A DNA stretch of 64,000 nucleotides. It comes from Phoronis australis (lineage: Eukaryota > Animalia > Phoronida). The stretch lies in contig NMRA01000123.1 of NCBI GenBank assembly GCA_002633005.1, positions 340,364-404,363 of the forward strand, in the 5' to 3' direction. Positions 1 to 64,000 of the stretch are shown piece after piece (the stretch's first letter is position 1; each line of letters starts with the position of its first letter). The translations under genes were made by a program, and so were the position numbers. The notes below the pieces were generated by a model, which saw only the letters and a list, made by a program, of their open reading frames with translations, was not told the origin of the DNA and did no database searches.

Positions 1-1591
1 ATGGCCTTTCGGATAGCACCGATGTCACCTGTTTTCATGGCGTTCTCTATGTTATTTTGAAGACGTTCTATTTCCTTCACATGTTTCCTGAAGACCCCGC
101 TTTGCTGGTTTATTAATGCCTTTGCCTCGGTGATCAACTTGTTATCCGGGTCTATGAACCCGCCATATTGCTTTAAAAACTCTTCGTAATTATGTAGGAG
201 TGCTTGAACGTCTGGTATATTGTTTGAAGCAACAACCCGTTGAAGTTCTGATCTAAAATTCTCACTCTCGATCTGTTTGTCTTTAAGCTTGGATCGTACA
301 ATATCTTCCGATCTGCTAACCAAGGCGTTATTCAGCTGAAAGTTCTCACCGAACTCCGTTGCGATGCGCTTATAGTTTTCTAAGGCAGCATCTATCTGAT
401 TCAAGTCACCAGTTTCCATAGCTTTTTCAAGTTCTCTTCTCTTGTCCTCAAGCTGGGCTACGTGCTTTCTGTAACTACTGCCATTCGCCAGAAGAAATGT
501 ATTGGCTGATTTAACCAATTCGTGAATGGGCTTAACCAATCCCTTGTTTTCTTTCAGAAAGTTATTGTACTTGTGTAAAGCGTCTTGCACTGCAGATACA
601 ATTTGTGTATCAAGAGCCTTTTGGAGATTTTCCTGAAGTTGGGTTTCTAAAGGTTTCAAAGACACTCCTTTCATTCTCAAGCCATTTAGAGAATATTCAC
701 ACTCTCTGATGAAGTCTTCATCTGAACTTATGATGTCGAGATACGCATCTGCGAATTCTTTCAGCTTCTTCAGAGCAATTTCCGACGCAGCTATGTCTCC
801 ATCTTCAGTTGCTTTCATTAAAGACCTCTTTAATTCGCCATGTCTTTTAAGTACTTTCCCAAATCCTGAGCCAATTTGGTCAAGAGCATCGCATGCTTTC
901 TTCATTATGTTCTGATCTGGCGACACAATGCCTCTGTGATCACTTAAGAAGCATTCGTATTCATAGAACGCTGCATCTATTTTCTTCGCGTCACATGAAT
1001 TTATGGCCTGCCCAAGCTTGTCCTTCAGTTGCTCCTCTGTTTCTTTTACGTTGACCTGTTTCTTTTTTAGATCAATTAAACGCGCTTCGGTCCCTTTAAT
1101 CAAATCCAGATCATTACACAACTTACTCATGTCTGGGTGGAGTTTTGAAAACTCCTTTAGACGAGCTAACGCCTTTTCAATAGCAGATATGTCGTTGGCA
1201 TCCATGGCTCCCTGCAAGAGCTTCTTGATCTCAATTTGCTCGCGAAACAACTTTTCGTTTCCAATCCCAGTTGACATCAGCACTTCCATGGCCTCTTTGA
1301 CCAGGGCCTTGTCAGGATCTACAAAGTCGTGATGCTCTTTAGCAAATGCCTCGTAATCACACAGTGCAGACTGAATTGCGGCAGCGTCGCCTGAGTCAAT
1401 AGCATCTTCAAGGTTTATTATCAAGATGTCAAGCTCCTCTTCCAGCCCTGCCAACAGAGGATATGACGCCCTCAGCTTTCGACGCCTTCGCACATAGAAG
1501 AAGGCCGCAGCACAAAGAATGACTACCACGGCAATAACTATAATGGCTGGCCACACACTTCCATTCTCGGTGGCAACCTGTTTCTTGGCGT
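1..1591 (-). CDS. Exon 17 (partial): juxtamembrane segment, transmembrane helix and cytoplasmic ~65-aa helical repeats
   Basis: Acceptor tttgtttcttcag|AC (phase 1). Translation: (D)AKKQVATENGSVWPAIIVIAVVVILCAAAFFYVRRRRKLRASYPLLAGLEEELDILIINLEDAIDSGDAAAIQSAL...IENAMKTGDIGAIRKA. 529 codons without a stop up to the window edge. Absent from the ORF track, presumably because it has no stop in the window. Confidence 0.92.
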
Positions 1592-4500
1592 CTGAAGAAA
1601 CAAAGGATCCGTGATTAGACAACAGAGGAGAAATGTTACAATGTTTCAGCGCATTCCACGGCAGAGCAACATGCATCAAAACGTGGCAAAAGCTTAGTCT
1701 GGATGTTGCTGACCCATCAACGTGATTTCCAAATGTTCTTGAGTGCATTAGTGTCCTGCATCATTTGGTCCACATTAATTTATTCTGGAGTAACCAACGG
1801 TTCTCAAAACTATCAATAAAGTGCTGAACTGAAACACTCGCTCTCGGCGAATAACGAAGTGCCGTTCCTTCCTAAGCAGCTCTGAGAGCTTAAAGTGGGA
1901 GTAATTAAAGTTAATCTGTCTTGGCGAAGGCGGGTGTGCAACGGCTTAAACTGTTGCTGGGGAAAACATTCATGTAACTGTGGTACATGACCAGTTTGTT
2001 TGTATCGACGGAGGTTGATGTAGTATCAGAAAGTGTGCCGTGGAAATTTACAGACCAAGTCAACGAAAGCGCAACCAGCCTAAAATATAGGAGGCCCGAA
2101 TTTTTGAGAATGTGGACCTTTTACCCACTTTGCCAAATAGGAGGGGGGGGGGGCAAGCGAGCCCCCCTGTGTGCGCGTATGGAAAGGCCTCCATTTGTGA
2201 GGAAAACATCGAGATCAGTAGGATTTCAAATGGTACATGTGATTTCTGGATTACGAAATAGCGACATTCCCAAAATATCAATTGTTTGAGCTCTACCCAT
2301 CTTAATATAATCGTTGTCGCTTATTTCATGAGCAAGGCATGCTCACCTTGGCCCCCTTACATACGGTACTATTGAAGCGTCACGGGTACGTCGCCACATG
2401 CTTTGAGCAAAGGTGCTCATCACACCCCCATTGAAACGTCACGGGTGACCCGTTTGCTTATGCTACCATTGATACGTCACGGGTACGTCACCGAAAAAAG
2501 TCATGCTTACGCAATGACGTCTTCTTACGGTTATACAGGACAGCATGGACATGTCTGCGATTTTTGGCAAATGTCTGTAAAGCTATGTATTTTATCACTG
2601 TGACAGTACATATGTTCTGAAAGCCAGTAAAATTTAATTCTTGACTTTTGCCAATTTCTGCTACTTAGGTCACGTGACCTTGCTTTTTTAATAAAACTTA
2701 AAAAGAAAGAGAGTTGCATTCATAGAAAAACAACAAGGTCAATAACCAATAATTTTGTTTGATGTAAGTCTTCAAAATAAAATCACAAAAATGCTGTAAC
2801 CGTTTTCTAAATTATCCTTTGGTTCGTTGTTCTATGCAAATTTAATTTTTTCCTTAAAACCACTTAAATCCTTTTTGAAAGCCCCTTATACTAATTTGAC
2901 ACATTTCCGAGGCGAGGTTCAAAGAACAATGTTTTAGGCACAGTATCTGAAAGTTTTATGTAAATTTGATGGCGCAAAGCTGGGGTCCTACATGCAGTAA
3001 CCTGAAAACCTATATAAACTGAAGTTTAACGCAAGCCCAGATTAGTAGCACCTATTCTCAAACTATGTCCTTCGGTCAAGGCATCAAAATAAATATAACT
3101 TAATGTATAATATGTATAAAAATCTCCAGCTATTTGTTTCTTTCCAGACCTGTGGAAACATTCCAAAATATAGCCTGCTGGTTGTTTTCGAAGCAGACAT
3201 ATTTTGCCACGATCAGATTTAAAAACATGTTAAATAAATTGGATAAACCACGTTAAAACTTAGTCCTAAAAAGAGTTTTTTACTCGAACCCGCAGTAGAA
3301 CTATTAGTGTCATCTACTGCGGGTACAAGACATGGGTTTCTCAGTGCGTGACTGATTTATGCTGTTGCTGATAAGCGCCCTCGAATGCTCAACACACGTG
3401 ACAGTTTAAACTAGAAAAAATTCTTACAGAAATTGGTGATTAGAACTATTTAACTTGGTCATACAATTAAAAAGGAAAATCACCTAATAGTTTCATAAGG
3501 TTGGTAGATTCTGTATTTCACAACCAGAAAAAACATATCTTGACAGTTTCGGCAATCAGCAGCCATAATCCGTAGTTATTGGACGCTAGGTGGCGTGGTG
3601 ATCAGGCTGTTCTATGATTATGCTCGCCCTGTTTAGTCTGAAAGTAATCTCAGATCTAGACGGATAAGAGAGTCATTCTGGTTCAGAAAAAGTGGTTCAG
3701 TCATGAACAGGGAAAATAGGGGTTATAAGTTGTCTAAAATTTGGAACAGCCTGATCACCACGACACCTAGCGTCCAATATCATCGGAAGATGGCTGCTGA
3801 TAAGAGCAGAAAATGCCAAGGAGTCATTTTTTTGTGAAAAAAATCTATTACACCGGAACAAAGAAGCAGTTCACGAAAGGTTCTACAGTTCAGAGTCCAC
3901 TGACTAACATGGTGACTCCTGAATTCCATCTACTTGACTGTGTCACTCTATGATTGACTGAAGCGCTCCTGCACAAAAAATATCCGCACAACGTTTTCCC
4001 CGGAGCCCTTCTTAGCAGAGCTTTGTCCGCATCGGAACGGGGTTATCAGCTGATGAGAAACGATCAAAACAGCACCTCACCAGGAAGTCTAAATTTTTCG
4101 AAGATCGCACAGCAGCCATCAGGTACCATTTCGTAGGGTCGACCCGATTCAAGCACGTGACACTCATCATTTCCCCACTGAGAGATTGAACAGTCTGTCA
4201 TCAATTGGCACAATTGAGCACACTCGTCCGCACTTTTGGCGTCCACTTTCTTAAGATACGTTGAACGCACTCGCTGATTTTCCTGTTGCATAACACCTAA
4301 AATATCAGTTAAGTATAGTGATGAGTTAATCGAACCACGAATTTGAACATGAAAAGCTAACAAAATTGTATTATTCATTGTGGCTCTCCGCAACTTAAAG
4401 AGATGTCAAACAGTTCACCATATACTTTTACCGGTTGTCCGTAAAATGTTGATTTTCTTTTAATGTCAAACATTTTCCTTTTAGTTTCAATTTTAACGAA

Positions 4501-7500
4501 TGAGACCCGTTAATTGCTCGTTACATTTAATCGACGGTTAATTTTGCTCCCACAATGCAAAGCATGTCAACTCATTTGATATGGGAAGATACCTATTCCT
4601 TTTCTGAAAAATTGTGATCTTTGACAAGGCACCCGAGTGACACCTGGGGAGAGAAATCGCCGCAAATGGAAGGGAATCTGTAAATGTTCACCAACAATTC
4701 AACAGTTTAACTTCGCCGACCAAACACTTGTGGCCATTATTTTGCTATGTAGGTCAAAAACTCGTTAACAGTTTCCCTGAGCTCGATTATCTCACAGGAA
4801 ATTGCTCTACGGCTAAATCACAATCAAGGTCCATATTCGAGAGTTGAGTGTGTTACGGTCTAAAACATTTGTTGGTCACTTACCAAACGCCAACTGAATC
4901 TCATATGCAAAGAGTTATGCAAATTAAAAAAGGAATCGTCAAAATCGGACAATGTTTAAGAAGTGTATGCATGTTTTTGTCCGTGAATTTCATGTATTTT
5001 TATCGTTACGAGTTGCGATTTTAAAAACTACAATTTTCAACTGTCAACAGTAGAATAGAATTCGTTATCAAGTAAGCAATTGCCTAGATATGACTGGTAT
5101 TAACTTGAGTCACTTTCAGAATCACTTAGATGAAGTTGTGCTTAATCATTGAGAAATGGTAGGGTTCATCTTAAAACAGGGAGTGGTTACGAAATTTGTA
5201 AAGTCAGTGTTTCTAACCCTCACCTGCTGTAAAGAAGGTTAAAAACTAAAGTTCACACTATGTAATAAAAAGAACAGTATATCATATTAGCCTAGGCAAC
5301 ACAGAAAATTATTCAATATCTAAACAAACCAAAAGTTTGGATATTGGCTGGGTTCTGCTATGTTGAAAATAGGCCAAAAAGGCTAAAAAATGTACCATAC
5401 ATGTATGTACCCAGGTGAGAAATTCAGTAACACAAATGGTGATTGCAAAAGAAATTATTGCCTTTTAAATAACAACATGGTGCTTGTTATCATCAAAGAA
5501 AAATAAATGGGCATACATCATGTTACCATGTGATGCAGAAACAGTGACGTAATGTACGTGCACCCTTTTGTAGTGTACGTACCAAATGGAATTAAAATAT
5601 CATTTGGTAAGTGAGCAACATAGGTCGTAGACAGTTTCCTTTCTTAAAATGTTAGGTTAAAAGAGTGTTTGTCGCAAATGCATTTGTTTTGAGTGAAATA
5701 TTAGCATTTGTGTAGTGTCGCTATAATTTGGCAGTAATCTTTCTCGTATACATGTTTCATTGAAGACACGACTTTGATCTGTTCTTATCGTCATAGTTGC
5801 GCATGCCAACTTCACGTGTTATATTGCATTTGTCATTTCTGATGTGCGTTTCACTGTGAGCTAGTTGTAAACAGTAGCCTGAAGATGAGATGAAATATTG
5901 CATTTTAAATTACGTTACCTACTGATGTTTGGATTTTTATTGCACTGTTGTGCTGTAAAGACAAGGGGCCCGTTCCAACAAAACTGACTTAGCTAAGACA
6001 ATTCCTAAATTTTACTAAATTTTAAAATAAAAGTTCAATTTGTCTCAAAATCATTTCAAGAAAGAGATGTTAAGCTTGATTTAAGTGTTTGACGTACGTT
6101 TTGGCTTAATTTTGACGAATTTACCAGATATGGAAGCTTCAAAGTTTGGAAGTTAAGACAAATCTTAGACTTAAGTCAATAATGAACTTAAGTCAGTTTC
6201 TTGGAACGGGCCCAAGATCTCTAGTTCGAGAGTTTGAAACTAAAATTAAACTCTTAAAAACAGATCAACGTCGTGTCTTCAATGAAATATGTAAACTATT
6301 TGTGTAGTGTATATACTCCTATATTTTAATATGTGCCTATTTTCAAAGTATGGCAGATATGCACATGAATGCTGTGGTTTTTATTTTTCCTCTTTGAACT
6401 GATTTAGTAAATCAACTAACTCTCAGTAGATTCCTAGTATTTAGTTACAAACCTGACATGTCATTGAAATGTAGTGTACGTACCCCAATGTGAACAAATA
6501 CCATGAAAGAAAAATATTACACTGTAAGTAAGCAATTGGTAAGTAATTGGTCACAGACAGTTTCGTCCATTAAAAATGCTAGGTTAAAAGGGTGTTAATT
6601 ACAAATACCATTGTTTTGAGTGAAATATTAGCATTTGTGTAGTGTACGTACCCCTATATTCTAACATGTGCCTGTTTTCAAAGAATGACAGACAGATTTG
6701 CACATGTATGCTGTACTTTTTATTTATTCTCTTTGACTAGATTTGGTAAATGAGCTAACTCTCAGTAGATTCAGTATTTTTTATAAACCTGACAAGTCAT
6801 TGAAATGTAGTGTACCTACCCCTGTGTAGTACGTACCTTCAACCTCTGTGCTATAAAGTATTGCCCACAAGTATTTTTGCATACTGCTGTTCTCATCAGC
6901 AATACTGATATTTCCAAAATGAATCCAGTACGACAAAAAACAAAGGACATAGTCAAGTACAATCTCGCAGATATACCCTCCCTGCTTGTTGGAGGCCAAC
7001 TGGAAGCCTGTTATGCAAATTATAAATCGTTTCACCTGAGACTACATCGTCGTCGATTTCGAAAGCAGTGCAACAAGAATCAGCTTTCATTGTGAAAGTG
7101 CCACCTTCGCCCACAGTGATACATTCCTTCGTTTGGGGATTGAACTGCGCCGCTATGCAACAGACCTCGGCACATATACTGGCGCATTCAGGACCACTTG
7201 AAGTCACGTACGTTTCCGTGTTTGTCGCCGAGTCAAAGGCTGAATTGCCATACGCTTTCATTCCTGTTGAGCAAAACCATGAAAATCCAATGTATAAACT
7301 TGAACAAAGGGTGGGTCCAAAACGGAGCTCAAAAGTCGCCCCAAAATAGACAGACATTTTGGAGATAAAGCGTCTAGTATCAGTATACAGTTATTGTTCA
7401 TGTGACATGAACTTAGAGAGGTGAAAAAACATATAGTCTTGTTTACCTTTTCGAGATTTCCAAATGCCATTCCATGTTGCATTCAGTAAACAATTGATCA

Positions 7501-10500
7501 GAGTCACAAATAGTCAGGACCCGGAAAGTAAGAGTACGCAAAATCTGGCCGTGGCGGCTCTAGTAACAAGTAACGTCACAAACAAGGATCTTCTGTTTGC
7601 TATATTTCCTGATGTTGCAAATTTTCAGGGAATTGAACATTGCATATAGATACATATACGTATACAAAATGTAAATGTACATGTATATGTATGGACATTC
7701 TACGAAAAGTCATCTATAAATACATAAAGAATTGAAAAATGCAAACCGATCCGCTCCTTTTCCTCTTGTTCATAGAGTTCGCAACATTCGTCACTTCTCG
7801 CGGTGTAGTCTCCACCTGGATCAACCACCACACAGTCCAATGTCATCAAATTCCAATGGGCGGCGGGACACAAAGAGCGAACGCAATGTTCTGCACACTC
7901 GTATCCCGTGTCCTTCACAAACGTCTTCGTGTGATCTGAACTAAGAGCTTGTCCGGGTCGCCTGAACATATCTAAGTAAACGAAGCAAATGTGAAAGAAG
8001 GTACCTTTTATCATACAATTGTAAGCCAGGAATTAGACAGGTGCTCAATCTAATACTGGAACGCCATTTGTCGGCTAAAGATGCAGCTTGCCCTGTTTAG
8101 CCTGATAAAATGAAAATCGGTCGCGTGACGTACGTTCTCTGCTATGACAGGATTCCATTTTGATTGGTGCAACTTCAGATTTTTTCATGGAAATCATGAA
8201 AGTCCCATTTTTGATAAACCCTCGTGCATATGTGGAAATTTTGAAAGCTCATTTCAACGTCTGCTAGAAGAACAAGAGTGATCTACGATTTTAGCGAATT
8301 CAACAAAGCAACAGTGGGAAAAGACCGACCACCGAGGACAGTAAGATTGTTAGGAAACATGAGTTCTTAGTTAATTAACCCTTTATCTTTCAGGATATGC
8401 GACAAAGATGCATTAGCAGAGGACAGATCGAGGATTGGTTGATCAATCAGCAGCGTTTAGTAGCCAATCCTATTAAGCGGCAGCTGACGGGGTGGGGGAC
8501 TAGGCATCTCATCAATACCAAAGATCTATAAAATCTTTGTCAATACTGACCTGTAAATGGCTGTTCTTTCTTCGTAACAACAATACAGCAGTCGCTGTTC
8601 ACTAGGTTGTAGTCATCGCCTTCGCCCACCACCAGACATTCTTTCGTCTCCGGGTTCCACTGGGCCACCACACAGTCGCGTCGAGAGCACTGTGACAAAC
8701 AGGCGTGCGATGTTGGGGTCGTAGTCCTCGTTCCCTGGGTTGTTTCAATGGCTTGGTTTGGTAACTTGTCCATACCTAGGAAGTACGGAAAAGAGCAAGT
8801 TCAATAAGCTAACCGTGGTGAGAAGCAGTATAATTAAAACACAGTTCGATCTGTTCAAAACATGCCGGAAAATTGAAACAAATTAATGCTATTAAAGGTA
8901 TGCTCTTCCTTGAATAAACTAACTTGGTTACAGGCGCGAAAACAATTCAAGCCGTATGTTATTTTCCAGATAAATTGGAGGCGCATGAACATTGAGCGCA
9001 ACACAATAGAACTCCATTTTTTGGCCATCTGTCATTCGAAATTGCATATTTAGCCACCCTGACAGTTGTGCAATCTTTTGACACGCACTGGCATGCGATT
9101 TGGTGTGGCAAAACGTGCCCTTTCTGAGGATCTCCACTTGCGCAGTTTTCGAACAAAATTTATCACCTTTTCACCCAAAAACAAAAATGGGCCGCAATGA
9201 CAACAAACGGCTACGTATTGATGTACTGTGCATGCCTCTATCACGGAAATCATTGTCTGAAAATTGTCAAGCGTACTTCACGATATATTCATGCGCAATT
9301 CACGTTCGTTTCCCGCGTTCTGTTTGACGTTATTCGAATAAACAGACAAGGTCTATCCAAAACCAACCACCAGCTTTCTGAATAGACGATCGCATGCGCA
9401 ACATTTCCTGATTTCTGGAGTCGTATCCCACAAATCTATGCTCTACGAAGCGCACACATCGATTTTCGTTATCCGAAAAGGTCAATGAGTGCCAATTTTC
9501 AAACATTGTGAAATTCTTTCGACAGCATAGCTAGGACTCCCGCATAGTTAACAAACATGGCACACACAATACCGAGCAGACTGAAACGTGATGTATCGGA
9601 GCACGTGACACGTACAACATGCGCGCACCCAGGGGGGGCTCGGGGGCTATTTGGCGAAGTGGACAAAAAGGTTAGCCCCAGAGAAACAAAAAGTGCGAGA
9701 AAACGAAACAAAAAGTCCACTAAAAAAAGCGAAAACCCACAATACAGAGCCATGGACGTGGTACCCCGTTTTTTTAGTCCTTCGGTTTTTTGTCGGTAAA
9801 AGGTCCACATCGTCGGAAATTCGAGCCCCCCATACTAAAGGCTGGGTGCGCGCATGTACAAGTGTCGTGGAAGCTTCCTTTCCGCAAGTTTTCGGACATT
9901 TTACAAACAATTACTAGAAATTGTTTAGCTTCATTAGAAATTTTGTATACTTTATTATCACTGAACTGAAAATCTAAGAAGGTTTCGGCGAAGTTGTAGT
10001 CATCCCTCAAAAATGTCACATGACGAAAAAATCGAGCAAATGACGCATGTGGGTTACGAGCGTATCGTTTTGAAGTTGAGGCCCAACTTCTTTATTTACA
10101 AAATTAGGAGAATGGTGTCAGAAAATGACTTTGATTTTGATTGAAAGTAACGAACCAGGCTGCTGTCGTTTGAACTACCAAGTATAAAATATCCAAATTT
10201 TTAACAAGTTGTCCTTATCGTTGAGTCGCATACATATGTAGCTGAGTAGGTGACTGACTAATTCTATATTTACGCGAGCCACAAGTAATGCACGAAGACT
10301 CAAATTTCGCACAAACAGATGCCCTAACGGCACACTTTCATGTCAGACTCTGTGAACAGCTTTCCGATTTCCACTCGTTCAGTTCCTAACTTACAGGCCC
10401 GTAGTCCGTAGCCAGGTGGGGTTCGGGAGTTCGATCAACTCTCCTCACAGAAAATATCCATCTCCAGCACATCCGTTAAAGATGGGATATAGATGGACAA

Positions 10501-13500
10501 CAACAACAATATTGTTGCAGCTACTGGTAGTAGTAATAATTTTAAATTTACTCCGCGTAATCACCGGGCCGTACCCGGTCAACTTTGCCTGAATGGTGTT
10601 TGATGATATGATGGTGCAGACGATTAGAGGGGGATTTATGTTATTCGTCGACACTGAACGCGCGTGGTGGCCACAGCCTATGGTAACAAAGGGATCTAGA
10701 AGAAAATTTCTATATGTAGCTAGGCTAGATAGCAGCGAGAGAGCTCCTAAAAAGCAGTGCCGTTTGAATTTCAAGAAACAAAACAGCAGAATGTGGGTTT
10801 GTCATCTATTAGTTTGGTAGTGTGAGAGTACGGAAAAGTGCAGACGTTTTCAAATTTGCACTTTGGTTGTGGATTGGTGGATGACATGCATGCGCGTGTA
10901 CACGTACGTGTCCAATCTTTTGATGATAATTAAATTCACTATAGGCAGTCTTTCGTTGCTAAAAAATCTGACGTTCAACTACCGTGTTTTTGCACTAGAC
11001 CTAAAAAAAAATTTGGTCAATTAAGACAGTCTCCTCTTGTCAATCAGTGCCAATGGCACACAGCCTCACAGACATCATAGGAGCAACAAATTTGACAGAA
11101 AAGACTGCCAAATTTGCATGTCTCTATTCCGAAGGTTCACCATTCCCAACATACACTACTACAAAAATACTCTGAAGGTTCGCTACCTTCCAAAGTTAAC
11201 TACTTCGAATGCCCACAATTCCGAATCCAGAAATCCGGCATTACACTACTCTGATTCAAGGGCTAGCCCAGGATTTTGAGTTGGGGTGGGGGGCAGGGCA
11301 GAGGCCAGAATTTCGCCCGTCAGATATTCGCACCCNGAGTGAGGGCGGGAACAATCTACCTCCCGATCACCATCAATAGCACCCCCGCCCTGTTGCAAGC
11401 TCTCATAGGCTCTGCCTCAATTTAAAGTAGCCTTTTGTGCTCTTAAAAATTGTCACCTTCGTGGTTACAGGTGATTTGAACTCAGAGAGATTTTTCACTA
11501 GGGGAATTTTTATGCCTCGTGGGGGGAATTTCGCGTGATATTTCAATATGTTTGAGAGCGGAATAGGGCCGATATTGGGCCCTAAATTTGAAAGATTGAG
11601 GGCTCTGTCCTTTTTGGAAAGAAAAATTATAATGTTTCAACCCGTAGCAAGGGCTGATCCAGGTTTTTTAGTTAGGGGGGGCAGGGCACAGGAATAAACA
11701 GCATTTCGGCAGATGCGCGCGTCCAGCCTAAACTCTGGGGATGCAGGGGTCTTGAATTCTTGGGTTTGCGGACCTGTTGACTAAAAAAAACGGTAAATGG
11801 GGTTCATTCAGCGCCTATGCGTTGTTTATTCACCCCCGTTGCGCACGTGTGCTAGTCAGCAATTCGCACCCGAACTCAAAAATGGGATATGATACAATTT
11901 TAGGGGGGGCCATGCCCCCACCCTAAATCCGTAGTCATGAAAACACAGCCTGGTTGGCCCATTCTCCGGTCGTTACTATGATGCTTAAGAACTGACCGCG
12001 TGATGCGACAAAATATGATCTAACTTTTCGAATACATTTATAAATTTTACACGAACATATTTTGCTTCGTCGCGGCAACGACCCAACGCTTCCGAATCTC
12101 AACGTCTTTAGAGATTGTGAAGCAGACAGTTGCGTGTCCGTTCGCGGAACAACACGGTCTGAAACACAGAACTATGCCTATAAGCTAACAGAGCTATCGT
12201 AGCGAGCCTCGTTTTGGAATGCGCCTCCTGTCGGCGTGAATAGGGTCTATGCGTATGTAATCCGGGCATTGTTTGAGCATACTACGTGAATTGTACACCA
12301 CCTGTGCATCTAATAACCGAAATGTCGTTTATGTTTGCATGTAAACGTGTAAAAAATACACCTAAGTCTGATATTATAGATCATTCCTGATTAGTGAACC
12401 TTCGGAATAGTTAACCTTAAGAGTAGTGGGCCCTTTGGAATACTGGACTGCTCCCATTTTCAACGATGTAAGCAAGTTACGTAACACGCAAAACACAACC
12501 AAATCAAAAATTCAAGTCATACTCCGACTAAATATTTCGGTCCGAGTATGTAATGAGGTGTAATTACTCAGTTAATCACGCTAAGTTTGAAATTTTGGCA
12601 GGAAGTAACGCGAGAACGTTCTCTTTCTTGACCACATTACATCCAAATTTTGGGTCCCGTTCCCTGCGAGCAGCAGTCACGGCACCCACATTTCTGGTAT
12701 TACGAATTCCGTCCGATCTTGGGAACATACATGTATAGCTGAGAGCCGTCGTTGCGTATATACAGATTTTCCTACCCCCCTAGTTAAGCTGCGTAAAGGA
12801 CCTTACCGAAAACTCTACAATGTCGACGTTTACAAAATATCAAAAGTCCGCCGATCTAGAAATATGAACCAACACATCACAATACTGGCTACGCGTCTGA
12901 ACTTGTCAAGTTTTCTACAACAAGAGTCCACAGTGGTATTTTTCAAACTTTCATGTACTGCAAAACAAAACAATCCCTGGAATAAGACGAAAAGCATTTG
13001 AGTTCCCACTAAAGGCATAGGCCTATACCGCATCAATTTTGGGGTCGAATATCGGTCCCATTCCCTATTTACGAAGTCGTTGTTAATGTATATTGATAAG
13101 CCAACAGTTGCTTCATGACATCTGTGCTCGGTTGCACAAAACTTATACGCCGTATAGCAACAATGAGGTTGCAAGCGTCACGTTGTTGTTGCTGAACTAT
13201 GGACCTGACGTCATGCAACAATCAAACTTATCCGGCGAATAAGTTTTGAAGCTTTATACAACTCAGCCCAGGTAAACTGATCAACAATAGCTGCAAAGTG
13301 TATTACAAAGCAACATTGGTATCCAGTAGGCCTAGGCGTATTTCACAAAGTTGCCGCAACATACAAAATGGTCTTATGAAAGGTGGTTGTACATGTTCGA
13401 GTGCTGCTGCTTATACATATGCATGAAAGTCAGACTTGTAGCTGGAGATTTGAGGCACCCTCTTTGCATTGTATCCTAATTTTCCTAATGCTCCTTGTGC

Positions 13501-16500
13501 CATCGCGAATGAACCTTGACCTTGGCGATAGAGTGAGATGTGCGGGAGTTTTGTGACTAGAATCTTCACACATAGCACATTGTGACGTTCAAAGAGTGAC
13601 TGTACAACATTGGTGTCAGTTATTCTCATAAACCAATGAATGCAGATAACACAGCTAAGGCCTCACAAGGTTCGGAACACAAACAGATGTCTTAGTGCAG
13701 CCCAGTTCTAACACTGCCTCGTGTAAATTGTCGCCTATACAATACACCAAACGCATTTGCCTAACAGTCAAAATTTCTTCCTTTCACCCATAAACGCTAC
13801 CGCACTGTTGAATATGATATTTCTACTAGAGGCAACGGTGAAAATAAGGATTTTAATGAACGCACAAAACCAAGAGGGACGTAAAAACTGTGTTACGTAT
13901 TCAGGGATGGCAACTGAACCTTTTCCCGCGCATCAGAACAGGCTTACCGCGGAGAGGAACGTTTAACTGCGAGATCGATACTCATCACTCTCCAAAAGAT
14001 GGTACCAGCAATAACTCTTACCACTAGCAATAGCAATGTACTGACGCAAACGTTTGGCAGGCTGGTAGGGTAAATGTTCTTTTTGCGCAACAAGTTTTCT
14101 TGCGGTGCGGGTGGTGAGTGTCCCGCTCTGGTGGTAAATTCATGTTTTGCTCTCCGTGGTGAGGGTTCTTAGTATCTGAGACCAAACGGCTGGTGTAGCC
14201 AGAAGTGTTCCAAAGGGGAAAGGTGACTCTTATAAACAAGAAACTTTTGTTGGCTACCGTGAAGCATCAAACTGAATGGATACGCAATCAAGGGCACTTT
14301 GGAAACGATAAATTAAAATGAGCTTTGGCCATGGGAGGATCATATAGTATCGTGCAGGGGAACAAGGCCTCGTTTGCTCAGGCTATTCTCATGATGTTGC
14401 CAACGTACCTGCTGGTGGGTTGTTGGCGTACACAGTACAGCACGAGCTGTCTACCAGCTCGTAGTCAACGCCCTCTGGTACAACGGTGCAGATTTTGCTC
14501 GCATAGTCAAACTGAGAGACAACACAATTCATCGTGAAGCACCTCTCATTACACTCAAAGTCTGATGACGTGCTGAAAGTTGTGGCGCCGGACGACTGGA
14601 TAGCTTTGTTTGGAATTCTTCTTACATCTTTAAAGGAAAGAGAGTGCAAGTGCTAATGGTGAAAATGTGCGCGCGATTGGAAATAAAAGGAATGCAGAAT
14701 ACTAGACTACATACAAAGTGGTAAATAGTTGGTATAGGAGTAGAGAACTTGTTTTCAGGCTCTAATATTTCAATGCGCCATTACCATGATTTCATCTCAT
14801 TGGCAAATCCCGGTTACAACGAAAACATACTGATCTCCACCGAAGACAATTACACAACTGCGCGTCAGCGCAGCCGGTTGTCTCAAAGGCTGGGTGACGA
14901 ATTGGTGGACTGCATTGCAGTTTTGGATTATATACTGACGCACGTATCATTTATCTATTATCCGGGACATATGTCGATCATAAATGGTATTTCACTCGTT
15001 AAATATATTTATGTGAGCATATGGACTCGCCTTATTCCTTTTCCCGCTCATCTTGGTCTATTCCATTATTCCCTCGTGCAGGACTACACGACGTTTTTCC
15101 AGCCTTCGCATTGGTCTGTTGTTATCACGTGCCTCGAGTTTGGTCAGCTCTTGGCTCTTATAGGCTGATGATTGTCACGTGTCTTTAGGGGCGTTTTACT
15201 TTGTTATTGTAACCTCGCTTTCAATTCACTTTGTTCCGGCCACATTGTCGTACGTCAAAAACTCATTCAATTNGGCGCCGGACGACTGGATAGCTTTGTT
15301 TGGAATTCTTCTTACATCTTTAAAGGAAAGAGAGTGCAAGTGCTAATGATGAAAATGTGCGCGCGATTGGAAATAAAAGGAATGCAGAATACTAGACTAC
15401 ATACAAAGTGGTCAATAGTTGGTATAGGAGTAGAGAACTTGTTTTCAGGCTCTAATATATCAATACGCCATTACCATGATTTCATCTCATTGGCAAATCC
15501 CGGTTACAACGAAAACATACTGATCTCCACCGAAGACAATTACACAACTGCGCGTCAGCGCAGCCGGTTGTCTCAAAGGCTGGGTGACGTATTGGTGGAC
15601 TGCATTGCAGTTTTGGATTATATACTATATACTATTATTTTTGCGCCAATCAACAAACCCCTCCGGAAGTTCCCAACTCACCTGGAAGAGGCTCGTCCTT
15701 TTTTTCGTAATAAACACAACAACCTTCCTCCCCATCATCAATCAACTGGTACTTCACGCCAGGTGGCACTACAGTGCACTCTTTCGTGTTTCTGTCCCAC
15801 TGAGCTGCCTCGCACGCCGTCTCAGTACAAGCCTTGTTACACTCTTCCTCAGTTTGCGTTGTGGATGTTATTGTCGCCCCAGAACTGAGTATCCGCTGAT
15901 TATTCCTCCTAGTCATACCTGCAAGATGATGGACATGAGGGTACCGGGCATAACTTAATAGCCGCAAAAACGAGTTCCACCCAGGAACCGTTTTTGACCT
16001 AGATCATCTACCACTTACTAAAACTGACAAAACGTCGGGTGGTAAGTAAGATTTGCATGATTTTTAAACGTCATTAGAGAAAAACAGGTGCTCCTCGATA
16101 CACCCTTAAAATGTCACTTTTTACTGAGAACACTACCGGTACTGCTACTCCCAGGTATATGATATCTTCACATAACGTTACAAGAACTGACGGACACACG
16201 TTGGTGTGGCCGGACTCGAAATACTACCTGGGACGTCATTATACACTTCACAACACTCCCATGCGCCCCCTGTCGCTACAATGTCTTCGCCATACTCTAC
16301 AAGGGAGCACCTTCCATTAGTTCTATTGTACACGGCCGTTTTGCATGACGAAGCTTGGCACATCTCGGCACATTCATATCCCGATGACGTCATTATTGTG
16401 GAGTTTTTGCTTGTAAACGCTGTACTCGTCTCATTCTTGCGTATGCCTACAAGATAGTCCTGCGTTATACGTCTACGTTCAGCTTAAATAACGTCAAGTA

Positions 16501-19500
16501 GTACTATCTCAATGAAACTTTGCTCGCCGCAGGTCTACTACCACGCGGCTAATTTGGTTAACGACCCTCTGAAATGACTTGGGTAACGTTTTAAAATTGC
16601 TGTTATCGTGGTCCTTTCGGCAGCTTTGTAACCTGTATTTTGTACGGTCATTCACAAGCAGCTTACCTACAAATTTAGTCTGACAGTGTCCAACTGGTAA
16701 TGACATGATAAGTGTAAAATGTTGCAAACTTGCTGAACGCTTTTAGAGGAATTTGTTGTTCTGAAGAAAAAAAAATCGCATAGCACTATTCAGCTGCGAC
16801 AGCATAAACGGAATGCTGAATAGATTGATTACTGTTGTACTAAACGTGCGAGACATGAACTTCCGGACCGTAACTACGAAAGCAGTACTGACCACGTCAT
16901 AGACGCATTGGCATTTGGGGTAAATACATGTAACACCAGATACATTCATTTTTAAAGAAAGTGAGCCCATGTTTAATCGTTCCCTAGAGATTGCACTTAT
17001 GCTTGAAGCTCCTGTTAAAGTTCATATGCAGGATATCTGTCGTTTTACATTTTCGTTGAAAATACGACTAAATTTTTTGCTTTTAAAGTTGGATACAGGA
17101 TTGCCCGTTGTGTCGAAACAAAAAGTTTAGTAGTGTTTTCAACGAAGTTTGTGTTAACGAAGGGCTGCTACCGTGTGCAAAACTTTATTTCGATTCGATC
17201 GTAGCTCGGAAGCTAAGACTACATCAATATAATGCAGACTGGCTCATCTTATGTGGTCAGATTGTCCAGCATACATGTACGTGTTCCCGTTCAACAAATG
17301 GGGTAACACGCATCACTGGCCATCTGTTTGTCACACAGAACAGCTTCTTCAAAGAGATCAACATAGAGCCTCAACCCAAACAGTCTACCAGATGTAGCAA
17401 AATGCCTAGTATACATCCTGTGCTATACTTAGCTTACATTGAACAGTAGTGCGATTCCCTCGCAGGGATCGTATCTGTGAAATTGGGACCACGAAAACCG
17501 ACAGGTTGGCTAAGACTTAGACAGATTCTGAGACAGATAGGAACATTCTTTCTTGATTTAAGCTTCACACAAAACCGGCTCTATTAAAAATATCAGTGAA
17601 CCCTATGATGATGCAAAATCTAGCCATTAAGGCACATGATTTCTCAATGTTCGCAGCTCTCATGTGAAAATTTTCGTGCTCAACGCAGAAGAATCAAGCA
17701 CATTTGTATTTAACGATTACAGCGCAATGTTGGGTCTTATTTCACTATGTGACATTCAATTGTCGAATCTGTCCTGCAGATTTTTTTTGCTGTTTTGAGT
17801 GCAACGGTTGGTTTGAAAGAGAAACGCAATTTGTTTTCGACCCTGCTGCTTTTCCGGTGGTAGAGCTACCACCGCGAGTGCCAGAAGCATTCAAGGGCCG
17901 AACAAAAGAGTCCAGGTTTGCAATGAATTACAGTGTATATGCAATGTTAAGGATATGGTCAATGGATGAAATGTAAAGATGTTCCACAAACAGTGCCGTC
18001 CTCCCTAAGCCAATTCATCAAAATAAATCTGCCGAAAAGTTAATATCGTGAATTGAGAAACGAAGTTGAGGTAAACCAACAAACCTAGACTTTACTTCAA
18101 TAAGCCATGCAGAAACGAGGGTAGTAGTTGCAGGAACATAGAACGCAGTCGTATTCTTAGAACTGGTCCATTAATGACAAATTCTGGTATTATTTTGGTG
18201 ATGAAAATTATCTTGAAAGACACGTGAAGAGAACAGGGGACGATAATTTTACAATACAGTGTAGATACCAAAAACATTCCGTTTTTTGAAATAATTGTAA
18301 GAGAAAACGTCGAACAAAGCCAGAACACGTGAAAACTACTGATTTGTGACTGCTCATCGGCGATACAAATTACATACATGCAGGGATAACATTGCAAAAC
18401 ACAACGTCCTAATGAGGAGTTGAACCTTGACGAGAGCAATGTTAAAAACGCAGGCCGTGCGGGAGTAATTACGTTGTGCATAACAGCCTTAGCGATTAGA
18501 ATTTAGTACTCAAGTTGAGTACTAAATTCTAATCGCACGAGAAGTGGTCGTCGGGCACCGAACGAATGCAAATAAACTGTGAGCGCTAACCAGAAAGTGG
18601 GTAGTTTGTCTTCACGTAAGTGTCACAACAGTCGGCGTTACTGACAGTTTGCCCTTTGTTGTCGAAAATACGGCACTCGTTAGTCACGAGGTTTCGTTCG
18701 GCCTTCCTGCATTGACTGTTCTGAGCGCACGCTTCGGCGCATGCGTATCCATTGGGGAAGATCTTGTTTTGAATTGGCGTGCCGGAAACCTTCGTCTTAC
18801 TCTTTCTTTTGACACCTGAAGAAGTAATGAAACGGGTATTGGAACATCCATATAGGCCACGGTTCTTAGCACTTTCTTCATGTCAAGCAAAACATAAATT
18901 TCATTTCATCTGTGCGGCTAGAAATAAATGTATTGTCAGGCGTATGATGCTTGAATAACCAGTCAGATTTCAAGCTGCACATTTGTTATGAAAAAACATA
19001 CATTCACGGCCTCCTAATACATTATTGAATTAGCGCTGCAGCGCAAAGCAATCACAAGATCAAATATTCGGAAGGTTAGGAACTGTTTTAATAGGTCAGC
19101 CTCCATTTTGTATTGTTGTGGGCGCACGATACACACATTTTCAAACAGTAATTAATTCGTCCAAACAGCTGTGTTATTTCTTGCCCGAACAGAAATCAGC
19201 AGATAAAGAGAGGGGTGAGCAAAGTATCTGTCATCAGTTGTTGTCATCATGTAATTCCACAGTCAAATCTGATAAGTGACTTGAGGTAACACGAACGAGG
19301 GACATTTTAAAAGTAGTCAGTGTAACGGTAATTCAGCAGCTGCAAATGTTGCATTGAATGACAAACAGGTAAAACTCATACGGAGGGAAATCTCATAGTT
19401 GACACCGATTACAAAAAATTTAAGCACCATTGAATATCTTGAAATTAACATTCAAATAATTTTCTAATAGCTGAGACTTTTATTTGTGGTGCAGCTAAAT

Positions 19501-22500
19501 ATCTTAACTATAGATACAGCGCATTCTGCTTTCAACCTTGTGTGCACACTTTTGATTTTGTTTCATAAAAATGTGTACTCTCAATTTCACAATCATCAAC
19601 CCTATTTCCATTCACTCCAAAAATCTCATTCTTTTGTAAACTTATCATTTGCTGACACAGAACAGAGCGGTGCTCGGTGTAAAGATTTGACAAACATTTT
19701 TGAACTTCGACAGCTTTGATACGACTAGTGAACCGTCTTCATTTGCAAGAAATAGTCCCAAAGGGGACCTAACGTTAGTATCATTGAAAACAATTTGGGA
19801 GTTTATCATGCAGTGCTTCTATATTGAATGTATATTTATTTTCATTCAGATGACGGCAGGTTTGAGATGTACGTATTGCATGAAACGTCAGTAGTGAGAG
19901 GAGTTCATAACCAAGATAAATCGACAAGATGACAAAACAATTTTTAAGTTAATAAAGGTACAAATTCGACGAATATTCACAGGGAACTTGAGTGCGACAC
20001 TTTCATGAAGCCGGGAACTGGCCTAAAATTGGAAGCATCTGAATTAACTAATCGCAGCAGAAAAAGTGCGTAATTGCTCACCACAACGTCGGTGGCAATA
20101 GTTTGCAGTGAGGATCCCGAAGGGGCGCTCACACGATCAAACATTTTTGTAGTTCCGCACACTTCTGTATTTGCAACTCTCTGCCACTGTCTTGAGACCA
20201 ATAAAAGAGGGCAGTGCCTCATTATACGCTAAGCTAGGAAAACAACACACGCTAATGACGTGGGAACGGTGACTCTTATTGCAACCCTCGCTGGTTCCCT
20301 CCATACGTGCCTAGCCAGCACGTAGGTATCACGCTGTGGCACGCGCTATAGCATTGGTTGATGTAACCTCAGCAGTCATTGGCTAGCTTTACAAGAACGT
20401 AAAAAATGGCGGACTGTGAACGATTTTTAGCCTTGTCATGCAAGTGGCGTCGCAGAAACTATTTCTTTTCTATACTGATGTTTAATAATCGCGTGCTTGA
20501 AGCACATACATGTACAATAAATACATATCTGGCCGATTTAACCGGTCTGTTATTCATACTGTATGGATACAAGACAGTATCGTAAACAGGAGTCATCGAC
20601 GGTAGTAAGATGCACTCCGAAAAGGCGCAACCACAATTTCTAAGATTCACATTTCCTGAACATAAATTTTAAGCACAGACCATAATTACACTTCAGTCCA
20701 TATGTCATGCCAGTTTGTTTGTATAAAGCGCTGCCTGTTGAGAATTCGACTACCCAATCACGCCGGGGTAAAAATTTTCCCGAGGAAAATTAAGTGATTC
20801 CTGCGTGCTGGCTACCGACCACCTAGCGGCACCCAGGGAACTAGCGAGATTGCAACCCAGCCTCGTCCACGAACCCGCACAAGATGATGGTGATCGGCTT
20901 AGCTAACATGTAATTGAGGCTTGGTGAGGAGAAACTGACTTGTCAGAATACTGACAGCAGTTTGCTATATCGCCGGATTATCAAGTCATATTAGGATATC
21001 ATCACTGAAATTTGCTGTAGTATAATACTAAAATCAAACTGAGCGGTATTGATGTAGCAATAGATTTAGATCATTGAAAAATCTGATGTATTTGAATTAA
21101 AAATTATGATAATTTCTTCGATACTTTCAACAAAACAGAATTGTTCATAAGTACGTGAGCACTGTTAAAACAATATCTTCTGCTTCCGAATCACGAATGG
21201 CACAGAAACAAGTGCAGGTGGTCTGACGTCATTTGCACTGCATCGCAACATGTCTGTACGTGGAACACCCAACAGGGGAACCTATTTCACTTCATCAAAG
21301 CTAGTCCCTGTGAGTGTACGGGATTTAACGCGGTGTGATGAAATATTGCATCATGGTCTTCTAGAGGCCACTAATATCCTCGCAGCCTATGGGCCCCGCT
21401 CTGANTTCATGTTGATTGAAACGGAGGCAATTGGGAGTAATGCGAACTTTCTACTGACAAAGGGATGCCACTTTTTGTGACATGGGCTAGGGTCGAAAAT
21501 TTTTGCTAACGAGGAGTCGTGGTTGCTCGGGAATAGTGGCAACGGAGGTTAAGTGAAAATAGTTGCAATGAGGGGGGCAATTGGAATTCATCAGGACCGC
21601 AACCAGTAAAATCTTAAAGCTGAAAACGAATATCAACACGACAATGAAGTAAAATCGTCTGCTCTCCGTTACCCGGTAGATCTCGATACACCTCGCAGCA
21701 CATCCCATTGCCGTCCGTGAGGTAGATCTCCACTCCATGGTTGACCAAGGTGCACGTCTTTATTACTGGATCCCACTCGGCTGCTTTGCATGAAGCCTCG
21801 TGACAATTCAAGGCGCATATATATCCAGTCGGCGTCGACAGCGTAGTATTTCTTGGAGCATTTAATCGTCTTCTCGGGACCCTAGTCATATCTGCAACAA
21901 TAAAAAGGGCGCACCATTAAGGAGTTTTCCCGTTGCTCCTTACGTGTTAGATTCTATAGCCCAACAACAAGTTGGAAAGATGACCCTATAGCCAATATCG
22001 TACACTACTGATTAACTCCATTCTGCCATTTAAGGCTGGAGGACCAGCTCTCTTTTATTTGATAATTGCTCTAATCTCCAATAAGATCGTATCTAGCCTG
22101 ACTGGGCTGTGCTGTTAAAAATAAAAATTAAATTTTAACATATCTGAACATAAACCAATAGCATTTCTGAAGTCCTAGTCAAATGGTGATCATGTTTAGT
22201 TTTTGAATCGCCAAAACTGCAATAGAAGATAATTATAACAATCTATTCTTTCCGAACGCACCAATTCGCTCTGGGTTTGACTGTATTCACACGTGGTCCG
22301 TTATAAGCCTGGTAGATAATTGGCCTGCCTGTTGTCATACCAGAAAAAAACTGTTCTTGGCAGTAAACAAAGAAGCTAGATGTTATCACACGCTCAAAAC
22401 CCTCTACGTCTGGTAAAGTCACTGAACAGGAGAACGCTTTCTTGCAACATAATTTTAACAATGGTAAGCCGTTATTAGTTTTGGCATGACTGTCCTTTCG

Positions 22501-25500
22501 GTGGAGAAGAAAATCGAGAAATATGTGCATGAAATCAGCAATCTCGCACTGTTGAAGCAACTCATAACATTAGCCAAGCCATTTTCTCTCGAATTCCGCA
22601 TATTGTTACTGACTTTCAGTATTGTTGTAAACATTGATGTGACCTCAGCAAATACTAACACAACTATGCAAAGTCGAATATGTAGTTTCAAAAAAACTAG
22701 AATTATAAGAATACATTTATACGCACATGCACACGCACACGCACACGAAAGCACACATGTGTAAGATTTTCCAGTAAAAACATGCAAAGACAGTAAGACG
22801 AACAAACAGAAATACACAATGATAGACAGGATTTAAATAAAAGATACTAAAAGTAAGACAACGTAATTAAATAAAATATAAATATACTGTAAAACAGACA
22901 ATAAATATATATATTCTCTCCTCATCTACGCACAACCTCAAAGCTACCTTTTAAACAAACCCACAGTCACCTTCTGACGCATACATATACGCACATGAAC
23001 GCGCACACATACACATGCACACTGATTCATACATGGTCTGCGGATATTGAATGCAAGTTTGCTACACAGAAAACATCTGATTAGATTGATTTCTTTTAAG
23101 TCTTATCAAGGATGATGCAGATGTCATCGGAAGGGAGAGCATTCCATAAATTAGGCCAGCTGAAAGAAAATGCGTTTTTTCAGTTTCGTTCCTGGTTTTC
23201 GGAAGATTGAAATTGGATGACAGTGAGGCTATAGTGTTATAGCGATTAGCAGTCATCGTAAACTTAGCATTTAAATATGTTAGTACAAAACATCTAAAAC
23301 ATTTGTACATACAACAAGAGTTGATAGGAATTTATTTCTCGTGAGTATTGTCATTATTTCCGTCTCTGGAGTATGAAGATTTTCAATGTTAATATCTCTC
23401 ACACCAACTTCCAGAATAATCCGGGCGGCCCTATTTTGTATCACCAAGATGGTTTTCATATCCTTGTCTGATGCAGCGCCCCACAGCGGAAGGCAGTTAT
23501 CTAGGTGAGGTTGAATGATTGCAGTGACAAGGATTTTCAGTGTTACTCTGTTCACAAATTTACTGATGCATTTCAATACGCCAATTTTCTTAGACTCGAT
23601 CAGCGTGGTGAGATAATTTAAGATTTGGATCATATAGTAGTCCAAGACATTTAAAGGAACTCACGTTCTCAATAAGAGAATCATCACCAATGGCCATAAA
23701 TGCTTAAATTCGCTCACCAACAATGTTAGTATGGTGTTTTTAAGCATTTCTACATGGATTTGTGTACTTTAAATCAAGAAATTAAAAGAATTGTGAGACG
23801 TCGTCAGTGGGATTCGGTCTTAGCCGTTGTGTTGTTCTACACCAGCCGCAAACTGTAATGGTCTCAAAAACTGAATTCGACTGAGTACTATGACAAGTTG
23901 CATGTGGAGAGGTTGCGGTTAAAGCAATCAGACAGGCATTTCTGTTTTGCGTTTCAGATAGAAACGAGTACAATTTACCAGAAATAAAACTCATTCAGCA
24001 TCACTGTAATTAGATATGATCGTTCCAGACAAACGCCAGTTGGCATTCGAGGAAATGAAATCAGTGTCTGTAAATCGTAACTGGGCTTTGGCAATCAGGG
24101 TAAAAATTTCTGTTAGATTTACGAAGTTCGAGACACATATTATCCAACACTGAAGTGATTCAATAAAAGGTGTTAATTACCACTTTGAAATCAGGAGTGT
24201 CTGCAGACTGAGTAGGCTCCACTCGCCCAAGACGCCGGTGCGGCAGGCCGCCGGTCGAGTTCGTACGACCTCAAACACGCAGCCTGCCAATATGGCGACA
24301 TCTAACTCGTTACCTGTTTTTCCTATGGCCAGAGTGTCGTGTTCATCCCAATATCCACACCTTTCTTCAAAATACTCGCCTAGCGCGCTCTCTATAGGTC
24401 TTCGTAGCAAACAAAATCACTACTATCCGCCATTGCAGATATACTGTCAAATGATCAACGTCTTCCACTGATGATATCACTTGGCGGGAAACAAAAAAGT
24501 GATTGGTTTTTCTTGAAAATTCAAAATTCCTCAATTATATCGCAAAATAAAGTGCTTGTTCAGTTAGATTTTGTGTTATAAAATTGTTACCTCTAAACGT
24601 TCAAAAATCCATTGTGGGGCTTTAAATTACCATCACCCGCAAACTTGTGACTTGTCGGAAAGTCAAACATAACACAGATAACTCGCTTCAAGCAACTTGT
24701 AGTAGGCACGATGCTCTTATTATCAATATTTGACTACCCTTGAAAGGTCTGCAGAATTGGCCGTCAAGATCGAGCAGCGGAGGTAGGGGCCACCGAAAGG
24801 GCAAAAACAGTTAACAGAAAAATCAAACGTAATTCGTAAGTTTGACTTTCCGTGCACTTAACACTTTCCACAGACAAGCTTAATTTTCAAACAGGTTTGA
24901 TTTTTACGGGTTATGATCGATTTTCCAAACACGGCAGATTTTTCCGAATTACGTTTAATTTTTACCCGTTGAATTTGACTTTCCAGTTACTATTGATTTT
25001 TACGACTGGTTCGATATTTACGAACTAGGTTTGATTTTTCTATTAGCTATTTTTCGCTCTTTCCCCAACCCATATGGAAGCCCAGGTCAACTGAACAGCA
25101 TCATTTGTTCATATTCTATCTTGGCAATTAAATACATGGCATGATCAATCGCACGGGTTAGTGTGTTTGGTCAGTCTACAGGTACCGTACAGACGACAAC
25201 GAATGCATATCAGTATAAGCTGTCTCACCCGGGAACAAGTTCTCTTTCTTCAAGAACACTTCGCAACATTCGGCATCTCCCGTAATAGGCTGAATGTGCA
25301 CGCCAAGTGGCACCATGAGACATTCGCTTGTATTTAGCTGCCATTGAGCTGCCTCACACCAGCTTTCGGCACACGTCTGAGCACATTCGCCGGGAGAAAC
25401 TGTCAAGACTCGGGTCACTTCTTGAACATTCAGTTTGGAGTTTTTACGTCTCCGGATACCTTTTGTTATAATGAATGCAGTGGTCAATTTAAACAGACCA

Positions 25501-28500
25501 AAAACTTTACTGATGCACGAGTATGTACTCCGTGCTGAAAGTGTATAAAAACAGAAGTGATACCTGAAGCAATAAACAGGGGCTGAGATAAAGCAATAGG
25601 TGTTCTTAATTTCAAGTTTGGCTCCTTTAAACAGAATCTCAAAAACTAGACAATTTCAAATGTCTTATGAACAAAAAATCGTCTTGTTGGAGTTTTAATG
25701 CCTCAAGGTCGATCGTGGCAAAAATTCAAAATCCCACAGTCAGAAATACTTAACACGAATTTTGTATTTATGAACACAACGCTAAATGCACCTATGCATG
25801 AAGAAGACACGTGCCACAATACCTTACCTTCAGGGGGTTGAAACAGTACGTACTGTCTGGCCGTAAGAGACGAAAAAACGGGCGGATTATATACAGCGGT
25901 TACCATACAAGTGTACGTGCCGTCATATGCTTCTTTGGGGGTTTTGCCAGGTTGGGGGTGGCTAATGTCTATAGTTAGTACAGATCTCTCTTCGCCACTG
26001 TAGCTGAATGCAGGCGACTTGAGCTCGTATTCAGCCAATGGAAGCAACGCCATGCTGGTTATGGGAACATTCAGAAACCACCTGGTCGTCAGCTTTTCGT
26101 CTGGGTCGACTTTAGCTTCGCACTTGAGTTTAACAGAGTTTCCTTGCTCCACATTCCTCCCAGAAACATGTCCTCGTGGCACACCGCTTTTCCATTCCAT
26201 CGGCTCTGAACAAAAAAACACAATTTAGTCATTTTCCTCATATGCTGAGTTTTGTGAACACGGTCATCGATAAGAAGACATGTTTGGAATCAGCGAATAG
26301 TGACTCAGTTTTACATGTATGTGAGCCACCAGGTGTCAGTGCACGTTTTCCTGGGTAGTAAGTACATCAGCAGAGCACAAAGACGCTTCTTCGAAAAAAG
26401 TGACTCAGTAACAAGTTCTTTATGAGCCGAGAGATCGCTTTTAAACCAAGTAAGTAGCAAGACAAGTTACAGTAAGTGGACCAACTCAAAACTTGTTTTT
26501 GACATAAATCACGGGCTTCGTGCCCCTTTAAAGGTATACTGGGGGTCTTTTTGCAGCCACCGGGATTTGCGCGCAAGTGAACGAGAAAGCGTGCACTATT
26601 TACTCCTGAGTATCTGAGGACTCTGAAAATTAATAATATTCATAACGCCGAAACACTGTTACTTTGAAAACATGTCGCATAGTTGTAACTGTCGCCATTC
26701 GAGAACTAAAAAGGTGATAACTGAAATCCGGAAAAAGTGGATGTCCGGATTTGCCGAGTCAATGCTCTAGAGTGAAATATTCGCTGCATCACGCAAGGTG
26801 TCGCGACACCGTTTTTAGCGAACGGGAGACAACACCTGCATTTTTCTTTAAAGGGAAATTATAGTAGTATTTGATAATATGTCAATTTCGCCAAAAAGCG
26901 GAACGCACATTTTAATGCTGTGGCGGGATGGAAAATCGTTATGTGGGGCAGTCCGCAAAGAGCGGGGCAATTGGCAATAACACTGTATGCTCTCACAGCA
27001 CGAAGTATTGGCTTGGATTCTTTTACATGGTAAATTTTTCATTCTTTTAAATCTTATTTCACGGATACGGAAAATACCACAGATAACAGCACTGCTTAGA
27101 AATCGAATTAACACAAAAAGCGGCCTATGCACAACAGGAAAATATTGTACAAGTGAGTTATTATAGGAACAACTGAAAACGGTAATATTATTATACATGC
27201 ACACACAAAAACACGCTTTTATTTGATTTTAGTGCAGAGCAAACAATCAAAAACGAGACGTTACTTCTTTCCCTAAAATACTGTAACACATTTTTGTACC
27301 CCTAAAGGTCTTGTTGAAAATCTCCTGGCGTGTTTTTGATTGACTGCCGAAAGTGGCTCATACATGAGTTGAAAAGATATCAGAGGCCAGTCGTTGCGTG
27401 TAATCAATGACCAGACGATTTGTCGGGTTTGTTGACTACTTGTGTCGAGAAATCGTTTGTTGTTTACAACCGTACCACAAGATTTTCGCTTCATTAACAA
27501 ACATTATGAAATGAAAACGAAGCAATGAACGTAGGACTGATTCACTGCAACTACAGCACTAGATCAAACCTCAATCGAACAGGCTGCTGGAAACAGTGCG
27601 AACTCTCGGAGTCCCAAGCCCTAATAGAATGCACAGGTCGCGTGCCGGAGTTGCAATTGGAGGGTTAAGAGTTCTATGGCACTACCGTGTTGCTGCGCCT
27701 TTAGGTTCATGGGTCCATATCCGAAATGCCCTTTCTCGTCCTTTGTACCGAAGTGTTTCGCACATTGGCGCATGCACGTACGTTTCGCATGTACATGTAA
27801 GCACAATTTCACACAAATGGCATAGACCTAAGGGCGGTAACACGGTAATATCCAATCTGTGACAAAGAGACTAAGAGTTTTTCGTTGAATGCTGGGAATA
27901 TCAATGAAGTGGAGGCAGATGGCCTAGTGGTAGGTGATAGAAGTCAGCAAAACATGGCTTGGTGTCTTTTTCATGATACGAGTTAACAACAGAAAGAGTT
28001 TTGTGTCTGGTAATATATCTAGCCTTGATATAACTCACCCATATAGTTTATCGTAGCGGTGCGAGTTCTATAGCCGAGAGCGTTCTCCAAAGCACACTGA
28101 ATCACCCAAGATTTCCGCAAGTTCCGAAACTCCATTTTTGTACCCTGGATCACAACTGAATCTTGTGGTCCTGCAGGCACTACGTCACTAATCGGTGGCC
28201 CTGAGTTGTAGAAAAAAATCCAAGTAATTTTACCTGGCAACTTACTGTTAGGCGTCAACTACAATTCATGGCCGCATGCACATGTGCTGCACATGTAGTG
28301 ACCACAGTCTGCTAAACGTGGTTGGGCATCCCCGGAATCAGTCGACTTTCCAAGATTCGATTTTAGGAAAATCAACGAAAAAAGATAGGAGGCCACCCAG
28401 GACACCTCGTGTATTTTCATAACGTAAAATCTCGCACGTAATCTGCGCATGTGCCGAATTCAGTCACACGACCAGTCAACCTCCATTGAAATTTCACATG

Positions 28501-31500
28501 GTGTACCGCATGACTGAAGTCCGTACATGCGCACGGGGCATTTGAATAAAACTTGACAGAGCTAGGACTTTCAGGCGAATTTCGTCTTTTATTTGCCAAA
28601 ATGACACTAGCTAAACTAAATGGTACCCTTAGAAGCATATCGTGGGGAGAACGGGAAATATTCCACAACTATTGTTTTCCGCGAGTGTAAACGGATAATT
28701 TTAATTTCAAACGGTATTAAGATAGCGTGTTCGCCTGGTGCACCCCTAGGACAAACCTTAGCGTGCAGCGGAGTGGTATATTAGGCAGTTGGTTAAAACT
28801 TGATAAATTTTTTATATAATTGTTGATGACAAAATCGTATTAGAAGCAATCAATCTGTATCACAACCACCCAAAACTACAGTATCATTAAACACTGTTCG
28901 GGGGTTGCCAAGCTCAAAATTGCGAATTAGCGAAGTTATTAACATTCACTTTAAGCTTGTTTGTGACAATGAGATATACAATAAGTCACTTCAGAAACAT
29001 TCACTCTCATTGACTAATATCTGACTAATACCATTTACACTAGCCAATGAAAAGCATGGTTCCATGCAGAGAAGATTCACATGTGTGTTTGCTGCCAGAA
29101 AAGGCACATGCAATTGATGCAATTATTTGGTTAAAATTGGTCATTATTTAAGCTGGTCATCTTAATTACCTCCAAACTGCATTAAAACTTCTAAACCCTT
29201 GTTATAATTCAACTTTTTGCAATGTTAAATACAGAACAATGGCTAAATTTATTCAAAATTCTCGTCAGTCACATGCAAATTAACACGTCTCATTAGGGTT
29301 CGCTTCAGGGTTTGTCAAAAAACTTATTGTTCTTTCACTGCTTCCCGATCCACAAGACTCATCACTCTGATTCACCTCTAATAATAACTTGTTAGAATGA
29401 CAAAGATAATTTGATGAAGTCACATCATTTCACGCCATTCTTATGGACTGTTCCAAACCTCCCTCGACCCCCATACCCCACGGCCCTCTCGAACCACAAC
29501 CCCTCGACTCACCGCCTTTGCGCTTTTTACACATTTCTTAAACATATTACGTCGAAAAGTGACTTCTATACTAGCGAATCTGCTGCGGCTGAAGACTGGT
29601 GGTTAAAAACAAAATTGGCGTAAGAACATGACCTGAAACAGCGGATTGTGATCGTGCTATCGCCCACAGGAAACTAGTTTTCACGAACGACTACGAATGG
29701 CAGTTCCACTAAACTTAGGGAGAGTACGATAACGTAAATGCACATAATTTTACATTTCGTATGGCTCTCTATTGTATACTCGTTTACAATGTATTTCATG
29801 TAAAGTTGATACTTTATAAGTTAACAGTTTGTTTTTAAACTGAAGAAAAAAATACGCATTTGTCGGTTCCTAGCACTCTACCAAAAAGCTTGAACCTGCT
29901 ATTCACTGAAGAGCAAGCGAGGCGATTACGTTCTGCCGGAAACATTTTTAACGTTGGCAGTTCTTGGATTTTATTTGGTCGCATTGTTTTTGATTCTGTC
30001 TTTTTTGGCTTTCAAACTTGTCGAATCCACTCTCTTAATTGCAAAAAGGGAAAAGCAAGCCGATCTCACGGACAAACTCGTTGGTCCTGTAAGTCAGTGC
30101 ACCTTCTGTGATTAGATCGAGTCAAGCATGTGTAGACTAGGTCGAGGGGTTGTGGACCGTGAGTCGAGGGGTCGTGGGGTGTGGTGGCTGAGATTATTTT
30201 TGAACAAACCCATTCGTATACCTATTTGATGGAATGTCCGACAAGAGTGAAAAATTCTAGCCTTGGTGCAAAGCCATTAGTCTTCATACAGGGAGCTGAT
30301 TGACTGCAAAAAGCTCGTGATTTCACAACGCCAAAAGGTAGAATTAGCAAAGAATACAATAAACATTTTCTGAGTATTCAAAAAAGTTAGCAAACAGCCA
30401 AGTTTCCTCTTAGACACAAATTGTTTATTTTCTGAGAATACTGAAAAATGCAAAATTTTGGAATGTAAGACTAAAAAAATCGCATTCTTGGAATCTTATT
30501 ATCATTACAAGATTTTTCTTTTGTTTTCTGTCAATTAGACTTGGTCTGCGCTACCGCAAATAATAAAGTACTGACTGACAAAAACAATTCCATGGAAATA
30601 ATGAATTAAATAAAAAATAAGAGCACGTGTTGCGAAAGTTACAACAGATTACATAGGTCGAAATAAGATGTTTCCTAAGAAAAGTTTAAATGGATGGTCT
30701 TTTACTCGAACACAAACATTATTGTATGGAATTTGTGATAGGCAAGGACAAATTTTTGAATGCGTTGTGTGCAACAGGCAGCTCAGGTCAACTCAGCATA
30801 TGTAAACATTGATCTTCCTATTTTTACAAGTACAATGAGAATTTGTTTTCCAGAGATTTTATTTATATTAGAGGCACGTGACAAAAGGAGAAGGCAACCT
30901 TTTTCATGTTATTTTTAATAAAAAACGGTTGATTGATTATCCCAGACATGACAGCCTCCTATAATTTTATTAATTAGTAGTGCACTACTCCGGAAATGAC
31001 GTTTTGGGGGGGTTAAGAATTTCCCGCCATCTTGTTTCTAGTGCGTTCGAGTTTACTGTGGGATCTGTTCTACTATTTTGTTTTGGTTTCCTAAAACTGT
31101 CACCACTTCCCATCGACCAGTATTCTGCGAAAAGCTTGTTAGAGAACTCAATTACATTGGATTTAGGAATCGCTTAGTTTGTAGTAGCCGGAAAATGGCT
31201 GGAGTCGGTGACGAGGAATTTTTTCACGAACAGTCAGTGAGTGGAGATATGTTTGAGCCGAATACGCACAGACAGCTGTTGAGTGAAATGAGGCAGAGGG
31301 TGAGGACAGACGTTGTGGGACGTCTTTGTGCGAATGCCCAGTGTGCACTTTTATGACCGCTTACACCCAGTGGTGTGACTCCCTCGCCACACAACTGGCA
31401 CTACTCAACATTGCTGCAGAGCTGTTTACAAGCTCTGTGCTGGAGACAACACGAACGATCCTATCAAAACCGAGGGAAAACCAGAGCTGTAGTGGTAAAA

Positions 31501-34500
31501 TTAGAGGTAGGTAGGCGCCCAAAGCCCATCGTATCACCTTGAGCACTGGACATAACTGACGGTGCGTAGGCGCTACGTTCAAATGCCAAAAGGTGGTTGG
31601 CTGCGCCTACGTACGCCTACGCTCCACAACAGCACTGGAGAAAACAATGACTGAATCAATAACTCCCACAGTCAGACTACATGAACATGTATATTGAAAC
31701 AAAATGGCGGGAAACTCTTAAACCCCCTAAACGTCACTTCAGGAGTAAGGCAAGATTTATTAATAAAGTTATGTGAAGCCTTCATTAACTGAAAAAAAAT
31801 GTCTGGGATAACGAAGGAACCGTATATTTACTAAAAATGACATGAAAATTTTCCCTTTTCCTTTATTGTCAAGGGCAGTACAATTACCAAGCCCTTAAAA
31901 AATAGTAACAAATCCAAATACAAGGCAATTTATGTTCCTCATTATTTTATGAATTCCTAATATAACTAATCATCTTTGGGAATAGCGAAAAAGGTGTTTG
32001 GAAATAGCAATTGGCAATAGGAATATTTTCGGACATGGAAAAAGCCTTTTATACCAAATTACTTTTCTCAAAATTTTAACCACTTTGAATTTGAGCTACA
32101 AAGCTGTTTCTACATATTTCAAAAGAAAGAGTTAAACCACAAATCTACACGAAATAACTGGTCTAATGACAACTAACTGGTAACTGCCTTTTGGCTGAGG
32201 TTTTTAGGGAGGGTCATTAAAGATTTGACCACGGCTGCTTTGTCTGCAAACATGACTGCCACCAAGCCTTAAATTGGTGACCTTGATGGTGAAAATATCT
32301 GGTTACCGTGGTAACGACACCCAAACCAGCTGAGCAACACCTGTAACATTCAGCAATGAGCCAACTTACTACTTTTGGGGAGGTTGGCTGTGCCTAACGC
32401 AAATTTGCCCTCAAACTTAAAATTGCTGATGATAAATGGGTAAATATCTCACTGGGATACTACGATAACAACGCTTGTTTAAGCATGATCACCAGTTTCA
32501 AGGAAAGGTGACTATAAATACTTTGCTCATAGTGGCACGCTTCTAACATGACTTTGCCTTCCAACTTAAAATTAGCAGTCTGACTAGAATGTGACGTCAT
32601 TCTGTGTAATGTACATGGCCCTGCTTTTCAATGACTTGTGTAAACCATATTAGCCAGGCATTTACCAGCTGTGGTGGTTACTTAACGGTGGTGCTTACTC
32701 AGACCTGACAAGTGTAAATATTCTCACACTCCTATGGTAAGCGTGGACAATGATACGTTATCACTTACAGTGTCGTATTGCGTTGATGTACCACATCGGT
32801 AAAGAAGTTTGCGGATGTGTGGGGGCGGCTTCGCATCTTAAAATCACGTGGCCACCTTTTGTGGTATTGATGTCTTTAGGTTCTCCATTGAGGAACGTTG
32901 GAGGATCTGCAAGGAAGAGTTTGCTTCGTTGTGTGGTGGTTCATTTTTTCGAGCTGACTAAATAGGGACAGTGTCTGCTTCATTGCCGATTAACGCATTG
33001 TTGTATGGAACACACTTAGCTTAAAACAACCCAATCAGTTGTTATTTTGTGTTTACAAATCTCCTATTCGAGGATTATTCAAGTGTAGCTGAAGATGGTA
33101 AATAGAGAATAGATTTGTACCGACGTATTTCTGTGTACGTATGGGCTGATTACCCTAAAATGGAGTAGTTGGAAGCTTGTGAATCAGCTTAAAGAAAAAC
33201 CTGTTGAATGGTGTATATACATGTGCAAGCGGCCTCGTTTTACTCGCCATCGCATAACTTGTCTGCTTATTTTTTCTTGGTCCCGATTACACGCTCTTTC
33301 GTTTACATGTAAAGGTTGGCGCTTACGTCGTCGTCCGTGTGTGGTGGTTTTTGCTTAGGTCTTCGCTAAAAAGCAGAATCTGTGGTTACGTTTACATGCA
33401 AAAAATTTCGCGTACGTCGTCACAGTTACTGTACTAAGACGCCCCCTTCCGTATATTACTGTATCGTCTTCAGGCCTACTTCCGGTTATGAATACACGTT
33501 TGTTCCTTATCTGCTTCATAAATGAGTGATCTACAACTCATTACATGGTAGCAACGGTGCTGTTGCGAATTCTAGTACTCCTCGAACCGCAACATTCAGA
33601 ATAGACAGTCTGACATTTGTGAGTACTCTCTAATTGTCCGATCCGACTTTCGAGTCAACCGCTCTACTCAAGCACTGGCCCAGGTGCAACAAACATGTAC
33701 ACTGACACTATGAAACAACACAGGTAGACAAAATAAAAACGCTGCATTGGGTGCACCTTAACTTCCCCCGGGCTTCCAAACTCTTTCGACAACGCCTTGA
33801 GCTATATTCACTGTGAAGGGGGCAAAAATGAGAAGACCAGATTCCCCACATATTCATGTCCGCAGGCAAAAATAGCCCCCAAGTCTGCGATAGCTGGGAT
33901 CTTCAAACTTCAGAACGGGGCGATCCTTCATCTATATTTTGCAAATTTGCTGAACAAATCGTACGAGCGGAAAACTACAGAATTTGTCTACTAAAAGTGA
34001 GCACACTCAGGCAACAACCAGACCAAACACTCGAAGGCTACCCATACAGGTTGTTGATGCCGGCAGTATATCTTTCGCCGTTGTGATTTGGTCTCTTTCA
34101 GTTACACGGTTTATTCCAGTTGTTACATGTGGTGTTTGCATATGAATAGTAGCTTGCCTTTGTATTTTTACGCAGTTTTGGTGACCGGTGATTTTTGACT
34201 TAAGCGCCATTCGTTGACAAGACCTGTAAAGCGAATCATATATTTTCTCGGAAGCTGGGATTTTCAGTTAGAATGAACACAAACTGTCGTTCACACTGTT
34301 GCAAGTCTTTACCGAGTATTTCAGCATAACATGTTGTATCTCATGTGTGTCTTACTAGTTTAGAACGTACATAATGGTTGTTTTCATGGTTTCATTCAGC
34401 TGCTTGTTCATGACGCATATCTTGCGCGTGGTACCCGGTTCATAGGATAAATAGTTACGGGTCGTCGCAGTGAGTTTGTATATGGTAATGGTTCCTATAG

Positions 34501-37500
34501 GCAGTACAGGTTTCAGTTAATTGTATATCGTTGGTGTGTAGCTACTGTTTTTAAAACTTGTTAGGTCTGTATTATAGTGTCATTGTAGCATGTCTTTCCA
34601 GCGCTCTGATCTATGGTCTTTGTTGGTTGTTATACTTGCTTGCATAATTACTGAGACTGCTGTTTGTCTTTGTTATAGATAACAACTTGTTCGGTAGCAC
34701 TTTTTATGGCTTGACATTGCTTGTTATTGTATCGCTTGTGAACGCTCTACCGAATAAAGTGTGTTACGCAAACGGTCTCACCGTATTCACTTATACTTCT
34801 TGTAGCCGGACGCGTAAATAACAAGCCAAGAGATGCGACTTCTATAATGAAGAAATGAACCAACGCATGTTTGGGCTATTAATATCAAGCAACCCACTGA
34901 ATTCCAAAAAGAACTGCTTATCAAAGAGACAGATTCACCCCAGGTAACGCCATCAAGCTAGGCCACAGGTACGAAGCAGCCCAGGCAAAGTGCTTCCGAT
35001 ACACATTGGTATAGACTCCTCTGCAAGCTCACCTAGAACAACTGTACATGCTTATAAATCAGCGAGCGCCACTCAAACACCCACATGGCCAAAATGACGC
35101 ATACCTGCATGTTATAACCGCGGCAAATACTGGCCTGTAAAACATGACACATGCAACCGCTGCGGAAAGTTAGGCCACAGCTGTAAATACTGCTTCACTT
35201 CAAAATATCAACACAAGCGACAACACTCTCAAAACTCGTGCCCTGGCAGAACACCAACCGGCAAGACACGCAGCTCGAAAGAGAGATTTCCCGCAGTTTA
35301 TAAAGCAGACGACTCTCAAGACACAGGATTCGAAACATTCACCTTTGAAATTATTGAAGCGTCCCCTGTCAAAACATAAAACGAGGCATATGCCACGTTG
35401 CCACAAAAGCTCCTCACCCCGAAGCCGCGCACAATCTCGAGCTTAAACTTGAAACCGGTGCACAAGCCAATACCTTGCCATTTCGGACACAGATACATGT
35501 ACATTTTCCCACTCAAAATTGACAACAACGGCTGCCGAAAACCAGAGTATCTCACAGAGACAGACGCCAGAGGAACCACATACAACAGCACCACTATTCC
35601 ATACGCTGCAATTACAGCACTTACCTGTCAGTACAAAAACAGGGCGGTAAGACACCCATTCTACATCGTATGTGCTAGGACCAGCAATCGTGGGATTTCC
35701 AAGTTGTGAAACACTTAACATTGTAGACATCCATGCCACCCAGTCACTACACTACATCGACACGGCTGATGAACTGAAACATGAAATAGTAAAACTAGTA
35801 AAATTAAAACGACGAGCGTCGGTACTAAAATATATTAAAATACCCCACGTTTCGAGTGAGGCTGTGCTACAGACTGCTAAGCGCATCGCTCGGAACGTGG
35901 GGATATTTTGATATATTTTAGTACCGACGCTCGTCCTTTTAGTTTTACTAGTTGCACTATTTCATATTTTTATCCGTCGCTAACAGCACGGCATCCCAAT
36001 ATCTATTTGACCTGAAATTCCCAACACATTTCGATCGATTTTGGAACTTCACCCAGAAGCACAATAAAAACGACAACATAGACCTCCATACACGCAACTG
36101 TCCAACATGTCAAGAAGATCAAAAATCACAGACTTTCGAGCCACTGGTGCAACATGACATACCCATCCAACCATGGTGAACTCTGATAAACGATATCTTT
36201 GAACGCGATGGCAGCGAGTACTTTATCATTGTAGATTACCACAGGAAATTCCATCTAGCTAAACATTTACCCAAATCATCACCCAGCATCGTCGTGGTAT
36301 CTGTCATCAATCAGAAATTTGATAACCATACAAGGCCATCCGTGACAATGGTCCACACTTCGCCTGTCATCTATGTAATACGTTTGCTAAGGAATGCAAG
36401 TTCGAGCATGTAACGACATCTCCATGAACACGGCAACGGTTTCATTGAACGTCAAGTTCAAACAGTAAAGTACCAAGCCCGGCAGAACTTCTCGTGGACC
36501 GCAAGTTCAACACAGCGCTGCCTTTTTGACAAAAGACACAACCGTAACGGACGACTTTTAAGAACCCTGGACATGTACGAGAACGGCTGCACCGACTCCA
36601 GTGCAAGCCAAAGTTCTACTTTGATCAGCGTGTCCTTACAAGCGATCCACCGCCCCTCCACGTCAGACAATAGGTTAAAGTTCAGCACCCAGTAACTACA
36701 TGAATACCTTCGAAAACATCAGATCTACACTCATACATACCACAAGATGTAAATGGGCGTAAATTCAGTTGTAACCGACAACACACCTGCTACATCACCA
36801 AGTCTTGACCTGAGGAAGACAAAAAATCCAGCAAGTAGCCCTCCACCTGCCTTCCAAGCCAGTAGTCCATCACCTGCGACACCACCGTATACCACCCGAT
36901 CGGGTTGAAAGGTCACCAAGGCTGCTACATGTAGATCCAATGAACCAGGGGCCCGTTCCAAGAAACTGACTTAAGTTCATTTTGACTTAAGTCTAAGATT
37001 TGTCTTAACTTCCAATCTTTGAAACTTCCACATCCGGTAATGTTTGTCAAAATTAAGAAAAAGCATACGTCAAACACTTAAATTAAGCTTAAGATCTCTC
37101 CCTTGAAATGAATTTGAGACAAATTTAACTTTTATTTTAAAATTTAGTTAAATTTAAGAATTGTCTTAGCTAAGTCAGTTTTGTTGGAACGGGCCCCAGT
37201 TCTCATGCAACTTCCTACTACATGTATTTGTTGATTGTCGCTTTTGGAAAAAAATGGGATGTTATCGTATTAACTAAAATGTGAAGTTCTGGTTTATGAA
37301 TACGCGCTTGTCCCTTATCTCATTAGATCACGAGTGATCCACAAGTCATTACAGTCACAAGAGGAAGTATGCTTTTGGGTTAGATTTCGCGTCCGTACCC
37401 ATCAATTGCAGTGGGGAGGTGCGAAGTAGTCTGAATTTTTTATTCACTTTGAAAGAAAATCAGGTTGACGTGGAGCTGAAGTGCCTTGGGTAGTACGTTG

Positions 37501-40500
37501 CGCAGACTCCAACTTCCGGTGGGGTTGAACGATGTGTTTGCATGAGTTTTGAGATAACGTCAATTGTTTTTGTATTTCCTGAACATTACAGCGTCAGATT
37601 TTAAATCGCTATATGGCAAAGTACTTAAATTCAAAGCAGTGTTTTTCTAAGTTCACTTGAGACAGAAGAGAAAATGCCCGAAGTTTCCCCGCCACCCAAC
37701 TTCAACTGCACCTCACCATGTTCTCCATATGGACCCTTCTCTGTCACTTACGCCTCACTTTTACGTTGAACTGTCCACATGTCTCGTATTTATAGAAAAA
37801 CACAGCGCAGGCTGTGTAGGTTCCTTCGTGGTTTGACCCCGCGTCGATGAAAACCTTGGAGTTGGGAAGAACCCCATCTTTCATTTTGCTCATATCCAGT
37901 CTAGGAGGATATTCCCATCGCTTGACTTTTGGAGTAGGACTGGAAAATGGCATCACAAAAACGATACGTAAATATGAAGTATACAATATTTTACACGTCC
38001 AGGTTTGCGTCTTTTCCGAACAATATCACAAACGCAACGCAAAGTGTTGCTATGCGTTCACAAAAGGAAAGTTTCAGTGGATGATTATCGGTTTCACGTA
38101 GGGTACACGGAGACAGCAAATTGATTACCAATTGTAGCTGCAATTGACAAAGAAGTGTTAGTACCCCACCGTTCAAAACTGAAATCAAAAAGTTGAAATA
38201 AAAAACTGAAACTTACAAAACATGACCCTCAGGCACACTGCACCTGGTATCCAAAATTAGGAGGTCTAATCTACTTTTCCATAAAGCACGCCATGAGATT
38301 TGGTGGACAGACACGCAATGTTATATTAACGGGCAGAGCACAGAACAGCACGGGCACAAGGACTGTCATACAGCAGGGCAATGTCATCAAATCTACTCTA
38401 CCTCCGTTTCAGTGTTTAATTGAAATCTTTCAATCGCTTTTCAAGATACCTATACATGTATCATTTGCAAATACTTCCCAAAAATACTAAAAAGACTCTT
38501 GCTACGACCAAAATGTCTGCCTACAAAGGGGTGACGAGTCAAATTCGCCCACAAATGGACCATTGCCACATTACTGTAACAAATATCCTAGTCTCAAATT
38601 CCATTGAAATCTGTCAATTAGTTCTCTAGATATCTTTCAAAAATACTCTTCCCCAAAATTAGTGAAAATCATAGCTCCTGAAGCTGAGGCAAAACCAAAC
38701 TAAAGTAACATGCACTGCCCGAACGTTGCCCTACACCACTACGTCAAATGTTTTCAAAGTACGATCAGGACATTTTCAGACATAGAGCATAAAATTGGAC
38801 TATAGGACAACTGGACAAAATGGCCACTAGGGATTTCCGCTGTGGTATAATTTGCAAGGAATTGATTTTTACCAGTACATTGCCGTCACACACTCTTCTG
38901 TCGAGTTACGTAGGAATATAACAATCGATTATCCAGCCATCCAGAAAATTTCATACAGGGTACTTGAAAGGATGGGTGGAAAAATACTGAACAGCCTCGA
39001 CCACTGGCCTCCAGGGCATGCACCTCTCTAGCGGCACCGTACACCCTTCTGCCAGATTTCATCAACATACTGTATTTCAGAAATAAAGCAGACAACTGAA
39101 CGACCAGACAAAATGGCCCCCGAAACGCTCTTCTTCCAAAACACTGAAAAACCTCGCCTCTCTGGGTCTAGTAGGCGTGGAAAATTGACAACGGACACGC
39201 TCTGTTCTTGTCATGTGCTACACACTTGTACTCAATTTCATCAAAATCCAATCAGGGCTGTTTGAGATATTGAGGGAAAATCGGAAAACCAGACATCTGG
39301 ATGTGCGTTTTCACGGTGAATACTGGGCAACTGTCTCATCATGTGCCCATACTGTACAAGAAGGCATGTCTTTTCGAGAGTACAAGAGGTCTTTGAGAAA
39401 GTTCGAATCTGCAGGAGCAAAAGTGGTACTTAATAACACTTCCGCTAACGAAAAGTTGATGCCGACATACACAAACACATACACATGAGTGTGATCAAAG
39501 AACTCAACAAATACATGCAACCAATCTGTTTTTCGCCTAGGCTGTTCAGTCTGTCACCTCCTGTTGGATACATGGCCTACTGCAAGTACGTGCTAAGGCG
39601 GTACTAATAGAAGAGACAATATACTGCGCGTTACATATGACCGACATGCCAGTATACTCTTTGCCTGGCTATCAGGTACATGTACGGCTATTGTGGAACT
39701 TCTAAGGATTGGCAAAAGTATCCATAGCATTGTTTTGTTTCAGGTTGAAGTACTAAATCGACACTACGTGTAGTATTCCTTAATATTGGTTTAGTTTCCT
39801 TTTGACTAAACATTTCTGTCAAAAAATATTTTCAAACAAGTATATATGTAATGCGTTGATTAAGTTATAAAATTGACAAACCTTAAAAGTAGGGTTGAGC
39901 TATTTTGTGCAAAACAATAGAATACGATATAGCATGAAACAGACACGCAGCACTTAATGCACGCTGTAAGGATTACAATCGAAGTTTCAACTTACTCTCC
40001 AACAAAAATGAACTTCAGTATAAAGTCCTCGCCGGCGTCTACCTCAACATTGCTCTGTTCATCTCCGTCTGGGTAGAGTAACCTGGGTGTGTTCGTCACC
40101 ACGTCTGTAATAAAGGATTGTCCAGTTCTTTGAGCGTGTTGCTGTACACGTTTTGGCTCTTAGGCTTGAACTGTTAGTTGAACTGTTACCAAAGGACTGG
40201 CTCGTTGTGGGCAAAGGCTGATGTGTCGTGTTGTTAAAAAATCTTGGCGAGAGTTACATTTATCGAAGGACGGGATGGGAAAACCTTACTAAAAGTAAGG
40301 TTGGACGCGTGCATGGTGACTGAAAGTTTTGTGCAGGCCAAGTGAAAGCATTGTTTTGCCTAAAACGTGATCACACGATACCTTTTGCATGTGCCGCAAC
40401 TAGAAAAATCGGATCCGTGTTCGACCGTTACGCATTAAGACAACCTCCTTACAGACCTGATTTGGCACTATGAGATCATCTTCGCCTAAGGGAGTGAAAG

Positions 40501-43500
40501 AAGGTCTAAGGTCTCAACATTACTCCAGTTACTACGAAGCGAAGGGTTTGTCAAAAATTGGAATTGGAACACTCAGTCACCTGGGTTTTACAAAGATGCC
40601 ATACAAATCCTTGTTCGCAAGTTTTACCATTTCTGTTATACATTAGCATGCATCCGAGATTAATGTCTATTCTGTGGTCCGGTGGATGACTTAGTTGCGT
40701 GCATATACTCCATGACCCCAACATAGTTAGAGATTTTACTTGAAATCTCTAGTTTGGACTCGGCTGAAGTCATTGTTAGAATTGATCTATCGCAAGCTCC
40801 GCTCCCTCGCAAAAAATCGACAAACAACCAATAGGTTTTACCCGACAACGTGTTGCTTGACGGGTAAAATGGCGGTTTGGAAACGAACGTGTGTCAAGAA
40901 TGCTGCGTTCTGATAGGTCAGTTCAGCCTTCACTCAAAATTTTGGCTATAGGTTAATTTAGTGATTTTTGAGTGCGAAATTGAACAAGAGAATCACCTAC
41001 ACAAACCACATAATTATACTCTAGTACAGATTAACAGATACGTATCTTAAGTTTGTATTGGAGTAGAAACCAACCTACCAAAATAGCTTTGGAATTACGA
41101 CGTGCCTCTGACTGAGAACACTCGTACACTGGGTTTTGTACGACGCATGCTGTTATTTTCATTAATGGATACGGTGAGGGGCAATATTTTTGAATGACCT
41201 GGCATAAACATGACTCCCTATCTTACGAAACATTGTGTATTGTTGAACACATCCAGGTTTGTTCATGGAGTTGAATGCAAAACCAACATGCGGGCCTTTT
41301 GCTGATCAATTTATGGTAGGTGGTAGTGTTGCACGGAGAATAAGCAAAGGTTGCCAGTAACTGAAATGGATCGTCTCTCTAAAATAACCAGGTACCTGTA
41401 ATCACAGAATGAAGTTTCGGCTGATATTTGTGACATGACACGCAACCATTCTGCCCCTTGATTTTAAAGCCTGCACTACGTTATACTCACCGCTTCTTGG
41501 TGCTTGGTACAAGAAACGTTTTGGTGTACCGTCAATGGTCATGCCGAGCTTATCGTTTTTCTGACCACAATAGAGGTACGTCGATGAGCTTAAGAAATCT
41601 TTCCTTTGAGGATTTGCAAAGACGATTGCTCCAGCTATACCGGCCCGTTTTGTCTCCCCTGAAACAGTTAAGAGTGGGTTCAGTCAAGCAACAGTTGCTC
41701 CACACATGCACTAGTTGGTCTCGCTTGACGGGTTTTTCGACCAAGTTTTCGAAGAAATGTGAAAGATTATATTTTCACTGTAGCCTCATTTCAAAGGAAA
41801 CACCCCCAGTTCATTTTCAGGTGACTGAACTTTCTGTTAACATGCAAGGGCATGAAGTAGTATTGATAGAATGAATGTTGAAGTCACTGACTCGGTTAGA
41901 ATATGAATAATGTTAAATCTCCTTTCGAGGTCGTGGAGTTTATTGAAACCACTATCCTTCGGTCTCATCTAGAGACCTTCGACAGACGTAAAAATGCAGG
42001 TAACTAGAGCCACACCCGTGTCTGTTACGTCATCGCTGTCACTGATATGTCAAGCGATGTGACCACTACCGGATCGTTGGGAACAAGTTTGGTAGGTAGC
42101 GCGAATATCGCCCGAGCCTCTGTTAAGTGATGGAGCTTGCATCATTCTGCACTTGTATATGTATTTGCTCTCTTTCATTAAGAGGGTAGCATTATCCGAA
42201 AAGATGTCACGCGAAGTCTGAAAACAGTGCTCACCAATCGCTTACACAGAGCAGGTGTTCCTTGATGCTCGTGCCGAGCTTCCAAGCAGTGCCTCATTCA
42301 GACGACACACACCAACTCTTCAGATAATGCTATCATCGTAATAAAAAGCAATTATTGGTACTGAAAAGGCAAGTGGAAGCGGCGAAAATCCACTAAAACA
42401 CGCCATCACTCAACAGTGACTCGGGCTACAATCTTCCCGTCATCTACCACAACTCCATCCCGGCGAATTGGGATCCAACAGAGGTCACATCGCATGGCAA
42501 AAGACAATGATGACGCAACTGACACGGGCGAGTCTCCACTTAATACACCATTCCGTACCCTATGAAGGTCTCGAGATGAGTTCAAAATCTATGGATTTCA
42601 ATAAAATCCATGACTCCGAAAGGTAATGTTACATTATTCCATACATGTTTACAGGATGCACCTCGATATAATCCTTAAATATCTGACTTTATTGTGCATA
42701 ATCCTGAGAAGGATCGCTACATCTGGTTCCAGGGGTCTATTGTACAGACGCAATTACAGTGCGCGCGTTCTCAAAAGAACACGTTAGCGATACATATCCA
42801 TTAAAAATACCCCATACGCGTTAAATAAGTCGAGTGCATTACCGCCATGCGATATTGCATTCCTGGGACTACTTTAACAGTGCCCTATGACAGTGAAAGT
42901 AAAGAGGTAGGTCAATGTCGACTCGACGTACATGTACAGTAGTTAGCGGGTTCGATCATAACACTTTCCCACCGTAGTTTTAAGTAGTACAATTACAGCA
43001 GCATAAAAAAACACTTAACATGCAATCAGGTCCCAAACTTAACATGTCGTACAAAACTGTTAATTATAAGACACTTCTCTTTGTTTCATTTGCTAAATAT
43101 TATATCGTCTTCAACTCAGGCGCCGCAATGTTAAATACTGTTCTTATTTAATTATTTTCAGAACATGTTACAAGTTCAATACAAAATTGACATTGTTTTC
43201 ATATTTTGTAAGAAAACTTTAAGTATGAGCCAATTTCCAAATTATTGGTCTTAACATCTACAATATAAATAAAGAAACTAATTCCAGAAACTAAAACAGG
43301 ATAATAAACTGCATTGTGTCCTTATAGTATTTAATAAAAATAAAGACAATTGAAAAAGTGCAACATGTTTTTTTTTGGTATTTTGCGTTAGTCAGTCAGA
43401 TGGCTCAAAGTACCCCAACTACGGGGCACTTTGATCCAGGCATGGGGCACTTTGATCCACAGCAAAGTATAGTCAACACAACGCATTCAATATCTTAAAA

Positions 43501-46500
43501 AATATATTTGGTTAATTAAAGAATGTTTTTGACTTTATACTTGATACTGTTTGACGAAATAAGAAATAAACTAACTACCAGTTTAACCCAGGTTTTAATC
43601 TAAACACGAGTCACACCTAACGTCTCTAACACCAATGTACGATGTGCATGCTTCGTGGGCCCAGTCAAGGCAGGTTTTGCACTGTATCCAATCTTCTGCA
43701 ATTGGTTCCACATACTGTTCATTTCATATCAGGCAGTAGTAATTTCTGACAAGGGACATGCCACCTCCTTTCCGCAAGCCTTTACTGGATCGCTTTGGCT
43801 GTGAGGTCATGGATGATGTGTACGGTTGATTTTTTAGTTCTTTGACGTTCTTTTTCGATCAGCTTTCTTTTTTCAGGGCGTCTTGTCAGAACCTTTGCAT
43901 ATCCATGTTGGCGATTTTGATGCTGTGGCTGCAGCAGTGGAAAAATGCGGCATCAGACGTATGTCTTATAGGTCATCGAAACGGAACAATCTCTCTGTCA
44001 TGCATTCCTTTATTAGTCTTTCGTTGATATTTTTTAACCATTTTCTACAATACATTTGCATCAAAATACTTAAAACTTGTTTAAGTTGTTGCTTACATAA
44101 CGTTGGGGCATTATCAGCCATGGCTCAACCTGCCCCGCACACTATGGCTCATAGTGCCCCATCCTGTTGCTGTTATGTAACTTTAGGTAGAAGGCTGGAC
44201 CTGAGAAATGGTGTCACGTCCAAACTTTAACTTCATAACATATTCCCTAGATTCAATACCGTTGGTTCACAAGTGATCCGTTTATTTAGTAAAATCAGTG
44301 TGCTTGCTACCCTCGGTAGTGATAGCATGCGCGCTTAAATTACAAGAGGAAGTGAACAGGCGGAAGTTGGAATTGTTTGGAAAAAACCGGGCAAATATGG
44401 ACCACAAAACACACGCCCCTCCATTGCAGCTTATCGTCTGAGTTATTTGCTGACAAGAGGAATTGAATTTAGTTAGTGAATGGCTCATATATTTACGAGG
44501 AGAAATGAAAGAGTTATCAATGCCCGGTTGCATGAAACAATCCCAAATCAGGGACTCGACTAAAATCTCTAAATCTACTGCGTATTTTTGAAAACATCGA
44601 CCTCCCTTTCTTGTATTGTTTTAATTTCATTACAAAGTCAACTTTTGAATTTGATACAAATGGCTCTGCTCAAATGGAGAATGAACGCTACGTTAAATTG
44701 TCAATATTATCGAAAATAAATAGGGATCTTTTCATGGAACACCCCGATTTAAAGACAGGCAAAAAGGACCCGACTGCCTTTTAAATATGTTAAATACACG
44801 TACTTTTGTGCAACATATATTTGTTTCGTTTTATTGCACACAATCACTAAAAAATTACTGCACATTTTATGCCCCCCCCATATTATGTGCCCCCATCGGA
44901 AACCCCTTTTATCTTCTCGACAAGTCCCAGTAGACTGGTCTATTGGCATCATCGTTGTGAGCAACACATTCCCGCACTAACCACAACCTGAGCAGTTGAT
45001 CGGCTGTCGGGACAGTAAAAATTTAAGTACCCGGTAGTTTGCTCAAGGAACATCACCAATGGGGCTATTCGGAGAATTCTCCTCGCGGTGTCGCTGCTGT
45101 ACTAGTGGTGATTGAATTGCGCATGCGTGGCTGTCTGCATGTAAACAACTGGTAAAAGATGGAATTTTTATCAAAATACGTCGTCGCGCTAAGCCTTATT
45201 ACTGCTAATTTTCCTGGTGCAAGTCTTCGACAGGTGGCCACAAATTCCCAAAAGACCTAAGGTTACCATATTTGTGGACAATTGCGGTCAACAGGGTCAA
45301 CTAACTGACAAAAAGTGTGTGAATGCTGAAGCCCCGTGTTTGCTCTCTATGTCTATAAGTGACTATGCAGATCCATTCGGAGACTACACAACATTACTTG
45401 GTAAGTTTTTAGCAATGAGTTTCTATCAACATCGTTCGGTGATGTTATCCTCACCAGTTACCCCTCTGAATAACAGTTTTATTGAGTGGAACTAAGGGTT
45501 TATTTTTGGAAACTCACCCGATGCCGGGTAGCTAGGCTAGCAACACGTATTCATATTGTCGTGGGTGGGAGTGCTCTCAAAATAAGATGCAGTCACTGAA
45601 TGTCATTTCCCCATAATCTGTACCAAATTGAAAAGTTTTTACCAATAGTATAAAGCCTTTCTTCTGAAAGAAAAATTTAATGTCACTCAGCTTTTAGCTT
45701 TCATTTCACTGGGTTCTAGTTTCAATGGCCTATAGAAGCGCTTGTAATAAAGGTCCAGTTTCAACACGTGGCTTTCTTTCTATGTAACCTCATTCAGCCT
45801 CAATAACATCCACAATTAGACCCTTGAAGGTAAACACAGCAGCATATCACTTGAATCGTTTTGAGCTCAAAATCAGACTCTGAACTAGACCAGAGTGTGA
45901 CTAGGTCTTCTTTAGCTTCAGTCCCTCATGTTTCTTCCAGGAAAGGAAATAAGCTATTGTCCACACATGACTCATTGCCTATGAAAGACCATCCTCACCA
46001 ACAAGGNNNNNNNNNNNNNNNNNNNNNNNNNNNNNNNNNNNNNNNNNNNNNNNNNNNNNNNNNNNNNNNNNNNNNNNNNNNNNNNNNNNNNNNNNNNNNN
46101 NNNNNNNNNNNNNNNNNNNNNNNNATCGTTAAAATAATCACAAACCTTACCTTTGTATGAGGTCGTGCTTACTTCCTCTCATAGAAACACCCTTTTTACG
46201 CAATCTCAGATTCAGTTGGCACGGCTGCAAGCCATTTCACCATGTATTTAAAGGGCTCGCGAAATCGAGGCTGTTAATCTATCACCACTAGTACACGTAC
46301 GCCCTCTAGTTATTGTAGATTTTCCGAATAGCCCCATTGGAAACATCACCGACGTTAGACACCACTGTCGATTGATAATGTAATTACCAAGCAAAATAAT
46401 CGTGTCAGGTAATTAAAACACCATTCTCAAGCATTTTCCATGATTCCTGAAGTATTATCCAAGAAAAAAAAGGCAAAAGAAAAACACACGGAGAACGCGT

Positions 46501-49500
46501 CAAACAGGAAAAACTGCAATTACCACTGACTCGAAATCACGACCTGGCGTATAGAGCGCGTGTGCTTTACCAGTACACCACCACGATTTAAGTCCTACTT
46601 TAATACTAAGAGACCTACTTGCTTATGGTCCACAGCGTTTGCACGCGAAACCTACTTCTTTTTGTAATGCTTATTACACGTTTTATATTTTGTGCAATCG
46701 GCTCGTAACAAATTTGTTCTATTTAAAATAGTCTTCAATTGCACAAAAGGCAAAATCCGTTTTTCGTGTTGGCAATAATGACGCGATTGCTTTGGAAATC
46801 GTCTTAAGTTAAGGTTTGACAAAGAGAGAATTATGAGTTTCTGAGTGATTCACTAAGGCTTCGATTAAAATTCACATCTTACCAGCAGCTTCTGTTTTTT
46901 CATCACCACTTAGCCCCCATTTTCTTTAAAAAATGAAGTAATTTTCTTCATTGCACAGTGGAGCAGACGACGGAAACGGAGTCGTAGTGCGCAGCGCTTC
47001 TGCCGGTCGCCTGGGATATCGCGGGAGAGCTAGTACATGTATGCTTAGCCATAATTCTGTTACGAATGCGCCGTGTTTCGAATTTGAAACTTTAAGTTGG
47101 ATCTTGAGCCCCCCCTCAAAACACTAAAACTGCACATAATTAAATCTTGTATAATTTTAATTACCGGGCCCCCTGCCCCCCCTTAAATCCGCCTACGACA
47201 ACAGACCACATTACTGTACACTTCAGTCCATCAGTCATGCCAGTTTGGTTGCGTAAAGCGCTGCCTGTTGATAATTCGACTAGCCAGTCAGAAACGCCGG
47301 TGTAAAAAAAAATTCCCGAGGAAAATGGGGCTATTCGGAGAATTCTCCTCGCGGTGTCGCTGCTGTACTAGTGGTGATTGAATTGCGCATGCGTCGCTGG
47401 CTGCATGTAAGCACCTGGTTAAAGGACGGATTGTTATCAAAATACGTCGTCGCGCAAAGCCTTATCATTGCAATTTTCCGTGGTGCAAGTCTTCGACAGA
47501 TGATCGCTAAATACCAAAAGACCTAAGGTTACTACATTCGTGGAGAATTGCGCTCAAAAGGGTCAGCCAACCGACAAAAAGTGTGCGGATGCCGAAACAT
47601 TGGGAGACTACATAACGTTACTTGGTAAGTTTTTAGCAGTCAAGTTTCTATCGACATCGTTCGGTGATGTTATCCCCATCAGTTACCCCACTCAATAACG
47701 GGTTTATTGAATGGAACTAAATGTTTCTTTTCGGAAACTCACCCGGGACTCGGATGCCGGGTAGGCTAGCAGCACATACTCACATATTGTCCTCCAGGGG
47801 TGGGAATGCGCCCAATATAAGAGGTGTATGGTACGTGACGCTCAGAAGTCAAGGGTGACTTTTTTCACAGCAATTTCTCTTCAAAGCTATGCTATGTCCA
47901 ATAAAATTCTCTAGACGAGTGAGTTTCCTTAATTTATAGCGGACCCCACCCCCAGAACTACCAGATTAGTTACCGAATTAACATGAATAAGCTATTCAGT
48001 AAACGTCATTACATTGCATTGGAATAAAAAATGACACCTAGAATGAATTTTACTTGTTGAGGTCAGATGCACATTTTAGGTGTCCTGAAAAATACACATT
48101 ATTAAATCACTTTTAGCCTGTTTCACATAGTTTATTCAGATCCTAAATAAGACTTGGGTATAAACATTATTAGTTTCTACTTATAAACATGAAGATTAAA
48201 CGTCAAGTATGTTCTGCCTTACTAAAGTAGTTTTGTCTTGTGTTTCCTTTTATAATTTGCTAATATTTCTCCGACTATTCTGTTACAGGTGAGAGAAAAC
48301 GAATGAAACCAGCCGCCTGACCGTCTATTTTACCTTTGGACAAAGTGAAAAGCAATCCTTCAGCAGTAACCTGAGAGAGTTGAACCTAATTGATATGCCT
48401 GATTATGGACTCCATTGCATGGGAAAATTACAATTCTTCTTAACAATGTTGTTTCTTTATACACATGTACTTTTCTTGCATGTGGAATTTTGTTGTGGAC
48501 AAGTTAACACAAAACTTCAAATTGTTCAAAGGCCTTCTTAAGGAAGCTCTAAAAATAATTACACACACAAACAAATCAAATGCAAACAAAGGAAATACTT
48601 CATTTTGATTGCTGCACATTTCAGGAAAACGACAATTCGCAAGCGTAATCGCTAATCATTTCAGCTTTATAAAGAATATGCACAGCTGCACTGTATGGGG
48701 CTTTAAAACTGAGAAAATATTGTGGTTTCAATAATTAGTGACAAACTTGCCTGTTAAAGAAAAATTTATTCGATCATCAAAGTGTAACATTAACGGGCTT
48801 TCTACTGACAATAAAACAATCGATGCAGTCACTGAATGTCATTTCCCCATAATGTGTACCAAATTGAAAAGTTTTTACCATTAGTATACAGCCTTTCTTC
48901 TGAAAGGAAAAGTTAATGTCACTCAGTGAGAAAGGACAGGTATTTATACCAGATGCTTTTGGTTTTCATTTCACAGTGATCAAGTTTCAATAGCCTATAG
49001 AAGCGCTTGTAAAAAAGTCCAGTTTCGGCACGTGACTTTCCTCCAGGTAACCGCATTCAGCCACCAATTAGATCCTTGAAGGTAAACACAACAGCATATC
49101 ACTTGACTCGTTTTGTGCCCAAAATCTAACCCTGAACTAAACCAGAGTGTCACTACGACTTCTTTAGCTTCAATCCAGCATGTTTCTTCCAGAAAAGGAA
49201 ATAAGATATTGTCCACACATGACTTATTGCCTATGAAAGGCCATCCTCACCATCGAGGCTAACTTGTGTAGCAGTCAGATATAGTTCATCTTCATACCCA
49301 AACAATCCACTGGCACGTTGTCTTATGGTAACTGCCTACTGCGTTTCACATTTCACCACGGCCACTGATATGTACATTGTGTCATGCAGCACTACTGGTG
49401 TGGAAATGCTGTGGGATGAGAAAGAAGTAACAACGCTTGTTAGCTTCAGTCAACTGCTTTAAACCAATTTTTTTCCATTCAGTGTCGATGCAGAAGCGAT

Positions 49501-52500
49501 GCATATCTTCTCGATGCACGGTACAAGCCCTCAAACCTAAAAACCAAAGGTCATTTGAAAACAGACATGATATATTTTCATTTCAACGCGTAATTGATTT
49601 CCGGAAGACACAGGATGGGAGTAAATAAATATTCTAATGGATATTTGTCACGTACCCTTTGCCATGGAACTTGGCTTGGATTGTAATCTCACTAACCAAT
49701 ATCGAGTTAAACATTCAGCATTGATTTATGTAACTGTTACTGCTAAACCTGTTAGAAATCATTCTAAACAATAATACTGCTTCGATGTACGAAAAGATCC
49801 CGAGTGCTACGTCAGGTATCGTAACATGCATCACAACAAACTAAGAGTAACCCGACTGGCGACTGCCGCGAAGTCGACATCGGCGAGTATCTCAGTTAAC
49901 AGGCATCAGTAGAATAAACATGGAATAATCGTTAAAATAATCACAAACCTTACCTTTGTATAAGGTCGTGCTTACTTTCTCTCATAGAAGCACCCTTTTC
50001 ACGCAATCTCAGATTCAGTTGGCACGCCTACAAGCCATTTCACCATGTCTTTAAAGGGCTCGCGAAATCGAGGTTGTTAATCTATCACGACTAGTACATG
50101 CGCGCCCTCTAGTTAATGTAAAATTTTCCGAATAATCCCATTAGCGATACCTGCGTGCTGGCGCGGCTACTGCCCCACCTAGCGGCACGCAGGGAACCAA
50201 CGAGGCATCAGAGTAATCATGAGTCGGCAAGCCCTCGTTTCTGGGACAGCACGCGCGACATACGTATGAGTCATGTGTCACTCAACTGTTGCAGCCCATG
50301 TATCGCGTACTTCAGAGGTGGGAACTTAGATGTGCACACCTCCCAAGTCGCACATCAGTTCTAAATGAAGTATTGCACCGGCTTGGCTCGATTAAGCGTT
50401 TGGGTGCATGTGACTATAAGATTCATCTGATTCATCTTTAGCCTTGTGACACATTCTTTGAACTCAAGATCGCGAAACATTACAAACCCCGCATGTGAAC
50501 GTCGGACTGTACGGCTTTGTGTACACGTGTGCAGTCAGCATGTCGATGGGTTATGCTATGACGGAGACGGCGCTCTTCTCTGACTTCAAAGTATAAAATG
50601 ATAGTTTAAATATGACCACCTATTCGTAGCGCTAACTTTGTCTGTCCTTTTTATTCAATATTTTGTTCCCACCTCGTTCGTTAGACTTTCCTGCTTCTCT
50701 CAGTAATCGGCGCGAATTAGCCGCGCGGCTACAGGCTAAAGTTCGTACGCCTTGTGTAAATTGCCTTTGTCTTCAAATGAAGAATAACAGCGATAAAAAT
50801 GATAAATTTTTGTCGTCTCAAGGCGGTGACAAAATTGTTGTGTTTGTTTCGTCTGTCATTTTTTGTTTGATATTTTGCCCGTACCTCAATAGGCCTAGCT
50901 TAGATCTTCCTGACGGCCTGTTGTTTGTATCGATCTCAGACATTTAAAATGCAAATTGACCAATTGACCTGTACTGTTGTGTTAGAATCTAATCCAACGC
51001 ATACAATTCGGGTGGCAAGTGAAACACGGATGACTTCCGACACAATTTCAACTTAATTGTGTCGCAGCGTATGCTCATAAAATTAATGTTTTTCTTCATA
51101 GAAATAATGGTGAAAGCAAAAATGAAATCTGGTGAAAAAAACTAAACGTATTTGGAATTTCACGGGAAAATTTTTATACATAATTTCCCAATTTTCGACC
51201 GCAAGAAATAACGTCGGATTAATTTGAAGTCAAGCGTATTAGCAATTTCGTTGATTGATTATACATTTTACCCACCAACAGCAAATATCGCTTCCGAGAC
51301 AGTCCGTAGCGTGTTCCGTGACAATTTGCCGGTTTTTCCCTTCTGTTTCACTCTAATCGGATTCCTCTAGTTCGATCATATACGGCGTTATTTCATCCAA
51401 ACGTTGTTTCTACATTTCCTTAATCTTCCATTTTGCCGTGCATTTCATTGAACTCTTCCGCGGTAACGTCTGTTCATGGCAAGGTATATGTTTTTCTGAC
51501 CCATGTGCGAAATATCTTGGGTCATTCTTTTTTATCATGCTGCGCGTGAGCCTTTCACTTCGTAAGATGTGTAATGCCTCCTTACGCCACGACACAATCC
51601 CGTAATTATCACGGAGCGACTAGAAACGTACTAGTTCTCTGGTACACGCATTCCGCCAGGATGTCGCCGTGGGTCCGACGAATCTCCATTCATTGCCAGC
51701 CTGTCCCCCAATGCACGCAGGGACCCTGCACTATAATTCGTTCGTTAGACCCCGTCGTCTTTGTGAATAAGCGTTTGATGTTAGACTGAGTAAGTGGTCC
51801 CCACCGAGAACGTGTTACTGACTTCGGCGACGTTAGACTATCTAGTCACAGTGCCTTGTAAGATATTACATGTACATGCACGTGGAAGTGTCGAGACAAT
51901 TGTCGAATAGTATTTTAAGGTTGTTGTCCCTAACAGATGAAATGTTGAAAATCCGTGATTTGAAATATGTACCCGTCACCGTAAGGTAAGTTTCCTGTGG
52001 CACGGACTGTACGGTACGTCTTGGGTCACAACGATGATGTCATTTGCGTCGTTTAGAACGAGCGCCACCTAAAGTTTTTTCCAGCTCTAAATGGGGTTCT
52101 TGGTGGAGTCTTACGATAGTAATTGGCGTAATTAGCTAATATCAGGAGTAAAGGAAGGGATGATATGTTTTTGTCGTTCAATGATACACATGTTTAACTT
52201 GTTCAAAATTCATTTGGCCGTTGTACGGGGTCTTTAAGGACAGTGTCCCTATTCATTTTCAGTGAACTCAGGGCTCAGTTTTACGTACAGTATATTATTT
52301 GAAAATGTCATTAATGAACAAGGAGCTCATAATAAAAATGAAATGATAGAAAAATATTGCATCTGTGAGTCTATTAAGACACAAATACGCAAAAACACCC
52401 AGGGACCTTAGTTGAGTCCCTACTGTTTCATGCAACCGGCAACTACAGCAGCGTCGTGATAGTAAACGTAGATGTAAGTAGGCGCTTAATGTCCGCCGTA

Positions 52501-55039
52501 AGACCATGAGGACTGAATTTCAAAAGTACATTGAATTCGCAAAAATCTGACTTACAAACACATAGGTCTATTTTGTGACTCACGAGTTGGTATTTACTTC
52601 GAGTCTGCTGTGGCGAATCTAGGATGTCGTAGAAAAGGTCCTAACCACACATTTAGGAAGGCAAAGGTCCGCGTGCATTCCAAGCGGTGTCTGAAGGGGG
52701 GCAAACACAATTTTAAAGGAAAATAGCTGCGTAACGACCAGAAACGATATGCTGGCGGCGCTTTTTAGTCGCCCGTGGGGTGTGCATGTGCCCTCGGGAT
52801 CCTTCGGTCCCCTCGTACCCGCCTATGTTATGACACCATAATTGTTACTTTATCTTGAAATATTAATCTAAAATTTCATTGCTCTGCGGACATATGTTAT
52901 TCCGTACGCTTCAAAGACTAATTACACAAATACAATGTTACACAAGCACCGATGTTTCAAAGACTATGTACCCGATACAACGTGCACACATGCATGCATG
53001 TAGGCCTATATATCAGGTGTTCCAAAAGTGAGCCATTTTTAAGAAGTAATTTCTCTACAACGAATAAACTGATTTTTCAAAAGTTTCTTACAAATGAACC
53101 TGAGGATATCATCAACAAATATACAAACTATCAAAGAGATCTGTGTGCAATTGTGCGAGTACTGTCAAATTAAATACATCAGAACAAAAAATAAAATATC
53201 AACGGGAAGCTCGCTTATTTCTGTCTTCTTCCACGACTCAACGGAGCCGTTTCTTCCAACCAGAAAATGCTTTTTTGTATTTCTTCCATCAAGATTTTCT
53301 CCCATGACATAATTATCCTGTCTTTTACTGCTGTTCACTCATTTTACATGTACCTCTCATTCCCCGGTATGGCATAGGCCATTGGATTGCAGTGGGGGGG
53401 GGGGGGGGGGNTGTACGGACGCCAATCCTTCTTTTTTGATGAATTTTGGTGTGGCTTCCTCCATATGAGCCTGAGTTATTTTGCTCGAGTCTGAATTAGT
53501 CCCATTTTGCTGAAACACGTAACTGTTTCCAGAATAAAGTCGCCTGCATTCCGGGAAAACATTTTCATCCAATTACTGCAGTGCATATGCCGTCGACTGT
53601 GAACTTTTGCTCTAACAGTGTCAATAAAATGAATATTTGTTTTTCCTTCCCATGACACTCCAGCGGAAACAAATACATTTTGGAAAATCTGGAAGTCTCA
53701 TGATGGAGTCAAGAAGGCTGAATTTCAAGTTTTCGTTTCCCACAAACAAGATCGTTTCGGTGATTTTTAGCGGTTTCTAGTGTAAAGTCTGTTTCATCAG
53801 TGGAAATAATTCTCTTCACATCAATGGCTGAATAGCGGTCAATAGCTTCATGGAGTTTTTCTTTTTCCACTTGGTTTTGAAGGGTCTCAATTCCATTCAT
53901 TGCACAGAAGACTTGCTCACTTTTAAATCCCTTGCGACTTCTTCCAAAGATTTGTGATTCCCCGGGTTGTCCTCCTGGGATTGGCTATGTTTTCAACACG
54001 ATCCTCGTTGTTTATAAACATGCAGTCTTGGGATACCCACTGCCACATTTACTCGCAACAGACCCTGTGTTGCGTATTTTAGCAATACAATTATTTACTT
54101 CCGCACAACTCCACCCTTTTCCTGGGATCTCCCTCAAGATTTTCCTTCAGCTCCACCCTTTCTCCTTGTAACAGATTTCAATTGCAAATCCATCATTTTC
54201 ACTCAAAGGTACCCTTACTCTAACCGTCACCTCCATTTCTACGAACTCACACATTTCTCTGATTGCTGTTGTTGCAACCAGCTCAAACCGATCGCAAATA
54301 CGTCTGACTTCGTGCTCGCCATGTTTTATCCTGGATCCCATCGGCCACGTTTTGGGGTCTAAGATGCCCAGAATAGAGCAAATGACTGCTCATCATTGCC
54401 TAATCAACGCCACTCAAAGTTCACAACAGCTTGTTGAATAAAGTGTTCAGGGCGTATGGTCACACGTGCAAGAACATTTGCAAACAATGCTGTCGTCAAC
54501 GCAGCAGTGCATCGATACTGTAGGCTATTGTATCAAGCCGCCCCACTATACCGCCATTTACTATGCATAGGTGCTACATTAAGATGTAAAATGATGGCTG
54601 GCTGAGCCTAAGCCCCACAATAATGTACATTACGGTGCGTAGGTGCTACGCTTAAACGCCAAAAGGTGGCTGGCTGCGCCTACGGCCGCCTACACCCCAA
54701 TACAGCACTGAATTAGACGCCCCACACGTTTATAGATTAAGATCCCAAAGAAGGAATTCCCCAACGGAATGATGGTTTGAAAGATGTTGCTCTTTCAAAA
54801 ACAGATTGGAACTCAGTGTAATATCTTACTTGTAATCGGGATGACCTGGACCAGGCTCGTTTCAACAATGGGTTTTCCACCAGCACAAACCTCCAGCGTA
54901 CATAATGGCTTCGATTGGTAAAATATAGATTGCACCGGGTAGCTGTCACGCAGAGGTTCACACGGTATTCTGATAGCTCTCCCTGGCGGTGAGTAGATAT
55001 CCTCCGGAGTACCCGAACCCGATGCCTCCTGATCCAAAT
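1..55039 (-). CDS. Multi-exon gene (17 exons seen, partial at both ends): type I membrane protein, Ig x4 (L1/neuroglian-like) - PAN/apple x9 - TM - cytoplasmic helical repeats
   Basis: Exons, 5'->3': 54830-55039, 41491-41658, 39996-40104, 37752-37939, 32769-32906, 28039-28200, 25828-26205, 25229-25459, 21673-21891, 16228-16446, 15682-15918, 14409-14627, 8551-8775, 7747-7971, 7036-7263, 4081-4296, 1-1591. All have AG acceptors and GT donors. Phases match at all 16 junctions and the joined frame (4963 nt) has no stop codon. Confidence 0.85.
1491..1556 (-). other. Predicted single transmembrane helix
   Basis: VWPAIIVIAVVVILCAAAFFYV followed directly by RRRRKLR (positive-inside rule). Confidence 0.9.
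2065..2175 (+). repeat. Dispersed non-autonomous repeat family; related copies at ~9560-9855 (minus) and ~11648-11930
   Basis: Shared core gcgc..ccagcct....GGGGGCTCGAATTT....TGTGGACCTTTTAC at ~2068, at 9790-9852 (reverse complement) and at ~11716, with G-rich or C-rich ends. Confidence 0.5.
3539..3820 (+). mobile_element. Penelope-like retroelement 3' remnant with inverted terminal repeat
   Basis: 3655-3756 encodes SRRIRESFWFRKSGSVMNRENRGYKLSKIWNSLI, matching the C-terminal end of the Penelope GIY-YIG endonuclease (R.I.ES..I......MNR..G.Y.L...W). 3539-3612 is an inverted copy of 3744-3820. Confidence 0.75.
4081..4296 (-). CDS. Exon 16: PAN/apple-like domain 9 (phase 1-1)
   Basis: gatattttag|GT...CCT G|gtgagg. 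GVMQQENQRVRSTYLKKVDAKSADECAQLCQLMTDCSISQWGNDECHVLESGRPYEMVPDGCCAIFEKFRLP. Confidence 0.88.
5749..6293. mobile_element. MITE with ~35-bp TIRs that hosts a second MITE
   Basis: Left tacatgtttcattgaagacacgactttgatctgtt; right aacagatcaacgtcgtgtcttcaatgaaatatgta (inverted). Confidence 0.65.
5966..6213. mobile_element. 248-bp MITE, PIF/Harbinger-type (GGGCCCGTTCCAA TIR, 3-bp TSD)
   Basis: TIRs gggcccgttccaacaaaactgactta / taagtcagtttcttggaacgggccc, flanked by aag/aag. A second copy in the opposite orientation lies at 36949-37196. Confidence 0.85.
7036..7263 (-). CDS. Exon 15: PAN/apple-like domain 8 (phase 1-1)
   Basis: ttttgctcaacag|GA...TCA G|gtgaaa. GMKAYGNSAFDSATNTETYVTSSGPECASICAEVCCIAAQFNPQTKECITVGEGGTFTMKADSCCTAFEIDDDVVS. 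Confidence 0.88.
7747..7971 (-). CDS. Exon 14: PAN/apple-like domain 7 (phase 1-1)
   Basis: ttcgtttacttag|AT...ATC G|gtttgc. DMFRRPGQALSSDHTKTFVKDTGYECAEHCVRSLCPAAHWNLMTLDCVVVDPGGDYTARSDECCELYEQEEKERI. Confidence 0.87.
8551..8775 (-). CDS. Exon 13: PAN/apple-like domain 6 (phase 1-1)
   Basis: ccgtacttcctag|GT...ACA G|gtcagt. GMDKLPNQAIETTQGTRTTTPTSHACLSQCSRRDCVVAQWNPETKECLVVGEGDDYNLVNSDCCIVVTKKEQPFT. Confidence 0.88.
11120..12455. mobile_element. Decayed non-autonomous DNA element with inverted ~16-bp subterminal repeats, containing nested repeats
   Basis: Degenerate CACTATTCCGAAGGTT units at 11125-11255 (+) and their reverse complement (gaaccttcggaatagt...) at 12390-12455. Confidence 0.45.
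13125..13268. mobile_element. ~145-bp MITE flanked by CWG (second copy at 57813-57964)
   Basis: Shared internal sequence cttatacgccgtatagcaacaatga...gcgtcacgttgtt...aacttatcc...caactcagccc in both copies. Flanks ctg/cag here and ctg/ctg at the second copy. Confidence 0.75.
13330..13760 (-). pseudogene. Decayed non-LTR retrotransposon (LINE) C-terminal fragment
   Basis: Frame-broken motifs AVLELG..., (H)W.FMRITD and LGKLGY resemble the post-RT region of invertebrate LINEs. Confidence 0.4.
14409..14627 (-). CDS. Exon 12: PAN/apple-like domain 5 (phase 1-1)
   Basis: ctttcctttaaag|AT...GCA G|gtacgt. DVRRIPNKAIQSSGATTFSTSSDFECNERCFTMNCVVSQFDYASKICTVVPEGVDYELVDSSCCTVYANNPPA. Confidence 0.88.
14584..15626. 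repeat. 353-bp direct duplication (14584-14936 = 15274-15626) abutting a single N; probable haplotype overlap at a contig join
   Basis: The copies differ at about 5 positions. The second copy starts immediately after the N at 15273. Confidence 0.8.
15682..15918 (-). CDS. Exon 11: PAN/apple-like domain 4 (phase 1-1)
   Basis: catcatcttgcag|GT...CCA G|gtgagt. GMTRRNNQRILSSGATITSTTQTEEECNKACTETACEAAQWDRNTKECTVVPPGVKYQLIDDGEEGCCVYYEKKDEPLP. Confidence 0.9.
16228..16446 (-). CDS. Exon 10: PAN/apple-like domain 3 (phase 1-1)
   Basis: ctatcttgtag|GC...CCA G|gtagta. GIRKNETSTAFTSKNSTIMTSSGYECAEMCQASSCKTAVYNRTNGRCSLVEYGEDIVATGGAWECCEVYNDVP. Confidence 0.87.
18492..18536. repeat. Perfect palindrome, 22-bp arms with a 1-nt centre
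   Basis: GCGATTAGAATTTAGTACTCAA-g-TTGAGTACTAAATTCTAATCGC. Confidence 0.95.
20282..20852. mobile_element. Non-autonomous DNA element (MITE) with imperfect TIRs; a related copy at 47201-50205 is split by an insertion
   Basis: caaccctcgctggttccct...ctagccagcacgtaggtatcac is inverted relative to gtgattcctgcgtgctggcta...agggaactagcgagattg. 20676-20790 matches 47201-47326. Confidence 0.7.
21673..21891 (-). CDS. Exon 9: PAN/apple-like domain 2 (phase 1-1)
   Basis: tttttattgttgcag|AT...CCG G|gtaacg. DMTRVPRRRLNAPRNTTLSTPTGYICALNCHEASCKAAEWDPVIKTCTLVNHGVEIYLTDGNGMCCEVYRDLP. Confidence 0.89.
22720..24420 (-). mobile_element. Internally deleted, decayed LINE (CR1/L2/Crack group)
   Basis: 23280-23645 reads KKIGVLKCISKFVNRVTLKILVTAIIQPHLDNCLPLWGAAS...IQNRAARIIL (post-RT region). 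23062-23310 reads MYKC...YL...F......YNT......LPK. ~23900-23990 resembles an endonuclease N-terminus (KLYSFL...CLIALTAT). CA-rich simple repeats lie at 22720-23030. Confidence 0.8.
24783..25083. mobile_element. MITE-like element with internal degenerate ~21-bp tandem repeats
   Basis: gcaaaaacagttaacagaaaaatcaaac is inverted relative to gtttgatttttctattagctatttttcgc. Periodic TTTGATTTTT(A/C)CG units lie between them. Confidence 0.5.
25229..25459 (-). CDS. Exon 8: PAN/apple-like domain 1 (phase 1-1)
   Basis: ataacaaaag|GT...CCG G|gtgaga. GIRRRKNSKLNVQEVTRVLTVSPGECAQTCAESWCEAAQWQLNTSECLMVPLGVHIQPITGDAECCEVFLKKENLFP. Confidence 0.87.
25828..26205 (-). CDS. Exon 7: complete I-set Ig domain (L1/neuroglian/contactin Ig6-like)
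   Basis: tttttttgttcag|AG...GAA G|gtaagg. EPMEW...VEQGNSVKLKCEAKVDPDEKLTTRWFLN...SVLTIDI...YDGTYTCMVTAV. Has B-strand Cys, C-strand Trp, DxGxYxC-type motif and the C.A.vDP signature. Confidence 0.9.
28039..28200 (-). CDS. Exon 6: second half of Ig4-like domain
   Basis: tttttctacaactcag|GG...ATG G|gtgagt. (W)PPISDVVPAGPQDSVVIQGTKMEFRNLRKSWVIQCALENALGYRTRTATINYM; the V.QC...N..GY.....N motif is typical of L1-family Ig4. Confidence 0.85.
29308..30210. mobile_element. Non-autonomous DNA transposon with short TIRs and inverted subterminal GC-rich repeats
   Basis: gggtttgtcaaaaa ... tttttgaacaaaccc. ccctcgac/ccacaacccctcgac units at 29460-29510 are inverted relative to gtcgaggggttgtgg units at 30140-30185. 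Confidence 0.55.
30875..31875. mobile_element. Long-inverted-repeat element enclosing a decayed (Y)MFEP/Cys ORF
   Basis: 30880-31040 is an imperfect inverted copy of 31695-31872. Internal 31195-31355 reads MAGVGDEEFFHEQSVSGDMFEPN...RLCANAQCALL. Confidence 0.55.
31430..31637. repeat. Dispersed repeat, probably a hAT-like end (CAGTGCTG terminus); second copy at ~54500-54710
   Basis: acggtgcgtagg(c/t)gctacg...gccaaaaggtgg(t/c)tggctgcgcctacg...gcctac...acagcactg is present in both places. Confidence 0.65.
32769..32906 (-). CDS. Exon 5: first half of Ig4-like domain
   Basis: ctcttccttgcag|AT...CAC T|gtaagt. (H)PPTFLNGEPKDINTTKGGHVILRCEAAPTHPQTSLPMWYINAIRH. Not in the ORF track. Confidence 0.87.
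35781..35965. mobile_element. Short fold-back element (~75-bp TIRs) inserted in the Gypsy element
   Basis: atgaaatagt...actagtaaaa...gacgagcgtcggtactaaaatata...ccccacgtt, with its inverted copy at 35890-35965. Confidence 0.8.
36949..37196. mobile_element. 248-bp Harbinger-type MITE (copy of 5966-6213) nested in the Gypsy element
   Basis: GGGCCCGTTCCAA TIRs, TSD cag/cag. Confidence 0.85.
37752..37939 (-). CDS. Exon 4: second part of Ig3-like domain (phase 2-1)
   Basis: ccattttccag|T CCT...AGG C|gtaagt. (D)PTPKVKRWEYPPRLDMSKMKDGVLPNSKVFIDAGSNHEGTYTACAVFFYKYETCGQFNVKVR. The phase-2 acceptor matches the phase-2 donor of exon 3. Confidence 0.85.
39996..40104 (-). CDS. Exon 3: first part of Ig3-like domain (phase 1-2)
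   Basis: cctttattacag|AC...GGA GA|gtaagt. (D)VVTNTPRLLYPDGDEQSNVEVDAGEDFILKFIFVG; P.LLY....G..L.L..IF.G.P.P is the L1/neuroglian Ig3 pattern. Confidence 0.85.
41491..41658 (-). CDS. Exon 2: second half of Ig2-like domain
   Basis: ttaactgtttcag|GG...AGC G|gtgagt. (R)ETKRAGIAGAIVFANPQRKDFLSSSTYLYCGQKNDKLGMTIDGTPKRFLYQAPRS; G..F.N....D......C...N..L.....G is the L1-family Ig2 pattern. Confidence 0.82.
41905..42640. mobile_element. MITE with ~130-bp imperfect TIRs
   Basis: cctttcgaggtcgtggagtttattgaaacca...ctcatctagagaccttc...cccgtgtctgttacgtcatc is inverted relative to gatgacgcaactgacacggg...gaaggtctcgagatgag...ggatttcaataaaatccatgactccgaaagg. Confidence 0.65.
43400..44170 (-). mobile_element. 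pogo/Fot1-like DNA transposon remnant with C-terminal PHD finger
   Basis: 43600-43745 (minus) reads YCLI*NEQYVEPIAEDWIQCKTCLDWAHEACTSYIGVRDVRCDSCLD. Repeated GGGGCACTTTGATCCA / TGGCTCA(A/T)AGT(G/A)CCCC subterminal motifs at 43400-43460 and 44120-44160. Confidence 0.65.
45061..46335. mobile_element. DNA transposon copy 1 (GGGGCTATTCGGA TIR, AT target duplication), deleted and gapped
   Basis: at|ggggctattcgga ... tccgaatagcccc|at. Colinear with 47327-50139 but lacks ~47822-48823. Contains the N gap. Confidence 0.8.
46007..46124. other. Assembly gap (118 N)
   Basis: Run of n. Confidence 1.
47327..50139. mobile_element. DNA transposon copy 2 (GGGGCTATTCGGA TIR, AT target duplication) carrying a decayed YqaJ-like exonuclease gene; ISL2EU-like
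   Basis: at|ggggctattcgga ... tccgaataatccc|at. Minus strand 49000-49410 reads TPVVLHDTMYISVAVVKCETQ*AVTIRQRASGLFGYEDELYLTAT, then VQG*ILGTKRVK*YAVVFTFKDL and HVPKLDF.YKRFY, which are YqaJ/lambda-exonuclease motifs. Confidence 0.75.
53013..54310 (-). mobile_element. Tc1/mariner-superfamily transposon (maT/DD37D-like), pseudogenised
   Basis: Frame-broken transposase: AIEICYKEKGWS..., IRNTGSV, IISTDETDFTLE...NHRND, SWEGKTNIHFID...KV, YVFQQNG...SKITQAHM...FIKK. Terminus TA|TCAGGTGTTCCAAAA at 53011. Confidence 0.85.
54830..55039 (-). CDS. Exon 1 (first one found): first half of Ig2-like domain
   Basis: attttcgttgcag|AT...ACA A|gtaaga. LDQEASGSGTPEDIYSPPGRAIRIPCEPLRDSYPVQSIFYQSKPLCTLEVCAGGKPIVETSLVQVIPIT; G..l.lPC.P...SYP...If is the L1-family Ig2 pattern. 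Confidence 0.82.
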
Positions 55040-57812
55040 CTGCAACGAAAATTTCATAACTCCCTTTCAAAGCAATTAATCCAAGACTTGAGTCAACGAG
55101 GTCATCCAATTGAAATTTGGAAGCTGAAAACGACAAGCATTACTGAGATGTTGACACCACTGAACTGGTGAAACCTACACATTGAACTGTAGTAACGACC
55201 CAGCAGGGACGTGCATACCGCACCCCTATTTCAATAGGTCTAAAATGCGTAAACCTCACTGAGATGGAAATTTATGTTTTACAAGCTGTAATAAAACTAA
55301 CAGAGATTTCAGAGCTGAAATAAAGATTAAATGCGTTATACATGTAATGTTGAATGCGCATTATTCTCCGGCCATATAAAACGCGTACTTTAATCTGATT
55401 CGAAACTTTTGGTAGAATTGCGAATCGCCGAAGACAACGGCAACGACAGCTGGGAAAAGCTGAAGACTACTCAAGTCGTGCGTTCGATATTTTACAACGC
55501 ATTGTTTTCAAATGATTTCACAGTCTTTAAGGCGATTTTAGACGTCCTCGCTAAGTCACCAGGAGGTTGGTTATGCCCAGCAGGGTGACTTTTCACGGCC
55601 AGTTTTGAGATTCCCTTTCGGAAAAGAATTCACTACGAAAGGGCCTCTTATTGCCCCTCAAAAGGGTTCAACATGTGACTTTAAAAGTCTGAGAAATATT
55701 TAAGAACTATAACAGAATTATTTCAACTTCATCTATCTGAAAGTTTTGTTTGATATTTATATTAGAACAAGGTATCTACGTGTATTTCGGACGTGATCGG
55801 TTAAAACCAGTTGTCTAAAAACTCCGACTGAAGAGTTGCGTTGATGTAGTTAAACCCTACAAATGCTTGGTGTTTTGGAACAAACCCCACACCAAGGTAT
55901 GAACGAGAATTCCGTCACTAAAAATTTGATTGACTCCATTTGCGGTTACTAAAGCGGTCTCAAATTGTTCCCTACTCAAAACAACGTTTCTTTTGGGCTT
56001 AGACAGAACCAAAACTTTGTGAAAGCCCTGAGGCTTGCCGAGCGATATTGACAAAATTTCCAAAAGGTTGTGCCCATGTCATAAAACTGAGACGAGTGAA
56101 GGATTTGTTTTCTCACATGGATCCTAAAAACGAAAAGCTCGACGTGTCTAAAACTTTCAACTACATGAAGCAACTTTGTAAAAACACATTTGTGCAATGT
56201 GAAGTAAACTCTGTTACTTTTAGTTAATAGTTTTATTTCAAAATTAAAATTGTAAATTGATTTCTGCTTTCGAAAGAAGTTCTAGTCGAAATCTAATAAA
56301 TGATCTTTGAATTTCTAAATGTTTATATACAGTCAACAAGGCTTCATCACGTGCGTGAGCACCGAATTGACCTAGAGGCAGCACAGCTAGTCTCACTGCG
56401 TTTCTTTAGTTGGGGTTCGTCTACGTTTGAAATATGTTGGATATGAAATTCGCCTTCGAAGATGGGTCCGTTTAAGATTTTGTTTGCATGTCACTGACCA
56501 TCAGACAAGGAGTACGTACACATGCGACACGCGATTTGTCAATCATGATCTTGTCGACTTCACAGAATTCCGGCGTTGTTTGATTGGCGCGGGTTTGGTT
56601 GTTGGAATTGAGTGTTTTGAAGACGATAAAATATAAGGCGTATGGATTTCTACTTAGCACTGCTTCGTGATTCGCCCACGTAACACCAATGAAATGACTA
56701 TAGCTCGGTGTAACACCATCCAGGTCATGTGAGGAAATGTTCTATAAGTCGAATTGTCAAGGCTTGAAATTGTATTTGCTGAGCATGCCCTGTAGCGAAA
56801 ACGAAATGCCAGTCCTTTACAAGACGTAAAATCACTTTTCACCAGGGCAAAAGCTCGAGACCACTTTTAACGGTAAGTGGTACAAGGTGGCTTTAGAAAA
56901 AAATTAATAGCAAGTAATTGAGTAATGTAAGGGTGAGCGGTGACGGATCCCGAACATGGTTAGCGACAGTCAACCTGAAAGAAATTTTGAGCGAGTTGGA
57001 GCCATTCTCTCGACATAGCCATTATGGTAGTGATAGCGATGGCGAGAGTACACAACACTCACACTTGCCTCACAAAAGAAGTCGCTTACAGAACACTCGA
57101 AGGCGTGCAGGGCCCGACATATCTGCTCCGTGATCATTTTCCGCTTGGCAATGGTAAAGGTCGTCATCATCCATGCGACGGACACGTGATATGACGAATC
57201 GGCTTCCACCATTTTTTACACTGTACCTTCCGCCGTTCGTGTTTAATTTTACTGGGTAGGAACCACCAGAGTATGAACGTTTTCCTTTCCACCAACTTAT
57301 TCTGAGGCATGGGAAACAAAGGAGTGATTAGTAGCACGTACAGTATGATCACAGTCCCAGAAATCGCTTTTGCATGATATGCAGGTTCTCGTCCACTCCT
57401 TTGCACATGTCCATTGTAATAAGACCTCGAGTTCAGAGGAGTAAGAGACATCTTAATTTGTGTCAACCAAATCAGTCAGTATTCGAGCCGGGGTTTCCCA
57501 AACGGCATATAAACCACAGGGCCACACTGTCTCCTTGTAAGGAGTCATTAGTGACCTTGAAATTTCTGGACCCACAAATTCCATATGCTATTTCTGAGCA
57601 AGAGATACATGTACGTCCCTATGCCTGAGGTTTGCTCTTGTACAGGGTTCGGCTTCAATTTTCAGAAACGCATTTCATGGAGCATTTCCGCCATATCTTG
57701 CACCGAAATTAGGCAACATTAAGACCAAACTGTCTCGGTACCATTTCTGAAAATGTCTAAACACTACAAATAAGTTGGCCTAATACTGAATAGATTTAAG
57801 ATTGAACTTCTG

Positions 57813-57964
57813 AGCCCAGTTGCATCAAAGTTATACGCTGTATAGCAACAATGACCTCCATTGATTCTAATGCGTCACGTTGTTATTGTTGAACAATCCA
57901 CCTGACATCATGTAACAATCGAACTTATCCAGCGGATAATTTTGAAGTTTTATGCAACTCAGCC
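57813..57964. mobile_element. ~150-bp MITE, CTG TSD (copy of 13125-13268)
   Basis: ctg|agcccagttgcat...atgcaactcagcc|ctg. Confidence 0.75.
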
Positions 57965-58240
57965 CTGGGCTGAAAGACAAACTTTACGACCATCCTCACT
58001 GTAAACTGTTGAGGAACAAACTTGTTGATATTTTTCAAAATATAACGTCAGTAAACATTGTCAACTTGTTTTCGATTCGAGAACCAGCAAACCACAGTTA
58101 AGTCAATGCAATGCGCGTCGCTTAGTGTCGTGAATTCGCAACAGGTGAGTTTGCATGCTAACATAGTAAAAACCGACTTAATTTCTAATTTAAGAGCGAT
58201 GTTCAATACCGTCGTTGTTGTGTTCCTCAAATGAACTATT

Positions 58241-59222
58241 CCGCAGATGGTAATTTCAGCAAGTCAGACCTTGTAGCGTTACTGTTGTAGATCTTCCCGT
58301 TAATGGAAATGTGGCTGCTGTTGTATGCAGTTTCAAAAGGTATTCCCCATGAAAATGGTCTTTATCGGTATAGGAAGTGCAAAAGAAGTGCATCAGAGGT
58401 CTGGCAGAATTGTTAGCGAGTTAGTGTTTGAACATGAAGTTACCCATGTCCAGAATGGGTGTGTTTAATATATTGATCGGTGCATCGATGCACAGCATTG
58501 CCTATCCACTTTCTTGGTTGAAGCAAATGCTACCGTGGACATTGACAGACGCGTGTGATCTAGTGTCAGACCAGTGAAGGAAACAGCATTAGATGACTCT
58601 GCAATACAGTGAAGTCCGCCTCCAACACATTTGGAGCATCAGCACTTCCATCGGCTTCTTAGGAAGAGAGCTGGTCACGGTTTATCTTTAATGATACTAG
58701 ATCTAGCTTGGCACTGCGCAAAGGTAAACATGGCACAATGTACAAGCCAGTGGCCCTGGAGAAATGTGAATCGCAGCTCTAAGTTACCATACGAAAATGT
58801 GCCAGTGGATTGTTCGTGTGTGAAGAGGAACTATATCTGACTGCAACACCAGTGACTGCATCGATTGTCTTATCGTCATTAAAAAGCCCGTTAATGCTAC
58901 ACTTTGATGATCGAATAAATTTTTCATTAACAGGCAAGTTTGTCACTAATCATTCAAACCACAATATTTCTTCAGTTTTAAAGCTCCATACAGTGCAGCT
59001 GTGCTGCTTCTTTATAAAGCTGGAAGTGATTACCGATTACGCTTGCGAATTGTCATTTTCCTGTTGACCTACAGAAATGTCCGGCGATCAAAACTAAGTA
59101 TTCCCTTTAATTTGTTTATGCGTGAAACTATTTTAAGAGCTTTCTTAAGAAGGCCTTTGAACACTTTTAAAGTTTTGTGTTAACTTGTCTATAACAAAAG
59201 TTTCATATACAAGCAGAGTATG
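58241..59222 (+). mobile_element. Decayed element related to the interior of 47327-50139 (YqaJ fragment) and to 60655-61370
   Basis: 58729-58851 reads HGTMYKPVALEKCESQL*VTIRKCASGLFVCEEELYLTATP. 58852-59222 is the reverse complement of ~48465-48833. 58241-58722 aligns inverted with ~60870-61370. Confidence 0.7.
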
Positions 59223-59454
59223 TTTTCAATCTTAGCTAACTGGATAAAAATCTTCTATGCACAAGATTGGAGAATAAAACGTAATCAGTGTATTTAAAAG
59301 AAAATGGCGAACCGAACAACCACATATATACAACGGGAAACATGATGCACCGCAAATGAGATCAGAACCCACGCACTCCTTTTTTAACTTTTAAGGTAAC
59401 TCAATAGTTTTGAAAATTTGACAGTTTTTATTGAAACAAGTGTCGAAAAAGCCA

Positions 59455-59678
59455 TTTTTGCAAGTTCAGCATGAAAACGAGGCTTGTGTAAGAAAAATCA
59501 AAAGATGACATATCCAGGGGGTAGCCCAAACCATCATAAAGCTTCAAAAAATCTGTGACGGTCACATTTTTTGCTTAAATTTAATGAGGGCTCGGGCTAC
59601 TCCTAGATACAGGTATGCCTTTGTTGCTTTTTGAGACAAAAGCCACGTTTTCGTTTTCCTGCCGAATTTGCAAAAAAA
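59455..59678. repeat. Imperfect fold-back (MITE-like)
   Basis: tttttgcaagttcagcatgaaaacgaggctt...gggtagcccaaacc versus gggctcgggctactcc...aagccacgttttcgttttcctgccgaatttgcaaaaa. Confidence 0.55.
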
Positions 59679-60654
59679 CACCAACTTGCAAGACTACTGA
59701 GGCATCTTGACTGGCCTTACAAGAATTAAGATTTCTTCGGAATCGCTTACAGGCTGATCTTGGGCATTTTCAATTGGAAACCAGCATATGGCATAGCATG
59801 TTGTAGAAGAAACTTATAAAGCGTGGTCTGCATGTATAACACAGTGTTACTCAGAACAGTTCCTAAAATACAATATATCAGAGCGTAACCTGTGTATATC
59901 AATAGAAAACACAAATTTTACTTTTCAACAGTCCTGTGTATTTGTTGTGAAATCCTCTCTTGTTTCTGATTTTTTCTAGGAGTTATGTAGTTAGTTCAGC
60001 GACAATACGTTCAACCTAACGAACTGTTTGCAATGCCTCCTTGAGCCATCACAGGGAAAGAAGCATGGTTGAATAAACTATGTATGGTGTGAATTTTCTG
60101 GATTAGTGTGCACCCAACAAGCTGTCCTTGTTTGGCAATTCTAATTTAAAGTGTATAAAACTCCCTGCTTCCATTATTTGTACATGCAAATCTACGTAAT
60201 GGCCCTTACGTCTGCACTCAACCATTTGCAGATACGACGTTCTTTACAGAACAATAATCCTTGATTTCAATACATAGATTTTTGGGACACCTTGTAATAC
60301 TTAAAAATTCTGGAGGATGTTATTAATAAATCCAAAATCTCGAAATATGTGTAAATGGTATTTTCAGAAACTGTACATCGTGCTGTCTCAGGTTATCTTC
60401 CAATGAGTATTTTGTCGGTATCTGAAGCTTTCCTCATTTAGTCTTCAGCGAAAAAAGTTGCTTTTGTAAGTTTCAACGATTAAAAGTACAATTACCAGGT
60501 ATACATCTAAATTTTCTTTCTTTTCACAGTAGAATGAACTCACGTGATGATTATAGTCATGAACAAAACATAATGTATGAACATGAAACATCAAGATAGA
60601 ATTGCGCGTCATTAATACTCGACAACCTAACAGCAGAAACAAGTGTTGACAGAG

Positions 60655-61370
60655 CTACCCAGTAAAACAGACTTGGCATTCATCCAGGTCTTCCAATAGA
60701 TCGGATCTGAAGTCGTTTCCGTCAACTGTTCGTGCGTCTCCGCCCAACAGCAACATCCACAGGAGGGAGCCATGCGAGAAGAGAAGACAATGACTGCAAG
60801 GGTACACCAGTTTTTTGTCCATCTGAAACTTTATGTCAAGAACGCTTTCGCGCAAATCTGGAGCTCCGTTTGCCTTTGTGTAGAGCCAAGCTATAATCAA
60901 TGTCTTAAGAAATATAACGTGACCAGCTCTCTTTATGGGAACCCGATGGAAGTGCCGATGATCCAAACTCATTCAGAGCAGACACCCACTGCATTGTAAT
61001 GTCATCGCATACAGCTTCTCCCACTAGATCACTTGCGTGTCTGCCAATACCCAAAGGAGCATGTATTTTGCCCAAGAAAGTGAGCAATATTGTGCATCCG
61101 TCCACCGAGCCGCTATATTGTACCAAACACGCCCACTCTTGCCGGGATGAGTTCACATTCGATAACTGGCTCATTTACATTACAGGTAGATCGTAAATGC
61201 TCTGTTACACTTCTTGTGCAAATCCCCGCTTTGAAAAGACCTCTTCGTGTGAGCATTTTGAAGGTCAATACCTTTTAAAACTGCACACTGCATAAGTCAT
61301 ATTTCCATGGACAGGAGGTTCTACTACTGTAACGCCACAAGGTTTCACATGCTGAAAATACCCTCTGTAC
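60655..61370 (-). pseudogene. Decayed transposon-derived coding fragment (Cys-containing, possibly CxC/KDZ-transposase-like)
   Basis: Overlapping broken frames ...QEWACLVQYSGSVDG...KTLIIAWLY...LDIKFQMDKKLVYPCSHC...LLLGGDA... Paralogous DNA at 58241-58722. Confidence 0.4.
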
Positions 61371-63249
61371 TGATATTCTTATGAAAACTTTGTTACAAGC
61401 ATCCTGCCTGAGACCAAAATATTTGTAAACAAGACACTTCTACACGCTTAATAATGTTTCTACTACCAATTAAAGCTTCCGGTCACTTTTTGTGTTTAAT
61501 GAGCAATTACAACAAGTACATAAGATTTGACAACTAAAATGCGCATTTTTAGTTAATTTCTAAGCATAAAATCAAAAATAAAAGACATTTTTTGGTATTT
61601 ATTGTAGTAGGCTTTATTCACCGTCTATAGATTTCAAGTCATGTTGTTACAGCTTGTTATATCCTTAATGATAACTTACTTTGAGTTTAGGTGGCAAGAC
61701 AAAACGAGTGCCCCACAAAGTGGTTAATTTCGTTTTGTTGAAAGTCATACTGTATTCTTGGACTGAGACCAGTCTTAGATATATCATTGTTTGCCCAATA
61801 CCTGACCCTACTCTATACATCGAGGAAGAGTGGAAAAAATTATAGTTTCATACACAAAGTTTGCTACCATTTTTCAATCAAGGAACCACCCCTTCAACAA
61901 AAGTCCTAAGAAATTAACAGCTCACGTTTGAGATTTTATTGAAGGATTTTTGCCCGCATTTTTCAATGACTTATTCCTGGGCTGCGTCACCAATCAAGCA
62001 AAATTGTGAAATTGATTACAGCAAATTATATTGAGTAATGGATAAAAATCTGAGGAAGTTTTTTAATGTAAATTTCTGAGTTGCCGGGCTTTTAGCGTGT
62101 CGATCGGGTGAGTTCAAACGAACTTAATTTTCAGGGATGAATGTTATACATTCGTACACATTGTTAAATACCAGTCTCTCATCTACACTTATAAGCCCTG
62201 TTAACAAGAGATGTTATTTTAAGGTGATTTTTTGCATGTTTCAAGTGAAAATTTCGCAAGGGCATCAAAATAGACGGAGAGGTCAATGAGTGGATTATTG
62301 CAGATTGTTTTGTTCGAGGTGGATAAGGATCGCGTACACTGTTTTGGTTGCATAGGTCATAAATACTTGCCACTTTGCATGAACCGGAATCTTGTGCTTC
62401 AGGGCACGAGATCGAGCCTTTAACAACGACTCAAATATTCCACTCGTTCTTAGTTCTAGCTTTTCTACACTCCAATCAATTGTTCGTGAAATAGAGACGT
62501 ACATGTACAGTTTTCACCAAACCGCAATCAAGCTACAAAATATCAAGTCTTAGAGAAAACAAAAGTTTTAAGATAACTTTTCTAGAGTTTATAGCCCCTA
62601 ACGAATCGAGGGGCGCCCCAAACATAGGATCTATGATACCTTGCTGCGTGAATAAACACCACTCTTAGATGAGGAATCGGCTTGCTGAAGACGCACTGTT
62701 CGCCCTATAAGTGCACATACTCAATCACATAGGGGCGCAGCAATAAAAAAGTGGGCTGCTAAAGCCAACACCCCTCCTGTGGTGCACCACCTATAGACCT
62801 TAACTGGGCGGTGCAGCACTAAAAAAGTGGGGGGGCTATAGCCTACCAGCCCCCTATGGTGCTCGGCCCATTGATCACAATGTCTATTCACCATTTCCGG
62901 CAAACCTTGTTTGTCCAGCACGTGACTTCGATGTCGCCAGCAGAACGTAACTGGTTGCACACGTACAGTAGGTTGATTTTAAAATACCGTCAACTTCGTA
63001 CAAATTGATGTTAAAAGCAATCGACCACGCGAGAAAAAAGAAGGTCATCTACATACAGCACCACGTCACATACCATGGCAATCAATATGTGTCGTCATAC
63101 AACGTAGTACAGTGTACATGTATATCGTTATTAATAATTCCCCGTTACGTAAACATTAACGAAAAAATTAAACTATATGGAGACTAGCCGCATTCTTAAA
63201 CTGAGAGAAATGGGCGTGTTTAGATTAGTCAGGTGACGCTGCAAAAGGT

Positions 63250-64000
63250 ACCCGCTCATCCAAAACCTTTACGGCTAACAGATGGCGCTTTTCATCAATG
63301 ACGTGTCATTTTATCGCTCAAGTAAGACTGTCTGCCACAGAATCTTAACCAAGAACCTTGACCTACATTCTGCTGCTGCTGACAGACTGTAACCACAGGT
63401 CACGAGAGTTCATGAACCAGACAGTGTATGTCCTGATGAGTGGCGAATTAATTTGTGTGGAAAAGAAATCTTTGTGTCCGACATTCCATGTTTAAAATCC
63501 CATTTGTAACAACTATTTATAACATATAATTAAGATGAAAGTGTTAATAATATACGCTGTTGTGGTTGCTCGGCCTAAACGCTGGGGTAAAATATATACA
63601 TGTATTCAATGAACGTGACCATGGTGAGGCTACTAAACCGGGCCCGGCCACTTTTCCGCCCGGCGAGATTTTGGCAACTTCACAACCATAATTTTAATTA
63701 GGTTGAAACATAACCACTATATTTTTTAAATTATGCTTGAATTGTACATGGTGATATACATGTTAGGTTTTATTCTCTGCGATATTTTCTTTTTCGTTCA
63801 GTGTCTCGTTAGCCAACAACACTGAGCCCAGCAGACCGGACTGGCTGTGGCACGACACGGCACCTGATGGTTCACCAAGTAGAAACACAAGATTCAGTTC
63901 ACACAAGAATGTCACATGACTGTAAGCAGCGCTGCCTGTTAGTAAAGCATCATTGCATCCAGCGCCATCTGTTTGCCGTAAAGGTTTTGGATGAGCGGGT
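63250..64000. mobile_element. ~750-bp MITE with 40-bp TIRs (probable TA target site)
   Basis: acccgctcatccaaaacctttacggctaacagatggcgct (63250-63289) versus agcgccatctgtttgccgtaaaggttttggatgagcgggt (63961-64000): 39/40 inverted match. Confidence 0.85.

Follow-up and report, generated by a model that had tools for sequence, protein, structure and literature searches.

Immunoglobulin, PAN and helical-repeat modules predicted to be joined in one RNA-supported gene, a candidate exon-shuffled receptor

Domain shuffling is common in invertebrate receptors. The L1 family is defined by six Ig domains, FN3 repeats and a tail with an ankyrin motif, and LAD-2, described as a non-canonical L1 protein whose divergent tail is without this motif, provides a precedent for a changed cytoplasmic end (PMC2213605). 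Contactins share the Ig1-4 horseshoe (PMC10084454), and hemolin, which is akin to neural adhesion molecules, is described as recognising microbes (PMC9163686). PAN domains serve in binding between proteins or between proteins and carbohydrates, and the secreted protein FREP1 (Bg179) of Biomphalaria glabrata, treated in the same source, combines PAN/apple, IgSF and fibrinogen domains (PMC7588048). Hydractinia Alr proteins are described as divergent single-pass IgSF proteins (10.1101/2022.03.04.482883), and a gene combining PAN and C-type lectin domains has also been described (PMC13712769). Here, a 64-kb stretch of DNA, referred to as the window, was found to carry an RNA-supported gene in which the head, stalk and tail of an adhesion receptor all appear to be swapped: the Ig head is trimmed and diverged, a PAN array built by exon duplication forms the stalk, and an orphan repeat domain forms the tail.

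The composition of the window (41% GC, spliceosomal introns and repeats) is that of animal genomic DNA, and most of it is occupied by this gene on the minus strand. Nineteen exons, running from 57301 to 1 (Table 1), join into 1,799 codons with no stop, while the remaining two frames of the joined exons hold 105 and 110 stops. Each of the 18 introns has GT-AG ends, and the joined frame is open at both ends of the window. The domain order is one Ig half, three two-exon Ig-like domains, one single-exon Ig domain, ten PAN domains and one exon for the predicted TM helix and tail. An earlier note on this DNA had reported 17 exons in one stop-free frame of ~1650 aa, with four Ig and nine PAN domains. 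The single frame and the GT-AG introns were reproduced, and the counts were revised to 19 exons and 1,799 aa; without an added Ig half-exon of 70 aa and one PAN domain of ~75 aa, the length falls to ~1,650 aa. Its Ig exons were recovered, the extra half-exon (57301-57090) lying beyond its range, and its nine PAN domains became ten, all of them matched by Pfam PAN_1.

Table 1. Exons of the gene model, listed from the 5' end of the minus-strand transcript.
Feature	Position	Strand	Support and remarks
Ig1b, second half of first Ig	57090..57301	-	phase 2-1; Pfam I-set E 2e-4; acceptor 9.2; predicted exon
Ig2 first half, two-cysteine insert	54830..55039	-	predicted exon; open frame, GT-AG; acceptor 7.8
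Ig2 second half	41491..41658	-	predicted exon; frame, GT-AG; splice scores 9.5 and 8.1
Ig3 first half, without B-strand cysteine	39996..40104	-	predicted exon; phase 1-2
Ig3 second half (Ig3b)	37752..37939	-	donor RNA-confirmed; 37752>32906, 6 and 8 reads
Ig4 first half (Ig4a)	32769..32906	-	RNA joints on both sides; Pfam Ig_2 E 0.043
Ig4 second half (Ig4b)	28039..28200	-	RNA joints, 7/12 and 11/8 reads
Last Ig, single exon, L1/neurofascin Ig6-like	25828..26205	-	Pfam Ig_3 E 4e-4; RNA joint to PAN1
PAN domain 1	25229..25459	-	Pfam PAN_1, RNA, open frame
PAN domain 2	21673..21891	-	Pfam PAN_1, RNA, open frame
PAN domain 3, net charge +6	18591..18815	-	Pfam PAN_1, RNA
PAN domain 4	16228..16446	-	Pfam PAN_1, RNA
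PAN domain 5, PAN fold modelled	15682..15918	-	Pfam PAN_1, RNA, AlphaFold2
PAN domain 6, two alleles at 3' end	14409..14627	-	Pfam PAN_1, RNA
PAN domain 7	8551..8775	-	Pfam PAN_1, RNA
PAN domain 8	7747..7971	-	Pfam PAN_1, RNA
PAN domain 9, seventh cysteine in window	7036..7263	-	Pfam PAN_1, RNA
PAN domain 10	4081..4296	-	Pfam PAN_1, RNA; donor 9.9; predicted joint to TM exon
TM helix, basic stop-transfer run, 493+ aa tail	1..1591	-	hydropathy, repeat alignment, RNA depth; extends past window

Alternative acceptors at 55123 (score 4.0, compared with 7.8 at 55039) and at 28233 (scoring below 28200, which is backed by RNA) were rejected. Upstream of the first exon, a scan of splice sites and frames up to 64000 gave no convincing candidate for an Ig1a or signal-peptide exon. 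A hydrophobic frame in an old inverted repeat pair (58244-58729 and 60868-61367, 66% over 520 bp) was discarded as a mimic of a signal peptide that stems from the repeat. The 13-kb intron between the two halves of Ig2 contains an assembly gap of 118 N (46007-46124) that could hide an exon. Searches of the window for tRNA and Rfam matches returned none. Further repeats were noted. A MITE-like element of 250 bp is present at 5965-6213 and 36949-37197 (92% identical, mutually inverted, with terminal inverted arms of ~32 nt) and collects many RNA reads on both strands. We take broken frames at 53360-54390 to be akin to Tc1/mariner transposase and degraded frames at 35100-36700, which enclose a 70-nt inverted repeat (35777-35969), to be akin to a retrotransposon integrase region (no Pfam match at E 0.01 in either case); a frame at 23283-23660 resembles, as we take it, a LINE reverse transcriptase protein in its C-terminal part (no Pfam match).

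Three raw-read RNA runs with the same species label (X1, X2 and X3) were mapped on 1-19000 and 18560-38500, and a contig set with this label (X4) was mapped on 1-19000; the four 5'-most introns fall outside both stretches. Thirteen of the 18 introns, from 37752 through 4296, were seen directly in X1 and X2, with read counts (X1/X2) of 6/8, 7/12, 11/8, 10/12, 3/7, 5/4, 11/8, 17/13, 16/15, 12/9, 13/17, 17/15 and 5/8. The spliced RNA showed CT..AC ends with first mates on the plus strand, corresponding to a minus-strand transcript. The claim that the Ig exons and the PAN array belong to one gene was borne out by the joint between them (25828>25459), a junction singled out earlier for a check by RNA and crossed by 22 reads (10 in X1 and 12 in X2). 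In X3, no junction reads and essentially no exon depth (~0) were obtained over the same two stretches, compared with an estimated exon depth of 6-27x in X1 and X2, and the Ig, PAN and TM exons followed a common on/off pattern over the three runs. The X4 contigs contained two PAN joints only. The gene is real, spliced and expressed, and its expression is restricted, being present in two of the three RNA samples.

While RNA supported 13 of the 18 joints, including that from Ig to PAN, the joint from PAN10 to the TM exon (4081>1591) was absent among the best 15 of the 33 junctions of stretch 1-19000. This absence would suit a pair of genes or isoforms, namely a secreted protein of Ig and PAN domains that stops behind PAN10 and, next to it, a signal-anchored protein made of the helical repeats; likewise, an open frame with a methionine extends 5' of the TM exon as far as 1760, and in X2, but not in X1, same-strand intronic depth (2.13) was found at 3171-3804. 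This depth could come from a repeat, from a minor exon or from unspliced transcripts. The absence of the joint is, however, uninformative, because the remaining junctions rank below ~13 reads and true joints elsewhere have 9-10 reads. Moreover, the donor at 4081 and the acceptor at 1591 are strong and match in phase, no polyA-like signal was found within 1.2 kb downstream of PAN10, X1 depth is zero at 2537-3804 in the intron between PAN10 and the TM exon, and the TM exon shares the pattern of the other exons, being expressed in X1 and X2 and absent in X3. Given these splice sites and the matching depth and sample pattern, we infer that PAN10 is spliced to the TM exon and consider the arrangement in two genes or isoforms highly improbable. 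Reads were also found over the ends of stretch 1-19000 (14 and 18); since the 19000 end is intronic, the end-crossing reads make it likely that the transcript extends beyond base 1. Taken together, Ig domains, ten PAN domains, a TM helix and a helical-repeat tail almost certainly form the architecture of one gene.

In the array, Pfam PAN_1 matched all ten exons (E 1.3e-7 to 0.03), four of them above the curated cut-off. Six cysteines are invariant among the exons, with an adjacent CC pair ahead of the last strand, and the pairwise identity is 16-44%. The six-cysteine pattern, which was derived from these same exons, occurred ten times, always on the minus strand, and in none of 30 shuffles. 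All PAN exons are symmetric with phase 1-1, which is what exon shuffling needs, and this supports the origin by shuffling that had been proposed in the earlier note. PAN1-3 are about neutral or basic in net charge and PAN4-10 acidic. One of the ten domains, PAN5, was folded with AlphaFold2 from the ten-copy alignment (pLDDT 85). The model resembled plasminogen (Z 10.1, rmsd 2.3 over 74 residues), the TgMIC4 lectin domain (Z 9.4), the apple domains of factor XI/kallikrein (9.1) and SML-2 (9.0); a TM-score of 0.71 was obtained with the HGF N domain in a search in which no match reached E 0.001. As judged from this model, the PAN fold is confirmed; a structure check by AlphaFold had been suggested in the earlier note. 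A word-indexed protein search with the PAN alignment gave no relative among 4,709 candidates, which is weak evidence. Beside a single N at 15273, a direct duplicate of 353 bp (14584-14936 and 15274-15626, 98.6%) includes the PAN6 acceptor and the first 44 bases of the exon and is possibly an artefact of an assembly join.

The Ig region is more diverged. Pfam recognises three of the five Ig-like domains, through the halves at 57301 and 32906 and the exon at 26205; for the 55039/41658 and 40104/37939 pairs and the half at 28200, no Pfam or relevant PDB match was obtained, and the sole match of Ig3b was a spurious one to a repeat protein (E 4e-8). For the last Ig domain, the top PDB match was neurofascin Ig6 (residues 522-548, whole-chain E 0.079), with 9.9 bits for Ig6 and at most 0.8 for other neurofascin domains. 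Contactins top the PDB list of Ig1b (E 1e-6, summed over domains), for which hemolin was insignificant (E 0.34), and DCC and contactin-1 lead among the Ig proteins matched weakly by Ig4a. A word-indexed protein search, whose reach is small here, gave no relative of Ig1b among four candidates. When the five joined Ig domains were cross-aligned, D4-D5 was clearly above shuffles (2/500), and D2-D4 stood at 15/500.

The split-exon layout, phases and short motifs of Ig2, Ig3 and Ig4 resemble, as we take it, those of L1. The four Ig domains counted earlier presumably correspond to Ig2, Ig3, Ig4 and the Ig6-like domain, and not to the Ig1-4 horseshoe. In the RNA, Ig4b is followed at once by the Ig6-like exon (28039>26205; 11 and 8 reads), and frames, splice sites and RNA reveal no Ig5 exon between these positions, so that the L1 Ig5 seems to be lost. 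Furthermore, Ig3 is without its first cysteine, and Ig2 is without its tryptophan and has a two-cysteine insert; because of the missing cysteine and tryptophan, L1-style homophilic binding may be gone. The L1/neuroglian descent claimed in the earlier note finds faint support in neurofascin Ig6 as the best match of the last Ig domain (E 0.079), and contactins lead Ig1b; from sequence comparison, the Ig part probably descends from L1. In the last Ig exon, an extra A in a six-A run (25872) was found in four of 15 X2 reads and none of 12 X1 reads, as slippage or a frameshift allele.

The last exon in the window encodes one predicted TM helix (hydropathy 3.08) with a basic run behind it. N-terminal to the helix lie all cysteine-rich domains and seven of the eight N-glycosylation sequons. 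The tail comprises at least 493 aa. Seven complete repeats of ~65 aa and part of an eighth are present in the window, and they are 15-43% identical. Odd repeats resemble odd ones (27.6%) and even repeats even ones (26.1%) more than odd resemble even (19.9%), which suggests that the tail is built of a two-repeat unit with two alternating types. AlphaFold2 with a single sequence gave an all-helical model (pLDDT 72, pTM 0.31) that does not fix the packing of the repeats. The best Pfam match, TPR_Slam, reached 30.8 bits, below the cut-off of 35.2, Foldseek gave no match at E 0.001, and the best Z of a second fold search (9.2) is within the range common for helical bundles; accordingly, no clear family was obtained in Pfam, NCBIfam, PDB (repeat profile) or the two fold searches. 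No relatives of the tail were found among metagenome contigs or, as weak evidence, among 7,993 candidates of 929-2,650 aa in a word-indexed protein search.

A phmmer search of 1,835,955,588 cluster representatives with the tail gave one match (P0001, E 6e-4). P0001 is an uncultured bacterium protein (L001:5001-7496) with eight near-identical 68-aa helical repeats, in a singleton cluster, and the match covers 33 columns of one helix pair (hhalign 91%, reversed control 0.1%). It was rejected as a relative and is taken as probably convergent rather than as a sign of gene transfer, being picked from 1.8 billion sequences; its E-value is distrusted because repeat proteins inflate E-values, as in the spurious match mentioned above. 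Judged by these searches, the tail appears to consist of orphan helical repeats with no convincing database relative. Within the 493 aa in the window, neither ITIM, full ITAM or NPxY motifs nor a catalytic, TIR, death or kinase domain were found; eight YxxPhi matches are present and may be due to chance. A FIGQY-like or YRSL ankyrin motif was not found in the window, the extreme C-terminus lying beyond it, and this C-terminal part may hold a signalling domain.

Ten exonic single-base differences, seven of them non-synonymous, are among the variants listed, which are a selected subset (658 and 53 further variants stand outside it) and compare other individuals with the assembly. They are too few to show balancing selection. 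The proportion of non-synonymous changes would suit recognition no less than simple adhesion. One of the differences replaces the unusual seventh cysteine that PAN9 has in the window by glycine in RNA (18/18 and 6/6 reads). At the 3' end of PAN6, two alleles are found in X1 (supported by 12 and 7 reads) and X2 (by 9 and 8), which differ at five of nine bases, read as three residues.

We consider the gene to encode a new exon-shuffled IgSF receptor that would combine known extracellular modules and an orphan tail in a known process, likely as a tissue-specific adhesion or recognition receptor. On balance we favour a type I surface receptor, from a spliced and sample-restricted gene, by which a cell would be held to its neighbour or to matrix; that adhesion or attachment is its main role is put forward tentatively. 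An L1-type gene would have been duplicated and would then have lost Ig5 and the FN3 stalk; a phase 1-1 PAN exon would have been taken in and copied ten times, long ago to judge from the 16-44% identity, and a new single-exon TM-plus-tail would have been gained. The PAN array may bind glycans or proteins via many weak sites and hold the divergent Ig head off the membrane, and the tail, where L1 has its ankyrin-binding one, may offer cortical or adaptor proteins a scaffold of helical repeats.

The same architecture would also suit pattern recognition by a receptor on immune or barrier cells, with PAN domains that bind glycans from microbes or parasites, a hemolin-like Ig head and a tail to which adaptors for uptake or signalling are recruited. 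Hemolin, as kin of neural adhesion molecules that recognises microbes (PMC9163686), and the snail FREP described as combining PAN, IgSF and fibrinogen (PMC7588048) speak for this, as do the likeness of PAN5 to parasite lectin PAN domains (Z 9.0-9.4), the divergent Ig domains, the 7/10 non-synonymous variants among those listed and the eight YxxPhi-type motifs. We regard it as somewhat unlikely: a common fold says nothing of the ligand, absence from one of three runs means restricted expression rather than immunity, and the 493 aa contain no ITIM, full ITAM, TIR, death or kinase domain. A locus for gamete recognition or allorecognition, with an ectodomain varying between individuals, would account for the orphan status, the on/off expression between runs and the PAN6 end alleles shared by X1 and X2, and Hydractinia Alr proteins are likewise described as divergent single-pass IgSF proteins (10.1101/2022.03.04.482883). 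This is distinctly improbable, given ten exonic differences among the variants listed for exons below 38500, no hypervariable domain in the RNA-mapped exons (the N-terminal Ig exons lie outside) and no paralogue of the gene in 64 kb, compared with a cluster of 41 Alr genes. It is doubtful, too, whether the protein is the founding member of a new class of invertebrate recognition receptor, with a neural-adhesion Ig head, a ten-PAN multivalent lectin stalk and a new ankyrin-free helical tail that signals or anchors, and with the task of telling self from non-self, or of recognising gametes or symbionts, within one tissue. If the descent from L1 is true, the gene would show that hemolin is not the only path by which a neural adhesion molecule gave rise to a new recognition protein but that there is a second one, and its tail would define a new cytoplasmic repeat family.

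The absence of a named family with this architecture, asserted in the earlier note, agrees with our protein and literature searches. Ig domains with a PAN array and a TM helix were not found described in the full texts searched, which include few subscription papers and no supplements (domain tables of genome papers could list such proteins), and the word 'apple' does not occur in the accessible text of PMC11999971. With the L1 family (L1CAM, neurofascin, NrCAM, neuroglian and SAX-7) the protein shares a predicted single-pass layout and tandem N-terminal Ig domains, the last being nearest to neurofascin Ig6. L1 and LAD-2 have six Ig and five FN3 domains, whereas here five Ig-like domains are in the window (the N-terminus lies beyond) and there is no Ig5 exon. 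Where L1 has its FN3 stalk, all ten exons are PAN and no FN3 domain was found in the window, just as the earlier note had proposed. Its view that repeats replace the short L1 tail also appears to hold: the tail has 493+ aa, compared with 40 aa in LAD-2, and shows no FIGQY-like motif in the window. We do not regard the protein as an L1-family member, because of the apparent loss of Ig5, the missing first cysteine of Ig3 and the lack of FN3 domains and an ankyrin motif in the window. Contactins, which are the best PDB match of Ig1b and a weak match of Ig4a, carry FN3 repeats and a GPI anchor; unlike them, the protein has PAN domains, a predicted TM helix and a long tail. Hemolin has four Ig domains and neither PAN domains nor a long tail, and its likeness lies in the redeployment of an Ig protein for recognition. 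No Pfam match to a fibrinogen or C-type lectin domain, the mark of FREP and VIgL proteins, was obtained in the exons scanned. FREP1 (Bg179) is the sole described animal protein with PAN and Ig domains that was found and is the nearest known; as far as its description goes, it has one PAN, one IgSF and a fibrinogen domain, with no mention of a PAN array or helical-repeat tail. The PAN/apple arrays of plasminogen/HGF (N domain), factor XI, prekallikrein, TgMIC4, SML-2 and leech LAPP have the same fold (Z 7.4-10.1); compared with these, the array described here has the CC pair and ten copies and is predicted to be membrane-bound, beneath an Ig head.
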